Positions 1 through 64,000 of a stretch of DNA of 64,000 nucleotides are shown here, piece by piece. The translations under genes and the position numbers were made by a program. Position 1 is the stretch's first letter. Each line of letters opens with the position of its first letter. The notes beneath the pieces are model-generated. The model worked only from the letters and a program-made list of their open reading frames with translations. It ran no database searches and was not told the DNA's origin. Where the stretch lies: positions 1,616 to 65,615 of the forward strand of contig CAYVOW010000003.1 in assembly GCA_964453585.1 (NCBI GenBank), given 5' to 3'. This DNA comes from an uncultured Micropruina sp. (GTDB taxonomy: Bacteria; Actinomycetota; Actinomycetes; Propionibacteriales; Propionibacteriaceae).

Positions 1-175
1 TGATGACGCCGAGCAGCGCGTTCTCGATCCAGAACAGCAGGAACAGATTGCCCGCCGGCCACCCCCACAACAGCACACCGGCAAGGAGGATCAGGTTGCC
101 GAGCATCGCCCACGCAACCGCGACCCAGCGGTTTCGCTCGGTCGCGTCGCGGGTGACCTGGACGCGACGACTCAC
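1..175 (-). CDS. Integral membrane protein, N-terminal part only (gene runs off the left edge); DUF6498-like
   Basis: Own reverse-strand translation from GTG (175-173): VSRRVQVTRDATERNRWVAVAWAMLGNLILLAGVLLWGWPAGNLFLLFWIENALLGVI... It has high GC3 and hydrophobic helices. It is absent from the ORF track because there is no stop inside the window. The family guess rests only on the LLFWIEN-type motif. Confidence 0.55.
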   Translation of the reverse strand, partial: MSRRVQVTRDATERNRWVAVAWAMLGNLILLAGVLLWGWPAGNLFLLFWIENALLGVI

Positions 176-195
176 CGCGCCACCATACTGAGGGG

Positions 196-1059
196 GTGGC
201 CCAGGAACCGTTGCCGACCACGGCAGATCTCGTGCTGCACGGCGACAACCTGGACGCGGCGCGCACCCTGCCGGCCGATTTCCAGTTGATCTACCTCGAC
301 CCGCCGTTCAACACCGGCGCCCGGCGGCAGCGGACGACGCTGCGGACCCAACGGAGTCCCGAGGGCGGCCGCACCGGTTTCGGCGGGCACCGGTACACGA
401 CCGAGACCGCGTCGTCGATCAGCTACCCGGACCAGCACGAGGACTACCTGGGCTTCCTGGAGCCTCGGCTGGTCGCCGCCCGTGACCTGCTCACGGCGTC
501 CGGCACGCTCTACCTGCACCTGGATCAGCGCGAGGTGCATTACGCCAAGGTGCTGGCCGATCGGATCTTCGGCCGCGACTGCTTTCTCAACGAGATCGTC
601 TGGGCCTACGACTTCGGTGGCCGCCGCCGCGACCGCTGGCCCGCCAAACACGACACGATCCTGGTCTACGTGCGTACCGCGGGCGGACACTTCTTCGACC
701 AGGACCAGATCGACCGGATCCCGTATCTGTCGCCGGGGCTGGTCGGGCCCACCAAGGCCGCCCGCGGCAAGGTGCCCACCGACGTCTGGTGGCACACCAT
801 CGTCGGGACGAGTTCGCGGGAGAAGACCGGCTACCCCACCCAAAAACCGGAGGGGGTGCTGCGCCGGATCGTCCAGGCGTCGTCGCGTCCGGGGGACTGG
901 GTGCTCGACCTGTTCGCCGGGTCGGGGACGCTGGGCGCGGTCGCTCGGCAGTTGGGCCGCCGGTTCGTCCTGGTCGATCAGAACCCGGCCGCGATCGAGG
1001 TGATCAGGCGACGACTCGGTCAGGACCGGATCGAGTATCGGGAGGCGGAAGCCCGTTAG
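196..1059 (+). CDS. Site-specific DNA methyltransferase (N6-adenine/N4-cytosine, beta-class motif order)
   Basis: Catalytic motif IV LIYLDPPFNTG lies near the N-terminus. The AdoMet motif I VLDLFAGSGTLG lies near the C-terminus, and TGYPTQKPEGVLRRIV is present. GTG start. Confidence 0.9.
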   Translation: MAQEPLPTTADLVLHGDNLDAARTLPADFQLIYLDPPFNTGARRQRTTLRTQRSPEGGRTGFGGHRYTTETASSISYPDQHEDYLGFLEPRLVAARDLLTASGTLYLHLDQREVHYAKVLADRIFGRDCFLNEIVWAYDFGGRRRDRWPAKHDTILVYVRTAGGHFFDQDQIDRIPYLSPGLVGPTKAARGKVPTDVWWHTIVGTSSREKTGYPTQKPEGVLRRIVQASSRPGDWVLDLFAGSGTLGAVARQLGRRFVLVDQNPAAIEVIRRRLGQDRIEYREAEAR

Positions 1060-1141
1060 CCAGGCGCTCGCTGATGGCGCAGTGGCCGGTTCGGGGGCAA
1101 TCCGTACCCCGCCGGACGGGCCGAGGCCACCGAGGAGAGGC

Positions 1142-2038
1142 CTACCCCTCAGCCAGCCAGCGGCGTCGCTCCGCCTCCAGGTTGGTTCGGGCGGTGGCCG
1201 CCCAGAGGCGTCGAGCGGTGGGCGTGTGGAAGAGCGGGTTCAGCGCGAGCAGGCGCTCCAGAACCTGGAGGCGCCCGACCCGGAACAGCTCGTCCGAGAC
1301 GTGGCCGTACTCCAACCGAATGTCGCGGACGTACACGTGGTAGCGCCCGGCGGCCTGACCCAGGATCGAGAGGTCGGCGTCGCACAGTTGCTGACCGGCC
1401 AGATCGTCGGACGCGGGGGCATGGTGGGCGGTCAGCCGAACCAGCCGGGCCACCTCGGTCACCTCACCGGACGACACCGAGGCTCGGGGCAGCAGCTCCT
1501 CGGCCAATGCGGCCGACGCCTCCTCGTCCGCCCCGGCGGTGCCCTCGTAGACGGCGTCGTGGAACCAGGCGGCCAGCCGGACAGTGTCGTCCACCGGCCC
1601 TTGTGCGGCCCCCAGGTCGAACGCCGCCAGGCACTGAGCCAGGTGTCGGACGTCGTGGTAGTGCCGGTGCTCTTCCGACCAGCGCTCCAGCAACTGCGCG
1701 CCCAGCCACTCCTGCCCTGGCAGCAGCGTCGCCCAGCCAGCCGCGAGCAGCGGTCGCACCTGGGATCGCTTCGGAGTCCGCTCCGGGGTGCGGGTGCGCA
1801 GGCCCGAGCGGACCAGCCGCCGGACGAGTTCGGTCGAACTCACCTCCTCGGCGCCGCGGGCGACGAGGTCGGCGTAGCGACGCTCCGGCACGTCGTAGTG
1901 GTCGTGGTCGAAGGCCCGCGGTGGCACTCCCGCGGCGCCGGCGAAGCTGTGCAGTTCGTCCAGGGACGAGTCGGACACCAGGTGGGCGAAGATCGTCCCG
2001 TGAGCCGGCCAGCGCGGCGGATCGATCAGGACCGCCAC
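1142..2038 (-). CDS. DUF4031 domain fused to an HD-superfamily (COG4339-like) phosphohydrolase domain
   Basis: The N-terminus MAVLIDPPRWPAHGTIFAHLVSDSSLDELHSFA...FDHDHYDVP is typical DUF4031. The C-terminal half carries HYHDVRHL and WFHDAVY, which are HD-type metal ligands. Confidence 0.8.
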   Translation of the reverse strand: MAVLIDPPRWPAHGTIFAHLVSDSSLDELHSFAGAAGVPPRAFDHDHYDVPERRYADLVARGAEEVSSTELVRRLVRSGLRTRTPERTPKRSQVRPLLAAGWATLLPGQEWLGAQLLERWSEEHRHYHDVRHLAQCLAAFDLGAAQGPVDDTVRLAAWFHDAVYEGTAGADEEASAALAEELLPRASVSSGEVTEVARLVRLTAHHAPASDDLAGQQLCDADLSILGQAAGRYHVYVRDIRLEYGHVSDELFRVGRLQVLERLLALNPLFHTPTARRLWAATARTNLEAERRRWLAEG

Positions 2039-2039
2039 G

Positions 2040-2564
2040 TCAGCCGCGGACGTCGTGCAGGTGGTGGTAGAGGTCGTGCTGGAAGTAGATCAGCAGGGTG
2101 GCGACGGTGAACTTCGAGCCGTTGCTGCGGGTTCCGGGGCGTTCCCAGTCGCCCTCACCGACGGTGTCGAACAGCTCGGCCGTCCGGTTTGCCTCTTCGG
2201 TGAACTCGTCGGCGACGGTGGCCGGGTCCTGCTCGTGGTACCGCTCCTCGATCGCGGTGGCGTCCTGATCCCAGTTGGCGAAGGCCGGGTCGTTCTGGGA
2301 CAGCATCAGGTGGGTCCGGACGCCGAACACCCGGCAGACGTCGCGGACGTGGCAGGCGTACTCCAGCGGCGACCAGACCTGCGGCGACGGCCGTTCACCG
2401 ACGTCCCCGCGCTCCAAGACGGCCCGCCAGCGCGGGACGACGCCGCGCACCCAGCCGGCGACCTCGTCCGAGGGCCCGGGCCGGAATCCGCACTCCGGGC
2501 AGCCCTCGGTGATCACCCAGGTCCAATCCTTATCGTCGGGGACGATGGCGGTTGGTTCAGTCAT
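2040..2564 (-). CDS. DinB-family (DinB_2 / mycothiol-dependent-like) protein
   Basis: 174 aa with CPECGF, spaced His residues (YACHVRD, YFQHDLYHHLHDV) and a four-helix-bundle-type pattern. It lies 1 nt downstream of the preceding gene start. Confidence 0.7.
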   Translation of the reverse strand: MTEPTAIVPDDKDWTWVITEGCPECGFRPGPSDEVAGWVRGVVPRWRAVLERGDVGERPSPQVWSPLEYACHVRDVCRVFGVRTHLMLSQNDPAFANWDQDATAIEERYHEQDPATVADEFTEEANRTAELFDTVGEGDWERPGTRSNGSKFTVATLLIYFQHDLYHHLHDVRG

Positions 2565-2605
2565 GGCCCGATCCTCACCCCGCAGGGGCGCTTGCCGGAA
2601 GCGTC

Positions 2606-3094
2606 TCAGTCCACGGCGAAGGTGGCGGTGAAGGTCGCCCGATCCAGGGTGTGCGCGTGGACGGTGAAGCGAACGGCTGCGCTGGTCGCCTCGTCCGGCA
2701 CCCCGAGCTCAGCCACGTCCAGGGCGTGGACGGCGAACTCGTAGCGGTGGGCCGGGCCAGGAGGCGGGCAGGGCCCGCCGTAGCCGACGTACCCGTAGTC
2801 GTTCACCCATTCGCGTCCCGGGAGCGCCTCGCCCTCGGCCAGCCCGGTGACGGACGCGGGCAGGTCGATCGCCACCCAGTGCCACCAGCCGCTGCCGGTG
2901 GGGGCGTCCGGATCGAAGCAGGTGACGGCGAAGCTTCGGGTGCCGTCCGGCGCTCCCGACCACCTCAGGTCGGGGCTGACGTTGTCACCGCCGGCGCCCG
3001 GTTCGGCGTACCGGGGCAGGATCACCGAGCCGTCCGGAATCGCAACGCTGCTGAGTTCCATGGTTCCTCCGATCGCGACTCCCACCCTAGTCAC
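2606..3094 (-). CDS. YbhB/YbcL family Raf-kinase-inhibitor-like (PEBP) protein
   Basis: FDPDAP...WWHW and GYGGPCPPPGPAHRYEFAVHALD are diagnostic PEBP motifs. Confidence 0.9.
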   Translation of the reverse strand: MTRVGVAIGGTMELSSVAIPDGSVILPRYAEPGAGGDNVSPDLRWSGAPDGTRSFAVTCFDPDAPTGSGWWHWVAIDLPASVTGLAEGEALPGREWVNDYGYVGYGGPCPPPGPAHRYEFAVHALDVAELGVPDEATSAAVRFTVHAHTLDRATFTATFAVD

Positions 3095-3139
3095 CGGCCC
3101 TGCCGCGGACGAGGGTCGGCGTGACGCTGTCCGCCCGGG

Positions 3140-3772
3140 GTGGGCAGAATGGGCGCCATGGCTAGCTGGGACGTTCTGCGCGGCGCGCGGGTGATCGTCG
3201 ATCTACCCGAGGGCGACGCCGACGACCTGATCGCCGTCGGTGAGGTACTGCTGCAGGAGGCGCTGCCGGTCTGGTGCTTGCCACGATCGCGAGCCGGCGA
3301 ACTCTCGGGGCTGCGGGCCGTCTTCGGCGAGCGAGTCGTCCTTGGCCTCGGTGACCTGCGGACTCCCGGTCAGGTGTCGGCAGCGGTGGCGGCGGGCGCC
3401 GATTTCCTGCTCGGTCTGGTCGGCGCGGCATCGCTGGCGGAGGCCGCGGGTGAGATCCCGATCGCGCTGGGTGCGCTCACCCCGTCCGAGATCGCGGCGG
3501 CCAGCGACGTGGCCGGGGCCGTGCAGGTGATCCCGTGCGATGCGCTCGGCTCGATGTATTCCCGAACCCTGCCGGCGCTGTTCGCCGGGGTGCCGCTGGT
3601 GGCCAGCGGGACGATGGAACGCTTCATCGCCGAGATGTGGCTGGAGGCGGGCGCGGCCGCGGTCTGCCCGCGCGGCTGGATCCGTCCCGAACTGGCGTCC
3701 GATCCCGACCTGTCGGAGTTGCGGCGACGGGTCCAGGCGTTGGACTTCACCGACCTGGACGGCTCCGCCTAG
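3140..3772 (+). CDS. KDPG/KHG (Eda-like) aldolase family protein
   Basis: About 205 aa TIM-barrel-like pattern: LPVWCLPRS, GADFLLG, ALTPSEIAAA, VQVIPCDALG, VPLVASGTM. The start is ambiguous (GTG 3140, ATG 3149 or ATG 3158). Confidence 0.6.
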   Translation: MGRMGAMASWDVLRGARVIVDLPEGDADDLIAVGEVLLQEALPVWCLPRSRAGELSGLRAVFGERVVLGLGDLRTPGQVSAAVAAGADFLLGLVGAASLAEAAGEIPIALGALTPSEIAAASDVAGAVQVIPCDALGSMYSRTLPALFAGVPLVASGTMERFIAEMWLEAGAAAVCPRGWIRPELASDPDLSELRRRVQALDFTDLDGSA

Positions 3773-3781
3773 GTCGAAGCG

Positions 3782-4615
3782 TCACTTGCGGGCGCCGTAG
3801 CCCTCGATCGTCTCGACGAAGGTAGCGGTGGGCAACGCGCCGTTGATCGGGGTGGTGTTGATCAAGAAGAACGGGGTGCCGGAGATGCCGAGCTGCTGGG
3901 CCTGACTGGTGTCGGCCGCCACCGCATCGGCCAGCGCCTTGCTGGCCAGATCGGACTCGAACTTCTTCAGGTCCGGGACGCCGGCGGTCTTGGCGAAGGC
4001 CAGCACGTCGGCCTTCTTGATCGTCGGATGACCGCTGGCCGGCGCCTTGGCGAAGACCGCGTCATGGAACTGCCAGAACTTTCCCTGCTGACCGGCGGCC
4101 CGGGCGGCGACCGCAGCCAGGGTCGACTCCTCGCCGAACAGGACGAGATCGCGCGACTCGATCCGCAGCGATCCCGACTCGACGTAGGGCAGCAGATCCT
4201 TCAAGGTGCTTGTCGCCCACTTGGCGCAGAACGGGCAGCGGTAATCCGACCAGACGATCATGATCACCGGGGCATCCACCTGGCCCATCGCCGTCGGATC
4301 GTCGGCGATCCGGCGGGGCAGCGACTTCATCACCGCGACCGCCTCGGCGTCCGGTGAAGCGGACCCGGTCGCTGCGGGGGACGACGAGGGTGCGGCCGCC
4401 GGGGTGGCCCGGATCGCCTGAAGCTCGCCCTCTTTGACCACCAGCAGGGTGCCGAGCACCAAAGACAGGGCTGCCAGCGCGGCCACCAGCAGCCAGGGCA
4501 GCCGGTTGCGGCCGCTGGCGGGTTGGGGTGCGGCGCCGAACGCGACCGGGTTCTCGAAGGGGCGGGCAGCGGGGGACTCGGCGGCAGGCGGCAGCGTCGG
4601 CTCGGCGTCACTCAT
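3782..4615 (-). CDS. Membrane-anchored DsbA-family thioredoxin-fold oxidoreductase
   Basis: N-terminal TM helix LPWLLVAALAALSLVLGTLLVV and a CPFC active site (WSDYRCPFCAKW). The C-terminal GISGTPFFLIN is DsbA-like. Confidence 0.85.
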   Translation of the reverse strand: MSDAEPTLPPAAESPAARPFENPVAFGAAPQPASGRNRLPWLLVAALAALSLVLGTLLVVKEGELQAIRATPAAAPSSSPAATGSASPDAEAVAVMKSLPRRIADDPTAMGQVDAPVIMIVWSDYRCPFCAKWATSTLKDLLPYVESGSLRIESRDLVLFGEESTLAAVAARAAGQQGKFWQFHDAVFAKAPASGHPTIKKADVLAFAKTAGVPDLKKFESDLASKALADAVAADTSQAQQLGISGTPFFLINTTPINGALPTATFVETIEGYGARK

Positions 4616-4634
4616 GCCCGCCAGCGTACGGTCC

Positions 4635-5237
4635 TCAGCGGCGCCGTCGGCGAATGGCGCCGATCACGAACAGCAGCACCATCAGGGCGAAGAGGACGCC
4701 GGCCGCCATCAGCAGGTTCCGCAACAGCGGATCATCCTGGACCGGACGGGGTTCGGGAGTTGGTGTCGCGCTGGCCGCCGACGGGGTCGGCTTCGGCGTC
4801 TTGGTGGACTTCTTGGTCGGGGTCGGTGCCACCGCGGGCAGCGCTACCTCGGCCACTGCCGCGCCGATCACCTGAACGGTCAGGCTGGTCCGGGCCGGTT
4901 GGGCGTCCGGGGTGCCGCCGAAGCGGACCGTCACCGTGAGCTGCTCGGCGGGGGAGAGACCGTCCGGCACCGGGGCGAACGCTTCGAACGTCCCGTGATC
5001 GAGCGTCATCGCGGCCGACATGATGGCGCCGGCCACCTCGAGGTCGATGGTGCGTCCTGGCAGGGGACGGCCGGCCGCATCGGTCAACCGGCCCTGGACC
5101 CGGACCAGGGAGCCCGCCTCGACCACGGGGGTCGCAGCCTGGGCGGTGAGGACGCTGGCCGCCGGAGCGGCCGCGGCCTGGGGGGCCAGCCAAGCCAGGC
5201 CCATCACGATCAACAGGGCACACAGACGACCACGCAC
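4635..5237 (-). CDS. Exported hypothetical protein with a C-terminal TM anchor
   Basis: Signal peptide MRGRLCALLIVMGLAWLAPQAAAAP, a beta-rich domain, a P/T/K-rich linker, the TM helix LLMAAGVLFALMVLLFVIGAI and an RRRRR stop-transfer. It lies 19 nt upstream of the DsbA-like gene on the same strand. Confidence 0.6.
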   Translation of the reverse strand: MRGRLCALLIVMGLAWLAPQAAAAPAASVLTAQAATPVVEAGSLVRVQGRLTDAAGRPLPGRTIDLEVAGAIMSAAMTLDHGTFEAFAPVPDGLSPAEQLTVTVRFGGTPDAQPARTSLTVQVIGAAVAEVALPAVAPTPTKKSTKTPKPTPSAASATPTPEPRPVQDDPLLRNLLMAAGVLFALMVLLFVIGAIRRRRR

Positions 5238-5588
5238 CGCGCCTCCCTTCGCCTTCGGTCAGTATTGCGACGCGGCTCCGACCACATTCACAGGCGCGCC
5301 GACGTGCTGAGCGGGTCCGCGGGAGGTGGCCGGTCGAGGTGGTTGCGGCAGGTGGCGGCGTGTTGGTGGCCTGGACGACGTACGCGCCGCCACGAACTGC
5401 CGCCAGCCAGGCGTGCCATGGCCGTGTCATCAGGCCGGCTGGCGGGGGCACCAAAGGTCGTCCCACTCCCTCGATCAGCCCTCCGGCGCGCACTGGCAGG
5501 CAACAGGGGGGACTGGAAATTAGGAAGTCTGGGAATCCTTAGAGTAAGTTGAGAAAGCAATCACTCATTTCTCAGGGAGTACCACGGA

Positions 5589-6509
5589 ATGTATCAGCCT
5601 CGTCGGGCAGCCGCCCCGATGGACTTGGTCGAGCCCGGCACCACCCTCGGCCACTCGGAATCGCCCTTCGGCGCGCCGCGCCGCGCCGCCCGCACCTGGC
5701 GGGATGCGGTCGCCGACCGCACGGCGCCGTTCGTCCTGACCCTGGCCACCGCCGCCACCGTGGGGTCGCTCGTCCTGGCCTCGGGGGCCAGTGCCAGCAC
5801 CGGGCAGGTCGCGATCGCGATGGACGGGCGCACCACCGATCAGGTGAGTCGTAGCAACACCCGAGTGGCGCTCGCCGAAGTCCCGCCAGCCTCAACCAAG
5901 ACCGTCGCCGAGGTGGCCATCGTCGCCACCCGGACGATGTACGCCAAGGACGCCTTGGTCGTCCGGGAAGAAGCCGACGCCAAGAGTGACAAGGTCGCAT
6001 CGTTGAAGCGCGGCGCCGAGGTGCACGCCACCCCGGAGTCCGACGGCAAGTTCCGGATGGTCGAGTACAAGGGCGAGCTCGCCTGGGTCCTCGACGACGC
6101 ACTCACCAGCAAGAAGCCGGTGGACGACGCCACCAGCGCCTCGGGCACGCCGGACGCGACCCGCGCGGTTCCGGGTGGCTCGGTGCTGGGGCTCAAGCCG
6201 GTCGCCATGGTCGTCTACCGCGCGGTGATGGCCCGTTGGGACGTCCCGAGCGTCGGTGGCTACCGGGCGCACAGCCTGTCGGTGCACCAGTTCGGCCGGG
6301 CGATCGACTTCATGGTCTACAAGGACTGGACGATGGGTGACCAGATCGCCGACTTCCTGATCGCCAACGCCAAGCAGTTCAAGGTCGACCACATCATCTT
6401 CCGGCAGCGGATCTGGACCCCGTCCAGCCCCTTCTGGCGGCACATGGCCGACCGGGGCGGCGTCACCGCGAACCACTACGACCACGTCCACGTGGCCGTT
6501 CGCCCCTGA
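5589..6509 (+). CDS. Exported SH3b-domain / LAS-type (M15-like) zinc peptidase, likely cell-wall hydrolase
   Basis: TM/signal segment FVLTLATAATVGSLVLASGASA. SH3b-like stretch TRTMYAKDALVVREEADAKSDKVASLKRGAEV...MVEYKGELAWV. H-x6-D (HQFGRAID) and H-x-H (HYDHVHV) zinc motifs at the C-terminus. AGGGAG lies 10 nt upstream of the ATG. Confidence 0.7.
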   Translation: MYQPRRAAAPMDLVEPGTTLGHSESPFGAPRRAARTWRDAVADRTAPFVLTLATAATVGSLVLASGASASTGQVAIAMDGRTTDQVSRSNTRVALAEVPPASTKTVAEVAIVATRTMYAKDALVVREEADAKSDKVASLKRGAEVHATPESDGKFRMVEYKGELAWVLDDALTSKKPVDDATSASGTPDATRAVPGGSVLGLKPVAMVVYRAVMARWDVPSVGGYRAHSLSVHQFGRAIDFMVYKDWTMGDQIADFLIANAKQFKVDHIIFRQRIWTPSSPFWRHMADRGGVTANHYDHVHVAVRP

Positions 6510-6625
6510 TCCTCCACGACTCCTCCACACCGATCTCCCGGCCCGCCAGCAGGCGGCCGGGAGATCGCTCGTTTCAGCCCTTGTCGCACTTCGAGGAACC
6601 CCGTGCCAGCCGGGGAGAGCACGGT

Positions 6626-6631
6626 TAGGCT
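6626..6631 (+). promoter_or_regulatory. Candidate -10 hexamer TAGGCT, 7 nt before the pgi ATG (leaderless transcript)
   Basis: ggtTAGGCTgacagccATG. It fits the actinobacterial TANNNT -10 consensus, and no SD lies between the box and the ATG. Confidence 0.4.
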
Positions 6632-6638
6632 GACAGCC

Positions 6639-8315
6639 ATGCAGACTCCCGTTGACGCCACCCAGACCGCCGCCTGGGCCAAGCTGGCCACCCTCCACGC
6701 CGCCATGCAGCCCGATCTCCGGGCTTGGTTCGCCGACGACCCGGAGAGGGCCGAACGGTTCAGTCACACCGCGGCCGACCTCTTCGTCGATCTGTCCAAG
6801 AACCTGATCAGCGACGAGGTCGTCGCAGCTCTGACCGAGTTGGCCGACGAGGTCGATCTGGCCGGTCACCGCGACGCGATGCTGCGTGGCGACAAGATCA
6901 ACGTCACCGAGAACCGCTCCGTGCTGCACACGGCGCTGCGCCGCCCCAAGGACGACTCGCTGGTCGTCGGTGGGCAGGACGTGGTGGCTGACGTCCACAA
7001 GGTGCTGGACGCGATGTACGCCTTCGCCGACCGCGTCCGCAGCGGCCAGTGGAAAGGCGTCACCGGCAAGCCGATCAGCACCATCATCAACATCGGCATC
7101 GGCGGCTCCGACCTCGGCCCGGTGATGGTCTACGAGGCGCTCAAGCCGTACGTGCAGGACGGCCTCGAGGCCCGGTTCATCTCCAACATCGACCCGACCG
7201 ACGTGGCCGAGAAGACCCGCGGCGTCGACCCCGAAACGGCACTGTTCATCGTCGCGTCCAAGACGTTCACCACCTTGGAGACCCTGACCAACGCCCGGAT
7301 GGCCCGCGACTGGCTGCTGCGGGAGTTGCAGGCGTCTGGGGCCATCGACGGCTCGGACGAGCAGGCCTCCGACGCCATCGCCAAGCACTTCGTGGCCGTC
7401 TCGACCGCCCTCGACAAGGTGGCCGCCTTCGGCATCGACCCGGCCAACGCGTTCGGGTTCTGGGACTGGGTCGGTGGCCGCTACTCGGTCGATTCGGCCG
7501 TCGGCCTGCCGCTGGTGATCACCCTGGGGCCGAAGAACTTCGCCGACTTCCTGGCCGGCTTCCACGCCATCGACGTCCACTTCGCCGAGACGCCGTGGAG
7601 CGAGAACGTTCCGGCGCTGATGGGGCTGCTCAACGTCTGGTACGTCAACTTCTTCGGTGCCAAGAGCCACGCCGTGCTGCCCTACGCCCAGTACCTGCAC
7701 CGCTTCGCGGCCTATCTGCAGCAGCTGACCATGGAGTCCAACGGCAAGGGGGTGCGGATCGACGGCAGCCCGGTCACCTCCGACACCGGCGAGATCTTCT
7801 GGGGCGAACCGGGCACCAACGGCCAGCACGCGTTCTACCAGCTGATCCACCAGGGCACCCAGCTGATCCCGGCGGACTTCATCGCGGTGGCCACCCCCGC
7901 GCACCCGATCCAGGACGGCGAGCACGACGTCCACGAGTTGTTCCTGGCCAACTTCTTCGCCCAGACCAAGGCGCTGGCCTTCGGCAAGACCGCCGACGAG
8001 GTCCGGGCCGAGGGGACGGCCGAGGCGATCGTCCCGGCGCGAGTGTTCAAGGGCAACCGGCCGACAACCTCGATCATGGCGCCGTCGCTGACCCCGTCGG
8101 TGGTTGGCCAGCTGATCGCCCTCTACGAGCACATCACGTTCACCGAGGGGATCGTCTGGGGGATCAACTCCTTCGACCAGTGGGGGGTTGAGCTGGGCAA
8201 GCAGTTGGCGCTCCAGATCGCTCCGGCGGTGGCCGGGGATGCCGCCGCCCTGGAGACCCAGGACGCGTCCACCAAGGCGCTGGTCGGCTACTACCTGGAG
8301 CACCGGCAGCGCTGA
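6639..8315 (+). CDS. pgi: Glucose-6-phosphate isomerase
   Basis: Full-length match to the PGI pattern: [63 protein letters not shown] chose the ATG at 6639 (MQTPVD...) rather than the upstream-extended track start at 6603. Confidence 0.97.
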
Positions 8316-8393
8316 GCCGGGAGCCGAACCTCACCAGCGGTCACGTCGGTTCGTTGTAAGCTGACGCGGGCCGTCGGACGAAGCGGGGAAACG

Positions 8394-9233
8394 TTGAGTG
8401 ACGCAGTGAGCCTGGCTGGGCTGCATCGAGTAGGCGCGCGCCCGCCGCTGGGACGCTACCTGAGTCAGGCCTGGGGGCGCCGTGACTTCGCGCTGGCGAT
8501 GGCCCGGTACCGGATTCAGGCGAGCTTCGAACGCAACCGGTTGGGGATCCTCTGGCTCGTCCTGCGCCCGACGCTGAACGCCCTTGTCTATGGGCTCATT
8601 TTCGGCCTCCTCCAGGGCTCGCGCCAGGGCGCTGACTATCCTGCGTTCGTCGTGATTGGCGTGTTCTTTTGGGAGTTTTTCAATCAGTCACTCAATAATG
8701 GCGCGAAGTCTATCACTGGGAATCGGCACCTTGTGCAGTCGCTGGCCTTTCCGCGGATAACACTTCCGGTCTCGGTCGTATTGCAGCAGCTGCTGTCGCT
8801 GTTTCCGATGCTCGGGGTGATGGCCCTGTACCTGATCATCCTGGGCCACTACCCCGCGTGGTCGTGGTTGCTCATCGTCCCGTTGGTGGCCCTCTACACC
8901 CTCTTCAATCTGGGAGTCGCGCTCATCGCGGCTCGGCTTACCGTCCATGTCGCCGACCTTACGCAGATCCTCCCTTTCATCACCCGCATCCTCTTCTACA
9001 CCTCGGGCGTCCTTTTCCACGTCGCCACGATCCTCGAGAAGTACCCCTGGGTGGTCACACTGTACGATTTCTATCCGCTCTATCAGGTCCTCCAAATTGC
9101 GCGCGGAGTCTTGATGGACAACCACCCATATGACCCGCGCTATTGGGCGTGGTTCGCGGCCTCGTCTGTCTTTACGTGCGTGGTTGGTGTCATCTTCTTC
9201 TGGGTTGCGGAGGAGCGTTATGGCAGGGAGTAA
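8394..9233 (+). CDS. tagG: ABC-2 type polysaccharide/teichoic-acid export permease (TagG-like)
   Basis: Six-TM ABC-2 permease pattern with the conserved N-terminal part RRDFALAMARYRIQASFERNRLGILWLVLRP. It is translationally coupled to the following ATPase (ATG inside the stop region). TTG start. Confidence 0.85.
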   Translation: MSDAVSLAGLHRVGARPPLGRYLSQAWGRRDFALAMARYRIQASFERNRLGILWLVLRPTLNALVYGLIFGLLQGSRQGADYPAFVVIGVFFWEFFNQSLNNGAKSITGNRHLVQSLAFPRITLPVSVVLQQLLSLFPMLGVMALYLIILGHYPAWSWLLIVPLVALYTLFNLGVALIAARLTVHVADLTQILPFITRILFYTSGVLFHVATILEKYPWVVTLYDFYPLYQVLQIARGVLMDNHPYDPRYWAWFAASSVFTCVVGVIFFWVAEERYGRE

Positions 9234-9993
9234 CGCCCGCCGCTACGAGGCGCCTCCGCCCGGCCGTCCCGTGGTGGTGGTCGATAACCTGCATGTGAAG
9301 TACCGCGTCTGGGCCAGTGGGCGGGCCGCCGGCGGAGTCGGCGCCGGGCTGGTCAACCGGACGCCGCGGGGGATCCGCGAGGTCCACGCCCTGCGCGGTG
9401 TGTCGTTTGTCGCGCATGAGAATGAGTCAATCGGCGTGATTGGACATAACGGGTGCGGAAAGTCCACATTGATGCGAGCCATAGTTGGGCTGACCCCACC
9501 CGCGAGCGGCGCTGTCTGGGCGACGACAAGACCGAACATGTTGGGTGTCGGCGCGGCTCTCCTGCCCGAGTTATCGGGGGAACGCAATATTGTCCTCGGT
9601 GGATTGGCCCTTGGCTTCTCCAAGAAGGAGATCGCCGAACTTCGAGACCAGATCGTCGACTTCGCCGAGCTCCAGGACTTCATCGAACTCCCGATGCGGA
9701 CCTATTCTTCCGGGATGCAGGCGCGGCTCAAGTTCGCGATCGCCGCCTCCAAACAGCACGACATCTTGATCATCGATGAAGCGCTGAGCGTGGGCGATCG
9801 GCGGTTCCGACAACGTAGCGAGGCGCGGATCCGTGAAATGCGCGATGAAGCAGGGACGATCTTCCTGGTGTCTCACTCGATGCAATCGATTCGCGACACC
9901 TGCTCGCGTGTCATCTGGATGACGAAAGGCGAAGTGGTCATGGACGGCGACACCGACAAGGTCGTGGCCGCTTACGAGGAGGCCCAGCGATGA
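9220..9993 (+). CDS. tagH: Polysaccharide/teichoic-acid export ABC ATPase (TagH-like)
   Basis: Walker A GHNGCGKST, signature YSSGMQARL, Walker B ILIIDEALSVGD, H-loop VSHS. The ATG at 9220 overlaps the end of the permease gene, so the track start at 9130 is an upstream extension. Confidence 0.9.
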   Translation: MAGSNARRYEAPPPGRPVVVVDNLHVKYRVWASGRAAGGVGAGLVNRTPRGIREVHALRGVSFVAHENESIGVIGHNGCGKSTLMRAIVGLTPPASGAVWATTRPNMLGVGAALLPELSGERNIVLGGLALGFSKKEIAELRDQIVDFAELQDFIELPMRTYSSGMQARLKFAIAASKQHDILIIDEALSVGDRRFRQRSEARIREMRDEAGTIFLVSHSMQSIRDTCSRVIWMTKGEVVMDGDTDKVVAAYEEAQR

Positions 9994-10038
9994 TCTCGGT
10001 GCCGCGACCAGCGCCAGTCCTGCGGTAGCGGGAGAGTC

Positions 10039-11529
10039 GTGACGCACGGGCGGCGAGTAGGTGGGCCGAGCCAGGACCTACGCACCGGCGAGAGTCGTAC
10101 GCTTGGGTGGGGCTCGTTGCTGGTGGTTGCGGGCCTGACCGCTGGCGTCCGCCTGGCCGCCACATTGGCCGGTGGCGGCTTCGTCACGAATGGGATCTAC
10201 GACGACGGGGTCTACTTCACCGCGGCCGCACTGTTTGTGAGTGGCAAGTGGCCCTACGCGGACTACTTACTACTTCACCCTCCGGGCATGACACTGGCGC
10301 TGGCGCCTTTCGCTGGTCTGGCGGCGATGACCGATGATGTAACTGGGTATACGGCAGCCAGAGTTGCCGTGATGGTTGTATCGGCGACGTCGGCGGCATT
10401 GGTGGCGTCCTACGCGGCGCGCTGGGGCCGACCAGCGGCCTGGTTTTCTGGGCTGAGTTATGCGCTCGTGGAAGGCTCGGTTTACGCGGGCTCGACACTC
10501 TTTATGGAGAGCGTGGCGACACTAATCGCGCTCGTGACGATCCGCAGTCTGGAACGAGGTGGGACGGTCAATGCAGCCGCTGGTGGCATCCTCATCGGTC
10601 TGCTGGCCACTCTGAAAGTCTGGAATGCCCCGATCGGCCTCATCCTCTTCTTCTTTGCAGCCACCTGGCGCGAGCGACGGATCGTCATCTCGGTCGCGGC
10701 GGGGACGTGGATCATGGTGATGGCTTCGTTCGTCGCGCGCTCCCCTGAGGCCGCCTGGCGGATGATCATCCTCGACCAGGTGAACCGCCCACGCTTCGAC
10801 CTCTCTCCGCAGTCACGGTTCGCAAACTCCCTCGGCCTTGCCAGCGGTGGGAGCTCGAATCTGAGCGTGACCGGCTGGCCATTGGTCATGACGGGGATTG
10901 CGGCCATCCTGGCCTTGATCCTCGTGGCGGTGGGCCTGCGGCGAGGGGTAACACCTCAGGTCGTGATGCTTCTCGTGGTTTCGGCGCTGATGGTGGGTAT
11001 GAGTCAGCTAGCTCTCCGTAACTACGCGGAGCTCTGGTCGCCGTGGCTGGCGATCGTGATGAGTGCTTCGCTTCGCGGCTGGCGCGTGCGCGACGGTCGG
11101 GACCTCCTCACTGCCCTATTCGCACTCGGTTGGCTTGCCATCGTGGCATTCGGATCAGCGCGACCTGTCGGCAAGCCGCTCCCGGTGGATTGGATGATCC
11201 TCGAGACCCAAGGAACGCGCTGCGTCGTTACCGACGACCCCGTCGTCCTCGTCGCTTTGAACCGGTTGAGCTCCCAATTGCGGACGACCTGCCCAGAGCT
11301 CTGGGCAGACGTCAGCGGGCGCACCTACGACTACGCTGCTCACGAGGATGCCCCACGAGAAGACAACCCCGTTTGGCAGGACGCCATCTACCGCTACCTC
11401 TCCAGCGCCGACGGCGCGATCCGTTGCCGCGGAAATACCGGGATAAGCACCGACACGAGGGAGCGACTCAGGCCGGCCCTGGTCGGTCGAAACCAGGGCT
11501 GTGACCTGTATCTATTCCCTCCAAGGTGA
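10039..11529 (+). CDS. GT-C fold, lipid-carrier-dependent membrane glycosyltransferase (PMT_2/GT39/GT87-like)
   Basis: About 12 predicted TM helices. The first-loop motif NGIYDDGVYFTAAALFVSGKWPYADYLLLHPPG is characteristic of GT-C enzymes. GTG start preceded by GGGAGAG. Confidence 0.7.
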   Translation: MTHGRRVGGPSQDLRTGESRTLGWGSLLVVAGLTAGVRLAATLAGGGFVTNGIYDDGVYFTAAALFVSGKWPYADYLLLHPPGMTLALAPFAGLAAMTDDVTGYTAARVAVMVVSATSAALVASYAARWGRPAAWFSGLSYALVEGSVYAGSTLFMESVATLIALVTIRSLERGGTVNAAAGGILIGLLATLKVWNAPIGLILFFFAATWRERRIVISVAAGTWIMVMASFVARSPEAAWRMIILDQVNRPRFDLSPQSRFANSLGLASGGSSNLSVTGWPLVMTGIAAILALILVAVGLRRGVTPQVVMLLVVSALMVGMSQLALRNYAELWSPWLAIVMSASLRGWRVRDGRDLLTALFALGWLAIVAFGSARPVGKPLPVDWMILETQGTRCVVTDDPVVLVALNRLSSQLRTTCPELWADVSGRTYDYAAHEDAPREDNPVWQDAIYRYLSSADGAIRCRGNTGISTDTRERLRPALVGRNQGCDLYLFPPR

Positions 11530-11550
11530 CTTATCGAAGTCTTCCAGCAG

Positions 11551-13362
11551 TCAGTAAACGGTGTAGGACGAAGAAGTGCTGCTTCCCGTCTTATAGCCGT
11601 ATCGAGTCGCGGTCGCGCGCACTGAGATCTTTTTTCCCTTGTCGGAGGATGTGAGCTTGTATGTCCAACCAGTCGCGCCCGAGATGGGCACACCATTGCG
11701 TAGCCACCGAACCGTCATCGTCGCGCGGGTGGTGGGGTAGCTACCGGCGAGCCACGCAGTCGCCGTGGCCGTCAGGGTCTTTCCGACGGTCTTGGTTCCG
11801 GAGATGTAAGCGCCGTAGCTCTTGCGGAAGCTTGCTTCGTCCAACGAGGCATTGGTGGTCAAGTTCCCGCCTTCATCGACCGTCACGAAGATGCTGCGCG
11901 TGACGAAGCCGTCGCTGGAGTAGACCATTCTCAGCCAGTATGGGCCCGCCTTGAGGCCCTTGAGGGTATACCGGCCGGAGGAGTCGCTCGTCGCCTGGTC
12001 GAGGACTTCCCGCTCGGGGGTAACGGCGCTTAGGGCGGTGACGTCGACGTCCGGAACCGGATTGCCTCGGGGGTCAACGATGGTTCCCTGGACGATGCCC
12101 CCGATGCCCAGTGAGATCTGGTTGGCCGTTGTCGTGCCCTCGGTCGTCACCGAATAGGTCGCCGCCAACGACGGAACCATAACCCCGGGCTCCGTCGCTG
12201 CGGCCCACGCGGTGGTGTAGTTGCCCGCTCCAATGTAGGTCGCCTGGACACGGTAGGTGCCGGGGCGGAGATCGAGGGAGTAGTCTCCGGCACCCGTCAA
12301 GGGCACCTGTTGAGCCAACTCGCCGCTGGAGTCGTAGGCGCCCACCACCACGTCGGCGGGCGGAGCTCCGGTGACCTTGCCATTCAGGGTGCCGGACGCG
12401 ATTAGCGACTTTGCGAGGACGACGTCAGACATGTCGCTACGTTGTGCGCCAATTGCATCAACGACCCGGACGCGAGCGTAGTAGGCCGTATCGACCGCCA
12501 ATCCCGTCAAGGTCGTGCTCGTTCCACTGACTGGAGCCGCCCACTTGGCGCCGGTCTTCATGGCACTGTCCAACGCGTAGTAGACCTGGTATTTCCAGTC
12601 AGGCTGCATGCCGTCGGGTGCGGACCAAGACAAGCCAACCGTCGAAGAGGTCTGAGCGGTCAGCCGGAACTCGCTGGGTGCCGTCAGGTCGTAGGTGGAC
12701 GTCGTCACCTGCAACTCGGTGGATCGAGGGCTCATGACCAAGGCAGGCAGTCCGTCCATCGGAGGCTGCTGGACGTAGACGCTGAGGTAATAGAGCGTCC
12801 CCTTCTTGAGGCCGGTGAGGGTCATCCGCTCAGTGATGGTGGAGAAGTACAGAGTGGCGTTTCCGGCCGAGTACGCCCGGACGAGATAACCGGGGGAACC
12901 TGGCACGTTCAGCCAGGTGAGTTCGACGCTGGTCCCGCCGACATTCTCCGCGACAAGTCCGGTGGGGGCCGAGAAGCTGTCGACGGGCTTGGTGCTCGCA
13001 TAAGCGCTGAAGGCGGAAGCGCCCCCCGAGGTGTCCACGGCAGCGACTTTGATGTAGTACGTCGTTCCGGTCTTGAGTCCCTGGATAACGGCGGGAGAAC
13101 TTGAGGCAACAAGATCGGTGGGAGACGAGAAGCTGCTAGATGTCGAGTAGCGGATCGTGTACTTGTCCGCGCCGGCAACCGCGGGCCAAGTGACCAGGAT
13201 GGCGGTGGAGCCAGCCGATGCCACGGTTGGCTTGGAGGGGGTCGCAGGTGCGGCCACTGCGGTCATCGTCGGGCCAAAGATGAGAACAAGCGCAAGAATC
13301 AAGGCGCCAATCAGGCCGGCACGTCGGTTCACGGCCGTCTCTGAGTTGGGGGTTTTTTCCAT
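11551..13362 (-). CDS. Exported multi-FN3 / carboxypeptidase-regulatory-like (Ig-fold) repeat protein
   Basis: Start chosen at MEKTPNSETAVNRRAGLIGALILALVLIF...AVAAPA (signal peptide), with ATG at 13362. There are about four FN3 repeats (e.g. LVTWPAVAGADKYTIRY...GTTYYIKVAAV and VELTWLNVPGSPGYLVRAY...GTLYYLSVYV). These are followed by CarboxypepD_reg-like modules (GTYRVQATYIG, GPYWLRMVYS). Confidence 0.8.
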   Translation of the reverse strand: MEKTPNSETAVNRRAGLIGALILALVLIFGPTMTAVAAPATPSKPTVASAGSTAILVTWPAVAGADKYTIRYSTSSSFSSPTDLVASSSPAVIQGLKTGTTYYIKVAAVDTSGGASAFSAYASTKPVDSFSAPTGLVAENVGGTSVELTWLNVPGSPGYLVRAYSAGNATLYFSTITERMTLTGLKKGTLYYLSVYVQQPPMDGLPALVMSPRSTELQVTTSTYDLTAPSEFRLTAQTSSTVGLSWSAPDGMQPDWKYQVYYALDSAMKTGAKWAAPVSGTSTTLTGLAVDTAYYARVRVVDAIGAQRSDMSDVVLAKSLIASGTLNGKVTGAPPADVVVGAYDSSGELAQQVPLTGAGDYSLDLRPGTYRVQATYIGAGNYTTAWAAATEPGVMVPSLAATYSVTTEGTTTANQISLGIGGIVQGTIVDPRGNPVPDVDVTALSAVTPEREVLDQATSDSSGRYTLKGLKAGPYWLRMVYSSDGFVTRSIFVTVDEGGNLTTNASLDEASFRKSYGAYISGTKTVGKTLTATATAWLAGSYPTTRATMTVRWLRNGVPISGATGWTYKLTSSDKGKKISVRATATRYGYKTGSSTSSSYTVY

Positions 13363-13373
13363 GGTCACGGCCC

Positions 13374-14759
13374 TTACACGCACGTCTTGCTGGTCTTGTT
13401 TAGCTCTGTCCACCCAGCCATGTACTCGCCGTACACGCGCCGGATGGACTCGGCGAACGCTGGCGTGGCGCGACGGCTGTCGATGGTGATGACATGCTCT
13501 TCGTTGTATCGCAACCCAGAGGTCGACATGTTGGCGGTCCCGGTGAGCACACGGCCGGAGTTGTTCGTCATCGGCCCGATGAGGATCATCTTGGTGTGCA
13601 TGGCCACAGCGGTGCACTTGGCCGGGATAGAGGCCGCCTTGAGTTTGGAAACGACCGTGGAAGAAATGGTCGTCGATCCACCCTGTTGGGTGAGCAGCAT
13701 CTTGATGTCGCAGCCTCGGGACCGCAGGCGGACCAGCGCGTCCACCATCTGGGTGGCCTTGGAGTCGGTCAGCTTGAACATGGCGATGCGGATCTTCTTG
13801 TCGACCGTGCAGTCAACACCGTCGAACTGTCGAATGTAGTGGTCGACGGCGGCGGAGGGCTGAGGGCTGAACGACACGGCAGTGCCGCGGTCGGCATCGG
13901 TCCAGTGCCGGTAGAAGGGATCAACCCAGATAGCGCGGTCCTTGTAGAGCTGAAGGCTGCTGGCAAACCCGCTGTTCGTTGCACAGCCAGTGGTGGCGCA
14001 GATGGCCATCGCGTCGTAGCGCTGACTGAACAGGTCGAACAACTTGTGGTCGTTGTAGATCAGCGAACCTTCTTGAAGGTAGTTGCGGATCTGGCTCCGA
14101 GCGAAGTTGCCGGACGATGAGTAGACAATCGGATCGGCCCCGTCCGCCCAGGTGGTGTCGCTGATGGTAAGGAACTTCTCGTGGTTGATCGCATACGGGA
14201 AGACTGAGGCTGCGTTGGTGTTGAAACAGCCGTTCGCACACCAGTAGAGCTTGGCGATCGAGGACAGCCTCTTCTTGATCAGATCCTTCGCTGAACTCGG
14301 GCTGATCGTGCCGCCGTCCAGGATAAGACCGATCTCGACGTTGCGCTTGTTGTGAACGTACTCCAGGGCGTCGTAGATCACCTCCGGATCGGACTCGGGT
14401 CGGCTGCCGAGACTGGTCTCGGTCATCGTGCCGAGAGCCCGGATGAAGTACATGCCGATCTTGATCTTGGCATTGCTTTGAGCGCCACAGATCACTTGGG
14501 CGATCTTGGCGGCAAACGGCCAAGGGGCCTGGTTGGTCGGGTCGACAATTCCCCGATGGTTCATGTCGTCGATGTTGAACCACGCTTCAAAGGGGTCGGG
14601 CTTCGAGATTGTGGGGCAACCGCCTTCGCCAGCAAGCTTGACCTGACCGCTGGTGTCAGTATCGAACGTGATGGCGCGGGCGACGCCAGCCACGCTTCCG
14701 GCCAAGACCAGGGCCATGAGCCCGCTGAGGGCTGTGAGCATTCGTCGGGGGTTCCGCAT
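13374..14759 (-). CDS. Exported phospholipase D superfamily phosphodiesterase (two HKD motifs)
   Basis: Start at MRNPRRMLTALSGLMALVLAGSVAGVARA (signal peptide; ATG 14759). HKD motif 1 is AINHEKFLTISD and motif 2 is AMHTKMILIG...GTANMS. It lies 11 nt upstream of the FN3 gene on the same strand. Confidence 0.85.
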   Translation of the reverse strand: MRNPRRMLTALSGLMALVLAGSVAGVARAITFDTDTSGQVKLAGEGGCPTISKPDPFEAWFNIDDMNHRGIVDPTNQAPWPFAAKIAQVICGAQSNAKIKIGMYFIRALGTMTETSLGSRPESDPEVIYDALEYVHNKRNVEIGLILDGGTISPSSAKDLIKKRLSSIAKLYWCANGCFNTNAASVFPYAINHEKFLTISDTTWADGADPIVYSSSGNFARSQIRNYLQEGSLIYNDHKLFDLFSQRYDAMAICATTGCATNSGFASSLQLYKDRAIWVDPFYRHWTDADRGTAVSFSPQPSAAVDHYIRQFDGVDCTVDKKIRIAMFKLTDSKATQMVDALVRLRSRGCDIKMLLTQQGGSTTISSTVVSKLKAASIPAKCTAVAMHTKMILIGPMTNNSGRVLTGTANMSTSGLRYNEEHVITIDSRRATPAFAESIRRVYGEYMAGWTELNKTSKTCV

Positions 14760-14862
14760 CAGGGTTCTCTCGAAAGGTCGCCGCACTCGTCGGCGACAGG
14801 CGCTGCGCGCCCAGAAGGCTGTTGACGCTCCATATACTAGGGAGATTCGACGCCGAAGGCAC

Positions 14863-15591
14863 ATGGAGCGCCAGAAGAGTGTCGGTCCTGACCACCCCGA
14901 GGAGGCTCCCGTGGCCGCTTTCCGCTACGCGCTGGCATTGCTCATAGTCCTGCTCTCGACAAGCGTGGCCGCGCCCTCGGCGTTGTCGGATTCGTTGATT
15001 CTCGCCAGCGACCCGCAGCCGAAGGCCGAGCTAGCTGCCCGTCCTGGCTGGGTCACTCTCGTCTTCCGACGTGACGTTGATGTGAGCGTGGCCAAGATCC
15101 TCGTCCTGACGAGCGGAGGCGACAATGTCACCGTCGGTCCGCTGATCGTTGAGGGCACCAACGTGACAACCCAGCTGAGCTCCCAGCTCAAGAAGGACAC
15201 GTACACCGTCCTCTATCGGATCGATCGCCCCGACGGGCAGCCGCAGGGAGGCGCCTTTCAGTTCGCCTACGGGCGCGGCAACTGGACGTCGGTTCCAGCC
15301 AGTTCATGGAGTGGGCAAAGCGCCGAACCAAGCGTGTTGAGCAATCCGAACCCCAAAGCGACGTCAGCGGCGCCCTCGCCAACCGAAGTCGCGACGGAGT
15401 CTCCGACCCCTTCCTTGTCTAAGTCCCCGACCACCAGCGAAATCCCGCCAGCGTCACCCCTGCCCTCTGCCGGACCGGGGACGACCAGCCCAACTTTGAA
15501 TGACTCGCCGATACCGTGGCTCCTCGGGGGCGTCGTGTTAGCGGTGATCATCGCCAGCGTCTGGTTGGTCGCCCGGCGCAAGCGGGCGTAG
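14863..15591 (+). CDS. CopC-fold domain protein, histidine-free, with a S/P/T-rich linker and C-terminal TM anchor
   Basis: The pattern LASDPQPKAELAARPGWVTLVFRRDVDV...DTYTVLYRIDRPDGQPQGGAFQFAYG follows the CopC beta-sandwich. The usual DGH is replaced by DGQ. C-terminal PWLLGGVVLAVIIASVWLVARRKRA. ATG at 14863. Confidence 0.65.
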   Translation: MERQKSVGPDHPEEAPVAAFRYALALLIVLLSTSVAAPSALSDSLILASDPQPKAELAARPGWVTLVFRRDVDVSVAKILVLTSGGDNVTVGPLIVEGTNVTTQLSSQLKKDTYTVLYRIDRPDGQPQGGAFQFAYGRGNWTSVPASSWSGQSAEPSVLSNPNPKATSAAPSPTEVATESPTPSLSKSPTTSEIPPASPLPSAGPGTTSPTLNDSPIPWLLGGVVLAVIIASVWLVARRKRA

Positions 15592-17238
15592 GTCTTCGCT
15601 CACATCACGATAGAGGCGTGACCAATTCTGGACGAGGGTTGCCGAGCTGAAGGCGGCGGCGGCCTTCGGTGCCGCCGCGATCAGCCTTTGGTGGAGATCC
15701 GGGCTCTGAAGCACTTCAATCACTCGTTGGGCCAGTGCTAGGACGTCACCGTCAGGGACCAGGTAGCCATTCTCGCCTTGCGCAATGATGTCTGAGGGAC
15801 CGTACTTGAGGTCGTACGACACGACCGGGCACCCGTTGCTTAGCGACTCCAGAACCGCCAGGCCGAAGCCCTCGTAGGCGCTCGTGCACAGCGACAGCCC
15901 GGCACCCTGATAGATGTCGCCCGGACGATTGGTGTAGCCGGCCAATACCACCGTGCCAGTCAATCCGAGGCTGTCGATCAGCCTGTTGAGCTTCAGTTCA
16001 TCGGTCCCGCGGCCGTAGATCTCCAACCGTGCCCCTGGGACTTCGCGGGCCACACGCGCGAACGCGCGGATCGCGTCGGGCAGGCGCTTCTGCTGGTCAA
16101 GGCGCGCCATCATGACGACCCGTAGCGGCTCCCTGACGATGCAGGCATCCCAGGTGACCTCCTGCGCCGAATGGGGAATGACGTGGAAGTGGGGATTCTT
16201 GCCGAAGTGGGCCTCGGCCTCTGCGCGTTGGGCATCGGTCAAGAACACAACAGCCGCCACCCGACCGTCGCCTTCGAGCAGAGGCCGATAGATTGGCCGG
16301 ATGGAATCCACCCTGTCGTACGGGGGGCGCGTGTGCGCATTGTGCAGCACAAAGATGAGTTTCACGTTGGGGCGGTGGTAGCTCAGTATCCAAGGGTCGA
16401 CTCGGCGCGCCTCGCAGCAAATGAATGCGGGTTCATCTCCGATAAGGTGATCGAGGCAAGCATGCAGCACCTCGTCGTAAGAGGAGAGATACCGTTCTGG
16501 TCTCCCATCCTCATCAAAGGTGATCACCCGTTCGGGGCTTCGCACTCTGGTAACGGGATCGATCCGCCACCAGACGTTGAGCCTGACCGATCCGTTTCGT
16601 CGCCAGAAAATTTCCTGGCGCGCAACCCCGTGGAAGAGGTCCATGAATACCTGGCGTCGCATCGTGCCGTCGGGCCAGAACTCATCGCTGCGAGTCCGGT
16701 TCCGAGCCCCGTCGAAGTGATCTTCGACGATGAGCCTCCCGGCGTAGTCGAAGCGACGAGACATGACATGAATTCCGTCAACGAAGTACTCATAGAGACC
16801 CGTCGCCGGGTTGAGTCGTTCGTACATGCCCGGTTCCCCGACGGGGTGGTCAACGGTGATGCCCGTGAACTCGGTGGAGTCCGGGAAGTACTCGTGCAGG
16901 CTGGCGAGGCGAACTCCGGGCGCGAGAACACCCCTGCTGGAGAACTCGTGGGCGATGTCCTCGATCTGCGAGGAGTCGTACATGGTGACGATCGTTGATT
17001 CCTTGCCGGCGAGCTCCCAGAACAGACGGGCCTTTGTCAGAATGGACGCCGTCCGCCCAGCAAATACGCGAGGCACGACGTCGACCGCGAAGATCACTTT
17101 GCCCGGCGGGAAGGGGGTGGGCCCGTCCTTGGCTTCTTCGAGTGAACCGCGGCCCGGAACGGGCACACCCTTGGTCAAGACTCTGAGCCGGTGGCTGGCC
17201 ACCCGGCGTTGTCGAGTCGATTGAACAGGTGCGACCAT
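15538..17238 (-). CDS. Glycosyltransferase family 4 with a long N-terminal domain (TagE/TarM-like polymer glycosyltransferase), paralogue 1
   Basis: C-terminal GT-B/GT4 pattern: VVMMARLDQQKRLPDAIRAF, LEIYGRG, LCTSAYEGFGLAVLESLSNGCPVVSYD. It aligns over its full length with the adjacent gene. Confidence 0.85.
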   Translation of the reverse strand: MVAPVQSTRQRRVASHRLRVLTKGVPVPGRGSLEEAKDGPTPFPPGKVIFAVDVVPRVFAGRTASILTKARLFWELAGKESTIVTMYDSSQIEDIAHEFSSRGVLAPGVRLASLHEYFPDSTEFTGITVDHPVGEPGMYERLNPATGLYEYFVDGIHVMSRRFDYAGRLIVEDHFDGARNRTRSDEFWPDGTMRRQVFMDLFHGVARQEIFWRRNGSVRLNVWWRIDPVTRVRSPERVITFDEDGRPERYLSSYDEVLHACLDHLIGDEPAFICCEARRVDPWILSYHRPNVKLIFVLHNAHTRPPYDRVDSIRPIYRPLLEGDGRVAAVVFLTDAQRAEAEAHFGKNPHFHVIPHSAQEVTWDACIVREPLRVVMMARLDQQKRLPDAIRAFARVAREVPGARLEIYGRGTDELKLNRLIDSLGLTGTVVLAGYTNRPGDIYQGAGLSLCTSAYEGFGLAVLESLSNGCPVVSYDLKYGPSDIIAQGENGYLVPDGDVLALAQRVIEVLQSPDLHQRLIAAAPKAAAAFSSATLVQNWSRLYRDVSEDLRPLAPGDQPDAGDDHR

Positions 17239-18872
17239 CGCGCGACGAACGTCTCGGGGGTGAATCCCTTCAACGCGTCAGGGGCGTTCCGAGAGAGCCG
17301 GGCCTGAAGCCCTGGCGCTGTGAGCACCGAGATAACTCGCTGGGCGAGTTCCGTAGTGTTGCCGTCTGGGACGAGAAAGCCGTTCTCTCCGTCGGTGATG
17401 AGATCTGCGGGACCGTATTTCAGGTCGTAAGAGACGACCGGGCAACCATGGCCGAGACTTTCGAGGATAACGAGGCCGAAACCCTCGTACGAGCTTGTGA
17501 GCAGCGACATGGCCGCAGTTTGGTAGACCTCGCTGGGGTTGGTGGTGTAGCCGCGAAGCCTCACCGAGTCGGCCACGCCCAGCTCGGCGATCAGCTTCTT
17601 GAGGGCTGCCTGGTCGGGACCCCGCCCGTAGATGTCAAGGCGTGCGTCGGGGACTCGCTGGAGAACCTTGGCGAATGCCTTGATCGCGTGGGGGATCCGC
17701 TTCTGTTGGTCAAGCCGCGCCAACATGACGACGAGGCGAGGGTCCCTGGTGACGCTAGGGTCGATCGTTGGCTTCGGCACCGCGTGGGGGATGACCTGGA
17801 AATTCGACCGGCGTCCGTAGCGAGCTTCCGCATCCGCTCTCTGAGCGTTGGTCAGGAACACGACGGAACCGACCTTGTCGGCGTTGTCGAGGAGCGGCCG
17901 ATAGGCCGGCCGAACCTTCTTGGGGTCGACAAAGGGTGCCGCAATGTGGGGGTTGTGGAGGACGTAGACCTGCTTGACGTTGGGACGCTCATAACTCAGA
18001 GTCTCGGGATCAGCCCGCCGCGACTCCACGCTGAGGATGACCCGGTCGTCACCGACCACTCGGTCGAGGTACGCATGAACAAGTCCGATGTCAGAGTAGG
18101 CAACGTGATTGGGCTTGCCCTCCATGTCGAAAAGGGTGAGCCGCTCGACCCGTGGAGCCAGCGGTTGACCTTCGAGCACAAGCCACCGGGTGAGGTAGGG
18201 GGTTCCGTCCGCCCGGTAGTAGACCTCTTGACGGGGCAGGTTGTGATGAAGGTCGTAGAAGGTCACCCGCCGCGGCGAACCATTCTGGTAGAACTCGTCG
18301 CGTCGAGTCCGTGCTCGGTTCTCGTTGAAGTGGTCACGGACTATGAGCCGCCCCGCATAGTCGTACCTCTTGTACAGACGGTAGATCCCCCCCTCGAAGA
18401 AGCGGTAGACCTCCTGGTCCCTATCCCGGATGGACGACATACCAGGTTCTTCAACGGGGTAGGTGATCGGGTCACTGGCAGGGCCCGACTGCTGACCGAA
18501 GAACTCATGCAGGTTGATCACCTCGACACCCTCGGACAAGGCGCCCCTGTCTCGAGCGACGCGAGTCACGTCGTCTAACTCACCCGAGTAGTTCATGGTC
18601 AGGATCTGAGAGCGAACGCCGGCGACCTCGTAAAACATTTTCGTCTTGGCGAAAATCGACGCAGTCCTCCCTGCGTACTGTCTCGGAATCGCGCCTACCG
18701 CAAAGACCAGGCGGACATCCTTGGGGAATGGCTGCATCGCCGGCACTGGGTCCACCCTTATCTCCACGGGTTTGGGCAGCGTTCGCCGACGTGCCGCCCG
18801 ATACAGGCGGAGGGCGACGTCGTAAGTGCCCGTCGCACGCAACAGCCGCTTGGCGCTGCCCATGATCTTCAC
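17175..18872 (-). CDS. Glycosyltransferase family 4 with a long N-terminal domain (TagE/TarM-like), paralogue 2
   Basis: VVMLARLDQQKRIPHAIKAF, LDIYGRG, LLTSSYEGFGLVILESLGHGCPVVSYD. GTG at 18872 lies 6 nt after GAGGAG. Its 3' end overlaps the start of paralogue 1 by 64 nt. Confidence 0.85.
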   Translation of the reverse strand: MKIMGSAKRLLRATGTYDVALRLYRAARRRTLPKPVEIRVDPVPAMQPFPKDVRLVFAVGAIPRQYAGRTASIFAKTKMFYEVAGVRSQILTMNYSGELDDVTRVARDRGALSEGVEVINLHEFFGQQSGPASDPITYPVEEPGMSSIRDRDQEVYRFFEGGIYRLYKRYDYAGRLIVRDHFNENRARTRRDEFYQNGSPRRVTFYDLHHNLPRQEVYYRADGTPYLTRWLVLEGQPLAPRVERLTLFDMEGKPNHVAYSDIGLVHAYLDRVVGDDRVILSVESRRADPETLSYERPNVKQVYVLHNPHIAAPFVDPKKVRPAYRPLLDNADKVGSVVFLTNAQRADAEARYGRRSNFQVIPHAVPKPTIDPSVTRDPRLVVMLARLDQQKRIPHAIKAFAKVLQRVPDARLDIYGRGPDQAALKKLIAELGVADSVRLRGYTTNPSEVYQTAAMSLLTSSYEGFGLVILESLGHGCPVVSYDLKYGPADLITDGENGFLVPDGNTTELAQRVISVLTAPGLQARLSRNAPDALKGFTPETFVARWSHLFNRLDNAGWPATGSES

Positions 18873-18998
18873 TTCGATCTCCTCTGACGACTGGAGCCAT
18901 CTAACCAGCTACCGCGTGGGGGCCGGGGAACCCTGCTTGCGGCGGTGGGTCCTGCGCTACCCTTGGGGCCTCGAAACCTGGGATTCGGAGGCCACACC

Positions 18999-20336
18999 GT
19001 GCGAGTGATTACCTACGGCACCTTTGACCTCTTCCATGAGGGTCACCGCCGCCTCCTGGAGAGGGCCCGTGCCTTGGGAGATTACCTGATCGTGGGCGTG
19101 ACGACCGAAAACTACGATGACTCTCGGGGTAAACTAAACGTCAGGCAAACCCTGATGGAACGGATCCAAAATGTCCAGCAGAGCGGGCTCGCCGATGAGG
19201 TGATTATCGAAGAGTATGAAGGTCAGAAAGTTCAGGACATTCAGAAACATCGGATAGACATCTTCGCCATTGGATCCGACTGGCTGGGCAAGTTCGATTA
19301 CTTGGGTGACTACTGCAAGGTTGTTTACCTTGAGCGCACGAAGGGAGTCTCCAGCACGCAACTTCGCGACGAATCGAATGGCGTGATTCGTATCGGCGTG
19401 GTGGGCGCCGGGCGAATTGCGAGCCGATTCGTTGAAGAAGCACGTTACGTGAGCGGGGTGAGTGTGGAGGCTGTGTACAGCCGCAACTTCGAGAAGACGC
19501 GGCGATTTGCCGAGAGACTCGAGCTCGAATGGGCCAACGAGTCATTTGCCGATCTTTTGCAGCACGTCGAGGCAGTTTATGTAGCGACGCCTCATCGAAC
19601 TCATTACGCTTACGCCAAGGAGGCCCTAGAGGCACGCGTCCACGTCCTCTGCGAAAAACCGATGTGCTTATCTCGCGCCGAAGTTGAGACTCTGTTTGCT
19701 CTGGCCGCGGACCAGGGTGTGGTGTTGTTGGAAGCAGTGAAGACAGCGTTTTGCCCTGGTTTTCAACGCATGGTCGCAGTTGCTCGCAGCGGGTCCATTG
19801 GCCGTATTCGTTCGGTGGACGCAACCTTCACGAAATTGGTGACGGGGGGGCGAGAGCTCCACGGGGATGACGGGGGAAGCATCTCTGAGTTGGCCACGTA
19901 TCCGCTACTTGCCGCGGTCAAGCTGATGGGAACATCTTTTGTTGACCAGAAAACGTACTCCCTGATTCCGGATGGTTCGGAAGTCGAGGTCTTCTCACGT
20001 ATCGATTTGCTTTATGAGCAGGGAGTTGCCTCGGCCCGCACGGGTTTGGGAGTGAAGGCGGAGGGGGACCTCATTGTCGCCGGCAGCCGTGGGTACCTGT
20101 ATGTACCGGCCCCGTGGTGGAAGACCGAGTACTTCGAGACCCGGTTTGAGGACCAGAGCAAGAACAAGAAGTTCTACTACAAGTTCGATGGAGACGGACT
20201 TCGCTACGAACTCGCCGAGTTCGCCTGGATGATCCGCAATGGCGCGCCAGAGTCATTCAAGTTGCGCGCGATTGAGTCGGCGACACTCGCGGGAATCATT
20301 GAACAAGCCCGCAATCAGGCAACTCTGTTCGGCTGA
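18999..20336 (+). CDS. Fusion protein: TagD-type glycerol-3-phosphate cytidylyltransferase + Gfo/Idh/MocA NAD(P) oxidoreductase
   Basis: The N-terminus VRVITYGTFDLFHEGHRRLLERARALGDYLIVGV...IGSDWLGKFDYL...VVYLERTKGVSSTQLR matches B. subtilis TagD almost motif for motif. The remainder carries IRIGVVGAGRIA and VLCEKPM (Gfo/Idh/MocA Rossmann fold plus EKP motif). GTG at 18999 lies 9 nt after GGAGG. Confidence 0.9.
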   Translation: MRVITYGTFDLFHEGHRRLLERARALGDYLIVGVTTENYDDSRGKLNVRQTLMERIQNVQQSGLADEVIIEEYEGQKVQDIQKHRIDIFAIGSDWLGKFDYLGDYCKVVYLERTKGVSSTQLRDESNGVIRIGVVGAGRIASRFVEEARYVSGVSVEAVYSRNFEKTRRFAERLELEWANESFADLLQHVEAVYVATPHRTHYAYAKEALEARVHVLCEKPMCLSRAEVETLFALAADQGVVLLEAVKTAFCPGFQRMVAVARSGSIGRIRSVDATFTKLVTGGRELHGDDGGSISELATYPLLAAVKLMGTSFVDQKTYSLIPDGSEVEVFSRIDLLYEQGVASARTGLGVKAEGDLIVAGSRGYLYVPAPWWKTEYFETRFEDQSKNKKFYYKFDGDGLRYELAEFAWMIRNGAPESFKLRAIESATLAGIIEQARNQATLFG

Positions 20337-20339
20337 ACG

Positions 20340-22919
20340 ATGGCTATGCCCCTGAGACCTCGACGGATCCTTAGCAACGCCATCCATAGGATCAACCGAT
20401 CGAAGAGCCCTTTGGTGAGACGTACGTTCACGGCGACCCGCTCGGCGTTGCGCCGCGCCGTTAACTCGATCTCCAACCTTCATTGGGGGTGGGTGGCGCA
20501 CTTGGAGAGGGTGCGCTGGCTGGACGATAAGACCCTCGAAATTTCGGGCTACGCGTTTGAGCGCGGACTCCCCTTCACCAATGAACCTCCGACTTTCCGA
20601 GTGTGGCTGGTCCGCGAGGGGGCAACTGTCCAAACCCGAGCTGCTCAGCAGGCTGCCCCGTCCGCGAATATGCGCCTGAAACGGTCTGTGCATAGCTATG
20701 CCAACGCGGGATTCCGCGCGGAGGCTGATCTCACGCCCCTCCTCGATCTTGTGCCTCCATCCGACCGCGACCTAACTTGGCAAGTGGTGGTCGAGGTCGC
20801 GGGCTCTGGCATCGTTCGGCGCGGGCCCCTGAGGTCGCGCTTTCCCTCAGGCTCAGCCGGGCATCTTGCGACGAGATCGCACGGATCGCTACAGCTCATC
20901 CCACGGTGGCAAGAGGGGCGAGGGCTCGTCATCGCGGTGAGGCGACCCGTCGCGCAGGTGACAAGCACTTCCGTATCGGCGCGACAGGTCGACCTGACGG
21001 TCAAGTTGAACGGCATCTCGGTTCAGTCCGCGATGCTCGTCAGCGGCTCTGGCACGACACCCTTAACGTTGGTGGCAAGTCAAGGGGACACTGTGCGGCT
21101 CTCGGGTGTCGTTCCCCCGCCTGCAATCGGCGCTCTGGAGGAACGCCTCGACCCCGAGGATGAGTGGACGACCGTGACATCTCATGAAGCGCTTAGTGCG
21201 AGTCCGGAGGGAGCCGGACCGCTGATCGCGTGTGGGTGGCACCAGCTCGCTGTCACCGACTCGAGCGGGGCGCGGCATCTAGCCTCCTGCTCGATCGATT
21301 CAGACCCGCCCCACCCTCACCCCGGGGATTCTCTCTATCCCTTCGCGGGCCCTGACGGGCGGTTTGGTCTGAGAGACACGTCGGCATCGATGATTGTCGA
21401 CACGGTGGCGGTGAGTGGAGACGAGGCACCATACCTGGACGTTCGGGGCGTGGCGGTCGGAGAACTATCGGGTTGCTGGCTGGCGTTGATGGGTGCGCGC
21501 CAAACCCTTTCTGCCGACCAGTTCACTCTCGAAGATGGACGCTTTCAGGCGCGGATTCCGCTGTTAGCAAGCGCGTGGGAGCAACCCCTCTTGCCACCGC
21601 GGTCGGGGGGCTACGTTCTTCGGGGTCGGGCAAACGACGGTCGGTGGTTCAGGATCAGCACCACCCACGCCGTCGTCGCGCAGTGCCCTGCCACGGTTGC
21701 CTTGGCGGGATTTCACCTAAGGACGGAGATCGCGCCGGGGCGTCGACTACGGGTGGCAGTGCTTCCACCGAGGCGCGACGACGAACTGGGTCCCTACAAC
21801 CGGTACCGGCTGGGCGAGGAGTACCGGGCGACGAAGTTCCAGCCGCAACGATCCGTCTACTTTGAGAGCTTCTACGGTCGCGCCGCCACGTGTAATCCGC
21901 GCGCTCTGGACGCCGAAGTCGCAAGGAGGTTCCCCGACTGGATCCGCTATTGGGGCGTGGTTGACAAGTCGGTGGCCGTGCCGCCGGGAGCGGTCGCTGT
22001 TGTGGAGGGCACCAAAGAGTGGTGGGATGCTCGCGGTCGTTCCACCGTGGTCATCGTCAACGACTGGATCCGCAACGACTTCAAGCATCAGCCTCACCAG
22101 GTTGTACTTCAGACTTGGCACGGGTCCATGCTGAAGAAGATCGGGTTGGACCGGCCGACCACCTCTGCCATGTCCAGGCGTGCCCTCCTACGCGAACGGG
22201 AACGCTGGGATCTACTGCTGTCCCAGAATCGACACAGCACCGAGATATTCCGGAGTGCTTACGACTGGAGCCGCCCAATACTTGAAGAGGGGTACCCCCG
22301 CAATGACGCGATGACCAATGGTGATGGTGCGTCCATTCGCACCAGGTTGGGCATCCGACCAGATCAAGTGGCCATCCTGTACGCACCCACATGGCGCGAC
22401 AATGTCAGTGGGCTGGTCACTCATCTGGATGCTGCCCAGTTCGCGGCCGACTTGGGTGACCGCTATCTGGTGCTGGTGCGTGGCCATTCACGGACAGCGG
22501 GCGTCGGCGGCAGCGTCACCAGCGAGGGCGTCCTGGACGTCACCACATATCCTGACGTTACCGAACTCTTCCTTGCTGCGGACATCATGATTACCGACTA
22601 CTCGTCCGTTATGTTCGACTATTCAGTCACAGGGAAGCCGATGATCTTCTTCGTGCCCGACATCGACGATTATCGCGATGTTGTGCGAGGGGTCTACTTC
22701 GACCTACCATCCGTCGCCCCTGGGCCAGTTGTCTACACTCAGTCAGAGGTCACACGGGCCGTCCAGCGCGCCGACACCGATGCGGTTGAGTATGAAGCCC
22801 GCTATGCACAATGGCGTGCGCGCTTCAATCAACTGGATGACGGTCACTCAGCAGAGCGCGTCGTTGAGCGCCTCTTCGCGAGCAGGCAGGCTCGGGCGCT
22901 CCTGGGTAATGAGGTCTAG
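20340..22919 (+). CDS. CDP-glycerol (polyol-phosphate) glycerophosphotransferase, TagF/TagB family, with a ~450-aa N-terminal extension
   Basis: C-terminal catalytic region: VVLQTWHGSMLKKIGLD, ILYAPTWRD, LVRGHS, MITDYSSVMFDYSVTGKPMIFFVPDIDDYR. I do not recognise any family in the N-terminal ~450 aa. Confidence 0.9.
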   Translation: MAMPLRPRRILSNAIHRINRSKSPLVRRTFTATRSALRRAVNSISNLHWGWVAHLERVRWLDDKTLEISGYAFERGLPFTNEPPTFRVWLVREGATVQTRAAQQAAPSANMRLKRSVHSYANAGFRAEADLTPLLDLVPPSDRDLTWQVVVEVAGSGIVRRGPLRSRFPSGSAGHLATRSHGSLQLIPRWQEGRGLVIAVRRPVAQVTSTSVSARQVDLTVKLNGISVQSAMLVSGSGTTPLTLVASQGDTVRLSGVVPPPAIGALEERLDPEDEWTTVTSHEALSASPEGAGPLIACGWHQLAVTDSSGARHLASCSIDSDPPHPHPGDSLYPFAGPDGRFGLRDTSASMIVDTVAVSGDEAPYLDVRGVAVGELSGCWLALMGARQTLSADQFTLEDGRFQARIPLLASAWEQPLLPPRSGGYVLRGRANDGRWFRISTTHAVVAQCPATVALAGFHLRTEIAPGRRLRVAVLPPRRDDELGPYNRYRLGEEYRATKFQPQRSVYFESFYGRAATCNPRALDAEVARRFPDWIRYWGVVDKSVAVPPGAVAVVEGTKEWWDARGRSTVVIVNDWIRNDFKHQPHQVVLQTWHGSMLKKIGLDRPTTSAMSRRALLRERERWDLLLSQNRHSTEIFRSAYDWSRPILEEGYPRNDAMTNGDGASIRTRLGIRPDQVAILYAPTWRDNVSGLVTHLDAAQFAADLGDRYLVLVRGHSRTAGVGGSVTSEGVLDVTTYPDVTELFLAADIMITDYSSVMFDYSVTGKPMIFFVPDIDDYRDVVRGVYFDLPSVAPGPVVYTQSEVTRAVQRADTDAVEYEARYAQWRARFNQLDDGHSAERVVERLFASRQARALLGNEV

Positions 22920-23022
22920 TCGTCAGTCACCTAAGTGGCTGCCGGCTCAAGCAGGTGTCGAGATCCCTGGAGTGGACGGGTCGCCTTGGCGCTAAGATGA
23001 CTGGCCTTACAGGAGGTGGGGC

Positions 23023-24078
23023 ATGGCATCAATCAGTCGGAGAAATTTGGTCTATGGCGCCGCGGGGCTGGGACTGGGTGCCCTCACCGGGCTCACCGCA
23101 GCACCGCAGGCTGAAGCTGACTCGTACCGAACCAACGGACGCACCATCAAGACCCCCGTTCTTGAGTTCTGGCGGTTAAACCGGTCCAGGCTGGGGCAGC
23201 CCACCTCCAACGTGTACAAGGTGGCCGGGGGTCTCAAGCAGAGGTTCCAGCGCGGCGACGTCTACTACTCGGCGACGACAAGTGTCGTCGCAATCGCCGG
23301 AGCCATCAAGGTTGCCTACGACGCGCAGCGGGGCTCGATAGCGCTGGGGATCCCGACGTCGGCCGAGGTGGAACTGGGTAATCTTGGGGCGACCCAGAAG
23401 ACGGAACGGGCCCGGCTTTTCTCCGGGGCAGGCGGGGTGGTGACCTCTCGCGACGTCGAGACCATTCGAATGCCGCACGTCTCGAACTTCAGGGACGCGG
23501 CGGGAGAGTCGGGTGACGTGGCGATATCCGGGGGGCTGATGCGTCGTGGAGTGCTGTACCGTTCCGGCCGCCTGGGCGTCATGCAAGACTTCGACGAGCT
23601 GGTGTTCCGTTCGCTCGGGATCCAATCCATCATCGAGCTGAGGCAAAGCGGCGCTGCACGCTCGCGGCCGGATCCGTCCATCCCTGGAGTTACGACGGTC
23701 AACGCCGGGGTGTCGGCGGATACGAACTATTCCAAGTACGTGACGGACGGAGCGCGGCGGAGACAGTGGGCCAAAGCACTGCGCTACATCGCAGCGTCCA
23801 CCGATCCCGTGATCGTTCACTGTCATTCAGGCAAGGACCGGACTGGATGGCTGGTGGCCCAGTTGCACTATTTGTTGGGAGCCAGCGACCGCACGGTCCT
23901 GAAGGAGTTCCTGAAGTCGAACGACTACATCGGCGAAGTCGGCGTTCGCGCCAGCCAGTTGGCGACGGCGGTGTCGCGCGCCAAGCGCGACTACGGTTCT
24001 ATGCCGCGCTACTTCACGCGCGGCCTGGGCCTGACGACGTCGGACATCAATCGGTTGCGTCAACGGTTCGCGAGCTGA
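23023..24078 (+). CDS. Tat-exported LGFP-repeat protein fused to a Y_phosphatase3-type protein-tyrosine/dual-specificity phosphatase
   Basis: Twin-arginine signal SRRNLVYGAAGLGLGALTGLTAAPQAEA. LGFP-like repeats (RSRLGQPTSNVYKVAGGLKQRFQRGDVYYS). CX5R P-loop VIVHCHSGKDRTGW. AGGAGG lies 6 nt before the ATG, and a TAAGAT -10 candidate is upstream. Confidence 0.85.
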   Translation: MASISRRNLVYGAAGLGLGALTGLTAAPQAEADSYRTNGRTIKTPVLEFWRLNRSRLGQPTSNVYKVAGGLKQRFQRGDVYYSATTSVVAIAGAIKVAYDAQRGSIALGIPTSAEVELGNLGATQKTERARLFSGAGGVVTSRDVETIRMPHVSNFRDAAGESGDVAISGGLMRRGVLYRSGRLGVMQDFDELVFRSLGIQSIIELRQSGAARSRPDPSIPGVTTVNAGVSADTNYSKYVTDGARRRQWAKALRYIAASTDPVIVHCHSGKDRTGWLVAQLHYLLGASDRTVLKEFLKSNDYIGEVGVRASQLATAVSRAKRDYGSMPRYFTRGLGLTTSDINRLRQRFAS

Positions 24079-24137
24079 TCGCCCACCCCTGATGACGGCC
24101 GGGCATCTACCCGCACCCCGACCATGAGGATCTGACG

Positions 24138-24713
24138 TTGAAGCAGCGGTTGATCGCCCTTGTCACCATTGGCCTCAGTGCCTGCGCCGCGACGCCGCCT
24201 GGCGTACAGACCACCTCGTCGGCGTCCCCTACGGCTGTGGCTCAGCCATCGGCGCCCGGCGGGGAATCGTCCTCCCCGAGTCCTAGCGTGAGCGTCGCGC
24301 CCACCCAGGAGTCGACCGCCGGGGCCATCGCGCGCGGCAGGGTCGACGACGTGGAGTTCTTGGTCCTCGCCGTTTCGATGGTCGATCACGTCGAGGGGCG
24401 TGCCAACCGCAAGGAAACAGGCCATTGGCTAGCCATCAAAATGCGGGTGGTCAACCAAGGGAAGAGCACCGTGGTGCTCAACACGCAGGGGTTTCAGGTG
24501 ACCTCGGGTGCCGGCAAGAACTACCTGACCGATGACCCCGCGATGTTCACCGACAACGACTCGGATGAACTCATCGGCAGCGGCATCACGCCGGGTGCCA
24601 AGGCTGAGGGAACACTGCTCTTCGCCGTCCCAAGGAACGCGAAGTCCTTCGTGCTGACTTCCTGGAAACCCGACTCCAGCGTCCCACCTGCGAAGCTGTC
24701 ATTGAGGGTTTAG
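24138..24713 (+). CDS. DUF4352-like lipoprotein
   Basis: Lipobox LVTIGLSAC and a S/P/T-rich linker. The beta-sandwich pattern WLAIKMRVVNQGKSTVVLNTQGFQV...GITPGAKAEGTLLFAVP is typical of DUF4352. TTG start 7 nt after GAGGA. Confidence 0.7.
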   Translation: MKQRLIALVTIGLSACAATPPGVQTTSSASPTAVAQPSAPGGESSSPSPSVSVAPTQESTAGAIARGRVDDVEFLVLAVSMVDHVEGRANRKETGHWLAIKMRVVNQGKSTVVLNTQGFQVTSGAGKNYLTDDPAMFTDNDSDELIGSGITPGAKAEGTLLFAVPRNAKSFVLTSWKPDSSVPPAKLSLRV

Positions 24714-24831
24714 CCGTCCGCGGCGACGTCGTGGGCTGCACGACCGTCTCGACAGTGTTAGCTTTACCGTGGGGGAAACGCTCCCGCCCGATCTACACAC
24801 CCCGGGCCTCGGTGCGACCACAGGAGCACGC

Positions 24832-26799
24832 ATGAAACTAAAGACTATCAAGCTCGTCATCACGGCCGGGCTGAGCCTTGGACTTGTCGGCCTGCCGATG
24901 GCGACGCCGAAGGCGGCTGCGGCGCCGCCCACCGCCAGCATCAGTGTCTCGACCCTACCGGTCTACGACAATGGGACGGTCAACGTCGCGGTGGATTTCC
25001 CAACGTCAACCTACGACGGCGTGCTCTACGGCAACTACCCCCGGCTCGTGCTGGAGAAGTCGACCGATAGCGGCGCCACGTGGCAGAAGGTAGGCACCTG
25101 TCAGAAGTCAACGTCGGCGGGCGTCTACACGTTCAGCTATAACGTCGGCACCGAGACTCAGAAGATCCGGGTGTCCAACGACCCGTCGGCGACCTGCCTT
25201 AGCGGCCAGACGGGAGCGTTCTACAACGATCCGACCAAAGTGCTATCGACCGCTGAGGTGGCCATCGATCCCCAGACCCCGCCGCCCCCGGGCACCAATA
25301 CGCTGACCATTCAGGCGGACGGTAAGAAGGCTACAGCCACTTTCGCGACGCCCCACGGTGGCCAGAGTGCTTCGCTGCAGATCGAGACGATCCTCACCAA
25401 GAACACGCGTGAAGTCACAGCCCCCGCGTGGAAGACGATTGCGACTGCCTCCCAAAACTCCAGCGGGGTGGCCACCTTCTCCATTTCGAACCCGTACGAA
25501 GTGTCGCACGTGTATCGGGTGATCTCTGGAGCCGATGTCTCTGACGTCGTCACCTTTGCGGCCCCTGAGGGCGCGAAGACCACGGGAATCCCGCAGGTGT
25601 ACATGAACACCAACGAGCAGGCAACCGTAGACACTCGGACCCGCTACTTCGAGGGTACCTTCACCATGACTGCTGGCAATGGGTGTACGGCGGTTGCCAC
25701 CATCCCCAAGTCCGTCGTTAAGGGTCGGGGTAATTACTCGTGGAGCTTTGCCAAGAAGTCCTTCACTGTGAAGCTCGATAAGAGCACCGACCTTTGCGGC
25801 CTCGGCAAGTCAAAGAAGTGGGCGCTGGTGGCCAACCACTATGACAAGTCGCTGTTGCGCAACACCGTCGCGGGTTGGGTTGGTTCGAAATTCAGTAACC
25901 TTGCTTGGACACCCAAGAGCACTCCGGTGGACCTCTGGATGAATGGGTCCTATAGGGGCTCCTACATTCTGATTGAGCGGATTGCCATCGATACATTGAG
26001 AGTCAACATCCCCAAGGTGGACGATTACCGCACGGTCACCGACCCCGCGACCCTCGGCTACATCATGGAGTGGGACTTCCGCAAGGGTGCCGACCACAAC
26101 ATCACGGCGCGCAGCAACGGCTGGCTTGGTATCAAGGAGCCAGAGGACGATAAGGACGAGGCCGGAGTCAACACGGGCAAGGGCATTACCGCCGGCCAGA
26201 TCACCTTCATCGACGGCAAGCTCGATGCGGCGGACTCAGCGCTGTTCGGATCCGGGTTCACCGGCTCGACCGGCTGGAGGTCGCACATCGACGAGGCCTC
26301 GGCGGTGGATTATTACCTGGCCATGGAGTTCATGAAGCCGATTGATGGCAACATGTGGGCCAGCGTTTTCATGTACTGGGATCCCACCATCAAGAAGTTC
26401 AAGTTTGGGCCGATGTGGGACTTTGACATGTCTTCGGGGTCTGCGGTTCGCGCGGGCGACGCCGTGAACCCAAGGAGTTGGTACCTCCGCAATCCGCTTG
26501 GGATTTCTGCCATGCAGAGTCCGAAGACCTGGTTCAACCGCCTCAACGAAGACTCGGCCTTCCGAAGCGCAGTGCGGACTCGCTGGAACCAGGTTTCGAG
26601 CAGCATGAGCGGCATCGGCACCTTTGTGGACTCCCAAAAGGCAGCGGTCAAGCTGTCTGCGGCCGAGAACTGGAAGGTGTGGAGCATCACGCAGCACCTG
26701 AGCAGTTCGCAGGTGGTCAAGGGCAACTGGGACGCTGATGTGAGCTACCTCAGGTCGTGGTTGACCTCGCGCAAGTCGTACTTCGACAGCCAGTTCTAA
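24832..26799 (+). CDS. Exported CotH-family (atypical kinase fold) protein with N-terminal Ig/FN3-like modules
   Basis: Signal peptide MKLKTIKLVITAGLSLGLVGLPMATPKAAAAP. CotH core: KGRGNYSWSFAKKSFTVKLDKS...KKWALVANHYDKSLLRN...YRGSYILIERI...GPMWDFDMS. The ATG at 24832 is preceded by AGGAG, so the track start at 24769 is an upstream extension. Confidence 0.85.
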   Translation: MKLKTIKLVITAGLSLGLVGLPMATPKAAAAPPTASISVSTLPVYDNGTVNVAVDFPTSTYDGVLYGNYPRLVLEKSTDSGATWQKVGTCQKSTSAGVYTFSYNVGTETQKIRVSNDPSATCLSGQTGAFYNDPTKVLSTAEVAIDPQTPPPPGTNTLTIQADGKKATATFATPHGGQSASLQIETILTKNTREVTAPAWKTIATASQNSSGVATFSISNPYEVSHVYRVISGADVSDVVTFAAPEGAKTTGIPQVYMNTNEQATVDTRTRYFEGTFTMTAGNGCTAVATIPKSVVKGRGNYSWSFAKKSFTVKLDKSTDLCGLGKSKKWALVANHYDKSLLRNTVAGWVGSKFSNLAWTPKSTPVDLWMNGSYRGSYILIERIAIDTLRVNIPKVDDYRTVTDPATLGYIMEWDFRKGADHNITARSNGWLGIKEPEDDKDEAGVNTGKGITAGQITFIDGKLDAADSALFGSGFTGSTGWRSHIDEASAVDYYLAMEFMKPIDGNMWASVFMYWDPTIKKFKFGPMWDFDMSSGSAVRAGDAVNPRSWYLRNPLGISAMQSPKTWFNRLNEDSAFRSAVRTRWNQVSSSMSGIGTFVDSQKAAVKLSAAENWKVWSITQHLSSSQVVKGNWDADVSYLRSWLTSRKSYFDSQF

Positions 26800-26806
26800 T
26801 CGCTGT

Positions 26807-26846
26807 GGTGGTCGTACCGGTGGTGGGAGCTACCGGCACGACCACC
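26807..26846 (+). terminator. GC-rich hairpin directly after the CotH stop codon
   Basis: GGTGGTCGTACCGG-tggtgggagcta-CCGGCACGACCACC, a 13/14 bp stem. Confidence 0.55.
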
Positions 26847-27097
26847 TCGTCACATCAAGACCGCCAGGTGGCTGGGGTGTGGTGAGGGCCATTCTAGGGA
26901 CCGGTCCAAGCGGGTCGTGCCGCAATGGACAACCGCGAGCCCAACCATCCTGCGTGGGAGGGCGTACCTCAATAGCCGCACCAGCAGTCGCGGGAGTGTG
27001 CGGTGGAAGGCGCTCGATTGCCCCGATCTTGAGAGCGTCCTCCTAAGGCCTCCCTGGTAGTCTGGGCCCCGCCACACCCCGATCGAGACGGCACAAC

Positions 27098-28201
27098 GTG
27101 ATTCCTGGTCAGCCCGCGCGCAACATCCACCGGCGAGAACTGCTGTCGGCCGCCGGGTTTTTGGCGCTGTGCGGTTGTGGTGGGCCACAAGCCAGCAACG
27201 TTTCGACTCCGTCCCATGCCGCCAGCTCGCCGCGGGCAACGCCAAGCCTCTCCCCGACCCCCTCCCGGTCCGAAAAGTCCGGCGGCATCCATGTCCGGCT
27301 GATGACCTTTAACATCATGACGGCCACGAAGAAGTCGATTTCGGACATGCCAAGCAGGTATAACACGTCACTCGCTTGGATCTCCCGAGTGCCTGCCATC
27401 ACGGCGCGGATCGCGGCCCAGCAACCGACGATTCTCTGCCTTCAAGAGAACGAAGCGAAGGTCGACAACCTGTGGCAGGCCGACTACGTGCTCAAGGAGA
27501 TGCCACAGTACGAACGCTCTCCCTACGGAAAGCCCAGCGATCCGGTCCAGATCCTCTTTTCTCCGCAGGAGTTCGAGGCAAACGATGGCGGTCTCTTCAA
27601 GCTCAACACCCGAGGTCTGAACGGCGCTCCAAAAGATCGTTTCTGCGCGTGGGCGCGCCTCTCTGACCGGAGCACCGGTCGCGAGTTCCTCGTCATGACA
27701 GCTCACTTGACGTCCTCAGCCTCGCTACAGCGGGCCGAGTTTCGAGCCTACGAGTGGACGCAGTTTATCGAGGGCGTGCGCCGAATCGACCCTCAACGCC
27801 AGCTCCCTTTGGTCTTGTGTGGAGACTTCAACGCCACCGAGGACGAGACGCGCGACATTTACGACGCTCATATCAAGGGCATCGACGAACTGGGACTTCG
27901 AAATGCGCGGAGCTTGGCCCGACTGGACTCCACGGCCGCACACGGGGCCGCAAGCATGAACCTGATGGGCGACGTCGTCGACGGCAAGTGGTACTACGGC
28001 CTGATCCGGATGGGGGCAGCTATCGACTACATCTGCGTCCCGGCGCAGACAGGCGTCGCTGAATGGCAGACGGTGCTCGGGTCGGGGCCAGCTCACGGGG
28101 TCACCCGTCGTTGGATAGCGAGCACGGAACGGGCCTTTTTCACCGAGTATCCCATTGGCTCGGACCACAATCCCGTCTTCTCCCATTTCCTCCTCTGGTG
28201 A
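27098..28201 (+). CDS. Endonuclease/exonuclease/phosphatase (EEP) family lipoprotein
   Basis: RRELLSAAGFLALCGCGG (Tat-like signal plus lipobox). EEP motifs LMTFNIM, ILCLQE, LCGDFN and IGSDHNPVF. GTG start. Confidence 0.85.
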   Translation: MIPGQPARNIHRRELLSAAGFLALCGCGGPQASNVSTPSHAASSPRATPSLSPTPSRSEKSGGIHVRLMTFNIMTATKKSISDMPSRYNTSLAWISRVPAITARIAAQQPTILCLQENEAKVDNLWQADYVLKEMPQYERSPYGKPSDPVQILFSPQEFEANDGGLFKLNTRGLNGAPKDRFCAWARLSDRSTGREFLVMTAHLTSSASLQRAEFRAYEWTQFIEGVRRIDPQRQLPLVLCGDFNATEDETRDIYDAHIKGIDELGLRNARSLARLDSTAAHGAASMNLMGDVVDGKWYYGLIRMGAAIDYICVPAQTGVAEWQTVLGSGPAHGVTRRWIASTERAFFTEYPIGSDHNPVFSHFLLW

Positions 28202-28373
28202 TGCGGGGTCGGCAGAGGTACTCGTGATGCCTGCCGAAGAGAGCGGGGAGGCGTTCGCTCAGCCACTGACTTCAGCCGCTCAGAGGCCGCCACGAGGTGA
28301 GCGATGGGACACCGGCCGTTCTCTTGCTCCCGGCGCGGACTTGGAGGGAGCTAGAACTGCAGGTGCTGGCTCG

Positions 28374-30068
28374 TCAGGGAAGGACGACCGTGGCGCGCAG
28401 CATATTGTGATCCGATGGGATGACCCCGATGAAGCGGCCAGAGGAGTCAATCTCGACCACGGTCTCCCATTCCAGGACGCGCATAGGTGTGGTGAACAAG
28501 TAGTCGAGGTACGTCCCGTTGACATAGGTGAAGCTCTTCGCTTGGCGCACGAAAGCGTTAAAGGACGAGAAGTTGGTACGGACCCGGTTCTCAACCGTCG
28601 CCCCGCGGGTGGCGGTGGTGGAGCGGTAGTAGTTGCCGAGCGGATCGACGTAGCCAGCCTCTAGGATCAAGTCGTAGGGGGTGTTGGCGGGGAGCGTCCA
28701 CTTGTGTGAGTTCAGGTCACCCGCGATCACCGCGGGCAGCCCAGCGGGGTTCTTCAGGCGGATCTCAGACAGTACTTCCGCTGTCTGGATGCGTCGCAAC
28801 TCCGCTGAATCCGACGACGGCTCCAGATGGGTGTCGGCGAAGAAAAAACGCTTGCCTGAAACCCGGTCCTGGAAGATGGCCCACGCGAGGTATCGGGCCT
28901 GGCTGCCCTGGGACGACAGCTTCTTCGACCCCTGTGCTACCAGGGCGAGTCGCGCCGCTCGGTAGACGATCTTCGTCCCTTGAGAAGCGCCCTGGTCGGC
29001 CGGCACGCAATTGGTCGGTGTTGAGCTCGTGACGCAGTTGTTTCTCGCCGAGTTGGTCAGCCGATAACCAGGCCCCAAGCGCTCTACCAAGTCTTCGAAC
29101 TGTGACTTGTTGATCTGGTCGCCGTTCGAGTCGCGCAACCAACCCTGGGACGCCTCCTGAAGCCCGATGACGTCCGGAGCCTGCTGCAAGACAGTCCGCG
29201 CTACTACCGGCGCCCGCACACTCCACGGTTCCTCATCAGGTACACCGCTGAAGCAGTTGGCGCACTTCACGTTGTAGGTCGCAATCCGCAGGCTGGCTCC
29301 CGGCGGGTTGGACGGCGTGGGTTCGGTGGGGATGGATGGCGTCGCCGAGGGAGACGGACTTGGCGCGACCTTTGGCGTCTTGAACGAGACCTTGGCGGAG
29401 TACTCGCTCAAGCTGACTCCCGCCGCTGAGATGACGCGGACGCGCGCCATGTAGGTGGCGCCGGCGGTGAGGGCCTTGATTGACGCGTACGTGACCGCGT
29501 GGAATCTGAAGTACCGTGGGACGGCCGTGCCCTGTGTCAATTCGACTCGGTAGCTGAGGCCAGCCTCCGAACCGTGCCATCGCAGGAAGGCCTCGACCGA
29601 GTTCACGTTCTCCACCTTGAGGCCTGAGGGGCTGAGGTGCGGGTAGTCCCCCGCGCTGCGGGTCGACACCCGCACCGCCGGTGAATACGGCGTCAGGCTC
29701 TTCGTTCCGTCTGCCGAGATCACTCGTACGCGAACGTAGTAAGTTCGCCCGGCCTGAAGTGTGGTCAAGTCCAATGAGTTGCTCCACGACCGTCGATAGA
29801 CGGCGTCCGACATGGCCTGGTCGGTGGCGTACTGCACGCGGTATCGCGGTGCACCCGTCACGGCACTCCAGGTCAGTCGGAGGGCCGTGACGGAACGACT
29901 CGAAGTCGTCACGGACGTTGGGGTGGAGATGGCGGCGTTCGCAAGCCGTCCGTCCAGGAAGAGGGCGGTGCACGCAAGACAAAGCAGGCTCGCGAGCAGA
30001 GCGGCATACCTTCTCACAGTCGACCCCCAGGGCTTGTTGCGACACGCAGAGTCAGGCGAACCTAACAT
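28374..30068 (-). CDS. Exported FN3-FN3-EEP phosphodiesterase, paralogue 1
   Basis: Signal/TM segment YAALLASLLCLACTALFL. Two FN3 modules (LRLTWSAVTGAPRYRVQY...GRTYYVRVRV; FLRWHGSEAGLSYRVE...GATYMARVRV). EEP motifs IATYNVKCANC, VIGLQEAS, IAGDLNS and IPSDHNMLRATVVLP. The start is uncertain (ATG 30068 or GTG 30017). Confidence 0.85.
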   Translation of the reverse strand: MLGSPDSACRNKPWGSTVRRYAALLASLLCLACTALFLDGRLANAAISTPTSVTTSSRSVTALRLTWSAVTGAPRYRVQYATDQAMSDAVYRRSWSNSLDLTTLQAGRTYYVRVRVISADGTKSLTPYSPAVRVSTRSAGDYPHLSPSGLKVENVNSVEAFLRWHGSEAGLSYRVELTQGTAVPRYFRFHAVTYASIKALTAGATYMARVRVISAAGVSLSEYSAKVSFKTPKVAPSPSPSATPSIPTEPTPSNPPGASLRIATYNVKCANCFSGVPDEEPWSVRAPVVARTVLQQAPDVIGLQEASQGWLRDSNGDQINKSQFEDLVERLGPGYRLTNSARNNCVTSSTPTNCVPADQGASQGTKIVYRAARLALVAQGSKKLSSQGSQARYLAWAIFQDRVSGKRFFFADTHLEPSSDSAELRRIQTAEVLSEIRLKNPAGLPAVIAGDLNSHKWTLPANTPYDLILEAGYVDPLGNYYRSTTATRGATVENRVRTNFSSFNAFVRQAKSFTYVNGTYLDYLFTTPMRVLEWETVVEIDSSGRFIGVIPSDHNMLRATVVLP

Positions 30069-30125
30069 TCAACGTCCGGCCAGTCGCGACGGAGCCGCTG
30101 AACCCTAAACCTCCACTGAAGACGT

Positions 30126-31610
30126 CTAAGGAAGGAAGACGCTGGCGCGGATCAAATTGTGATCCGATGGAATGACCCCGATAAAACGGCCTGCCGAGTC
30201 GACGTTCACGACCGTTTCCCATTCAGCCACGCGCATGGGACTAACGAAGATGTAGTCCAGATAGGTGCCGTTCGGGTAGGCAAATCGCGGCGGGACGCGG
30301 CGGTAATCGTTGAAGCTGGAGTAGTTGGTCCGAATGCGCTTCTCGACGATCGCATTACGGGTAGACCAGGTGCTTCGGTACGAATTGCCCAGCGGGTCGA
30401 GGTAGCCACTCGCGAGCATGGCATCATAAGGATCATTGCCGCCGGGCATCCATTTAAACGAATTGAAGTCGCCGACGACGATGACCGGCAGCTTGTTGGG
30501 GTTGTTCGAACGAATGGTTCTCAGGAGCTCCCGCACTTGACGAACTCGAAGCGATTGCTGGGGCTTACCGGGTTCCAAGTGCGTGTTCGCGAAGAAGAAC
30601 TGCTGGCGCGTTGCACGTTGCTCAAACACCGCCCAATCGACGTAGCGACGGATGTTCGCGCCGCTCGCCGTGGGAAGCGCCCGAGCCCCGGACTTGATCA
30701 GTCGGAGCGTGGTTGTGTTGTACGCGACTCTCACGTCCTGATCGGCGCGGGCGCGGCCGTAGTAGGTCAGCCGATAGCGCGACCCGAGGCCATGTGCCAG
30801 GTCTAGGAACTGAGTCGTCGATCGTCCCTTCAGCTGGCTCTGGGAGACCTCCTGCACTCCGAGCACGTCCAACGACTGCCCGAGGATGGTCCTCACCACC
30901 GCATTGCGTCTGCTTCCCCACGAGCCGCTTCCGCAGTTGGCGCACTGAACGTTGTAGCTGCCGACGCGAAGGGCCACTGGCCTTGAGGTCGTTACCGGTC
31001 CGCGGTCGGCCCACTCGCTAAGCGGCCGCCCCGCTCGATCGACGAAGCGGGTACGGAGGAAGTACGAAGTCCCTGGCTTGAGGTCGGTCAGCGATAGGAT
31101 CGGCCCCCTGGCCGTCGCGGTGGCAGGGGGATCGGAGCCCAGCACGGGGGACCATTCGGCTTCAAGCGCAACCCCTCTCGCGGGTGAGCGCCAAGCGAAC
31201 CCCAATGATCGGACGGTCGCCTCCTTGGAGGCAAGGACGGGTACGGGCAGCGCGAACTCGGTGGTCGCCAACTGCGGCGGAGATTGACCGATCTCTTCAT
31301 GCTCCGCGGACGTCGCCGTTACTCGAATGCTGTATTGAGTGTGCGGCCGTAGGCCGCTGACAACGGCGAGGGTTGCCGTGGTCGTGAGGCTACGACTCGA
31401 GTTCGGTTCACCGGTGGGGGCGGTGGTGACGCGGTATTGGGTTGCCCCGGGAGCGAACTGCCAACTGATCGCGAGGAGAGTAGATCGAGAGGCCACGGAC
31501 TTGATACTGATGATCGCGGGGGGGTCGGCCCGAGCGATTGGCGGTGTGACCGTCAGCCACAGCAACGTGGACATCAACAGGAGCGACAGTAGGCGGCGGC
31601 AACCGCACAT
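30126..31610 (-). CDS. Exported FN3-FN3-EEP phosphodiesterase, paralogue 2
   Basis: The ATG at 31610 is preceded by GGAGGA. Signal peptide MCGCRRLLSLLLMSTLLWLTVTPPIARA. FN3 modules (ISWQFAPGATQYRV...HTQYSIRVTA). EEP motifs VGSYNVQCANC, VLGVQEVS, VVGDFNS and IPSDHNLIRASVFLP. It is collinear with paralogue 1. Confidence 0.85.
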   Translation of the reverse strand: MCGCRRLLSLLLMSTLLWLTVTPPIARADPPAIISIKSVASRSTLLAISWQFAPGATQYRVTTAPTGEPNSSRSLTTTATLAVVSGLRPHTQYSIRVTATSAEHEEIGQSPPQLATTEFALPVPVLASKEATVRSLGFAWRSPARGVALEAEWSPVLGSDPPATATARGPILSLTDLKPGTSYFLRTRFVDRAGRPLSEWADRGPVTTSRPVALRVGSYNVQCANCGSGSWGSRRNAVVRTILGQSLDVLGVQEVSQSQLKGRSTTQFLDLAHGLGSRYRLTYYGRARADQDVRVAYNTTTLRLIKSGARALPTASGANIRRYVDWAVFEQRATRQQFFFANTHLEPGKPQQSLRVRQVRELLRTIRSNNPNKLPVIVVGDFNSFKWMPGGNDPYDAMLASGYLDPLGNSYRSTWSTRNAIVEKRIRTNYSSFNDYRRVPPRFAYPNGTYLDYIFVSPMRVAEWETVVNVDSAGRFIGVIPSDHNLIRASVFLP

Positions 31611-31722
31611 CCGTCCTCCTACGACTGTTGGCAACGGCAAACCTTATCAGTTGCTGAGGGGCTTGGCCGTGTCCTGAGAAAATCCTGAGTGTGATCACTT
31701 GGCGGTTGGGTGATCGAGGGCG

Positions 31723-32493
31723 GTGCCGGGCTGGTTAGCTGGGGTCGTGGACAAGCCGCAGCCATTCGAGTGTTCCCAGCGCTACCGACGCAACCTCGAT
31801 GTGATCGGCCTCGGTGAAGCCGGTCAGCGAAAGCTGCGCGAGGCGCGGGTGCTGGTGGTCGGCGCCGGCGGGCTGGGCTCCCCGGTGCTGAGTTACTTGA
31901 CCGCAGCCGGGGTCGGGACGATCGGGATCGCCGACGGCGACGTGGTCGAGGTGATGAACCTGCAACGCCAGGTGATTCACACCCAGGGCTGGGTGGGTCG
32001 CAACAAGGCCGAATCCGCTGCGGCCCGGCTGGCCGAACTCAACTCCGACGTCACCGTCGAGGTGTTCCCGGACATGGTGACCGCTCAGTCGGCGCCGGAG
32101 TTGTTCGCACGCTACGACCTCGTCCTCGACTGCTGCGACACCTTCGGCGCCAAGTTCATGGTTTCTGACGCGGCCGTTCGCGCCCGGCGGCGGCTGATCT
32201 GGGGGGCCGCGGTCGGCATGCAGGGCCAGGTGTCGATCTTCGGGGTGCCGGACGATCACGGCCGCACCTGGTCCCTGCGGGACCTCTTTCCGGCCGAGCC
32301 CCCGCCGGAGGCCTATCCGCGGGCCGTGGCGGTCGGGGTGCTGGGCGCAATGGTGGGCCAGGTCGGCTCCCTGATGGCCACCGAGGCGATCAAGCTGATC
32401 GCCGGGTTTGGGCGTCCCCTGGTGGGCCGGCTGTGGATCATGGACGCCGCGGCTGGCCGGTGGGACGTGGTCGCGCTGGGTGGCGCGGCGTGA
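31723..32493 (+). CDS. ThiF/MoeB/HesA-family adenylyltransferase (probable molybdopterin-synthase adenylyltransferase)
   Basis: RYRRNLDVIGLGEAGQRKLREARVLVVGAGGLGSPVLSYLTAAGVGTIGIADGDVVEVMNLQRQ is the classic E1-like nucleotide-binding motif. It is coupled to moeA through a GTGA overlap. Confidence 0.85.
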   Translation: MPGWLAGVVDKPQPFECSQRYRRNLDVIGLGEAGQRKLREARVLVVGAGGLGSPVLSYLTAAGVGTIGIADGDVVEVMNLQRQVIHTQGWVGRNKAESAAARLAELNSDVTVEVFPDMVTAQSAPELFARYDLVLDCCDTFGAKFMVSDAAVRARRRLIWGAAVGMQGQVSIFGVPDDHGRTWSLRDLFPAEPPPEAYPRAVAVGVLGAMVGQVGSLMATEAIKLIAGFGRPLVGRLWIMDAAAGRWDVVALGGAA

Positions 32494-33692
32494 TCAGCGT
32501 CGAGGAGTACCGGGAGAGGGTGCTGGCGCTGGCCGTTCCGCTCTCACCGGACGAGGTCTCCCTGGCCGAGGCGCGGGGTCTGGTCCTGGCCGAGGATCTG
32601 ATGGCTCGGCTCTCTGTTCCTCCGTTCGACAACTCCGCCATGGACGGCTTCGCCGTTCGGGCCGCCGATCTGACACCCGGTGCGGTGTTGGAGGTGGTCG
32701 GCGAGGTGGCGGCGGGGTCGTCGGCGGAGCCGGTGCTCGGAGCTGGGCAGGCGGCCCGAATCATGACCGGCGGGCGAGTTCCTCCCGGAGCCGACGCCAT
32801 CGTCCCGGTGGAGCAGACCGATCAGCCGCTCGGCGCCGCCCCGCTGCCGCAGCGGGTGACCCTCACCGAGGCGGTCGGCGTCGGACGACACGTCCGGCGG
32901 GCCGGAGACGACGTGCCAACGGGGGCGTTGGTCTTGCGGCGCGGCGACCTGCTGACCCCGGCGGCCCTGGCCGCGGCGGCCTCGATCGGCTACGGAGCCG
33001 TGCCGGTGATCCCCCGGCCACGGGTCGCGGTGGTGGCGACCGGCGCCGAACTGGCGGCCCCGGGTGAGCCGTTGGCCCCGGGCCAGATCCCCGACTCCAA
33101 CGGCCTGATGCTGGCCGGGTTGGCCGTCGACGCGGGGGCGGAGGTGGTGGCGCAACTGCGGGTGCCCGACGATCCGACGTCCCTGGCAGCGGCGCTCGCG
33201 GACCTGGCCCAGGGTGCGGACCTGATCCTGACCAGCGGCGGGGTCTCGGTGGGCGCCTACGACGTCGTCCGGCAGATCGGTTCGGGGCTGAGCTTCTCGT
33301 CGGTGGCGATGCAGCCGGGCAAGCCGCAGGGGTGCGGCCGGGTTGCCGGCGCCGACGGCCGGGAGGTGCCTGTGCTGGCCTTTCCGGGCAACCCGGTCAG
33401 CGCGTTCGTGTCCTTCCTGGTCTTCGGCCGTCCGTTGCTGCAGCGACTCGCCGGACGCACAGCGCCCGAAACTTTGCTGTTCGCGCCCGCCCTGGAGGGG
33501 TGGTCCTCGCCACCGGGGCGTCGCCAGTTCGTCCCGGTGAAACTGGTCGAGGGGGGCTGTCGTCCGGCGCATCGGCTCGGCTCGGGTTCGCACCTGATCG
33601 CCTCCCTCCACCTGGCCGACGCGCTGGCGGTGGTCGGCGAGGACGTCACGACGGTGGCCGCTGGCGACCGACTGTCGCTCATGGAAGTCTGA
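32490..33692 (+). CDS. moeA: Molybdopterin molybdotransferase
   Basis: VISVEEYRERVLAL..., PPFDNSAMDGFAVRAAD, IMTGGRVPPGADAIVPVE, IPDSNG, LILTSGGVSVGAYD, VAMQPGKP, LAFPGNPVSAFV. GTG at 32490. Confidence 0.93.
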   Translation: MISVEEYRERVLALAVPLSPDEVSLAEARGLVLAEDLMARLSVPPFDNSAMDGFAVRAADLTPGAVLEVVGEVAAGSSAEPVLGAGQAARIMTGGRVPPGADAIVPVEQTDQPLGAAPLPQRVTLTEAVGVGRHVRRAGDDVPTGALVLRRGDLLTPAALAAAASIGYGAVPVIPRPRVAVVATGAELAAPGEPLAPGQIPDSNGLMLAGLAVDAGAEVVAQLRVPDDPTSLAAALADLAQGADLILTSGGVSVGAYDVVRQIGSGLSFSSVAMQPGKPQGCGRVAGADGREVPVLAFPGNPVSAFVSFLVFGRPLLQRLAGRTAPETLLFAPALEGWSSPPGRRQFVPVKLVEGGCRPAHRLGSGSHLIASLHLADALAVVGEDVTTVAAGDRLSLMEV

Positions 33693-33697
33693 GCGGC

Positions 33698-34165
33698 ATG
33701 ACCGAGTTCACCCACCTCGACGACCGTGGACAGGCCCGGATGGTGGATGTCACCGCCAAGCAGCCGACCGTCCGGGAGGCCACCGCGATCGGTCAGGTGG
33801 CGTGTTCGCCCACGGTGGTGGCCGCGCTGCGCGACGGCACCGTCCCCAAGGGCGACGTGCTGGCCGTCGCCCGGATCGCCGGGATCGCCGCCGCGAAGCG
33901 GGTTCCGGACCTGCTGCCGCTGGCGCACGTGATCGGCGTCCACGGCGTCGTGGTCGACCTTGAGGTGATCGACGAGGGGGTGTCGATCAGGGCCACCGTC
34001 CGCACTGCTGATCGCACCGGCGTCGAGATGGAGGCGCTGACCGCGGTGACGGTGGCCGCGCTGGCGATCGTCGACATGGTCAAGGGGGTGGACCGCTCCG
34101 CCCGGATCGTCGAGTGCCGGATCGTCGCCAAGTCGGGCGGGCGCTCCGGCGACTGGCGGAGTTAA
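33698..34165 (+). CDS. moaC: Cyclic pyranopterin monophosphate synthase
   Basis: MTEFTHLDDRGQARMVDVTAKQPTVREA..., IAGIAAAKRVPDLLPLAH, DRTGVEMEALTAVTVAALAIVDMVK. The track ORF beginning at 33332 is an upstream extension. Confidence 0.93.
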   Translation: MTEFTHLDDRGQARMVDVTAKQPTVREATAIGQVACSPTVVAALRDGTVPKGDVLAVARIAGIAAAKRVPDLLPLAHVIGVHGVVVDLEVIDEGVSIRATVRTADRTGVEMEALTAVTVAALAIVDMVKGVDRSARIVECRIVAKSGGRSGDWRS

Positions 34166-34662
34166 GGAGCCAGATCGCGGTGGTGGTCGCCGCCTTCGAG
34201 TTGGTCGATGACGTGGGCGACCAACGGCGCGGCAACCGCGATCGTGTCCCGAACCCCGCCGGACGACCCGGGCGCGTTGACCACCAGGGCGGCCGGCCGG
34301 TTCTTCACGGTGACGATGCCGGCGACGGCTCGGGACAAGACCGCGGTGGCGACCACCTGGGCGCCCCGGGCCCGGATCGCCTCGATGATCCCCGGCAGTT
34401 CGACGTCGACGAGTTCGCGGGTCACCTCCGGAGTCACGTCGCGCGGAGCAATCCCCGTCCCCCCCACGGTGAGGACGAACCGGGCGCCGTCCTTGATCGC
34501 GCGCCGGATCGCTCGCCGGATCTGCTGCGGGTCGTCTGGGACGACCGCGACAGTGGCGATGAGCCCCTGCTCGGCCAACAGCTCGGCGGCCAGCGGGCCT
34601 GAGGTGTCGGTGTACTCGCCGGCCGAGGCCCGGTCGGAGATGGTGATCACGGCGGCGTCCAT
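34162..34662 (-). CDS. MogA/MoaB-family molybdenum cofactor biosynthesis protein
   Basis: MDAAVITISDRASAGEYTDTSGP..., VLTVGGTGIAPRDVTPE, NAPGSSGGVRD. ATG at 34662. Its 3' end overlaps the moaC stop by 4 nt (convergent). Confidence 0.9.
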   Translation of the reverse strand: MDAAVITISDRASAGEYTDTSGPLAAELLAEQGLIATVAVVPDDPQQIRRAIRRAIKDGARFVLTVGGTGIAPRDVTPEVTRELVDVELPGIIEAIRARGAQVVATAVLSRAVAGIVTVKNRPAALVVNAPGSSGGVRDTIAVAAPLVAHVIDQLEGGDHHRDLAP

Positions 34663-34852
34663 GACCTCGAGCGTAGGCGCCGCGCGCCGTCCGGGCGACT
34701 CACACGGCTGGGTGACCACGCGACGCGAACAGACGCCCCGAGCGCCGCAAGCTGGGCCCGTTCCGAAAAGGCCGCAGCCTGAGACACCAAGGTCTGCCGG
34801 TCGGTCTGAACGATGGCGACGGGCACCCCGACGGCCCCACGCCACCCAGGGT

Positions 34853-35761
34853 TCAAGCCTTCCGGGGAACCCGGACGAGCAGCGCGCCCTCGTTCACGTG
34901 GCAGTCGAGAACCTGCCGGGCGCCGATCGCGTCACCATCGAGTTGCGCCTCAACCGGCCGGGACGCCTTGACCTTGACTCGGCTGGAGGTGAAGGAGCGC
35001 AACATCCGGTGGCCGCGCCGATGCCGGGTGACGATGTCCACGAGGACCGCGCCCCAACCCCAGAAGCCGCGGGGAGCGACCAGCAGGGTGTCCAGGTGGC
35101 CGTCGTCGACCTTGGCTTCCGGCATCAGGGCCAGGCCGCCCTGCAACTCGCCGCAGTTGCCGATCAGCACCGCCCGGGCCTGCTGGCTGATCGCCCGCTG
35201 CTGGCCGGCGGCCACCCGAACCGCGAAGCCCCTGCTGAACAGCGCTCGAGCCCCCGAGAGCAGGTAGGCCGGCCAGCCCACCAGCCCCTTCAGCGTCTCG
35301 TCGGCATTCGCCATCGTTTCGGCGTCGGCCCCCATCCCGGCCATCACCAGGAACACTTCGTCGGCGGCCCCGTCGAAGCGGGCCACCCCGACGTCCACCC
35401 GTCGTTCGTCTCCGGTCAGCGCCACCCGGATGGCCGCGGCCAGGTCGTCCAGCGGAAGGCGGAGGTTGCGGGCCAGCAGGTTGCCGGTGCCGCCGGGAAG
35501 CAGTCCGAGCGGCACCCCGGTGCCCACCAGGGCGGTGGCGACCTTGCGCACGGTCCCGTCACCGCCGAGGGAGCACACCAGATCGGCGCCATCCTCGACC
35601 GCCGCCCGCGCTTGGCCGAGGCCCGGATCGTCGGCCGTGGTCTCAACCCAGCGCGGTTCCGCCCAGCCGTTGTCGAGGCACAGTTCGCGCACCCGGCGCT
35701 GATGCGTGGTCACGTCGTCGAACTTGGTCGGGTTGACCACGATCACCCACCGCTGCGGCAT
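34853..35761 (-). CDS. Diacylglycerol-kinase-family lipid kinase
   Basis: DAGK catalytic-domain pattern: VVNPTKF..., LVCSLGGDGTV, GLLPGGTGNLLARNL, DGD near the C-terminus. Confidence 0.88.
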   Translation of the reverse strand: MPQRWVIVVNPTKFDDVTTHQRRVRELCLDNGWAEPRWVETTADDPGLGQARAAVEDGADLVCSLGGDGTVRKVATALVGTGVPLGLLPGGTGNLLARNLRLPLDDLAAAIRVALTGDERRVDVGVARFDGAADEVFLVMAGMGADAETMANADETLKGLVGWPAYLLSGARALFSRGFAVRVAAGQQRAISQQARAVLIGNCGELQGGLALMPEAKVDDGHLDTLLVAPRGFWGWGAVLVDIVTRHRRGHRMLRSFTSSRVKVKASRPVEAQLDGDAIGARQVLDCHVNEGALLVRVPRKA

Positions 35762-35974
35762 GGGCCGACCCTACTTCTCCACGTCGGTCGTGGCGCCCAC
35801 CCGAAAGACGACGATCTGCGCGGCGGACGGCTGGGGACGGGTGGCGCGCTGGTTTACACCCGGTTTGCATCAATCCGCCCGCCCGGCCCGGATTGAGGCC
35901 ATCGAGGTGTAAACGGGCGGCGCTGCCTGGGCAACGACCGGAGCGGACGTTCGGGCATGTGAAGATGGACGGCG

Positions 35975-36517
35975 ATGGCTTCCCGGACGACCCCCAGTGC
36001 CCGCGACATGGTGATCGCGCTGCTGGTGCTGCTCCTCCCCATCCTGGTCATCTCCTGGTTCTTCACCCGGGTCCCCGAGCCGCCGATCCAGGCGGCCGAT
36101 CTGGGTCCGGTGCTGGCGCGGGCGGAGGCAGAGAGCCCCTACCCGGTTGCGCTCCCGGCCGGGCTCCCGGACGGGTGGGTGTGCGTCCGGGCCCGCTGGA
36201 CGCCGAAGGGCGAGCAGTTGCTCAACGGCGATCCCGCGCCCGGAAACTCCTGGCAGCTGGGGTACCTGACCCCGGCCCAGATGTACCTGGGCATCGACCA
36301 GCGTGATGCCGCGATCCCCGACCTGATCGCCGCCACCACGCGTGCCGGGGTTGCCGACGGCACCTCGGAGCTGCCGGGCGCCTCATGGCAGCGCTACCTC
36401 AGCAAGGACGGCCGGACCCGGTCGCTGGTGTCGTCCACGTCTGGGGTGACCACGGTGGTGTCCGGCGACGTGCCGTACGCCGAGCTGGAGGCGTTCGTCC
36501 AGACCTTCCGGCGCTGA
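35975..36517 (+). CDS. DUF4245 membrane-anchored protein
   Basis: ARDMVIALLVLLLPILVISWFF anchor followed by a conserved actinobacterial DUF4245-like domain (LPDGWVCVRARWTP...WQLGYLTP...YLGIDQ). Confidence 0.7.
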   Translation: MASRTTPSARDMVIALLVLLLPILVISWFFTRVPEPPIQAADLGPVLARAEAESPYPVALPAGLPDGWVCVRARWTPKGEQLLNGDPAPGNSWQLGYLTPAQMYLGIDQRDAAIPDLIAATTRAGVADGTSELPGASWQRYLSKDGRTRSLVSSTSGVTTVVSGDVPYAELEAFVQTFRR

Positions 36518-36630
36518 CCGTTGCCGGTGCCCGGTCGGTAGATCCTGGTCAGCTTGGCGGCGTTCTTCCCCCTCGCGAGACCCGGGGCTAGTCTCGGGCG
36601 AAACCGCACCCGGCCAGCTGTGAGGAACTG

Positions 36631-38520
36631 ATGAGCGAACTCGAAGGCGACGTCTACTACCCAGACCCGAGCATCGCCGCCACTTCCCACGTCCCGAACG
36701 CGGATCAGTTGCGCGCCGAGGCGCTGGCGGACCCGGCCGGTTTCTGGGCCGATCGCGCGTCCGAGTTGGAGTGGTTCAAGCCCTGGGACAAGGTGATCGA
36801 CGACTCGAACGCGCCGTTCTACAAGTGGTTCACCGGGGCCGAGGTGAACATCGTCCACAACTGCCTGGACCGGCACATGAGCGGGCCGAACAAGAACAAG
36901 CTGGCGCTGATCTGGCAGTCCGAGGACGGGCAGGAGCACAAGACGTTCAGCTACTTCTCGCTGCACCGGCGGGTGAACCAGATGGCCAACATCATCAAGG
37001 CGATGGGCGTCACCAAGGGCGACCGGGTCACCATCTACCTGCCGCGCATCCCCGAGGTGTTCTTCGCCATGCTGGCCTGCGCGAAGATCGGCGCGATCCA
37101 CTCGGTGATCTTCGCCGGCTTCTCCGCTGACGCCCTGACCGACCGGATCGACGACTCGCAGTCCAAGCTGGTGATCACCGCGGACGGCTCGTGGATCAAC
37201 GGCAGCGTTTTCCCGCTCAAGGAGATCGTGGACAAGGCGGTGAGGTTTTCGCCGACGGTGGAGAACGTGATCGTGGTGAAGCGGACCGGCAGCTCGGTCA
37301 CGATGGATCCCCTGCGCGACCACTGGTACCACGACCTGCTGGCGCTGCCGATCGCCAAGGGCACCTGCGAAACCGTGCCGGTGGACGCCGAGCACCCGCT
37401 CTACATCCTCTACACGTCCGGGTCGACTGGGAAGCCCAAGGCGATCCTGCACACCCACGGCGGCTACATGGTGGGCATCTACACGACCCTGAAGTACTGC
37501 TTCGACATGCGGCCCGAGGATCGCTGGTGGTGCACCGCAGACCCAGGCTGGGTGACCGGTCACTCGTATCTGGTTTACGGTCCGCTGCTGACCGGGGCGA
37601 CCACGTTCATGTTCGAGGGCGGGCCGACGTTCCCGTACCCCAGCCGCTGGTGGCAACTGGTCGAGTACTACGGGATCACGCAGTTCTACACCGCGCCGAC
37701 CGCGATTCGGTCGCTGATGCGTTTTGGCGAGGCGTGGCCGAACCGCCACGACCTGTCGTCGCTGCGGATCCTCGGCTCGGTCGGGGAGCCGATCAACCCC
37801 GAAGCCTGGCATTGGTTCCACCGGGTGATCGGCAAGGAGAAGATCCCGGTGATCGACACCTGGTGGCAGACCGAGACCGGCATGTTCCAGATCACCCAGG
37901 TGCCGGGCGAGCCGCAGAAGCCGGGCTCGGGCGGCAAGCCGTTCTTCGGCCAGGACGCCGCCATCCTCAACGAGGCCGGCGAGGAGGTGCCGGACGGCGA
38001 CGAGGGCTTCCTGGTGCTGAAGAACCCGTGGCCGGCGATGTTCCGGACGCTCTACGGTGACGACGACCGCTACGTGAGCACGTACTGGGCCAAGTATCCC
38101 GGCGTCTACCTGGCCGGGGACGCGGCCCGCCGGGACGCCGACGGCTACTTCTGGATCATCGGTCGCACCGACGACGTGATCAACGTGTCCGGGCATCGGC
38201 TGGGCACCGCCGAGGTCGAGTCGGCCCTGGTCTCCCACCCGGACGTCACCGAGGCGGCCGTGGTGGGACTGCCGCACGAGGTCAAAGGCCAGGCGATCCA
38301 CGCCTTCGTCACCCTACGGGTGGGCCAGACCGGGAGTCCCGACCTGGCCGAGGAGTTGCGCCGGCACGTGGCCAACCACCTGTCGCCAATCGCCAAGCCG
38401 GACGCGATTGACTTCCCGGACAAGCTGCCCAAGACCCGCTCAGGCAAGATCATGCGACGGGTGCTGAAGGCGCGGGCGCTGGGGCAGGACGAGGGCGACC
38501 TGACCACTCTGGAGGATTGA
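36631..38520 (+). CDS. acs: Acetyl-CoA synthetase (acetate--CoA ligase)
   Basis: FWADRASELEWFKPWDKV, NCLDRH, YTSGSTGKPKA (AMP-binding motif), WWCTADPGWVTGHSY, GEPINPEAW, WWQTETG, DGYFWIIGRTDDVINVSGHRLGTAEVES, PKTRSGKIMRR. Confidence 0.97.
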   Translation: MSELEGDVYYPDPSIAATSHVPNADQLRAEALADPAGFWADRASELEWFKPWDKVIDDSNAPFYKWFTGAEVNIVHNCLDRHMSGPNKNKLALIWQSEDGQEHKTFSYFSLHRRVNQMANIIKAMGVTKGDRVTIYLPRIPEVFFAMLACAKIGAIHSVIFAGFSADALTDRIDDSQSKLVITADGSWINGSVFPLKEIVDKAVRFSPTVENVIVVKRTGSSVTMDPLRDHWYHDLLALPIAKGTCETVPVDAEHPLYILYTSGSTGKPKAILHTHGGYMVGIYTTLKYCFDMRPEDRWWCTADPGWVTGHSYLVYGPLLTGATTFMFEGGPTFPYPSRWWQLVEYYGITQFYTAPTAIRSLMRFGEAWPNRHDLSSLRILGSVGEPINPEAWHWFHRVIGKEKIPVIDTWWQTETGMFQITQVPGEPQKPGSGGKPFFGQDAAILNEAGEEVPDGDEGFLVLKNPWPAMFRTLYGDDDRYVSTYWAKYPGVYLAGDAARRDADGYFWIIGRTDDVINVSGHRLGTAEVESALVSHPDVTEAAVVGLPHEVKGQAIHAFVTLRVGQTGSPDLAEELRRHVANHLSPIAKPDAIDFPDKLPKTRSGKIMRRVLKARALGQDEGDLTTLED

Positions 38521-38523
38521 CAA

Positions 38524-38551
38524 GAGCCCGCCCCCTGCGGGGTGCGGGCTC
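38524..38551. terminator. Bidirectional GC-rich hairpin between acs and micro-ORF c
   Basis: GAGCCCGCCCC-ctgc-GGGGTGCGGGCTC, starting 4 nt after the acs stop. Confidence 0.6.
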
Positions 38552-38580
38552 GGTGTTCGTCGTCGTTGAGTCTTGGAGAC

Positions 38581-38676
38581 TCAGGCGCGGCGCTTGCGGC
38601 GGCCCTGGCGGATCTCCTCGTCCAACGGCTGGACGCGTTGGGCATTGATCCAACGGCGCCAACTGGTGTTCAACAT
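38581..38676 (-). CDS. Micro-ORF c, 31 aa, basic C-terminus (hypothetical small protein)
   Basis: Own translation: MLNTSWRRWINAQRVQPLDEEIRQGRRKRRA. 27 of 31 third positions are G/C. GAGAGGGGG lies 9 nt upstream of the ATG. It is below the size cut-off of the ORF track. Confidence 0.35.
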   Translation of the reverse strand: MLNTSWRRWINAQRVQPLDEEIRQGRRKRRA

Positions 38677-38716
38677 GATGTTCGACCCCCTCTCACCGGA
38701 TCTCGTAACGATTATT

Positions 38717-38722
38717 AGTCTA
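38717..38722 (-). promoter_or_regulatory. Candidate -10 hexamer TAGACT upstream of micro-ORF c
   Basis: Reverse strand: gtcagcTAGACTAATAATCgttacg... about 40 nt before the ATG. The motif TAGACTAA(T/A)AATC recurs upstream of micro-ORF b. Confidence 0.35.
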
Positions 38723-38929
38723 GCTGACCTTCACGTTTCAACAAGTTCGGCAGATGATGAAATGCCGTGCTAGCGGGGCTTGAAAGCGGAGAATCCACGG
38801 TCTGAGAGGTCTTGCACGGTGAAAGATCTTGCCAGCGCTCGAACGTCGAACCCGGCTCCGGAGCTTTGGTTGCTACGCGTTGGCGATGCGTGAGCGCGAT
38901 GGGTCGCCTGCCGTAGCCCAGACATGGTG

Positions 38930-38964
38930 AAAGCCCGTCATCACCACGGTGTGATGCGGGCTTT
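38930..38964. terminator. Strong hairpin immediately downstream of micro-ORF a
   Basis: AAAGCCCG(t)CATCAC-cacggt-GTGATGCGGGCTTT: a 14-bp stem with one bulge and A/T tracts on both flanks. Confidence 0.6.
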
Positions 38965-38984
38965 GGGGAAATGTTGTGAGCCGG

Positions 38985-39077
38985 TCAGGCCTGCTCGGTG
39001 ACGGAACCGTTCTCCAAGCGGAGCTGATCGTGGGCGATCAGGCGGTAGCCATCCATCCAGCGCTGCAGTGGATTCAT
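38985..39077 (-). CDS. Micro-ORF a, 30 aa (hypothetical small protein, paralogue of micro-ORF b)
   Basis: Own translation: MNPLQRWMDGYRLIAHDQLRLENGSVTEQA. A perfect SD (GAAGGAGGTGA) ends 6 nt before the ATG. The terminator hairpin begins 20 nt after the stop. Confidence 0.45.
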   Translation of the reverse strand: MNPLQRWMDGYRLIAHDQLRLENGSVTEQA

Positions 39078-39125
39078 TCGGGGTCACCTCCTTCGGGTGC
39101 TGGTGCCTCGACCGATGGGAGTCGG

Positions 39126-39209
39126 TCAGGCCTGGTTGTCGCGCTCGAGGCGCAGTTCCTGCTCGGAGAGCCAGCGGAACTGGTCACTCATGAGATCGAA
39201 GAGGGTCAT
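39126..39209 (-). CDS. Micro-ORF b, 27 aa (hypothetical small protein, paralogue of micro-ORF a)
   Basis: Own translation: MTLFDLMSDQFRWLSEQELRLERDNQA. The SD AAAGGAGGTA ends 6 nt before the ATG. It aligns without gaps to micro-ORF a over residues 1-23. Confidence 0.45.
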   Translation of the reverse strand: MTLFDLMSDQFRWLSEQELRLERDNQA

Positions 39210-39233
39210 CGTGGTACCTCCTTTCTGATTTTT

Positions 39234-39239
39234 AGTCTA
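39234..39239 (-). promoter_or_regulatory. Candidate -10 hexamer TAGACT upstream of micro-ORF b, inside an AT-rich inverted repeat
   Basis: Reverse strand: TGATTTAGTttgtTAGACTAAAAATCAgaAAGGAGG. TAGACT lies 24 nt before the ATG. The imperfect palindrome TGATTTAGT/ACTAAAAATCA spans 39226-39252. Confidence 0.35.
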
Positions 39240-39270
39240 ACAAACTAAATCAAGGATGCAATCTGACCGG

Positions 39271-39477
39271 TCAGTCGGCGGTCGGTGGAGGTGTCCGGGC
39301 GGCCTCGATCCTGGCCTTCGCGCCGTCCAGCCACTGCTGGCAGGTGCGGGCCAGCACCTCGCCGCGCTCCCACAGCTCCAGGGATTTGGACAGTGGCACG
39401 TTCCCGGATTCGAGCTGTCGGACGATCTCGATCAGCTCGTCGCGGGCCTGTTCGTAGCCGACCGGTTCGCCAGTCAT
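39271..39477 (-). CDS. xseB: Exodeoxyribonuclease VII small subunit
   Basis: 68 aa, YEQARDELIEIVRQLESGNVPLSKSLELWERGEVLARTCQQWLDGA. It overlaps the xseA stop by 4 nt. Confidence 0.93.
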   Translation of the reverse strand: MTGEPVGYEQARDELIEIVRQLESGNVPLSKSLELWERGEVLARTCQQWLDGAKARIEAARTPPPTAD

Positions 39478-40697
39478 CGTTCCTCCTGATGGACGTCGAG
39501 GACGGCCAGGTCCAGTTGGCCGTCGCTGAGGTGAGCGAGCAGGTTGTCGCCGGCTCTGGTGTCGCCGACCTTGGCGACGGTTGATCCGTCGGGACCCACA
39601 AGGATGGCGTAGCCCCTGGCCAGGGTCGCCTTGGGGGAGAGGGAGCGGACCCGCTGCAGGGCATGCTCAATGGTCCGCTCGCCCTCCCGGAGCCGCTCGT
39701 CGGTGGCTCGGCGGAGTTGCTCGACGCTCCGCGTCAAGCGCTCGCTGTGCAGATCCAGACTGGCGGTCGGGGCCTTGAGCACCGGTCGTGACACCAGATC
39801 GGCGAGCCGCCGTCGCTCGGAGTCGATCCGCTGGCCCGCCGCGGTCCGGATTCGCTCCCGCGCCTGCGCCACCCGGTTCGCCTCCTCCGCGGCGTCGGGC
39901 ACCACCCGCTTGGCGGCGTCGGTCGGCGTCGAAGCCCGCAGATCCGCGACCAGGTCGAGGATCGGGGTGTCGCTCTCGTGGCCGATCGCGCTGACCACGG
40001 GCGTCCGGCAGCGGTGGACGGCCCGGGCCAGCCCCTCGTCGGAGAACGGCAGCAGATCCTCGATCGACCCGCCGCCGCGGGCGACGATGATCACGTCCAC
40101 CTCGGGGTGCCGATCGAGGGCCGCCAGGGCCGCCACCACCTGCTCGGCGCAGGACGGCCCCTGCATCAGGGCGTACCTGATCTCCAGGACGGCGGCCGGC
40201 CAGCGGCGCCGGACGTTCTCGACCACGTCCCGCTCGGCGGCGCTCTTGTCGCCGGTGATCAGCCCGATTCGACGCGGCAGGAAGGGCAGTCGCCGCTTCA
40301 GCGCCGGATCAAACAGGCCCTCGGCCTGGAGCAGGCGCTTGCGCTGATCCAACTGCGCCAGCAGTCGGCCTTCGCCGGCCGGCCGGATGTCGCGGCACTC
40401 GAAGGTGAGCGACCCCGACTGCGACCACAGCGTCGGCTTCACCCAGGCGGTCACCCCCGTGCCCTCGGTGAGTGGTCCGGCCGCATCCAGCACAGCCGTC
40501 GAGATCGACACCCGAACCGACACCTCGGCCAGCTTGTCGCGCAGCGTCAGAAAGTGGGTGGCGGCACCGGCGCGCCGGGTCAGTTGGATCAGCTGGGCCT
40601 CCACCCACACCGCTCCCAGCCGCTCGACCCAGTCCTTGGTGGCGGCCACCACCGCCCGCAGCGGCTGCGGGTTCTCGGGGGAGTTGGCGAGCGCCAT
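39474..40697 (-). CDS. xseA: Exodeoxyribonuclease VII large subunit
   Basis: WVEAQLIQLTRR, SGSLTFECRDIRPAGEGRL, LPFLPRRIGLITGDKSAAERD, DVIIVARGGGSIEDLLPF, PVVSAIGHESDTPILDLVAD. Confidence 0.95.
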   Translation of the reverse strand: MALANSPENPQPLRAVVAATKDWVERLGAVWVEAQLIQLTRRAGAATHFLTLRDKLAEVSVRVSISTAVLDAAGPLTEGTGVTAWVKPTLWSQSGSLTFECRDIRPAGEGRLLAQLDQRKRLLQAEGLFDPALKRRLPFLPRRIGLITGDKSAAERDVVENVRRRWPAAVLEIRYALMQGPSCAEQVVAALAALDRHPEVDVIIVARGGGSIEDLLPFSDEGLARAVHRCRTPVVSAIGHESDTPILDLVADLRASTPTDAAKRVVPDAAEEANRVAQARERIRTAAGQRIDSERRRLADLVSRPVLKAPTASLDLHSERLTRSVEQLRRATDERLREGERTIEHALQRVRSLSPKATLARGYAILVGPDGSTVAKVGDTRAGDNLLAHLSDGQLDLAVLDVHQEER

Positions 40698-40701
40698 CCG
40701 G

Positions 40702-40896
40702 TCAGCCCTTGCCGCGGCGAGCGGCCTCGCGCAGGGTCTCGTCCGGAATCAACCCGTGCCCCCTCACCCGCGCCGGGACGAGGCCGGGCGCCGCCGAGAG
40801 ATGGGCCGCGAAGATCGCGCAGAAGGCGTCCCAGGGGAGGCCGGTCACCCCCCGCGGGGCGGCTTGCTCGTGGAGCAGGGTGGTGTAGTCGTCCAT
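40702..40896 (-). CDS. Small hypothetical protein (64 aa) heading the xseA-xseB transcription unit
   Basis: Nearly every third position is G/C in my own codon read-out. It stops 4 nt before the xseA start. On the reverse strand a TAGGCT -10 box (40903-40908) lies 6 nt before its ATG. No family recognised. Confidence 0.45.
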
Positions 40897-40902
40897 GCGG
40901 CC

Positions 40903-40908
40903 AGCCTA
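40903..40908 (-). promoter_or_regulatory. Candidate -10 hexamer TAGGCT for a leaderless transcript of the 64-aa ORF/xseAB
   Basis: Reverse strand: cgTAGGCTggccgcATG. Confidence 0.4.
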
Positions 40909-40938
40909 CGGGCCAGCTCCGACACTGGCCGCGCGGCC

Positions 40939-40944
40939 TAGACT
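40939..40944 (+). promoter_or_regulatory. Candidate -10 hexamer TAGACT for leaderless ispH
   Basis: ccTAGACTggcgcccATG: 7 nt to the ATG and no SD. Confidence 0.45.
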
Positions 40945-40951
40945 GGCGCCC

Positions 40952-41908
40952 ATGTCGGATGGCAAGAAGGTCGTGCTCGCCGCCCCCCGGGGGTACTGCG
41001 CGGGGGTTGACCGAGCAGTGGTCACGGTGGAGCGAGCCCTGGACGTGTACGGCCCGCCGGTCTACGTCCGCAAGCAGATCGTGCACAACCGGCACGTGGT
41101 CGAGGACCTGGAAGCACGCGGCGCGATCTTCGTCGAGGAGTTGGACGCGGTGCCGACCGGGGCGACGGTGGTCTTCTCAGCGCACGGGGTATCGCCGGCC
41201 GTCCATGCCGAGGCCGCCGAGCGGGGACTCAAGACCATCGACGCCACCTGCCCTTTGGTGACGAAGGTGCACAACGAGGCGAAGCGGTTCGCCAACCAGG
41301 GCTTGCAGATTCTGCTGATCGGTCACGCCGGCCACGAAGAGGTGGAGGGGACGACCGGAGAGGCGCCCGAGCACATCACCCTGGTCGAGCATCCCGACGA
41401 TGTGGCGTCGGTGGAGATCGAGGACGCCAGCCGGGTCGCCTGGCTGTCCCAGACCACGCTGAGCGTGGACGAGACCTGGCAGACCGTGACCAAGCTGCGG
41501 GAGAAGTTCCCGCAGTTGATCGACCCGCCCAGCGACGACATCTGCTACGCGACGTCGAATCGGCAGGCGGCCATCAAGCAGATCGCCGCGCACTCCGATC
41601 TGGTGATCGTGGTCGGGTCGCAGAACTCGTCCAACTCGGTGCGGTTGGTGGAAGTGGCCCTGGAGTCGGGGGCAAAGGCGGCTCATCGGGTCGACAACGC
41701 CGGCGAGATCGATCCCGCCTGGCTGGACGGGGTCACGTCGGTCGGCGTCACGTCCGGGGCCTCCGTTCCCGAGGAACTGGTCCAGGGCGTCCTGAGCTAC
41801 TTGGAGGAGCAGGGCTACCCGGCCGCGGTCGAGGAGCGGCTGACGGAGGAGAACCTCGTGTTCGCCCTGCCGCCGGAGTTGCGCAAGGACCTGCGCAAGC
41901 AGGGCTAG
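40952..41908 (+). CDS. ispH: 4-hydroxy-3-methylbut-2-enyl diphosphate reductase
   Basis: [97 protein letters not shown] at 40952. Confidence 0.96.
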
Positions 41909-42879
41909 GTGCGTCCCACCGAATCGTTCGAGGACCTCTCGGCCAGTTACCGATGGTTCGCCGACGAGGCGGCTCCGACGTCGCCGGTGTGGGCGGAGCT
42001 CTGTCGGTGGATCGCTGTCACTCTGGACGTGCTGCGTCGGTTGGAGCCTTTTCGAGGCCAAGCACGCCGGCCGAACCTCTTCCTGGGGGCGTTGCGGTAC
42101 CTCGATGCCCCCAGCCAAGGAGGGCCCGAGTTACTCGTCTGGCTTGAGCGTCGCTGGCCCGAGGTGGAGCGGGTCCTGGTGACCCGTTCCACGCAAACCA
42201 ATGAGGCCGGACGCTGCGCCGTCCTGGCTCCGGTGCTGGCCTCGTTGCCAGGTCCGCTCTACCTGATCGAGGTTGGTGCGTCAGCAGGACTGTGCCTCTA
42301 CCCGGACCGCTACGGCTATCGCTACTCGGTGGGTTCGGCCTCGATCGCGGTGGGCGACCAGGGAACCTGCCAGATCGACTGCGCCGTGGCCGGCGCGGGG
42401 CTGCCTCCCGGGGTGCCGGTGATCGGGGAGCGGATCGGCATCGACTTGAACCCGCTGGACGCCGGGGACGCCGACACGGTGGCCTGGCTGGCGGCGCTGG
42501 TGTGGCCCGGCGAGGAGGAGCGCGAGGCGCGGTTGCGGCGATGCTGTTCGGCCGTGGCTGGCTGGCGGCCGCAGCTCCAGCGAGGGGACGCGCTGCAGGC
42601 GCTGCCGGCGTTGTTGGAGAACGTCCCTTCACCGATGACGCCGGTGGTGCTGCATTCGGCCGTCCTGGCCTACCTCGGTCCTCAGGAGAGGGCCGACTTC
42701 GCTGCGATGGTGTCCGCCGCACCGGCGCACTGGGTGTCGCTGGAGGGTGCCGGGGTGATCGATCAGGTGGCGCGGCGACTACCCCAGGACCGGCCCGCCG
42801 CTCCCCACTTCGTCCTAGTCCTCGACGGGGAGCCGCTGGCGTCGCTGGTCAGCATGGGCCCTGGATTCAATGGCTATGA
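41909..42879 (+). pseudogene. DUF2332-family gene with an apparent 1-nt frame disruption near 42846-42853 (pseudogene or sequencing error)
   Basis: The main frame reads ...HFVLVLDGEPLASLVS, then runs stop-free to 43468, antisense to a convincing reverse-strand gene. The adjacent frame reads ...QHGPWIQWL-stop at 42877-42879, which looks like a natural C-terminus for this family. Confidence 0.55.
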
Positions 42880-43581
42880 GGGCAGTTCGGCTCGCGTGAG
42901 GCGGTTGGGACGAGTCAGTCCGGCCCGGCGTAACTCGAGTTCCGCCAGCGCGTTGATGACCGCGCCGTCGTTGGTGCGCCAGGCGGCCACCGGGTCGTCG
43001 CTGATCTTGGCGAGCTCGTGGAACGGTTGGGTCGCCAGGGCCCTGAGGGCCAGAAGTTCCAGGTCGGGCTGGGCGTCGATGAACCGAGCCGCTGCGTTCG
43101 AGTTTCGGACGAATCTGAGTCGCCCGGGCAGCCAGAACGCGATGACGCTCAGCACCGGGATCAGGAACACCAGCCACCCTGTGAAGGTCGCAACGGTTTC
43201 GATGCTGGCCACCTGCTGGTTGGCCGAGTTGACGATGTCGGCGAGACCGGCTGCAGCGGCGTCCAATGGCTGGCGGAGGGTGCTGCCCGCGACGGGGAGG
43301 GTCGCGACCGAACCGGCGGCGTCGGACAGGGATCGGCGCATCGCCTCGGCCGCCGCGGATGTCTGCCGGGCGGGTTCGGCGATCGCCCTGATCAGCGCAT
43401 CGGCAGCGAGTCCGGTGAACCACCAGCCGACCCCCCAAACCAGGACGAAGGCGTCACTCACGATCTGACGGGTCAGCTTCCACGATGGACGGGCGTAGAG
43501 GTGCACGGGTTTCCCTTCGAGTACGGCTGCGTTTCCATCGTGCTGTCCGCTCGGGGGGTCGGCAAGCGTGAGTGGGTCCAT
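42874..43581 (-). CDS. Conserved-looking hypothetical membrane protein
   Basis: MDPLTLADPP...VSDAFVLVWGVGWWFTGLAADALI and TFTGWLVFLIPVLSVIAFWLPG are TM helices. The start is uncertain (ATG 43581 or 43644). Confidence 0.6.
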   Translation of the reverse strand: MDPLTLADPPSGQHDGNAAVLEGKPVHLYARPSWKLTRQIVSDAFVLVWGVGWWFTGLAADALIRAIAEPARQTSAAAEAMRRSLSDAAGSVATLPVAGSTLRQPLDAAAAGLADIVNSANQQVASIETVATFTGWLVFLIPVLSVIAFWLPGRLRFVRNSNAAARFIDAQPDLELLALRALATQPFHELAKISDDPVAAWRTNDGAVINALAELELRRAGLTRPNRLTRAELPS

Positions 43582-43683
43582 GCCAAGGGGTGGTGTTGGT
43601 CTCAGGGCTCGAATCAGGCCCCGCCGGCGTTCGGCGACGGGCATGCTGCGGGGGTCCGTGCACCCCACGAAAGCCCGACGTCG

Positions 43684-44157
43684 ATGGACTCCGCCACCGT
43701 TGAATACCGCCCCAGCGTCCGCGGGTTGATCCTTCCGCTGGGCGTCCTCTCCGGGGCGCATCTCGCGCTCGACTTCGTCGTGCTCTGCATCCCGGTGATT
43801 GGCCTGATCACCGGCAAGGACGTGGTGGGTGGCCTGATCGGCAATCTCTCCGAGATCGGGCCGATCGTGGCCGGGTTCATCGTCATGGTGGCTGCCCAGG
43901 TGCTCGTCCGGGTCTGGACCGCGCTCCGCTGGCGGATCCAGGTGACTCCGGACGAGGTCCGCGAGGTGGGCCTGATCCGGACCAAGGTGTTCCCGCGGGC
44001 GGGCATCGTCAAGGTGACCCAGATCAACCTGCTGAGCTCGATGAGCGTGCGCTACCGGCTGCGCTACGACACCGGTCGGACCCGCGTCCTGTCGGGCTGG
44101 ACGCTGAGCCAGGCCGACGCCGACGCACTGGGGAATCGGTTGGCGAGCGCGACCTGA
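43684..44157 (+). CDS. Hypothetical membrane protein, possibly bacterial PH-like C-terminal domain
   Basis: Two TM helices (GLILPLGVLSGAHLALDFVVLCIPVIGLI, IGPIVAGFIVMVAAQVLV) followed by WRIQVTPDEVREVGLIRTKVFPRAGIVKV. The track ORF from 43018 is an upstream extension. Confidence 0.55.
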   Translation: MDSATVEYRPSVRGLILPLGVLSGAHLALDFVVLCIPVIGLITGKDVVGGLIGNLSEIGPIVAGFIVMVAAQVLVRVWTALRWRIQVTPDEVREVGLIRTKVFPRAGIVKVTQINLLSSMSVRYRLRYDTGRTRVLSGWTLSQADADALGNRLASAT

Positions 44158-44164
44158 GCCTCGG

Positions 44165-45427
44165 TCAGACCAGGAAGCGGTAGAACGGGCTATCGGGGTC
44201 GACCGGCTCGACCTGAATGTTGGACGAGGCCATCCGCTCCAGCAGCGCCGGCAACTCGGCCGGCTCCCCGATCTCGATGCCGACCAGGGCAGGTCCGGTG
44301 TCCCGGTTCGATCGCTTCACGTACTCGAACAGGGTGATGTCGTCGTCGGGACCGAGCACCTCGTCGAGGAAGCGACGCAGGGCGCCGGGCTCCTGCGGGA
44401 AGTTGACCAGGAAGTAGTGCTTGCGGCCCTCGTAGACCAAGGCCCGCTCCTGGATCTCGGCGTAGCGGGTGAGGTCGTTGTTGCCGCCAGAAACCACGGC
44501 CACCACCGTGCTCCCGGGTGCTGGGTTGAAGACCCCGAGGACGGCGGTAGCCAGCGCTCCCGCGGGCTCGGCGATGATCCCGTCGGACTGGTAGAGCTCC
44601 AGCATTTCGCTACAGACCCGACCCTCGGGGACGGCGAACATCTGCGGCGGGTGCTGTTGGGTGACGCTGAGGGTGAGCTCGCTCACCCGGCGGACGGCGG
44701 CCCCGTCCACGAATGTGTCCAGCTTGTGCAGGGCGACCGGCCTTCCCGCGTCCAGCGCCGTCGCCATCGAGGCTGCACCGGCCGGTTCCACCCCGATCAC
44801 CCGGGTCTGAGGGTGGTGTTCGGCGAGCCAGAGGAGGCAGCCCGCCAGCATCCCGCCGCCGCCCACCGGGAGGATGAGGATGTCGGGCGCGTGGCCGAGT
44901 TGGTCCACGATCTCCCGGGCCACGGTGCCCTGGCCGGCGATCGTCCGGGGGTCGTCGAAGGCCGGGACCGGGACGCGTCCGGTCGCCGAGGCTGCTTCCG
45001 CCGCCAGTGCGGCGGCCTCGTCGTAGGTGTCGCCCTGGACCACCAGTTCCACCACGCCCTCGCCGAGCTCGCGCATTCGCTGCCGCTTCTGGCGCGGGGT
45101 GGTCGACGGGACGAAGATCTGGGCCGAGATGTTCAGCCGGGCGCAGGCGTAGGCGACGCCCTGGCCGTGGTTCCCGGCGCTGGCGCAGACCACGCCCGCG
45201 TCCCGCTCGTCCGGGGTCAGTTGGTCGATCAGGTTGTAGGCCCCGCGCAGCTTGTAGCTGCGAACCGGTTGCAGATCCTCGCGCTTGAGCAGGACGTTGG
45301 CACCGGTGCGGGCGCTCAGCCGGGTGTTGGTCTGCAGGGGGGTCCGCGCGACAACACCGACCAACCGCTCAGCGGCGGCGTCGACGGCCGCCGCGCTGAG
45401 CTGGGGTCCGGACTGCATGGGCGTCAT
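44165..45427 (-). CDS. ilvA: Threonine ammonia-lyase (threonine dehydratase)
   Basis: LKREDLQPVRSYKLRGAYN (PLP lysine), ASAGNHGQGVA, PVGGGGMLAG. The C-terminal ACT-like regulatory domain reads HYFLVNFPQEPGALRRFL. Confidence 0.95.
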   Translation of the reverse strand: MTPMQSGPQLSAAAVDAAAERLVGVVARTPLQTNTRLSARTGANVLLKREDLQPVRSYKLRGAYNLIDQLTPDERDAGVVCASAGNHGQGVAYACARLNISAQIFVPSTTPRQKRQRMRELGEGVVELVVQGDTYDEAAALAAEAASATGRVPVPAFDDPRTIAGQGTVAREIVDQLGHAPDILILPVGGGGMLAGCLLWLAEHHPQTRVIGVEPAGAASMATALDAGRPVALHKLDTFVDGAAVRRVSELTLSVTQQHPPQMFAVPEGRVCSEMLELYQSDGIIAEPAGALATAVLGVFNPAPGSTVVAVVSGGNNDLTRYAEIQERALVYEGRKHYFLVNFPQEPGALRRFLDEVLGPDDDITLFEYVKRSNRDTGPALVGIEIGEPAELPALLERMASSNIQVEPVDPDSPFYRFLV

Positions 45428-45615
45428 TGTGCCGCAGGCAGGCCGGGCTGCTGGACGGGGGCGGTGGGGGTGGGCGGCCAGGGGTGGACTGTGGGCGTCC
45501 TCCGCAGGTGGTGACGGGACGTAGCGGCGGGTTGGTGGTCAGGACGACGTACACGCCGTCACGTGGGTGCAGCCAGCCGGGGTGGGAGGATCGTCAGTTT
45601 CCGGACCGGCCGGAG

Positions 45616-45722
45616 CCGGGTTGACCAACCCAACCTCTGATTCCGGGACTCCGCGGGACCGGGTTGACCCGCCCAACCGCCTGATTCCGGGAACTACGCG
45701 GGACCGGGTGGCCCGATCAACC
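45616..45722. repeat. Tandem direct repeat, 2.4 copies of a 43-45 bp unit
   Basis: Copy 1, 45616-45658: CCGGGTTGACCAACCCAACCTCTGATTCCGGGACTCCGCGGGA. Copy 2, 45659-45703: CCGGGTTGACCCGCCCAACCGCCTGATTCCGGGAACTACGCGGGA. Partial copy 3, 45704-45722: CCGGGTGGCCCGATCAACC. Confidence 0.85.
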
Positions 45723-45819
45723 ATCGACTCTGGGGCCAGCGCGGGCGGCCCGTCCGCACCCCGCGGCTACGCCATCAGCGATAGCGCACCTCGCGCCGCC
45801 CGGGACGCGCCCGCTCACC

Positions 45820-47427
45820 TCACCCCGCCGAAGGCTGGATCATCCCGTGGACGGGGGCCTCGATCCGCTCGGCCTCGGTGATCAGGTCCTCCAGCTCTGG
45901 AACGCCCCGGACCAGTTCGGCTCGTTCGGCGCCAGCGCGTTCCGTCTCGCCCCGACGTCGTCCCCCGGCGCCGATCATCGGCGTGACCTGCGCTGCATCC
46001 TCAACCAGTTCCGGGGCGGTGATGGGGCGCGGTGCGGCGTCGACCGGGGAGACGGCAGTCAGTTCCTTGTCGGTGACCCGCAGCTCACGCAGCTTGCGGG
46101 CCGCCGGGAAGACGCGCCCCTCGATGGACCCCACCGCGTCGTTGTACGCCCGCACCGAGGCGGTCAGCGAGCGGCCAATCTTGTCGAAGTGGCCACCGAG
46201 GGTGCCGAGCCGGTCGTACAGCTCACGGGCCAACTCGAACACCTGCTGCGCGGATTCGGCGAGGCCGACCTGCTTCCAGCCGTAGGCGACGGCGCGCAGC
46301 AGCGCGATCAGGGTGGTGGGGGTCGCGAGGATGACCGCCCGCTGGGCGGCGTACTCGTTCAGTTCGGGCATCCGGTTGAGGGCCTCGGTGGCCAGGGCCT
46401 CGCTGGGCACGAACAACACCACGAACTCAGGGGTGCCGGTGTGGGCCTTGTAGTACTCCTTTCCCGAGAGCTGATCGACATGGGTGCGGACGTTCTTGGC
46501 GAAGGCGTTCAGGCTGCGCTCCCGCGCGTCCTCGTCCTCGGTATCGAAGGCCTCCATGAAGGCGCTCAGCGGCACCTTGGAGTCGACGTAGATGAACCGC
46601 TGCCCGTCGAGGAGCACCTTCATGTCGGGCCGGATCACGTTGCCCGCGGTGGTGGACGTCGTCTGCTGGGTGAGGAAGTCGCAGTGCTCGACCATGCCGG
46701 CCAACTCCACGACCCGCTTGAGCTGCTGTTCGCCCCAATTTCCCCGGACGTGGGGCTTGCGCAGTGCCCTCGACAAGGACTGCGCCTCGACCCGCACCTG
46801 CTCACCAGTGAGTTGAACCGCCTTCACCTGGGCTCGAAGGTCCGTGGCCATCGCCACCCGCTCCTTCTCGACCTCGGTCAGCCGGGCGTTGAACTCCTGC
46901 AGGCTGGCCCGAACCGGCCCCATTAGCTGCTCGGTGGCCTTGAACCGATGCTCCGCCGAGGCGTCCACCGACTTGCCCTGACGTTCCATGGTCTCAGCGC
47001 TGAGCACCTTGAACTGGTTGACCAGGATCTCCCGGTCGGCGGCCTGCTCGTCGGCTCGTTGCCGGGCGGCCATGGCCTCGGCCCGGGCTTGCCCCACCGC
47101 CGCGTTGAGTGCCGCTACCTCGGCCAAAGCGTCTGCCATGTCGGCCCGCGCGGCCGCGGCTTCGGTTCGCGCTTCGGCCACCGCAGTAGCGGTCCGCGAC
47201 GCCTCCGAGCGAGCGACGGCAGCCTCCGCTCGGGCGTCTGCCGCCTCGGTGCGGGCGTCCGCGACCGAGCGCTCGGCCCGCGCGATCTCGGCCCGGGCGC
47301 GCTCGGCGAGCGCGACATCGTGAGCGCCGTTAGTGGTCTGACGGGCGCGCAGCACCAGCCAACTGGCCACCGTCCCGATCAAGACGCCGAGGGCCACGGC
47401 CAGCAGGAGTTCGCTTACATTCGCCAT
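45820..47427 (-). CDS. rmuC: DNA recombination protein RmuC
   Basis: N-terminal TM helix LLLAVALGVLIGTVASWLVL and an Ala/Arg/Glu-rich coiled coil. RmuC core: NWGEQQLKRVVELAGMVEHCDFLTQ, IRPDMKVLL, YVDSKVPL, FVVLFVPSEAL. ATG at 47427. Confidence 0.92.
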   Translation of the reverse strand: MANVSELLLAVALGVLIGTVASWLVLRARQTTNGAHDVALAERARAEIARAERSVADARTEAADARAEAAVARSEASRTATAVAEARTEAAAARADMADALAEVAALNAAVGQARAEAMAARQRADEQAADREILVNQFKVLSAETMERQGKSVDASAEHRFKATEQLMGPVRASLQEFNARLTEVEKERVAMATDLRAQVKAVQLTGEQVRVEAQSLSRALRKPHVRGNWGEQQLKRVVELAGMVEHCDFLTQQTTSTTAGNVIRPDMKVLLDGQRFIYVDSKVPLSAFMEAFDTEDEDARERSLNAFAKNVRTHVDQLSGKEYYKAHTGTPEFVVLFVPSEALATEALNRMPELNEYAAQRAVILATPTTLIALLRAVAYGWKQVGLAESAQQVFELARELYDRLGTLGGHFDKIGRSLTASVRAYNDAVGSIEGRVFPAARKLRELRVTDKELTAVSPVDAAPRPITAPELVEDAAQVTPMIGAGGRRRGETERAGAERAELVRGVPELEDLITEAERIEAPVHGMIQPSAG

Positions 47428-47541
47428 GTCAGAGAGTCTGCCGGGGGCCACTGACAGTTTTCGCGAGCGACCCACGCGGGGGGCCAGTTGCCCCGTCAAG
47501 TAGCGCCGACCCGGCCCATTCCGTCGCCTTCCGGGCGACGG

Positions 47542-48183
47542 TCAGGGGCTGACCGATTCGGCGGCCTCGTCGGTCACGATCTTCGACCGAGCCCTCTGAT
47601 ACTGGGTGTACCCGGTCGACACCAGGATCAAGAACGAGCCAATCGACACCACTGAGTAGAGCAGGTCCGGAATCACGAACTCCTTTCCGCCGACCCGGCG
47701 CGAGAGCCACTGGATGAGAGTCAGGATCGCGATGCTCAACCAGCCCCAGAAGATGGTGCGGGCGGTTTCGGTGGCCTCGGTGAAGTGCGCCTTGGTGGCC
47801 AGTCGGGTGTTGTGCGCCCAGCCCCAGGCCAGGGAAGAAGCGATCAGGCCAGGCACCAGCACCGCGGTGTCGGTGAAGCCGCCGGCTTCGTCGCGCCCGA
47901 CGTAGGCGATCCAGGCGATGCCGGCCAGCGGCGAGGCCAACAGGTAGTAGCTGTGATTGGCGAGGTCGCGTTTGGCCCGGTCCCAGCCGCGATAGCGGAC
48001 GAACACCGCGGCCAGCCCAACCAGGTAGGAGAGCACCGCCAGCCAATTGCTGACCACCACCTCGGCGAAGCCGTTGCCGGACACGCGCAGCAGGATCGCC
48101 AGCACCTGGAGTGCGAGGGAGGTCGCGAACATGGCCACCTCGACGCGTCGCCAGGGACGGGGAGTGATGCGAATCATCGGCAT
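47542..48183 (-). CDS. Hypothetical polytopic membrane protein
   Basis: Six hydrophobic segments (e.g. MFATSLALQVLAILL, NWLAVLSYLVGLAAVFV, IFWGWLSIAILTLI). No family recognised. Confidence 0.6.
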   Translation of the reverse strand: MPMIRITPRPWRRVEVAMFATSLALQVLAILLRVSGNGFAEVVVSNWLAVLSYLVGLAAVFVRYRGWDRAKRDLANHSYYLLASPLAGIAWIAYVGRDEAGGFTDTAVLVPGLIASSLAWGWAHNTRLATKAHFTEATETARTIFWGWLSIAILTLIQWLSRRVGGKEFVIPDLLYSVVSIGSFLILVSTGYTQYQRARSKIVTDEAAESVSP

Positions 48184-48269
48184 GGGCCGACGCTAGGACA
48201 GGTCAGGCTCTGCGGTGCCACGTCCCACCGGGGTGGTCGCCAGCCGAGGGCGGCTGAGAGGCTGGGGGC

Positions 48270-49544
48270 ATGGCTCTCGACCACGTTCACGACCTGGCCG
48301 CCTTCGTGACCGCATCGCCGTCCTCCTTTCACGCCGCCGCCGAAGTAGCGGCCCGGCTGGAGGGTGTGGGGTATCGGCGGGTGATCGAGGACCACCCGTG
48401 GCCGACCGAGCCGGGCGGCTACGGCCTCGTCCGGGACGGCTCGGTGGTGGCCTGGCAGGTTCCGGCCGACCTCGACCCTGCCCGGGCCGAGGTGCGCCTG
48501 GTCGGCGCGCACACTGACTCGCCAGGGTTCAAGCTGAAGCCCAACCCCTGGTCGAATTCCTGCGGCTGTCACCAGGCGGGCGTGGAGGTCTACGGCGGTC
48601 CGCTGCTCAACAGTTGGCTGGATCGCGAGTTCGGACTCGCCGGGCAGGTGGTCGACGCCCACGGCACCGTCCACCTCGTGCGAACCCCCGCCTGGCTACG
48701 GATTCCGCAACTCGCCCCGCACCTGGACCGCAGCGTCAACGACAAGCTGCAACTCGACCGGCAGCAGCACCTGCACCCGATCTACGGCACCTGGCTGGGG
48801 CTGCGCGATCGCGACCCCGACGTGCTGGACCTGATCGCCCAGGAGTGCGGCACGGGCCCGATTATCAGCCACGACCTGATCTCCTACGACGCCCAGCCTC
48901 CGGCCATCTTCGGACCCGCTGAGGACATGTTCGCCAGCGCCCGCCTCGACAACCTGGTCAGCGTTCACGCCGGGCTGCGGGCCCTGCAGGCGTCACAGCC
49001 GCATCGGAATGCGATTCAGTTGCTCGCCTGCTTCGACCACGAAGAGGTGGGCAGCGGCAGCCGGACGGGAGCATCCGGGCCGCTGTTGGAGAGCGTGTTG
49101 CGCCGGATCGCGTCCGGCCTCGGCTGGTCGGTCGACCAAGCCGAACAGTTGTGGGCCCGGTCGTTCCTGATCTCGGCCGACTGCGGTCACGCCGTGCACC
49201 CCAACTACCCGCAGTTTCACGATCCCGACCACAAGGTGATCATGAACGGCGGGCCGATCTTGAAGGTCAACGCCAACCAGCGCTACGCCTCGGACGCGCC
49301 TGGGCAGGCGCGCTGGCGGCGGGCGTGTGCGGCGGCCGACGTGCCGACGCAGGTATTCGTATCGAACAACGCTGTGCCCTGCGGCTCCACCATCGGACCA
49401 CTGTCGGCCACCCGACTCGGCATCCGGACGGTCGACGTCGGCGTCCCGCTGCTGTCGATGCACTCGGCGCGCGAGCTGTGCGGGGTGCGGGACCCCGGCT
49501 GGTTGGCCGACGCGCTGCTCGCGTTCTATCAGGACGGCGCGTGA
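48270..49544 (+). CDS. M18-family (aspartyl) aminopeptidase
   Basis: FVTASPSSFHA, LVGAHTDSPGFKLKPN, YGGPLLNSWLDRE, ASARLDNL, FDHEEVGS, ISADCGHAVHPNY, NANQRYA, GSTIGP, VDVGVPLLSMHSAREL. Confidence 0.93.
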   Translation: MALDHVHDLAAFVTASPSSFHAAAEVAARLEGVGYRRVIEDHPWPTEPGGYGLVRDGSVVAWQVPADLDPARAEVRLVGAHTDSPGFKLKPNPWSNSCGCHQAGVEVYGGPLLNSWLDREFGLAGQVVDAHGTVHLVRTPAWLRIPQLAPHLDRSVNDKLQLDRQQHLHPIYGTWLGLRDRDPDVLDLIAQECGTGPIISHDLISYDAQPPAIFGPAEDMFASARLDNLVSVHAGLRALQASQPHRNAIQLLACFDHEEVGSGSRTGASGPLLESVLRRIASGLGWSVDQAEQLWARSFLISADCGHAVHPNYPQFHDPDHKVIMNGGPILKVNANQRYASDAPGQARWRRACAAADVPTQVFVSNNAVPCGSTIGPLSATRLGIRTVDVGVPLLSMHSARELCGVRDPGWLADALLAFYQDGA

Positions 49545-49711
49545 GCCGCGAGCGCAGGCGCAGCAACCCGCACTTCTGAGAAAGCGCGGGATTGGTGATC
49601 GCACGGTGCCCTCGTACGGGCGAACCCGCTCCCGCGGGTCCATGGGATCACCAATTTCAGGGATCGGCGCCGGTCACCGCTTGAACGACGGCCGCGCCCG
49701 AGTCAGAATCG

Positions 49712-49732
49712 ATACCTAACAGTCTTAGGTAT
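49712..49732. promoter_or_regulatory. Perfect 8-5-8 palindrome, probable PadR autoregulatory operator
   Basis: ATACCTAA-cagtc-TTAGGTAT, ending 9 nt before the PadR GTG start. Confidence 0.5.
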
Positions 49733-49741
49733 GGGGGTCCG

Positions 49742-50098
49742 GTGGACATCGGGAAAGACTTGGTCGCTGCTTCATCGGCGCCGCTCATCTTGGGCGTCCT
49801 GGCTCGGGGCGACAGCTACGGCTACGCGATGATCCAGCAGGTGGCGGCGCTGTCGGACGGCCGCTTCGAGATGAGCGAAGGGTTGCTCTACCCACTGCTG
49901 CACCGACTGGAACGGCTCGGCCAGATTGAGGCGTTCTGGGGGGTTGGAGAGTCGGGGCGGCGCCGACGCTACTACCGGATCACGGCGGCTGGCCGACAGG
50001 CGCTGGCGGAACAGCGCAGCCAGTGGCGCACCGTCGAGGCGGCGCTGTCCGAGTTGTGGCGTATGGCGGCCGCGCCAGCAAGTGGGGTCCTGGCATGA
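49742..50098 (+). CDS. PadR-family transcriptional regulator
   Basis: PLILGVLARGDSYGYAMIQQV...EGLLYPLLHRLERLGQIEAFWG...RRRRYYRITAAGRQAL is the canonical PadR winged helix. Confidence 0.93.
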   Translation: MDIGKDLVAASSAPLILGVLARGDSYGYAMIQQVAALSDGRFEMSEGLLYPLLHRLERLGQIEAFWGVGESGRRRRYYRITAAGRQALAEQRSQWRTVEAALSELWRMAAAPASGVLA

Positions 50099-51456
50099 CG
50101 GGCCAGGCAAAGATGGACGCGGACGTGGCTGTCTGGCGCGCCCACCTCCAAAGCCGACCCGGCATCAGCGCCGGCGACGCGGACGAGTTGGAGGACCATC
50201 TGCGCGGACACCTGGACGACCTCATCGCCCGAGGGCTGACCCCCGACGAGGCCTTCCTGGTTGCGATCAAGCGGGTTGGAGTCCACAGCGAACTGGCCCG
50301 TGACTACGCCCAGGAGCACTCCGACCGACTGTGGAAGCACTTGGTCGGTTCCAGCGAGCCGCCCTCGTCCAGCCGGCCGCTGTTGATCACCCTGGGCTTC
50401 GCGGTGCTCGCGGGGCTTGCCGTCCAACTGCCCCTGTACCTTTCACGAGGGTGGGCTTCGCCCGCCCCGCCGCTGCTGCCGCTGACGGTGGCGGTGGTCG
50501 GTCTGGGTCTGGTTGTGGCTGGCTACTTCTGGTGGCTCCGGCGTCCGGTGCTTCCGGGGGTGGTCGCGGCGACGCTGGCGGCCCTCGCGACCCTCCTGGC
50601 GGCCCGGTTGGCCTTCCCCTTCCCGACATCAGCTTTCAGCGACACCGCTGCTCTTCAACTGCTGCACGCGCCGATCGCGCTGGTGGTGATTGTTGGTGCC
50701 TCCTACCTGGGGAGCTCCTGGCGGGACACCTCACGACGAATGGACTACCTGCGCTTCCTTGGCGAGGCGGCGATCTACTACACCCTGCTGGCCCTGGGCG
50801 GAGGAGTGCTGCTCGGGCTGACCGCGGGAGTGTTCAACCTGGTCGGGGTCGACGCGACCCCGATGCTGACCCAGTGGGTGCTCCCCCTGGGCGTCGGCGG
50901 CGCGGTGATCGTCGCGGCCTGGCTGGTGGAGGCCAAGAAGAGCGTCATCGAGAACATGGCGCCCGTCCTGACGGCGGTCTTCACCCCGCTGTTCACCCTG
51001 GTCCAACTGGCTTTCCTGGGTGCCATGACGGTTACCGGACGCCTGGTCGACCTGGACCGCAACGCCCTGATCGTGATCGACCTGCTCCTAGTGGTGGTCA
51101 CCGGGTTGCTGCTCTTCTCGGCCTCCGCCCGTCCGGCCGATGCTGCGCCGCGGGGCTTCGACTGGCTGCAGATCGCATTGGTGGCTAGCGCACTGATGAT
51201 CAACGTGTTCGCTTTGGTGGCCATGGCCGGGCGAATCAGTGAGTTCGGAGTGAGCCCGAACAAGCTGGCGGCGCTGGGCGAGAACGTGATCCTGGCCGTG
51301 CATTTGGCGGTGTCGGGTTTGCTCTATCTCGGCTTCCTGCGGGGCAAGCGTCCGTTCCGGGATCTGGTGGGTTGGCAGGGTCGGTTCCTGCCGGTGATCG
51401 GACTCTGGGCGGCTGTGGTCGTCCTGGTCTTTCCGCCGGTATTCGGCTTCCGCTGA
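50095..51456 (+). CDS. PadR-associated membrane protein (permease-prefix domain + DUF4153-like polytopic domain)
   Basis: ATGA overlap with the padR stop. The N-terminal soluble helix pattern WRAHLQSRPGISAGDADELEDHLRGHLDDLIARGLTPDEAFLVAIKRVG is followed by about 10 TM helices. Confidence 0.75.
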   Translation: MTGQAKMDADVAVWRAHLQSRPGISAGDADELEDHLRGHLDDLIARGLTPDEAFLVAIKRVGVHSELARDYAQEHSDRLWKHLVGSSEPPSSSRPLLITLGFAVLAGLAVQLPLYLSRGWASPAPPLLPLTVAVVGLGLVVAGYFWWLRRPVLPGVVAATLAALATLLAARLAFPFPTSAFSDTAALQLLHAPIALVVIVGASYLGSSWRDTSRRMDYLRFLGEAAIYYTLLALGGGVLLGLTAGVFNLVGVDATPMLTQWVLPLGVGGAVIVAAWLVEAKKSVIENMAPVLTAVFTPLFTLVQLAFLGAMTVTGRLVDLDRNALIVIDLLLVVVTGLLLFSASARPADAAPRGFDWLQIALVASALMINVFALVAMAGRISEFGVSPNKLAALGENVILAVHLAVSGLLYLGFLRGKRPFRDLVGWQGRFLPVIGLWAAVVVLVFPPVFGFR

Positions 51457-51498
51457 CGCCGATTCGGCGCGCGAGAGGAGCCCCCGTAGGCTTCCGCC

Positions 51499-52572
51499 GT
51501 GGCTTTGACAATCGGCATCGTGGGGCTGCCCAACGCGGGCAAGTCCACCCTCTTCAACGCGCTCACCCGTAACAACGTGCTCGCGGCGAACTACCCGTTC
51601 GCGACCATCGAGCCCAACGTGGGCGTCGTCGGGGTTCCGGACGAGAGACTGCCCGTGCTGGCCAAGCTGTACAACTCGGCGCAGACCATCCCGGCGACGG
51701 TGAGCTTCGTCGACATCGCCGGGATCGTGAAGGGTGCCTCTCAGGGTGAGGGGATGGGCAACGCTTTCCTGGCCAACATCCGCGAGGCGGACGCGATCTG
51801 CCAGGTCACCCGGGTGTTCCGCGATCCGGACGTCACCCACGTCGACGGGTCTGTGAACCCTGGGAGCGACATCGAGACGATCACCACCGAGCTGATCCTG
51901 GCCGACCTGCAGACCATCGAGAAGGCGCTGCCGCGGTTGGAGAAGGAGGCCCGGCTGAACAAGGACAAGCGGGAGTCCCTGGAGGCTGTCATCGCGGCCC
52001 AAACGGTGCTGAACTCGGGTCGCGGCGTCCACCAGGCCGGGCTGGACAAGGCTCCGCTGAGGGACCTCTTCCTGCTCACGGCGAAGCCCTACATCTACGT
52101 GTTCAACTGCGACTCCGATGAGTTGACCGATGACGACCTGAAGACCCGGATGCGGGCGCTGGTTGCCCCGTCGGAGGCGATCTTCCTCGACGCCAAGATC
52201 GAATCCGAACTGGTCGAGATGGACGCGGACGAGGCTCGCGAGTTCCTGGTCGAGATGGGAATCGACGAACCCGGCCTGGACACCCTCGCCCGGGTCGGCT
52301 ACGAAACGCTGGGCCTGCAGAGCTATCTGACCGCGGGCCCCAAGGAGTCCCGGGCCTGGACGATCCGTAAGGGCGCCACGGCGCCCGAGGCGGCCGGCGT
52401 GATCCACACCGACTTCCAGAAGGGGTTCATCAAGGCCCAGATCGTGAGCTTCGACGACTTGGTCGAACTCGGGTCGGAGGCGGCCGCCAAGGCGGCTGGC
52501 CGGATGCGGCTGGAGGGCAAGGACTACGTGATGGCGGACGGGGACGTGGTCGAGTTCCGCTTCAGTTCGTAG
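51499..52572 (+). CDS. ychF: Redox-regulated ribosome-binding ATPase YchF
   Basis: IGIVGLPNAGKSTLFNALT, NYPFATIEPNVG, FVDIAGIVKGAS, C-terminal TGS domain (SYLTAGPKESRAWTIRKGATAPEAAGVIHTDFQKGFIKA). GTG start. Confidence 0.96.
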   Translation: MALTIGIVGLPNAGKSTLFNALTRNNVLAANYPFATIEPNVGVVGVPDERLPVLAKLYNSAQTIPATVSFVDIAGIVKGASQGEGMGNAFLANIREADAICQVTRVFRDPDVTHVDGSVNPGSDIETITTELILADLQTIEKALPRLEKEARLNKDKRESLEAVIAAQTVLNSGRGVHQAGLDKAPLRDLFLLTAKPYIYVFNCDSDELTDDDLKTRMRALVAPSEAIFLDAKIESELVEMDADEAREFLVEMGIDEPGLDTLARVGYETLGLQSYLTAGPKESRAWTIRKGATAPEAAGVIHTDFQKGFIKAQIVSFDDLVELGSEAAAKAAGRMRLEGKDYVMADGDVVEFRFSS

Positions 52573-53383
52573 GTTCCTTCGTAGCTTCGAACACCATCAG
52601 GGGCTCCTTCGCGGTTCCCTTGAACGGGGTCTGTTTCCAGTCGCTCCAGACGTTCACCACGCGCAACCCCACGTCGGCGAGGTCACGGCAGAGGTTCTCG
52701 AAGGTTCGGAACTGGAGTCGCAGATCGATGTTCACGATCGCGCCGTCGTCCAGGAACTCGTTGTGGCAGTGCATGGTCACGATCCCGTTGTCGTCGGGTA
52801 GGTCGGCGATGACTGACTCCCGCAGTCTGCCAGCGGGTGTGCCGCGCTCGCCGAGTGGCTGGTTCCAGTCGAGCCAAGCCCGAGCGAGCGGGTTGCGTGA
52901 TTCGAAGACCAGGTGACCACCCTCTCGGAGTCCAGATGCCACCTGGCGCAGGGTCTCTCGCCACTCGTCGCCCACGATGTGCATCGCGACATTCCCGCTC
53001 ATGATGACGAGATCGGCGGAGTTCGGTGTGATCTGGGCGCTGGTTCCTAGCCTCCATTCGACCTGTTCACCTCCGGGACGCGATGCGGCCTTGGCAAGCA
53101 TTGCTCGTGCGGGATCGATGCCCATCACCTGCCGTCCGGGGCCGACGAGGGTCACGGTCAGGATGCCCGTACCGCAACCCAGATCGGCGACGGTCTTGGC
53201 CCCGGACATCCGGACGAAGGCACGAAAGTAGTCGTGGTCTGGCCCATCGGGGTTGTCGAAGTCGTAGATCGCAGCCAAGCGTTCGTCGTCGTAGGCCGGG
53301 TCAGGAGCGTAGTCCTCGAACCGAGCCGCGAGTTCGTCGGAGTGGGCAAGGATCTCCTCAACAGTGCGTGGCATGGTCATCAC
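52562..53383 (-). CDS. Class I SAM-dependent methyltransferase
   Basis: VADLGCGTGILT motif I and DLVIMSGNV motif II. Its 3' end overlaps the ychF 3' end by 11 nt (convergent). The start is ambiguous (GTG 53383, ATG 53380 or ATG 53374). Confidence 0.85.
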   Translation of the reverse strand: MMTMPRTVEEILAHSDELAARFEDYAPDPAYDDERLAAIYDFDNPDGPDHDYFRAFVRMSGAKTVADLGCGTGILTVTLVGPGRQVMGIDPARAMLAKAASRPGGEQVEWRLGTSAQITPNSADLVIMSGNVAMHIVGDEWRETLRQVASGLREGGHLVFESRNPLARAWLDWNQPLGERGTPAGRLRESVIADLPDDNGIVTMHCHNEFLDDGAIVNIDLRLQFRTFENLCRDLADVGLRVVNVWSDWKQTPFKGTAKEPLMVFEATKEPTN

Positions 53384-53565
53384 CTCAGAAACTTCTCGCG
53401 GGCACGCATCTCGTGGACGATGACGATGGCGGTGGTGCCCTGGGTGTAGCCGATCTCCAGGATGAGGGCGGCTTGGTTAGCGCCGATCAGCATGGTGAAC
53501 CCATCTTCCAGGTCCCAAGCTCGGATCGGGTTGCGGTTGGCGTGGAAGATCTCGTCTTCTGACAC
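53380..53565 (-). CDS. Small ORF (61 codons), possibly an N-terminally truncated toxin-like remnant
   Basis: GC3-rich. VSEDEIFHANRNPIRAWDLEDGFTMLIGANQAALILEIGYTQGTTAIVIVHEMRAREKFLR. The C-terminal pattern (beta strands followed by VHxMxxRxKF) recalls small toxin-like families, but this is from memory only. An in-frame stop lies 12 codons upstream of the GTG. Confidence 0.35.
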   Translation of the reverse strand: MSEDEIFHANRNPIRAWDLEDGFTMLIGANQAALILEIGYTQGTTAIVIVHEMRAREKFLR

Positions 53566-53770
53566 CCCCTGCTTCAGCGCTGACTGGGCGAGATCGGGTC
53601 AGCCGCGCGTCCAAGGTACCTGGTATGCAGGCAGCCGCCTTGTTGTCATGTGGGCGCGCGTGCCAGCAGGGCACCCCGTAATCGTGTAACCGCCGCTGGC
53701 GCTCGGCCGTCCTCTGTACTGTGAGAAAACGTACGGGCAGGCCCGGCCGGCTCTCGATCAAGGAGCAGCG

Positions 53771-54832
53771 ATGCGCGCGGCAATCATGCACGCCCCAGGC
53801 CAGGTCGACCTGGTGGAGGTCCCCGACACGACGATCCAGTATCCAACCGATGCGGTTGTACGGGTCGTCGCCGCTTGCGTGTGCGGCTCCGATCTGTGGC
53901 CGTACCGGGGCGTCGAACCCGTCAACGAGAAGCGGATGGGTCACGAGGCGGTCGGGGTCGTCGCCGAGGTCGGCGACGAGGTGAAGGGCATTGAGGTGGG
54001 CGACTTCGTGGTCGTCTGCATGTTCAATAGCTGCGGTGAATGCGCCAACTGCCTGGGCGGCTGGCCAACGAACTGCTTCACGCGAAGCTTCTACGGCACA
54101 ACAGACACCGAGAACAGCGCGCAATCTGCTCAGCAGGGCGAACTGCTGCGCGTCCCCCGTGCCAGCTGGAACCTGGTCAAGGTGCCAGGCGTCGACCCGG
54201 AGTCCGACGAGGGCCGAGCGCTGATTCCCAGCTTGCTCACCTTGGCCGACGTGATGTGCACCGGCCACCATGCCGTCGAAGCCGCAGGAGTGACGGAGGG
54301 CAGCACCGTTGCCGTCGTCGGTGACGGCGCCGTTGGGCTGTGCGGCGTGATCGCCGCCAAGCGGGTAGGCGCCGCCCGCATCGTGGCGATGTCGCGGCAC
54401 GCCGACCGCAGCGCACTGGCCAGCAAGTTCGGCGCGACCGACATCGTGGCCGAGCGTGGCGAGGAGGGGATCGCCAAGCTTAAGGAGATGTTCGGCGGCA
54501 TTGGCCCCGACACCGTCCTCGAATGCGTTGGCACCGAGGAGTCGATGGCCCAGGCGCTCGGCTCGGCCCGACCCGGCGGACAGGTTGGTTTCGTCGGGGT
54601 ACCCGCTGGCGGACCCCAGTTGCCCGTACCACAGATGTTCGGGACGAACGTCGGCGTCAAGGGGGGTCTCGCTCCCATCCGCCGCCACATCGAGGCACTG
54701 CTGCCGGACGTGCTGAACGGCTCGATCACACCTGGTGCCGTGTTCGATCTCCAGGTTCCCCTGACTGACGTAGCCGAGGCCTACCGCGCCATGGACGAGC
54801 GCCGCGCCACCAAGGTGCTGCTCTGGACCTGA
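53771..54832 (+). CDS. Zinc-dependent medium-chain alcohol dehydrogenase family oxidoreductase
   Basis: ACVCGSDLW, GHEAVGVV, structural-zinc cysteines CGECANC, Rossmann VAVVGDGAVGLCG. Confidence 0.93.
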   Translation: MRAAIMHAPGQVDLVEVPDTTIQYPTDAVVRVVAACVCGSDLWPYRGVEPVNEKRMGHEAVGVVAEVGDEVKGIEVGDFVVVCMFNSCGECANCLGGWPTNCFTRSFYGTTDTENSAQSAQQGELLRVPRASWNLVKVPGVDPESDEGRALIPSLLTLADVMCTGHHAVEAAGVTEGSTVAVVGDGAVGLCGVIAAKRVGAARIVAMSRHADRSALASKFGATDIVAERGEEGIAKLKEMFGGIGPDTVLECVGTEESMAQALGSARPGGQVGFVGVPAGGPQLPVPQMFGTNVGVKGGLAPIRRHIEALLPDVLNGSITPGAVFDLQVPLTDVAEAYRAMDERRATKVLLWT

Positions 54833-55048
54833 CCGGCGCCTGCGGGTAACGGGTCGGAGCGCATAGCAGTGATGCGTCGTCTTCTCCGGGCGACCGGCGC
54901 CTCGAGTGGGCCCGAATCAGCATCGCGCCCACCCCACGCCGAGTCGTCGGCGTCGCCCTCGCGCTCCAAGCCCGGCACCAGTTGGCGGCCCTTGCCATGC
55001 GGAACGTGTCCAAGCGCTTTCGACCATCACCCTCACTACGCTGATGCC

Positions 55049-55960
55049 ATGCCGGACAGCCCCTTCGTTCCTGACGCCTTCGTTCCGCCGCGTTCGCTGG
55101 TGACCGCCGACTTCGTCCTCGAGCCGCTTGGCCCTCCGCACAACGAGTCAGACCTAGCGGCATGGTCGTCCAGCATCGAGCACATCCGCAGTACCCCCAG
55201 CTATCCGGACGGGACCTGGCCGCCAATCGAAGGCATGAGCCTGGCTGAGAACCTCAGCGACCTCACCCGGCACGCCGCCGATTTCGAGGCCCGGAAGGGG
55301 TTCACTTTCACCGTTCTCGACCCGGACGACCGGCACGTGATCGGCTGTGTCTACCTCTACCCGCCGTCGCGAGGCTTCGGTGACGTCAGCGTCCAGTCGT
55401 GGGTGAGCGCCGAGCGAGCCGAGTTGGACGCCCCACTCGCCAACGCCGTAGCCGCCTGGCTGACGGCCGCTTGGCCGTGGCGCGAACCAGATCGCTACGG
55501 CCGTCCGACGCCACCAACCGACGAGCGGATCGTCGTCGGCGAGCGGATCGTCAAGGCTCCGGCCGCCCGGATCTTCAACCTGATCGCTGACCCCGCCGAG
55601 CAGCCCCGCTGGGACGGCAACGACAACCTGACCGAGGCCCCTCAGGGCCAACGAGTGCACGCTGCCGGAGAGGCGTTCACGATGCTCACCAGCAAGGGCA
55701 AGACCAAGGTCAACCACATCGTCGCCTTCGACGAGGGCCGGACGATCGCCTGGCAGACAGCCGATCTGGGCCATCGGCCGCCGGGTCACATTTGGCGCTG
55801 GGACCTAGTCCCGATCGACTCGACCACCACCCGGGTGATCCACACCTACGACTGGACCGGCGTCACGGACGAGGCCCGCTGGCCGCGGCATCGCCAGACC
55901 TCGGCGGCCAATCTGGTCGCCTCCATCGACCGGTTGGCGGCGCTGGCCGAGAGCCGGTGA
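55049..55960 (+). CDS. Two-domain protein: GNAT-like N-acetyltransferase + SRPBCC (START/polyketide-cyclase-like) domain
   Basis: N-terminal half: FVLEPLGPPHNESDLAAW...FTFTVLDPDDRHVIGCVYLYP (GNAT-like). C-terminal half: ERIVKAPAARIFNLIADPAEQPRWDGN...TIAWQT...WRWDLVPIDSTTTRVIHTYDW (SRPBCC). ATG at 55049. Confidence 0.7.
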   Translation: MPDSPFVPDAFVPPRSLVTADFVLEPLGPPHNESDLAAWSSSIEHIRSTPSYPDGTWPPIEGMSLAENLSDLTRHAADFEARKGFTFTVLDPDDRHVIGCVYLYPPSRGFGDVSVQSWVSAERAELDAPLANAVAAWLTAAWPWREPDRYGRPTPPTDERIVVGERIVKAPAARIFNLIADPAEQPRWDGNDNLTEAPQGQRVHAAGEAFTMLTSKGKTKVNHIVAFDEGRTIAWQTADLGHRPPGHIWRWDLVPIDSTTTRVIHTYDWTGVTDEARWPRHRQTSAANLVASIDRLAALAESR

Positions 55961-56051
55961 GGCCCGGGTTCATCAGCGTGGAACATCGCCGACCAACTGT
56001 GGTGCGTGATGTTCCATCGTGCGTCGGGGGTCGACGCTGAGCTTGAGAAAC

Positions 56052-56663
56052 TCAGGAGTGCTCCAGCGCCAGCCGGACGCTGAACGCCCCGAGGGCGACG
56101 CCGGTGGCGGCGTCGATCGTCCGCCGCACCCTGGCCCGGCGCAGCCAGGCGCCGGCGCGATCCATGACTAGGACCAGCAGCCCCAGGTACAGCAGCCCGA
56201 CCACGGCGTGGGTGAGCGCCAGCAGCAGCAGGGTCGCGAACCCGCCGTCGCCCAGGAACTGGGGCAGGACAGCCAGGTAGAACACCAGCACCTTCGGGTT
56301 CGTAATGTTCGACAAAACCCCTTGCCGAAAGCCGCGACTGGCCGCCGTCCCGGTCGGAAGGTCGGCGTACTCGCCCCGCCAGGCCGCCACCAGCGCCTGA
56401 ATGGCCAGCTAGGCCAGGTACAGCACGCCGGCCCACTTGATCGCCAGGAACAGTGGCTCCGAGGCCACGATCACCGCACCCAACCCGGCAGCGGCCAGCA
56501 GCCCCTGGACCGCGCAGGCGAGGGCGATTCCGGCGGCGGTCGCCCAGCCGCGCGCCCGTCCGCCGGTCAGAGTGTGGCGGGTGACGATGGCGAAGTCGGG
56601 GCCCGGCACCATGGCGAGCACGATCGCGATGGTGAGGAACGAGAGATAGGCCTGCGGGGTCAC
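56052..56663 (-). pseudogene. LysE/RhtB-family amino-acid exporter interrupted by one in-frame TAG
   Basis: The two track ORFs (56409-56663 and 56052-56390) are in the same frame. The read-through sequence is ...LFLAIKWAGVLYLA-TAG-LAIQALVAAWRG... The stop (reverse complement of 56409-56411) lies in the conserved segment just after YL, where I expect Trp (TGG). Confidence 0.75.
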
Positions 56664-56712
56664 GAGCCCAGCATGCCGGACGCCGCCGCGGCGGCTGTGC
56701 GATGCTCCGGGA

Positions 56713-57327
56713 GTGAACCACCATCACCATGGCCACGATTTCGACGCCCACTACTCGATAAGTGAACGGATCTGGTCCGGCGAGCCCAACTTTGCCCTGG
56801 TCCAGGAGGTTTCGGGGCTGGCTCCGGGACGGGTGCTTGACGTGGGCTGCGGCGAGGGTGCCGACGCGGTCTGGCTGGCCGGTCAGGGGTGGACGGTGAC
56901 CGCCCTTGATCCGTCGATCATCGCCTTGACCCGGGCCCGCGAGGCCGCCCGTGAGGCCGGAGCCGCGGTCACCTTCCGGCACAGCGGCCTGGTCGAGGCC
57001 GCCCTGCCCCCGGCCTCCTTCGACCTGGTCTCGGCGTTCTACTTCGCGCTGGCGAAGACCCCTGACCACCAGGCCGAGCAAGCCCTCCTGAACTGCGTCG
57101 CCCCTGGAGGCCTCCTGCTGGTCGTCCACCACGCCGAGTTCGGCCAGCACGCGTCCCGGATGGAGGGGTTCAACCCCGCCGACTACCTCGAACCGGGCGA
57201 TATCAAGGCTGCGCTGGGGACGGACTGGACGGTGGAGGTGTTCGAGGAACGGGAGCGGGAGATCAGCGGCGGCGGCGGCGCGCATCACCGCAACGATGTC
57301 GTCCTGCGCGCCCGGCAATCGAGGTGA
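56713..57327 (+). CDS. Class I SAM-dependent methyltransferase (His-rich N-terminus)
   Basis: MNHHHHGHDFDAHYS..., VLDVGCGEGADAVWLA motif I, FDLVSAFY motif II. Its stop overlaps the psuK start (GTGA). Confidence 0.85.
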   Translation: MNHHHHGHDFDAHYSISERIWSGEPNFALVQEVSGLAPGRVLDVGCGEGADAVWLAGQGWTVTALDPSIIALTRAREAAREAGAAVTFRHSGLVEAALPPASFDLVSAFYFALAKTPDHQAEQALLNCVAPGGLLLVVHHAEFGQHASRMEGFNPADYLEPGDIKAALGTDWTVEVFEEREREISGGGGAHHRNDVVLRARQSR

Positions 57328-58259
57328 CCACGCCTCGGGTCTTGGTGATTGGCGGCGCCAACCTCGATCTCAAGGCCCAAACCGATTCGGCCCACATCCC
57401 GGCCACGTCCAACCCCGGCCGGTTGTCCTCTTCGGCGGGCGGGGTCGGCCGCAACGTCGCCGAGAACCTGGCCCGGCTCGGCACCCGGGTCGAGTTGGTG
57501 GCAGCCATCGGCAGCGATCCGTTCGGCGCGCAGCTTCGGGAGGCGACCGCTGCCGCTGGGGTGGTCCTGGACCGCCTGGTGATGTCGTCCGCGGCCAGCG
57601 GCACCTACCTCGCGGTGCTGGACGACCACGGTGATCTGGTCACCGGCGTCGCCGACATGACCGCCACCGACCAGTTGTCCCCGGCCGATCTGCGCCTCGA
57701 TCAGGGGCTGCAGGCCGAGCTGTTGGTCCTCGACTGCAACCTCCCGGTGGCCGTGCTGGAGACCCTGCTCGACCTGGCCGCCCGCGAGGCGATTCCGGTG
57801 GTGGTCGATCCGGTGAGCGTGGTCAAGTCCGCCCGCGTCCGGGACCTGCTGAACCCAGCGCGCCCGATCTTTGCGCTCACCCCGAACCTGGACGAACTGG
57901 CCGCGCTGACCGGGATGCCGACCGACGACCATGCCGATCAGGACGCCGCCGCCGACGCGCTGCTCGCCAGGGGCGTCGAGGTGGTCTGGGTGCGTCGAGG
58001 ACGAGCCGGGTCGCGGCTGTACCGGACAGGCGCCGCGCCCGCCCACGTTCCGGCGACGACGGTCGTCCCGGTCGACGTGACCGGCGCCGGGGACGCCATG
58101 ACCGCGGGCTTCGTCCACGCCCTGGTGAGAGGCCAAGACGCCGTCGGAGCGGCGAGGTTCGGCGCGGTGGCGGCCGCCCTGACCGTGGCCAGCCAGCACA
58201 CTGTCCGTCCAGACCTCACCCACGAACTGGTCGAATTCCACCTGTCGAAGGAGTTCTGA
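57324..58259 (+). CDS. psuK: PfkB-family carbohydrate kinase, probable pseudouridine kinase
   Basis: VLVIGGANLDL, GGVGRNVAENLARLG, DVTGAGDAMTAGF (PfkB signature 2). It is translationally coupled to psuG (TGATG). Confidence 0.8.
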   Translation: MTTPRVLVIGGANLDLKAQTDSAHIPATSNPGRLSSSAGGVGRNVAENLARLGTRVELVAAIGSDPFGAQLREATAAAGVVLDRLVMSSAASGTYLAVLDDHGDLVTGVADMTATDQLSPADLRLDQGLQAELLVLDCNLPVAVLETLLDLAAREAIPVVVDPVSVVKSARVRDLLNPARPIFALTPNLDELAALTGMPTDDHADQDAAADALLARGVEVVWVRRGRAGSRLYRTGAAPAHVPATTVVPVDVTGAGDAMTAGFVHALVRGQDAVGAARFGAVAAALTVASQHTVRPDLTHELVEFHLSKEF

Positions 58260-59179
58260 TGACCCATCCGATGCTGGCGCTGTCACCGGAGGTGGCCGAG
58301 GCGATCGACACCGGACGACCGATCGTGGCGCTGGAGTCCACGATCATCAGCCACGGCATGCCCTACCCGGACAACGTGGCGATGGCCCGCGAGGTGGAGG
58401 ACCTCGTCCGCGAGGGCGGTGCGGTGCCGGCCACCATTGCGATCCTCGACGGGCGGCCGCGGATCGGACTCGACGCGGGGCAACTGGAACTGCTGGCCAG
58501 CGACCCCCACGTCGCCAAGGTGAGCGTCCGCGACCTCGGGCACGTGATCGCGACCCGGGGCCACGGCGCCACCACCGTCGCCTCCACGATGCGGCTGGCG
58601 CACCTCGCGGGGATCCGGGTGTTCGTCACCGGCGGCATCGGCGGCGTCCACCGTGGCGCGGAGGCCAGCATGGACATCAGCGCGGATCTCACCGAACTCA
58701 GCACGACCCCGGTGGCGGTGATCAGTGCCGGGGTGAAGTCGATCCTGGATATCGGCCGGACGCTGGAGGTGCTGGAGACCCTGGGCGTCCCGGTGGTCGG
58801 GTTCGGCACCGACGACTTCCCGTCCTTCTACTCCCGCACCTCCGACTTCGCCTGTCCGCTGCGGGTGGACGACGCCGAGCAGGCGGCCGCGCTGATGCGG
58901 GCCACCTGGGGCCTCGGTCTGCCCACCGGCATCTCGTTCGCCAACCCCGTCCCGGCCGCCGATGAGCAGCCGCGCGGCGAGATCGACGGCTTGATCGAGC
59001 AGGCGCTGGCCGATTGCGACGCCCGCGGCATCACCGGCAAGGACATCACCCCGTACCTGCTGGGTCGCATAGTGGAGCTCTCGGGAGGCCGCAGCCTGGC
59101 GACGAACATCGCCCTGGTCAAGAACAACGCGCGGGTGGGCGCTGCGATCGCGGTCGCCTACACCGAGTCAGCGGACTGA
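58259..59179 (+). CDS. psuG: Pseudouridine-5'-phosphate glycosidase
   Basis: PIVALESTIISHGMPYPDN, ATIAILDGR, GATTVASTM, VFVTGGIGGVHRG, DISADLTEL, VISAGVKSILDI, TLEVLETLGVPV. Confidence 0.95.
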   Translation: MTHPMLALSPEVAEAIDTGRPIVALESTIISHGMPYPDNVAMAREVEDLVREGGAVPATIAILDGRPRIGLDAGQLELLASDPHVAKVSVRDLGHVIATRGHGATTVASTMRLAHLAGIRVFVTGGIGGVHRGAEASMDISADLTELSTTPVAVISAGVKSILDIGRTLEVLETLGVPVVGFGTDDFPSFYSRTSDFACPLRVDDAEQAAALMRATWGLGLPTGISFANPVPAADEQPRGEIDGLIEQALADCDARGITGKDITPYLLGRIVELSGGRSLATNIALVKNNARVGAAIAVAYTESAD

Positions 59180-59259
59180 GTGGAACTCAGGCAGCGCTGA
59201 ACGGCGATTGTGACCCCGAAACGGCCCAATTCCGGCGTTCAGCGCTGTCAGAGTTCCAC
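59180..59259. terminator. 80-nt extended palindromic hairpin between convergent psuG and the citrate synthase gene
   Basis: GTGGAACTCAGGCAGCGCTGAACGGCG...CGGCGTTCAGCGCTGTCAGAGTTCCAC: 27-nt arms with 4 mismatches. Confidence 0.6.
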
Positions 59260-59267
59260 GGCCGGCG

Positions 59268-60539
<1,272 letters not shown>

Positions 60540-60655
60540 GGTCCGACCCTAAGGAGCAGCGATGACGGTGATCGTGGGGGGCCGCTCCCTGAGATCGGCG
60601 GACAAAGGAAGAGGCCGCCGGTAACTCCGGCGGCCTCATCCTTACAGGTGATCTT

Positions 60656-61207
60656 CTAGGTGATGAAGTCAGCGCCACACTGGCAGATGCCGTGAGGCGG
60701 CGTCTTGGTCACGAGGTAAGGACCGAGACTCAGTGAGGCATGGTTGTCTGGGTCGGAGCTGCAGGGGCACGAATGGCCCCACTCAGCCGTGATCGTGAAC
60801 TCGAAAGTATCGTTGGAGCTGTCCTTCGACCCCTTGAAGAAGAAGTACACAGTGCCGGTGTCATTCGCGGGGATCTCGATGCACCCAGAGGCCGGCTTAG
60901 TCCACGTGTAGGTCACGTCCGTACCGGTGGTGGCGATCTGCACGTTACAGATGTAAACGTCCAGACTCGAGTTATTCGTGACCGTGAACGCCATGGCATA
61001 GCCCTTGGGCGCCTTGCGGCAACTGTTCCCGGGGAACTTGCAGGCACCCTGGTAGCTGAAGGTCGGCTTCGGCCCCGACATCGCATACGCCGGCGCAGCC
61101 CCGGCGATGGTGATCGCGGGCACGGCCCACGCGGCGCCCACCGCGAGCTTGCGACGAGATAGGCCCGTCGGCTCGCTGAGGCGAGGCTTGCTGGTCTCGT
61201 CAGTCAT
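60656..61207 (-). CDS. Tat-exported, 8-cysteine small secreted protein (183 aa), no family recognised
   Basis: Only the 3' end of the 836-aa track ORF is credible. It starts at MTDETSKPRLSEPTGLSRRKLAVGAAWAVPAITIAGAAPAYA, with a twin-Arg-like SRRK motif and an AYA cleavage site. GGGGGA lies 8 nt before the ATG at 61207. The region looks more AT-rich than its neighbours. Confidence 0.65.
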   Translation of the reverse strand: MTDETSKPRLSEPTGLSRRKLAVGAAWAVPAITIAGAAPAYAMSGPKPTFSYQGACKFPGNSCRKAPKGYAMAFTVTNNSSLDVYICNVQIATTGTDVTYTWTKPASGCIEIPANDTGTVYFFFKGSKDSSNDTFEFTITAEWGHSCPCSSDPDNHASLSLGPYLVTKTPPHGICQCGADFIT

Positions 61208-61462
61208 GTCGAATATCCCCCAAAAGTTTGTTCGCTGGATTTGCCAGACGCGGCAAAAATACCATCCGCCCAGGGGTACGGCAATCCGCGGCCACCTGGT
61301 GACCACATCCCGAAAGCAGCAAAACTGCGTAGCCAGCACATCACTCCGGCGCTCGTGGGGCGCTTCACCGAGATGGTAGGGGTAGCTGCCCACAGTGTCG
61401 AGCACCCACGCCATGCAGTCGTCGGTGGCTTCCAACCGTGCCCACCGGCGCCCCTCGGGTAG

Positions 61463-61478
61463 CCTCGCCCGGGCGAGG
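61463..61478. promoter_or_regulatory. Perfect 16-bp palindrome overlapping the SD-like sequence of the ABC exporter gene
   Basis: CCTCGCCCGGGCGAGG, followed by GG and then GTG at 61481. A TAGCCT -10-like hexamer lies immediately upstream (61460-61465). Confidence 0.4.
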
Positions 61479-61480
61479 GG

Positions 61481-63289
61481 GTGATCATGACCGATCCGCA
61501 GCACCGGGCCGACGAGCGCGGCCCCCAGCGGATCGACCAGCGTGACCTCGACCGCCTGGCGGAGTCGCCGGTAAAAATGCGCCGGGTGGTCGAGTTGTTC
61601 GCACCCTTCCGCTGGCAGCTCGTCCTGGTCACCCTCACCATCGTGGCCGCGTCGGTCGTCGGGCTCGCCCAGCCGTTCCTGATCAGGGCTGTGATCGACG
61701 ACGCGCTGCCGCACGGAAACATCAAGCTGCTGATCCTGGCGGTCGGCGGCATGCTCGCGGTCGCGGTGATCACCGGCGTCCTGGGCGTTGCGCAGACCTG
61801 GATGGCCACGGCGATGGGCCAGCGGGTGATGCATAGCCTGCGGACGAGGGTCTTCGGCCACCTGCAGCAACTGTCCCTGGACTTCTTCAAGCGCACCCGG
61901 TCGGGCGATGTTCACTCGCGGTTGACCAACGACATTGCGGGGCTCCAGTCGGTGGTCACCACGACCGCAACCTCGGTGGCGTCCAACCTGACCACCGCGA
62001 TCGCCACCGCGGTAGCAATGGTGGTGCTGAACTGGCGGCTCTCCCTGCTCAGCCTGATCATCCTGCCCCCGGCCATCTGGACGACCCGGCGGGTGGCCCT
62101 GCTGCGGCGCGACCTGACCGCCAAACGGCAGCAGGCCCTGGCCGACCTGCACGGCCAGGTGGAGGAGTCCCTGTCGGTGAGCGGCGCCCTGCTCAGCAAG
62201 ACCCTCGGCTTGGCCGAGCTGCGCGCCGCCGCCTTCGCGGACAAGTCGTCGGAGTTGATCGACCTCGAACTGCGCAGCCAACTCGCCGGCCGCTGGCGGA
62301 TGGCGACGATGCAGATCATGTTCGCCATCGTCCCGGCGCTGATCTACCTGGCCGCCGGCTTTCCGCTGACCGCGGGCGATGTGACCATCGGGACGCTGAT
62401 CGCCTTCACCACCTTGCAGGTGTCGATCTTTCGGCCGATCCTCGGGTTGCTCAATATCGGCGCTCAGTGGGTGTCCTCGATGGCCCTGCTCAGCCGGATC
62501 TTCGGCTACCTCGACCTCCCGATCGACGTCGCAGCGCCCACCCGCCCGGACGCCGTCGACCCGGCCCGCCTGGCCGGGGAGATCCGCTTCGAGCAGGTCA
62601 GCTACCGCTACCCGGACGGCGACGCCCCCGTGCTGGACGACGTCGATCTGGTGATCCCCGCCGGCTGCACCCTGGGCGTGGTGGGGGAGACCGGGTCGGG
62701 CAAGTCGACCCTGGCCGCCCTCCTGGTCCGGCTGGCCGACCCGACCTCGGGTCGCGTCCTGATCGACGGTCACGACCTGCGCAACCTCGCCCCCGAGGCC
62801 CTGGCCGCCACCGTCGGGGTGGTCACCCAGGAGACCTACTTGGTGCACGACTCGATCCGGGCCAACCTGCTGCTGGCTCGTCCCGACGCAACGGACGAGC
62901 AACTGTGGGATGCGCTGCGGATCGCCCAGGTGGACGACGTCGTGACTTCTCTTCCGGAGGGGTTGGACACCGTAGTGGGGTCCCGGGGCCACCGCTTCTC
63001 CGGCGGTGAGCGGCAGCGGTTGGCGATCGCCCGGACCGTTGTCCGAGACCCGCTCGTCCTGGTGTTGGACGAAGCCACCAGCGCGCTGGACACCGAAACC
63101 GAGCGTGACCTGCAGGGCGCCCTGGACGCCCTCGCCCGCGGCCGGACGACCCTGACCATCGCCCACCGCCTGACCACCCTGGCGGACGCCGATCGAATCG
63201 CGGTGATCGACCGCGGGCGGATCGTCGAGTTCGGCACTCCGGCCGAACTGCTCGCCCTCGGCGGCCGCTACGCCGACCTCTCCCGCTGA
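61481..63289 (+). CDS. ABC exporter, fused permease/ATPase (MsbA/MdlB type)
   Basis: Six-TM ABC_membrane domain followed by Walker A GETGSGKST, signature FSGGERQRLAIAR, Walker B VLVLDEATSALD and H-loop IAHRL. Confidence 0.93.
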   Translation: MIMTDPQHRADERGPQRIDQRDLDRLAESPVKMRRVVELFAPFRWQLVLVTLTIVAASVVGLAQPFLIRAVIDDALPHGNIKLLILAVGGMLAVAVITGVLGVAQTWMATAMGQRVMHSLRTRVFGHLQQLSLDFFKRTRSGDVHSRLTNDIAGLQSVVTTTATSVASNLTTAIATAVAMVVLNWRLSLLSLIILPPAIWTTRRVALLRRDLTAKRQQALADLHGQVEESLSVSGALLSKTLGLAELRAAAFADKSSELIDLELRSQLAGRWRMATMQIMFAIVPALIYLAAGFPLTAGDVTIGTLIAFTTLQVSIFRPILGLLNIGAQWVSSMALLSRIFGYLDLPIDVAAPTRPDAVDPARLAGEIRFEQVSYRYPDGDAPVLDDVDLVIPAGCTLGVVGETGSGKSTLAALLVRLADPTSGRVLIDGHDLRNLAPEALAATVGVVTQETYLVHDSIRANLLLARPDATDEQLWDALRIAQVDDVVTSLPEGLDTVVGSRGHRFSGGERQRLAIARTVVRDPLVLVLDEATSALDTETERDLQGALDALARGRTTLTIAHRLTTLADADRIAVIDRGRIVEFGTPAELLALGGRYADLSR

Positions 63290-63499
63290 GCGATCGCCGC
63301 TCTGGCCACCACCACCGTCGAACCGCTGCCGACCTCAGGGTTCACCCCCCGCCGCCGCGCCCCCGCAGTCTGCGTTTCTCCACTGGCGACGTCACGCGGC
63401 GGCGAGTTGGTCGTCCGCGCCACTAACCCGCCGCCACGGCCTGTCACCAGTTGCCGGGACGGGGGCCGGAGTCGGGCGTTCCCGACTCGGCGACAGTCC

Positions 63500-63505
63500 T
63501 AGACT
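63500..63505 (+). promoter_or_regulatory. Candidate -10 hexamer TAGACT for a leaderless ybjQ-like gene
   Basis: ccTAGACTgcggccATG, 6 nt to the ATG. It is preceded by the hairpin GAGTCGGGcgttCCCGACTC (63469-63488). Confidence 0.45.
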
Positions 63506-63511
63506 GCGGCC

Positions 63512-63895
63512 ATGCTGATCGTGACCACCAACGACATCCCGGGCTACAAGATCGAGGCCGTTTTCGGCGAGGTCATGGGCATGACCGTTCGCAGTGCCAA
63601 CATCGGAGCCAACTTCGTCGCCTCCTTTCGCGCCATCGGGGGCGGCGAGGTCAACGAGTACACCCAGCTGGTCTATGACAGCCGCCAGCAGGTGATGCAG
63701 CGGATGTGGGAGCAGGCGGTCCAGCGCGGCGCCAACGCGATCATCGGCTGCCGCTTCGACACCGGCGAGATCGCCGCCCAGTTCTCCGAGGTCTGCTGCT
63801 ACGGCACCGCGGTGGCGGTCGTGCCAATCCCGGAGGGTCAGCCCGGCGCCACCCCGCAGTCGATCGCCGACGCTGCCCGCGCCCAGGCGCGTTAG
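63512..63895 (+). CDS. ybjQ: YbjQ/UPF0145-family protein with a short C-terminal extension
   Basis: MLIVTTNDIPGYKIEAVFGEVMGMTVRSANIG...FRAIGGGEVNEYTQL...R...M...A...GANAIIGCRFD is the canonical YbjQ pattern. Confidence 0.9.
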   Translation: MLIVTTNDIPGYKIEAVFGEVMGMTVRSANIGANFVASFRAIGGGEVNEYTQLVYDSRQQVMQRMWEQAVQRGANAIIGCRFDTGEIAAQFSEVCCYGTAVAVVPIPEGQPGATPQSIADAARAQAR

Positions 63896-64000
63896 ACCTA
63901 GACCGAACGATTTACCCGGGCCCGCGTCCGGCGACTGGGGGCTGCGCTCTGCGCGGTAACCGGCCAGAATGCGGTGAGGCCCGAAGGGAGGGTGAACGGT

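Follow-up and report, generated by a model that had tools for sequence, protein, structure and literature searches.

The window, a 64,000-nucleotide stretch of DNA from an uncultured Micropruina sp. analysed at its full length, carries at 8.4-31.6 kb a wall-glycopolymer island of a Micropruina-like Propionibacteriaceae genome, in the conserved chromosomal slot between pgi and moeBA. Seven exported proteins with phospho-ester folds lie in this island, and the original prediction was that they form one dedicated extracytoplasmic machinery. That proposal is unsupported because co-conservation splits the seven into two groups. Sequence comparisons instead support a smaller exported module that is conserved and physically tied to the glycopolymer genes, whereas the full set does not travel together, and the block at 23023-28201 is, on comparative sequence evidence, a lineage-specific insertion.

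Gene content of the island

The lower-GC island (window 8394-31640; Table 1) is flanked by pgi and moeB, and the pgi and moeBA flanks recur in relatives. GC is 0.59-0.63 across the 8.4-31.6 kb block versus ~0.70 in the flanks, and GC3 is 0.71-0.81 versus 0.86-0.94. The gene set comprises TagGH, TagF, a TagD-oxidoreductase fusion, two TarM/TagE-like GT4 enzymes and the seven phospho-ester-fold proteins. Pfam bore out the position and domains proposed for each of the seven, and Pfam and NCBIfam confirmed the wall-polymer genes with which they had been said to be interleaved (tagG, tagH, two GT4, TagD-GFO and TagF). All seven also carry a plausible Sec, Tat or lipoprotein signal, as had been claimed, judged by eye and with a hydropathy/motif script. 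The count of seven is less independent than it appears, because three of them are EEP proteins.

Table 1. Features of the island, in window coordinates
Coordinates	Strand	Feature	Evidence
8394..9233	+	tagG-type ABC-2 permease (polymer export)	Pfam ABC2_membrane, E 2e-15
9130..9993	+	tagH-type ABC ATPase	Pfam ABC_tran
10039..11529	+	496-aa polytopic membrane protein, family unassigned	
11551..13362	-	Exported FN3x3 + CarboxypepD_reg x2 surface protein	Pfam fn3, CarboxypepD_reg; signal peptide
13374..14759	-	Exported two-lobed PLD-superfamily enzyme	Pfam PLDc_2, E 1e-21
14863..15591	+	CopC-fold protein	Pfam CopC, E 4e-11
15538..17238	-	GT4 glycosyltransferase, TarM/TagE/SdgA-like	Pfam Glycos_transf_1
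17175..18872	-	GT4 glycosyltransferase, TarM/TagE-like paralogue	Pfam Glycos_transf_1 + weak Glyco_trans_A_1
18945..20336	+	TagD-type cytidylyltransferase + GFO/IDH/MocA oxidoreductase fusion (TagD-GFO)	Pfam CTP_transf_like + GFO_IDH_MocA
20340..22919	+	TagF/TarF-family polyol-phosphate transferase	Pfam Glyphos_transf, E 8e-98
23023..24078	+	Tat-signal, LGFP-anchored PtpB-like CX5R phosphatase	Pfam LGFP + Y_phosphatase3, E 2e-37
24138..24713	+	DUF4352 lipoprotein	Pfam DUF4352; LSAC lipobox
24832..26799	+	Exported CotH kinase-fold protein, N-terminal beta-rich region	Pfam CotH, E 6e-32
27098..28201	+	Tat/lipoprotein-signal EEP enzyme, different EEP subfamily	Pfam Exo_endo_phos
28374..30068	-	Exported FN3-FN3-EEP enzyme A (EEP_A)	Pfam fn3 + Exo_endo_phos
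30126..31610	-	Exported FN3-FN3-EEP enzyme B (EEP_B)	Pfam fn3 + Exo_endo_phos

The tagG-type permease is 60% identical to the gene adjoining pgi in a related locus, L174, where the tagH-type ATPase, which probably starts at the Met near 9220, shows 71% identity. The unassigned membrane protein, possibly a GT-C-like extracytoplasmic transferase, has no Pfam or NCBIfam match, and about 90 related loci hold no homologue of it. The GT4 enzyme at 15538 matches NCBIfam SdgA/SdgB/GtfA below cut-off. TagF has an N-terminal extension of ~500 aa; its match to NCBIfam TarF (E 2e-63) is below cut-off, and it falls under every NCBIfam equivalog cut-off. TagD-GFO, a candidate CDP-polyol synthase, matches TIGR01518 (108 bits) and is 66-80% identical in relatives; since its TagD part is joined to a GFO/IDH/MocA oxidoreductase, the polyol of the window's polymer may not be glycerol. 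A search for phage depolymerase homologues found none.

The conserved exported module

Co-conservation was surveyed in 79 species-level loci anchored on a homologue of EEP_A, from species-representative genomes, a few of which give two loci. A TagF gene lies ≤10 kb from the EEP gene in 41 of the 79 and convergently abuts it (gap of at most 300 bp) in 24. Counting either TagF or tagGH gives 49 loci; TarM-like GT4 genes occur in 60 and the PLD in 26, and 12 (some contigs are short) have no wall gene ≤10 kb. Across many Propionibacteriales species, FN3-EEPs (one to five copies per locus), the PLD, the FN3/CarboxypepD_reg protein and the CopC-like protein, which the original prediction did not name, recur with TagF, TagD-GFO and TarM-like GT4, and the EEP, alone of the exported set, recurs also in Micrococcales tag loci. 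An Arthrobacter locus (L005) has an FN3-EEP within a TagF/GT/tagGH locus. L004 and L006 share the order EEP-FN3EEP-TagF-TagD/GFO-GT4-GT4-CopC-PLD-FN3/CPD_reg, and clades without TagF retain EEP-GT4-GT4(-CopC-PLD), as in L028 and L033. In L174, a locus anchored on the PLD, synteny with the window extends from pgi to TagF (pgi-tagGH…PLD-CopC-GT4-TagD-TagF); this locus has Stealth genes and lacks an EEP, so EEP and PLD can occur apart. None of the 79 loci contains CotH, the PtpB-like phosphatase or DUF4352, and neither does L174; co-conservation with wall genes thus holds for the FN3-EEPs and PLD, but not for CotH and the phosphatase.

The PLD was described as having two HKD motifs. The two HxK motifs are there (H193xK195 and H388xK390, each followed by GxxN), but the canonical Asp is missing at +7 in both copies. 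The protein has an export signal (RRMLT...ARA) and, when mature, ten cysteines, each invariant or present in at least 90% of homologue sequences; together with the four conserved cysteines of EEP_A, these fit exported, disulfide-bonded proteins. Its AF2 model (pLDDT 82, pTM 0.85) has a generic two-lobed PLD fold, which Foldseek matches to PLD3/4, PPK1, F13 and PSS at TM about 0.6 and 14% identity, the nearest being PLD3/4 nucleases, PPK1 and PS synthase; by sequence it is closest to Nuc. Co-transcription with the multi-FN3 protein, also predicted, is consistent with an 11-nt gap between the PLD stop (13374-13376) and the start of the FN3x3/CarboxypepD_reg gene (13362), which lies directly downstream of the PLD gene in the window and in L004, L006 and L174. 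The CopC-fold gene, oriented divergently from the PLD gene, accompanies it in all 26 PLD-bearing EEP-anchored loci. Its product has a signal peptide, an S/T/P-rich linker and a C-terminal TM anchor, and the copper-ligand histidines are absent from it in a 34-sequence alignment.

EEP_A and EEP_B are paralogues (43% identical by BLASTP), and many related loci hold a second tandem FN3-EEP copy. In both signals, ANA or ARA comes after a hydrophobic core, and EEP_B is without the Cys-loop insert of EEP_A. The catalytic set N / QE / GD(L/F)N / DY / SDH is retained in all three EEPs of the island. With 181 clusters at E≤1e-30 among 1.84 billion representatives, the FN3-EEPs are a small, specialised EEP subfamily. 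In its AF2 model (pLDDT 85), the EEP domain of EEP_A is structurally nearest a Bacteroides group that includes the mannosyl-6-phosphatase BT3783 (best Foldseek matches 3mpr, 3g6s and 4c1r; TMt about 0.8, 21-23% identity) and not the common nuclease or sphingomyelinase folds: DNase I, ExoIII and sphingomyelinase are not among the top 50 matches, and Nocturnin, TDP2 and CNOT6L rank little below the top group.

These structural neighbors bear on whether the exported EEP, PLD, phosphatase and other enzymes instead scavenge external organophosphate (eDNA, phospholipid, phosphoproteins), with the polymer serving as anchor or sharing regulation and not as substrate. We regard this as unlikely. The PLD model is nearest the PLD3/PLD4 5'-exonucleases and its sequence nearest Nuc, nucleases abound in the EEP superfamily, the non-catalytic surface modules (FN3, LGFP, CarboxypepD_reg) are possible wall anchors, and phosphate-cycling sludge organisms belong to the host clade, according to related-locus titles. 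However, the EEP structure groups with BT3783-type enzymes and not with DNase I, ExoIII or ExeM-type nucleases, and close adjacency to TagF or GT4 is kept across two orders. As the EEP and TagF genes are convergent they are not co-transcribed, and regulation alone hardly explains EEP adjacency to TagF/GT4. Furthermore, the island's intergenic and upstream regions yielded no PHO-box-like core, and neither EEP nor PLD has a recognised wall-binding module (SLH, choline-binding domain).

The insert at the TagF/EEP junction

In L023, the closest relative, 75 bp separate EEP from TagF; at this junction the window has a 5.4-kb insert. The block is assigned as a lineage-specific insertion because none of the 79 loci has CotH, the PtpB-like phosphatase or DUF4352, the CotH contexts elsewhere are unrelated and EEP lies beside TagF in L023. 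Its genes (PtpB-like phosphatase, DUF4352, CotH and EEP lipoprotein) would be a later arrival, outside the conserved module, and position alone connects them to the polymer.

The first gene encodes the phosphatase, in which the predicted LGFP anchor and CX5R site were both found: it has LGFP and Y_phosphatase3 domains, and C267-X5-R lies within HCHSGKDRTG, as in Mtb PtpB (1ywf, E 1e-15), with which it shares the HCxxGKDRTG P-loop. Its N-terminal repeats match the wall-anchoring LGFP domain of Corynebacterium PS1 (6swz). PtpB itself, a secreted virulence effector, has no LGFP repeats, whereas the window protein combines a Tat-like signal (SRRNLV...AEA) with a wall anchor and is found in this lineage's locus only. 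The EEP lipoprotein (signal RRELL...LCGC) matches Exo_endo_phos weakly (E 2e-6; 28.5 bits vs a cut-off of 24.5). It is a distant member of the EEP superfamily, 24% identical to EEP_A and with weak cross-matches (21-29%) to the other EEP genes; the PDB sequences closest to it are those of Nocturnin (3e-9) and 4c1r/3mpr (1e-4). From its sequence, it too is likely not co-conserved with wall genes.

The CotH protein shares its Pfam domain with the Bacillus spore-coat kinase CotH, a Ser/Thr kinase with catalytic D228 and D251 (PMC7821199), and the family invariants KGRGN, D505 and W529-D530-x-D532 are conserved. Unlike the Bacillus kinase, it is exported (KLKTIKLVITAGL...) and has an N-terminal beta-rich region of ~300 aa; its sequence similarity to solved CotH is marginal. 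CotH genes have been reported beside Pel exopolysaccharide loci in Gram-positives, and in non-sporulating bacteria (PMC7112168); the VTC/DUF4956 partners of that Pel-type module are missing at the window locus. The nearest homologues (56-62% identical, leaving out a 65% match on a 2.1-kb contig) adjoin GH65/HAD, HhH-GPD/Flp, Metallophos or ribosomal genes. For the insert, it is conceivable though doubtful that CotH and either the PtpB-like phosphatase or the EEP lipoprotein work as a phosphorylation/dephosphorylation pair outside the cytoplasm, with a surface protein or glycan as target and independently of teichoic-acid turnover. The retained invariants, the kinase activity of Bacillus CotH (PMC7821199), the Pel association (PMC7112168) and the phosphoesterase Metallophos beside CotH homologues in three contexts (L002, L092, L093) would suit such a pair, but it needs extracellular ATP, for which there is no clear source, phosphatase and CotH occur together in no other locus examined, and the alignment to solved CotH spans the N-lobe only, leaving the catalytic residues unmapped.

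The insert also raises the question of whether the far end of the island is simply a variable hot spot gathering unrelated exported genes, the phospho-ester theme being coincidental. The cargo beyond TagF does vary (one to five EEP genes, two Stealth genes, the PTP-DUF4352-CotH-EEP block), CotH, phosphatase and DUF4352 are confined to this lineage, and the island's GC is deviant. Chance accretion accounts for the insert, but not for an EEP/GT4/PLD/CopC order kept over dozens of species, and the variable cargo is itself repeatedly of phosphoryl-transfer chemistry (EEP, Stealth, CotH, PTP); as an account of the whole locus we find it improbable.

Possible polymer tailoring and known systems

Our best explanation, held tentatively and with less than even confidence, is that the exported EEP/PLD module tailors or turns over a glycosylated polyol-phosphate wall polymer outside the cytoplasm; the evidence consists of gene neighborhood and fold. 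From established family knowledge, TagD-GFO would make CDP-polyol, TagF would polymerise the polyol-phosphate on a lipid carrier, the two TarM/TagE-like GT4 enzymes would glycosylate the polymer and TagGH would export it. Synteny adds to this synthesis core a conserved exported module of one to five FN3-EEPs, a PLD, the anchored CopC-fold protein and the FN3/CarboxypepD_reg protein. Mg-dependent EEPs, which FN3 repeats would hold at the wall, and a PLD that forms a phospho-histidine may attack phosphodiester bonds of the exported polymer and so trim, release or turn it over, the role that the GDPDs GlpQ and WhyD and PhoD have in Firmicutes with other folds. Several observations weigh against this reading: the convergent orientation of EEP and TagF, the 12 EEP loci with no wall gene nearby, the separability of EEP and PLD, the generic PLD fold match, the EEP matches ranking close to the top group, and the failure to find a PHO-box-like core or phage depolymerase homologues.

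The PLD and/or EEP could conceivably be biosynthetic, performing an energy-independent extracellular transesterification from polymer or polyol-phosphate to an acceptor (peptidoglycan, a glycolipid or another glycan) or a lipid-anchor swap, by a logic like that of LCP ligases, LtaS or Cwh43-type EEP remodelling. Enzymes of the PLD superfamily work via a covalent phospho-histidine, a chemistry that lends itself naturally to transphosphatidylation. The PLD fold matches include PS synthase and PPK1, linkage of the PLD-CopC-FN3/CPD_reg trio to TagF, TagD-GFO and GT4 is very stable, and by Pfam annotation neither the island nor the annotated related loci have an LCP gene. This last point is weak evidence, because actinobacterial LCP genes are commonly sited elsewhere in the genome. 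The EEP proteins Cwh43 and PGAP2IP have also been implicated in GPI lipid remodelling (PMC10704324). However, the EEP copy number of one to five and its absence in L174 suggest accessory hydrolases rather than essential ligases, and an acceptor or donor is not nameable; we consider a biosynthetic role quite unlikely.

The locus has in common with the B. subtilis 168-type WTA pathway a Glyphos_transf polymerase, a TagD-type cytidylyltransferase, TagE/TarM-related GT4 enzymes and an ABC-2 exporter, but its TagD carries an oxidoreductase, its TagF is extended, and the island lacks tagO, tagA, tagB and LCP. The EEP fold is shared with the BT3783 group (4c1r, 3mpr, 3g6s) and the EEP GlcNAc-PDase family, secreted enzymes acting on glycan-attached phosphate esters (4c1r PDB title; PMC10704324), and glycan-specific phosphodiesterases occur among EEP enzymes (PMC10704324). 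The enzymes from Bacteroides and Clostridia have one domain and degrade foreign glycans, whereas the window EEPs form a separate small subfamily with two to four FN3 repeats, a Cys-loop insert and conserved Cys pairs, linked to own-polymer biosynthetic genes. GlpQ and PhoD of Bacillus subtilis and WhyD of Streptococcus pneumoniae, a dedicated endogenous WTA hydrolase (PMC9208761), are phosphodiesterases, secreted or anchored in the membrane, that hydrolyse the polyol-phosphate wall polymer of their own cell, either to recycle phosphate or to tailor the wall (PMC7086022, PMC9208761). Exported location and phosphodiester chemistry are common to these and the window enzymes; activity on the polymer is demonstrated for the former and inferred for the latter, and the folds differ, with a GDPD TIM-barrel and the PhoD metallophosphatase there and EEP and PLD here. 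GlpQ and PhoD are encoded by Pho-regulon genes distant from the tag genes, whereas the window enzymes are embedded in the biosynthetic locus. Glycosylated repeats block GlpQ (PMC7086022), and other enzymes are therefore expected for substituted polymers.

The wall-glycopolymer island and its relatives

The island between pgi and moeB spans 23 kb at a GC of 0.59–0.63 in a window whose background (~0.70) is that of a high-GC actinobacterium, and the third-position GC of its codons is 0.71–0.81, versus 0.86–0.94 in the flanks. Relatives carry it at the same pgi...moeBA chromosomal position, and the flanking genes link the window, by sequence identity, to Micropruina-like genomes: an acetyl-CoA-synthetase-like gene, named by similarity only, is 90–91% identical in Micropruina-like relatives, moeB is 65–75% identical in relatives, and pgi is 82% identical in L174, a locus anchored on its PLD gene. 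The top matches of the CotH, EEP and PLD proteins come from Propionicimonas, Micropruina, Microlunatus and Aeromicrobium. Immediately before pgi, and thus beyond the island's edge, lies a gene for a predicted exported protein of 306 aa with a weak bacterial SH3 match, below the Pfam cut-off, and a C-terminal domain without assignment.

The biosynthetic genes form an ordinary locus of the TagF type (Glyphos_transf, E 8e-98; CTP_transf_like/TIGR01518; ABC2_membrane and ABC_tran) with an unusual TagD-GFO fusion. No tagO, tagA or tagB linkage-unit gene and no LCP ligase occur among the scanned island genes; these may sit elsewhere in the genome. The original prediction had described seven exported proteins of phospho-ester fold interleaved with TagD/TagF/TagE/TagGH-type genes, and the gene order given by Pfam and NCBIfam agrees with it: every domain it named is present where it was placed, with intact catalytic motifs, and the N-termini, read by eye and by script, are convincingly signal-like for the Sec, Tat or lipoprotein routes, from which we predict that these enzymes are exported. 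A promoter and terminator scan of the island returned fewer sites than in shuffles.

Features of the window and of homologous loci, with the number of loci in which a gene lies within 10 kb of the EEP anchor
Sequence	Position (strand)	Feature	Loci of 79
Window	5589-6509 (+)	306-aa protein, predicted exported
Window	6603-8315	pgi
Window	8394-31640	island
Window		genes 1-2: tagG, tagH	19 (both)
Window	10039-11529 (+)	gene 3: unclassifiable 496-aa membrane protein	0
Window	11551-13362 (-)	gene 4: FN3x3/CarboxypepD_reg protein (FN3/CPD_reg)
Window	13374-14759 (-)	gene 5: PLD	26
Window	14863-15591 (+)	gene 6: CopC-fold protein (CopC-like)	28, including all 26 PLD loci
Window	(-)	genes 7-8: two GT4, TarM/TagE relatives; SdgA/SdgB/GtfA-like matches below cut-off	60 (TarM-like)
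Window	18945-20336 (+)	gene 9: TagD-cytidylyltransferase/GFO-oxidoreductase fusion (TagD-GFO)	26
Window	(+)	gene 10: TagF	41
Window	23023-24078 (+)	gene 11: LGFP-PtpB-like phosphatase (PTP)	0
Window	24138-24713 (+)	gene 12: DUF4352 lipoprotein	0
Window	24832-26799 (+)	gene 13: CotH	0
Window	27098-28201 (+)	gene 14: EEP lipoprotein
Window	28374-30068 (-)	gene 15: FN3-FN3-EEP (EEP_A)
Window	30126-31610 (-)	gene 16: FN3-FN3-EEP (EEP_B)
Window	23023-28201	CotH with PtpB-like and EEP neighbours
Window	31723-32493	moeB
Window	36631-38520	acetyl-CoA-synthetase-like gene
L174	464-3696	two Stealth genes
L174	14870-16369	unannotated 499-aa gene
L049	737-8504	tandem FN3-EEP paralogues
L028	5441-11530	MoxR/DUF58-like/transglutaminase-like trio, then FN3-EEP
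L033	5453-11581	MoxR/DUF58-like/transglutaminase-like trio, then FN3-EEP
L001	7720-13814	CotH array
L003	7705-11704	CotH array
L002	10001-13313	Metallophos adjoining CotH
L092	1228-4413	Metallophos adjoining CotH
L093	761-3946	Metallophos adjoining CotH

For the survey, 30 FN3-EEP homologues were aligned and one genome per GTDB species was scanned, which yielded 79 loci, each taken with flanks of 10 kb, from Propionibacteriales, Arthrobacter, Pseudarthrobacter and Paenarthrobacter; presence was called from tblastn with every island protein over the 10 kb on either side of the EEP gene. TagF abuts EEP tail-to-tail (≤300 bp) in 24 of the 79. The canonical order, seen in L004 and L006, is EEP-FN3EEP / TagF-TagD/GFO / GT4-GT4 / CopC / PLD-FN3/CPD_reg; the Arthrobacter locus L005 has FN3-EEP mid-locus among TagF, GT and tagGH genes, and in L174, which has a PLD of 53% identity, synteny with the window extends from pgi as far as TagF inclusive. 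The CopC-like gene is divergent from the PLD gene and strictly paired with it (26 of 26 PLD loci). One clade (L028, L033) lacks TagF and TagD, and there EEP still abuts two GT4 genes, with or without CopC-PLD. As judged from this synteny, the conserved module of predicted exported proteins comprises FN3-EEP, PLD, CopC-like and FN3/CPD_reg, tied to glycopolymer genes.

Several features vary between loci. EEP genes number one to five in tandem; the five FN3-EEP paralogues of L049, a Propionicimonas MAG, are 41–54% identical to EEP_A and lie directly beside TagF, an expansion that suggests diversifying substrate specificity. FN3-EEP in the TagF-less clade follows a different conserved left-hand neighbour, a trio of MoxR ATPase, DUF58-like and ~740-aa transglutaminase-like genes named from N-terminal sequence only. 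The slot beyond TagF, home to EEP genes in the window, is filled in L174 by two Stealth (hexose-1-phosphate transferase) genes, and it seems to gather various kinds of phosphoryl-transfer enzyme. The third island gene encodes a polytopic membrane protein that neither Pfam nor NCBIfam matches and that lacks homologues in ~90 related loci, possibly a strain-specific GT-C-type extracytoplasmic transferase; the equivalent position in L174 holds a different unannotated gene.

Families and folds of the EEP, PLD and CopC-like proteins

The three EEP proteins of the island belong to the EEP superfamily (Exo_endo_phos), with Pfam scores above cut-off and all catalytic motifs of the superfamily present, from N and E through H/D, D-x-N and D to S-D-H; EEP_B alone departs from the (D/T)(A/T)HL search pattern, with NTHL at that position. 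The catalytic motifs are invariant and two Cys pairs are conserved in the 30-sequence alignment. The AF2 model (pLDDT 85) matches EEP structures in Foldseek with probability 1.0, and the catalytic domain is nearest to Bacteroides 3mpr, 3g6s and 4c1r (TMt ~0.8), with 3l1w also at the top and Nocturnin, PDE12, CNOT6L and TDP2 as runners-up, a ranking with which a PDB sequence search agrees. Among these neighbours, 4c1r is BT3783, a mannosyl-6-phosphatase that acts on a phosphorylated glycan. Nucleases of the DNase I/ExoIII/ExeM-NucH type and Bc-SMase-type enzymes are missing from the Foldseek top 50, and EEP_A matches no NCBIfam nuclease model. Across 1.84 billion representatives the subfamily accounts for 181 clusters at E≤1e-30, a small number, and its EEP domain is nearly always C-terminal, after a variable N-terminal extension that consists of FN3 repeats in the homologues with recorded Pfam hits. 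A search for a phage depolymerase link gave two weak matches to the EEP domain, in unannotated faecal 'Bacteriophage sp.' contigs, and none to PLD.

The PLD protein is a member of the PLD superfamily. It was predicted to carry two HKD motifs, and two HxK motifs are indeed there (H193-x-K195...S216-G-N218 and H388-x-K390...G407-T-x-N410, invariant in 33 homologues), but the canonical Asp at +7 is absent from both. Its AF2 model, built on database homologues, is bilobed (pLDDT 82, pTM 0.85) and matches two-HKD PLDs in Foldseek with probability 1.0; the likeness is generic, at TM ~0.6 and 14% identity to PLD3/4, PPK1, F13 and PS synthase. Identity as a Streptomyces-type phospholipase D was rejected (TM 0.47–0.50 and 11–12% identity to 1f0i/1v0y), and a PDB sequence search returned nothing but Nuc, at E 2e-3. 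Each of the mature protein's ten cysteines is conserved, being invariant or present in at least 90% of homologues.

The partner of PLD has a recognisable CopC fold (E 4e-11), with NCBIfam scores far below cut-off. It is not a copper chaperone: both ligand histidines are absent, the mature N-terminus has no His, DGH is replaced by DGQ, and across 34 homologues His is not a conserved residue at this position. With its S/T/P-rich linker, C-terminal TM anchor and conserved YTVxYR...GGAFQFAYG motif, its role is probably structural or in binding, with the C-terminal TM helix as its tether.

The insert and the TagD-GFO fusion

The nearest relative, L023 (Micropruina sp. SSC1), has moeA-moeB-EEP-EEP-TagF in that order and 75 bp between EEP and TagF, whereas the same junction in the window takes up 5.4 kb with four genes. 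On this comparison PTP, DUF4352, CotH and the EEP lipoprotein are a lineage-specific insertion, found in identical arrangement in several metagenome assemblies, evidently of the same species; no direct or inverted repeats beyond chance-length matches flank the insert as a mobile-element signature. The original prediction had itself turned on co-conservation, which divides the island: FN3-EEP and PLD are kept beside wall genes, but CotH, PTP and DUF4352 occur at none of the 79 loci (absent at E 1e-4) and CotH neighbourhoods are unrelated, so that the proposal of one dedicated seven-enzyme machinery for cleaving, trimming or recycling the polymer has to be given up. Accretion in a variable hot spot holds at least for the insert; as an account of the island it is quite improbable beside the FN3-EEP and PLD synteny.

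PTP belongs, by its motifs and matches, to the PtpB-like CX5R phosphatase family, with C267-X5-R273 in an HCHSGKDRTG P-loop (1ywf, PtpB, E 1e-15; Pfam Y_phosphatase3, E 2e-37). CotH scores above the Pfam cut-off and has invariant D505 and D530/D532, spaced 25–27 residues; the catalytic D228 and D251 of B. subtilis CotH are spaced 23 residues (PMC7821199). A profile alignment to 5jd9 covers the N-lobe only. The CotH homologues examined are 48–62% identical (56–62% for the nearest on usable contigs) and neighbour GH65/HAD, HhH-GPD/Flp or Metallophos genes or form tandem arrays in a ribosomal-protein operon; no tag genes occur in any of these contexts. L001 and L003, Aeromicrobium-like MAGs, have two to three tandem CotH genes within the ribosomal-protein/secY/adk operon, flanked by map and infA, which is an unusual location for genes of exported kinase-fold proteins. 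Metallophos adjoins CotH in three other contexts, and in the window CotH neighbours putatively exported phosphoesterases. This hints at extracytoplasmic kinase/phosphatase pairing, and for the insert only, a CotH/phosphatase pair for phosphorylation and dephosphorylation is a reasonable separate idea.

The TagD-GFO gene lies in the island's lowest-GC stretch (0.59) and is 66–80% identical across Propionibacteriales, against 40–57% for neighbouring genes; its product is a candidate for a bifunctional CDP-polyol synthase, and the gene may be of lateral origin. When it served as anchor in metagenome contigs (L095–L121 among the matches), a reciprocal test that is silent on Propionibacteriales, the full-length matches examined were distant (41–53% identical) and on contigs of GC 0.30–0.61, mostly <0.50, gut samples included; one exception, L094, has a GC of 0.66 and 69% identity. 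Near the distant homologues examined there was no EEP, PLD or close TagF.

A possible role in wall-polymer processing

CDP-polyol is the product of TagD-type enzymes. In the cytoplasm, TagF builds a polyol-phosphate polymer on a lipid carrier; GT4 enzymes of the TarM/TagE type add sugars to this polymer, and TagGH exports it. EEP enzymes carry out Mg2+-dependent phosphoester hydrolysis, and PLD enzymes follow a phospho-histidine route to hydrolysis or transfer. The predicted exported EEP and PLD enzymes would act on the phosphodiester backbone or the phospho-substituents of the exported, glycosylated polymer, in trimming, release or turnover analogous to that by GlpQ/PhoD and WhyD. Such action on the wall polymer, read from neighbourhood and fold only, falls somewhat short of an even chance in our estimation. 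Scavenging of external organophosphate is an unlikely alternative: the module adjoins wall genes, and no PHO-box-like core (G[GT]TCA[CT][CT]) occurs in any intergenic region of the island. A biosynthetic transesterification role, transfer being one outcome of PLD chemistry, we consider less likely still.

Processing of the polymer by EEP and PLD is made plausible by three lines of literature: glycosylated repeats stop GlpQ, and for substituted polymers 'additional enzymes' are expected (PMC7086022); the EEP enzymes include phosphodiesterases specific for glycans (PMC10704324); and bacteria, as WhyD shows, maintain hydrolases dedicated to the wall teichoic acid that they make themselves (PMC9208761). 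Our literature search gave no paper in which EEP or PLD enzymes are connected with the processing of teichoic acids, or CotH with teichoic acid. The polymer-processing interpretation keeps partial support for three of the seven enzymes originally named, together with two partners absent from that list. More tentatively, FN3-EEP and the PLD/CopC-like/FN3-CPD_reg trio may be unrecognised dedicated extracytoplasmic parts of actinobacterial TagF-type systems, new enzyme families with EEP and PLD folds that would serve as 'teichoicases' or transphosphorylases in the cleavage or transfer of glycosylated polyol-phosphate chains. If so, they would fill a gap in the processing of substituted, GlpQ-resistant teichoic acids.

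The comparison separates a conserved module from a lineage-specific insertion, and island genes need not all serve one machine. To our knowledge, the only enzymes described for turning over and tailoring polymers of the teichoic-acid type are a few from Firmicutes (GlpQ, PhoD, WhyD), and we know of almost nothing on these processes in Actinobacteria. Fixed beside TagF/TarM-like genes in dozens of species, the small EEP subfamily and the divergent PLD are clonable phosphodiesterase/transferase candidates, and a defined genetic test is possible in culturable Arthrobacter, Microlunatus and Micropruina strains; the finding gives work on wall-polymer processing in actinobacteria a solid lead that can be tested, short of a demonstrated system. 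Known teichoicases use GDPD (GlpQ, WhyD) or PhoD folds, whereas Pfam detects neither catalytic domain in the island proteins, as had been predicted, and the likeness is one of functional analogy only. Because the known teichoicase folds are absent and other families stand in their place, the island would represent a new variety of wall-polymer locus with dedicated phosphodiester enzymes.

Follow-up and report, generated by a model that had tools for sequence, protein, structure and literature searches.

What, if anything, is encoded by two open reading frames (ORFs) of 27 and 30 codons, lodged directly behind the gene for the small subunit of exonuclease VII (ExoVII)? The question is raised by a 64,000-nucleotide stretch of DNA from an uncultured Micropruina sp. 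(hereafter the window), in which xseA (39474-40697, PF02601) lies directly upstream together with xseB (39271..39477, minus strand, 68 aa; Pfam PF02609, E = 1e-19), and the neighbours within +/-3 kb encode DUF2332, LytB, XseA, XseB, Acs and DUF4245. The two micro-ORFs follow on the same minus strand and in a common reading frame, first b (39126..39209, 27 aa, MTLFDLMSDQFRWLSEQELRLERDNQA, net charge -3) and then a (38985..39077, 30 aa, MNPLQRWMDGYRLIAHDQLRLENGSVTEQA, net charge -1). They had been pointed out in a sequence-only reading of this DNA, whose coordinates and peptide sequences agree exactly with my own re-reading, and which held that both would be missed by gene callers; this is true of b, which is not in the public protein collection, but not of a, which is called in public assemblies on 28 contigs. 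I will argue that a and b are best explained as lineage-restricted, fast-evolving small-protein genes at the distal end of the xseAB unit, and I would put the probability of this reading as a whole at roughly 0.6.

The two ORFs are paralogues, as had been claimed, and shuffle tests now bear this out at both the protein and the DNA level. The peptides align without gaps from residue 1 to residue 23 and both end in QA, with nine identical positions in the full alignment, LRLE and the terminal QA included, and a Smith-Waterman score of 33, where shuffles average 17.5 +/- 3.7 (p = 0.0036). The DNA units align end to end with a score that none of 2000 shuffles reached, and this alignment takes in the translation-initiation region (AAGGAGGT.ACCnCG.ATGA) as well as 19 nt across the stop codon (CAGGCCTGACCGnCTCnCA, 17/19), while a and b differ in length by 9 nt, or three whole codons. 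At codon positions 1 and 2 the two are more alike than codon shuffles would lead one to expect (p = 0.0018), and at position 3 they are not (p = 0.28), which is the pattern to be expected of a duplicate under amino-acid constraint whose silent sites are saturated; the substitution counts themselves (pN/pS = 0.42/0.53) give no sign of strong purifying selection. The pair would have its origin in a tandem duplication.

Each ORF is also furnished with an exceptional Shine-Dalgarno (SD) site. The octamer AAGGAGGT occurs only three times on both strands of the window (128 kb), and two of these copies precede the ATGs of b and a; similarly, an AGGAGG or GGAGGT site stands at the right place before only three of the 101 ATG-initiated ORFs of 25-40 codons in the window, a and b among them. 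The site of b (AAAGGAGGT, 39224-39216, minus strand) lies within the spacer that follows xseB, and that of a (GAAGGAGGTGA, 39094-39084, minus strand) within the region between the two cistrons. The earlier statement that each SD ends 6 nt before its ATG is correct for a (GAAGGAGGTGA, 6 nt) and needs amending for b (AAAGGAGGTA, 5 nt), and measured from the GGAGG cores the distances to the respective ATGs are 7 nt for b and 9 nt for a. Since each cistron possesses its own near-perfect SD, the two would be translated independently of one another.

How the pair would be transcribed is suggested by its surroundings, and here the earlier proposal of a self-contained unit probably does not stand. Between the stop codon of xseB and the ATG of b lie 61 nt, and this spacer (39210..39270, minus strand; AT-rich, with 41% G+C against 66% for the window) contains neither a terminator nor a hairpin that I could see; given so short a gap without a terminator, a and b are most simply read as the far end of the transcription unit of xseA and xseB, with a promoter perhaps lying inside it. 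Transcripts would read through from xseB into b and a, and the AT-rich spacer would probably give added, independent transcription from a predicted promoter-like TTGCAT (39261-39256) set 16 nt from TAGACT (39239-39234, minus strand), an element seen on reading the sequence and not picked up by a strict sigma-70 consensus scan. TAGACT sits, as had been described, inside an AT-rich palindrome of inverted repeats (TGATTT/AAATCA and TTTAGT/ACTAAA, 39226-39252), and it opens a 13-mer (TAGACTAAAAATC, 39239-39227, minus strand) that is present twice in the window against 0.12 copies expected. The palindrome is at most a tentative candidate for a HAIR/HspR operator, the third match in the window being within a coding region and not at a heat-shock gene. 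Between the cistrons are 48 nt (39078..39125, minus strand) holding the SD of a and a small hairpin (39104-39131) that overlaps the stop codon of b and folds at -15.9 kcal/mol (z = -2.9). Both routes of transcription would stop after a, at a terminator-like hairpin (AAAGCCCGCAUCAC...GUGAUGACGGGCUUUC, 38930..38964, minus strand), which was part of the original description and proves real (-29.4 kcal/mol for a 71-nt stretch, z = -4.06); it is absent from a strict consensus terminator scan because its T-run is short (CUUUC).

A third micro-ORF, c, which had gone unmentioned, is found 300 nt further downstream behind a second copy of TAGACTAAWAATC. It is separated from the terminator of a by a non-coding spacer (38723..38929, minus strand) with a G+C content of 0.57-0.61 in all three phases, followed by a second predicted promoter-like site (38710..38744, minus strand) composed of TTGTTG (38744-38739), a 16-nt spacer and a TAGACT (38722-38717) contained in the other copy of the 13-mer (TAGACTAATAATC, 38722-38710, minus strand). 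The ORF itself (38581..38676, minus strand) specifies a basic peptide of 31 aa (MLNTSWRRWINAQRVQPLDEEIRQGRRKRRA, net charge +6), has a GC3 of 0.87 (Fisher p = 5.1e-3) and figures among the called genes of 17 public contigs. Any notion that c is paralogous to a and b as well is unsupported, there being no similarity beyond the 13-mer. The unit ends (38524..38584, unstranded) in an inverted repeat (TTGAGTCTTGGAGACTCAG, 38566-38584) and then a G+C-rich hairpin (38524-38551, z = -4.5) placed 4 nt past the stop codon of the convergent acs gene, and this hairpin is probably a bidirectional terminator.

Now considering that a frame of 27-30 codons would, by my own estimate, stay open by chance about half of the time at such a G+C content, one has to ask whether these are genes at all or chance ORFs in a non-coding RNA or a structured 3' untranslated region of xseAB, a reading to which the small hairpin over the stop codon of b lends some colour, as does the fact that the terminator-like hairpin is the sole element conserved across genera (see below). 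However, the codon statistics speak for coding: in a window of 66% G+C, the values at codon positions 1/2/3 are 0.67/0.30/0.89 for b and 0.67/0.37/0.83 for a, and the excess of G/C at position 3 over position 2 is significant for each (one-tailed Fisher p = 2.2e-5 for b and 5.3e-4 for a) and for both combined (p = 3.4e-8). This is the test that was applied to the small ORFs (sORFs) of Mycobacterium tuberculosis, and a, b and c all show what characterizes that class of functional high-G+C actinobacterial small ORFs, namely GC3 above GC2 in the absence of gene overlap (PMC9094748). The periodicity is confined to a, b and c and coincides exactly with the ORFs, with the 200-nt spacer between a and c flat; and chance ORFs would also have to account for two of the three strongest SD octamers of the window being correctly spaced before ATGs, for a frame, SD and stop context preserved through duplication, and for related cassettes that again consist of SD-led ORFs, with GC3 above 0.9 in both lineages analysed for it. 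In addition, Rfam 15 returned no family for the region, its best matches reaching 11-17 bits where the gathering scores are 36-70 bits, and none being an antitoxin family. I therefore regard the non-coding alternative as very improbable, and the codon signature and SD sites as making it likely that a and b are translated small-protein genes.

If so, they are genes with no recognizable relatives among the collections searched. The original remark that no family could be recognized is borne out for a and b in Pfam, NCBIfam, PHROGs and PADLOC, none of which has a match to c either; an exhaustive profile search of 1.84 billion protein representatives returned only the query itself and two repetitive proteins, and a word-indexed search with the concatenate of b and a gave no candidate, in an index that may omit very short proteins as it did not return ORF a itself. 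Searches of phage and plasmid DNA with the 750-nt gap yielded chance fragments only. The checks that the sequence-only reading had recommended in relatives came out against conservation: 80 GTDB loci found via XseA contain no match to a or b by motif search or tblastn, so that no homologous peptide was found there, and in the closest relatives (XseA 73% identical), which keep the lytB-xseA-xseB-acs synteny, the xseB-acs gap is 213-228 nt long, cannot be aligned with the window and has no micro-ORFs. As far as sampled, a and b are thus restricted to this uncultured member of the Propionibacteriaceae from sewage and activated sludge, an organism known solely through metagenomes. Within the species, the public contigs are all identical except for one strain with a single SNP, the sole polymorphism in the 750-nt gap, and this is a non-synonymous change within the conserved motif (E22K, LRLE to LRLK); one SNP is all the population variation that the window species offers for dN/dS, and the Nigerium strain contigs are likewise uninformative.

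The place behind xseB is nevertheless occupied elsewhere. Three lineages of the Nigerium clade, a Nigerium sp. metagenome-assembled genome (L009), N. massiliense (L094, GCA_000826085) and a metagenome contig (L127), carry after xseB two SD-led micro-ORFs of 37-39 aa (ORF1) and 27-28 aa (ORF2), with GC3 of 0.92-0.97 and GC2 of 0.26-0.41 for the four ORFs of L009 and L094, and with products that are unnamed in the collection and have no Pfam match where looked up. These cassettes resemble the window in place and strand, directly after xseB, and in their AT-rich upstream region, and a and b are themselves two SD-led ORFs of fewer than 40 codons right behind xseB on the same strand. More than this, the hairpin that closes the Nigerium cassettes is homologous to that of the window: a three-sequence nhmmer model finds its top match in the 64 kb at 38965-38926 (E = 2.1e-5; the next match has 0.17), the structures share 14 pairs of which three show compensatory changes, and among 100 related loci the hairpin is present only in the cassette-bearing lineages. 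A metagenome scan with the hairpin pattern gave 20 chance matches and none linked to xseB.

The peptides, on the other hand, do not correspond. With profiles of ORF1 (WLEGAES core) and ORF2 (MFNFF...), a, b and c rank between 84 and 207 among 1056 small ORFs, pairwise comparisons give p values from 0.055 to 0.93 and hhalign gives P = 0.36; alignments made by eye, of b with ORF1 and of a or c with ORF2, are rejected by the HMM ranking, and the top match of the ORF1 HMM in the window (60720+) is a motif met by chance in a segment that lacks a start codon. Furthermore, ORF1 and ORF2 are not paralogues of each other whereas a and b are, the window has the extra unit c, and the promoter regions align only in part, with one 12-mer (TGATTTTTAGTC) common to the window and L009. 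Because the hairpin is homologous across lineages, the slot is older than the peptides, and from these sequence comparisons I infer a slot (xseB, two SD-led micro-ORFs and a conserved hairpin) common to the window and to three Nigerium-clade lineages, in which the peptides appear to have turned over.

Such turnover raises the possibility that the ORFs are translated but that the sequence of the peptide is irrelevant, either because they are young proto-genes or because translation serves the mRNA, for example by shielding the xseAB transcript at its 3' end or by fixing the site of termination. The rapid replacement of the occupants and the dissimilarity of the window and Nigerium peptides would fit this well, as would the conservation across genera of the hairpin and not the peptides, the near equality of pN and pS between Nigerium species (0.36/0.37 for ORF1 and 0.53/0.47 for ORF2), the single non-synonymous polymorphism inside LRLE, and the lack of the cassette in most relatives, which makes it dispensable. 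It is the G/C skew of position 3 over position 2 (p = 3e-8) that is hard to reconcile with it, since this needs an amino-acid-level constraint on position 2, and M. tuberculosis ORFs that are merely translated are mostly without it (PMC9094748); paralogue identity concentrated in codon positions 1 and 2, and a WLEGAES core in Nigerium ORF1 that differs at third positions only, point the same way. I consider this alternative unlikely and keep to small-protein genes under constraint, whose products evolve fast.

What might such proteins do? Each product would be a hydrophilic peptide of acidic character, about 3 kDa in mass and folded as a single alpha-helix, as in the single-sequence AlphaFold2 model of a (one helix, residues 3-24, mean pLDDT 81). 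The earlier characterization of the peptides as charged, amphipathic and non-hydrophobic is right in that they are hydrophilic and acidic; their amphipathicity is only marginal (muH of about 0.5, a value reached by 7-11% of shuffles). Peptides of this kind would most likely act by binding to a larger protein, and the leading candidate partner would be the ExoVII helical bundle, formed by the central helix of XseA and the XseB hairpins, because the operon linkage is kept in the three further Nigerium-clade lineages. It is gene order that hints at a function involving ExoVII, and I would call such a function rather doubtful; the finding is a well-supported annotation of small genes, to which a role for a and b is added as a suggestion.

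There is a more specific version of this link, in which the micro-ORFs arose when xseB was partially duplicated in tandem, in its 3' half (helix 2), and the peptides mimic helices to modulate how the three-helix bundles of XseA and XseB assemble. A position on the same strand right behind xseB is the outcome expected of tandem duplication, and XseB is a helical hairpin, present in six copies per XseA, that grips an XseA helix by means of a few hydrophobic positions (PMC10835039), which counts in favour of mimicry. The profile of Nigerium ORF1 aligns with that of XseB by hhalign (P = 5e-4, probability 31%), with ORF1 residues 6-21 on XseB residues 40-55 (KLxxAWLEGAES versus LAxxCQxWLDGAKA), the same XseB segment is matched by the a/b profile (residues 4-13 of a, LQRWMDGYRL against CQQWLDGAKA, P = 0.01), an XseB HMM ranks two Nigerium ORF1s first and second of the 142 small ORFs in their loci, and in L009 the DNA of xseB and ORF1 aligns over about 40 nt (p = 0.0035). 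However, no score is significant alone at database scale: a and b are unmatched by PF02609 (no Pfam match at E <= 1), a custom XseB HMM places a at rank 5 of 1056 with E = 5.3 in a comparison whose idea arose from the same similarity, the a/b profile has an hhalign probability of 4%, and the DNA test fails in L094 and in the window. The register of a and b on XseB also conflicts with that of a on b, and the match may merely reflect amphipathic helices that contain a tryptophan. Mimicry of the XseA helix by a and b was rejected as well, the helical domain of XseA showing no similarity to them, which weighs against the derivation too. So a and b resemble XseB (PF02609) in being helical and in a short W-L/M-D/E-G motif like the start of XseB helix 2, and differ in that XseB is a hairpin of about 70-80 residues (PMC10835039) and a is a single predicted helix of about 22.

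Derivation from xseB is in my judgement improbable, and just as improbable is its extension, that the slot behind xseB is a cradle for micro-genes seeded by partial duplication of helix 2, whose occupants (a, b and Nigerium ORF1) would be free-standing helix mimics that enter the XseA-XseB bundles, or compete for them, and thereby tune the assembly or disassembly of the ExoVII holo-complex; were this true, exonuclease VII would have a third component, hitherto unknown and variable between lineages. That micro-ORFs are repeatedly linked to xseAB is a testable lead to accessory factors of an enzyme important in repairing quinolone-trapped gyrase. For the preferred reading, of fast-evolving small-protein genes, the significance is a different one: if translated, a and b are one more orphan family among the small proteins of actinobacteria, a set still poorly charted, and the locus offers a clean case of micro-gene turnover in nature, its regulatory frame (operon position, SD sites and terminator) being fixed in the window species and the Nigerium clade alike while the peptides inside it would have been replaced or have diverged past recognition, one of them being duplicated. 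With a fixed frame and changing peptides, the locus should be useful for studying the birth, keeping and loss of very short genes.

It remains to set a and b beside short ORFs that are already understood. Duplication of micro-ORFs in tandem is typical both of type I toxin loci and of certain RiPP precursor arrays, so that this layout could place the pair in a known short-ORF class, be it a type I toxin, an attenuator leader peptide or a RiPP precursor. The opinion that they are not hok-type toxins is sustained by a mean Eisenberg hydrophobicity of -0.14 for a and -0.22 for b, by their negative net charges and by the absence of a membrane-spanning stretch in either. A leader peptide or attenuator was rejected as the ORFs are downstream of xseAB and are followed by the terminator and then 200 nt of non-coding spacer, with no regulated gene downstream and no regulatory-codon runs; a RiPP precursor was rejected as the neighbours (xseAB, acs, lytB, DUF4245 and DUF2332, within +/-3 kb) include no maturation enzyme, exporter or other transporter. 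With PADLOC, PHROG and NCBIfam giving no matches besides, membership of one of these classes is in my view extremely improbable.

The comparison is nonetheless instructive. Type I toxin loci such as hok, ldr and ibs share with a and b the tandem duplicated, intergenic ORFs of fewer than 50 codons and are often lineage-restricted, but their products are hydrophobic membrane helices whose translation is usually repressed, through a sequestered or weak SD or an antisense RNA, whereas the SDs of a and b are maximal and the peptides hydrophilic. The phenol-soluble-modulin (PSM) alpha-type operons of staphylococci come closer in architecture, as compact units of tandem paralogous micro-ORFs with their own SDs that encode single-helix peptides of 20-30 residues; PSMs, however, are hydrophobic, strongly amphipathic and exported via a dedicated ABC transporter, and a and b are acidic, hydrophilic and marginally amphipathic, with no transporter nearby. 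The sORFs of M. tuberculosis, also a high-G+C actinobacterium, are the nearest in coding signature: they too are ORFs of at most 50 codons, partly missed by annotation, with GC3 above GC2, a feature that was read there as a sign of purifying selection (PMC9094748). The sequences are unrelated, and the M. tuberculosis sORFs are supported by Ribo-RET (PMC9094748) whereas a and b are known from sequence, while the tandem paralogous layout and the fixed place behind xseB are specific to a and b.

On the minus strand, xseA (40697-39474) and xseB (39477-39271), encoding the large and small subunits of exonuclease VII (ExoVII), lie upstream of micro-ORF b (39209-39126, 27 aa) and micro-ORF a (39077-38985, 30 aa), with an AT-rich spacer of 61 nt between xseB and b, an intercistronic region of 48 nt and a closing hairpin after a (38964-38930, minus strand; fold z = -4.06), and the convergent acs ends at 38520. 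Every coordinate and peptide sequence in the sequence-only reading was correct for a and b, an inverted-repeat check confirmed its palindrome around TAGACT, and of the three copies of the 8-mer AAGGAGGT in the window, both strands counted, two are the ribosome-binding sites of b and a. That reading was largely right but needs four changes; in particular, the pair, taken there for a self-contained two-cistron unit, is better regarded as the distal portion of the xseAB unit, and to the picture are added a slot conserved with Nigerium and a third micro-ORF with a common promoter element. A small hairpin at 39104-39131 (minus strand; -15.9 kcal/mol, z = -2.9) overlaps the b stop just 5' of the a Shine-Dalgarno (SD) sequence and could act on translation of the second cistron, by coupling or by limiting it. 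Separately, a short ORF 5' of xseA (40702-40950, minus strand; 64-83 aa as called in public contigs) has no match in Pfam, and substitutions in strain L088 relative to the window cluster there, in a variable patch adjoining lytB.

We consider a and b probably translated genes (roughly 0.8). In a window of 66% G+C, their G+C is 0.30-0.37 at codon position 2 and 0.83-0.89 at position 3, a skew that is significant by Fisher test for b (p = 2.2e-5), a (p = 5.3e-4) and both combined (3.4e-8); the same test was applied to M. tuberculosis sORFs by Smith et al. (PMC9094748). Sliding frame plots show periodicity over a, b and c (the third micro-ORF) only, the spacer at 38725-38925 being flat, and AlphaFold2 without an alignment gives a one predicted helix (residues 3-24, pLDDT 81). 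The peptides, previously described as charged, amphipathic and non-hydrophobic, compute as acidic and hydrophilic, but amphipathicity is not significant in either, and the expectation that gene callers would miss both ORFs fails for a, which gene finders have already called. The proposed paralogy holds: the peptides align without gaps over 23 residues (p = 0.0036 versus shuffles), the DNA units are alignable from the SD to 10 nt beyond the stop (0 of 2000 shuffles equal the observed score), and the two share one reading frame, their length difference being a 9-nt indel. At codon positions 1+2 the two are more alike than codon shuffles predict (p = 0.0018), and at position 3 they are not (p = 0.28). 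The window's sole other small ATG-ORF with an AGGAGG-type SD (GAAAGGAGGACGGCG-ATG; 48196-48335, minus strand, 40 codons) has G/C of 0.78/0.75/0.60 by codon position, without coding-type skew, and is probably not a gene, or its SD belongs to another frame.

Micro-ORF c (38676-38581, minus strand; 38581-38744 with its promoter-like site) encodes a basic peptide of 31 aa (net charge +6, GC3 0.87), is annotated as a gene in public assemblies and has no family match in Pfam, NCBIfam, PHROGs or PADLOC. Considered as a relative of a or b, it was rejected, there being no detectable similarity. Its own promoter-like site, TTGTTG-16-TAGACT, includes TAGACTAATAATC, which repeats the 13-mer TAGACTAAAAATC located upstream of b; this 13-mer (TAGACTAAWAATC), with its second copy at the c site, has two matches in the whole window versus 0.12 expected. 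A G+C-rich hairpin common to c and acs forms the 3' end of c and probably serves as its terminator. The pattern TTGAGT-N7-ACTCAA, which we take to be the HspR operator consensus, has three matches in 64 kb at up to two mismatches versus 0.66 expected, two of them in the xseB-acs gap, at the b promoter palindrome (39231-39249) and in an inverted repeat directly after the c stop (38566-38584), and the third within a coding region (20272-20290). A TAGT-N7-ACTA core is present in the N. massiliense cassette discussed below and, with one mismatch, in that of a Nigerium sp. MAG, and the palindromes may represent a shared, putative operator.

A counterpart occurs directly after xseB in three Nigerium-clade lineages, namely the Nigerium sp. 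MAG (L009, 5428-5925), N. massiliense GCA_000826085 (L094, 4458-4965) and a metagenome contig (L127, 1655-2105), in the order AT-rich region, SD-led ORF1, SD-led ORF2 and hairpin. ORF1 (37-39 aa, WL[ES]GAE core) and ORF2 (27-28 aa, beginning MFNFF or MLNFY) have products without a name in the protein collection, GC3 of the four ORFs in L009 and L094 is 0.92-0.97, and the ORF1s of these two are clearly homologous, the WLEGAES core varying at third positions only. The motif CCCGCATTTAA and a conserved hairpin follow these micro-genes. With a model of the three hairpins, the window hairpin is the best match in 64 kb (E = 2.1e-5; next 0.17), the four hairpins having 14 pairs in common with compensatory changes in three; an earlier L009 and L094 model matched only cassette-bearing lineages among 100 related loci, and in a full-cassette model the ORF2 initiation region, ORF2 and hairpin align to the a unit (E = 5.6e-4). 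ORF1 and ORF2 HMMs place a, b and c only at ranks 84-207 of 1056, marking the peptides as unrelated. Because the hairpin is homologous while the peptides are not, the slot's frame (position, SD-led pair, terminator) predates its current occupants, and with the cassette absent from the other Nigerium-clade members examined, most relatives have lost that frame or never acquired it.

The window comes from a member of the Propionibacteriaceae that has been recovered repeatedly from sewage and activated sludge: all same-species contigs, which recur in several such metagenomes, are identical over the region, and one strain differs by just one SNP within the 750-nt gap, giving E22K in a. The organism appears to be an undersampled lineage, since its closest XseA among 5.8 billion proteins is 73% identical. 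Relatives at this distance keep the order lytB-xseA-xseB-acs-DUF4245, and their xseB-acs gap is just 213-228 nt, not alignable and without the micro-ORFs. In the nearest relative (L089), which is without the cassette, the gap holds a 30-codon ATG ORF (5498-5590, plus strand; MTGSTAFLIELQSRPHDTAAHISRARPPAP) with third-position G+C of about 83%, counted by hand, no SD and a weaker CACCAC...GGTGGT hairpin 3' of it, at a place corresponding to that of the cassette hairpin. A related peptide was found in none of 80 GTDB loci, the sole match among 1.84 billion representatives searched exhaustively by profile was ORF a itself, and Pfam, NCBIfam, PHROGs, PADLOC, Rfam, phage and plasmid searches found nothing, bearing out the earlier statement that a and b belong to no recognised family.

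Could the slot derive from xseB itself? By tblastn, QRWMDGYR of a is similar to QRWLDGAR, a conserved stretch in helix 2 of XseB, a resemblance not supported by an XseB HMM on the window (a at E = 5.3, rank 5 of 1056). With that HMM the two Nigerium ORF1s take the top two places among 142 small ORFs. In hhalign comparisons, ORF1 versus XseB has P = 5e-4 and a/b versus the XseB segment that ORF1 matches has P = 0.01. At the nucleotide level, xseB can be aligned with ORF1 in L009 (p = 0.0035), the test being negative in L094 and in the window. The likeness of a/b and ORF1 to XseB is suggestive at best, compatible with the slot having been seeded when part of xseB was duplicated in tandem. E. coli XseB is a helical hairpin, and each XseA helix is held by six copies of it in three-helix bundles (PMC10835039), an arrangement that makes a helix-mimic mechanism conceivable. 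We regard it as unlikely that the putative function of a and b involves ExoVII, and as less likely still that a duplicated xseB fragment seeded the slot with occupants acting as putative helix mimics. The main value of the locus lies in micro-gene turnover and a testable ExoVII lead, and a and b themselves would be new orphans among bacterial small proteins, a kind already known.
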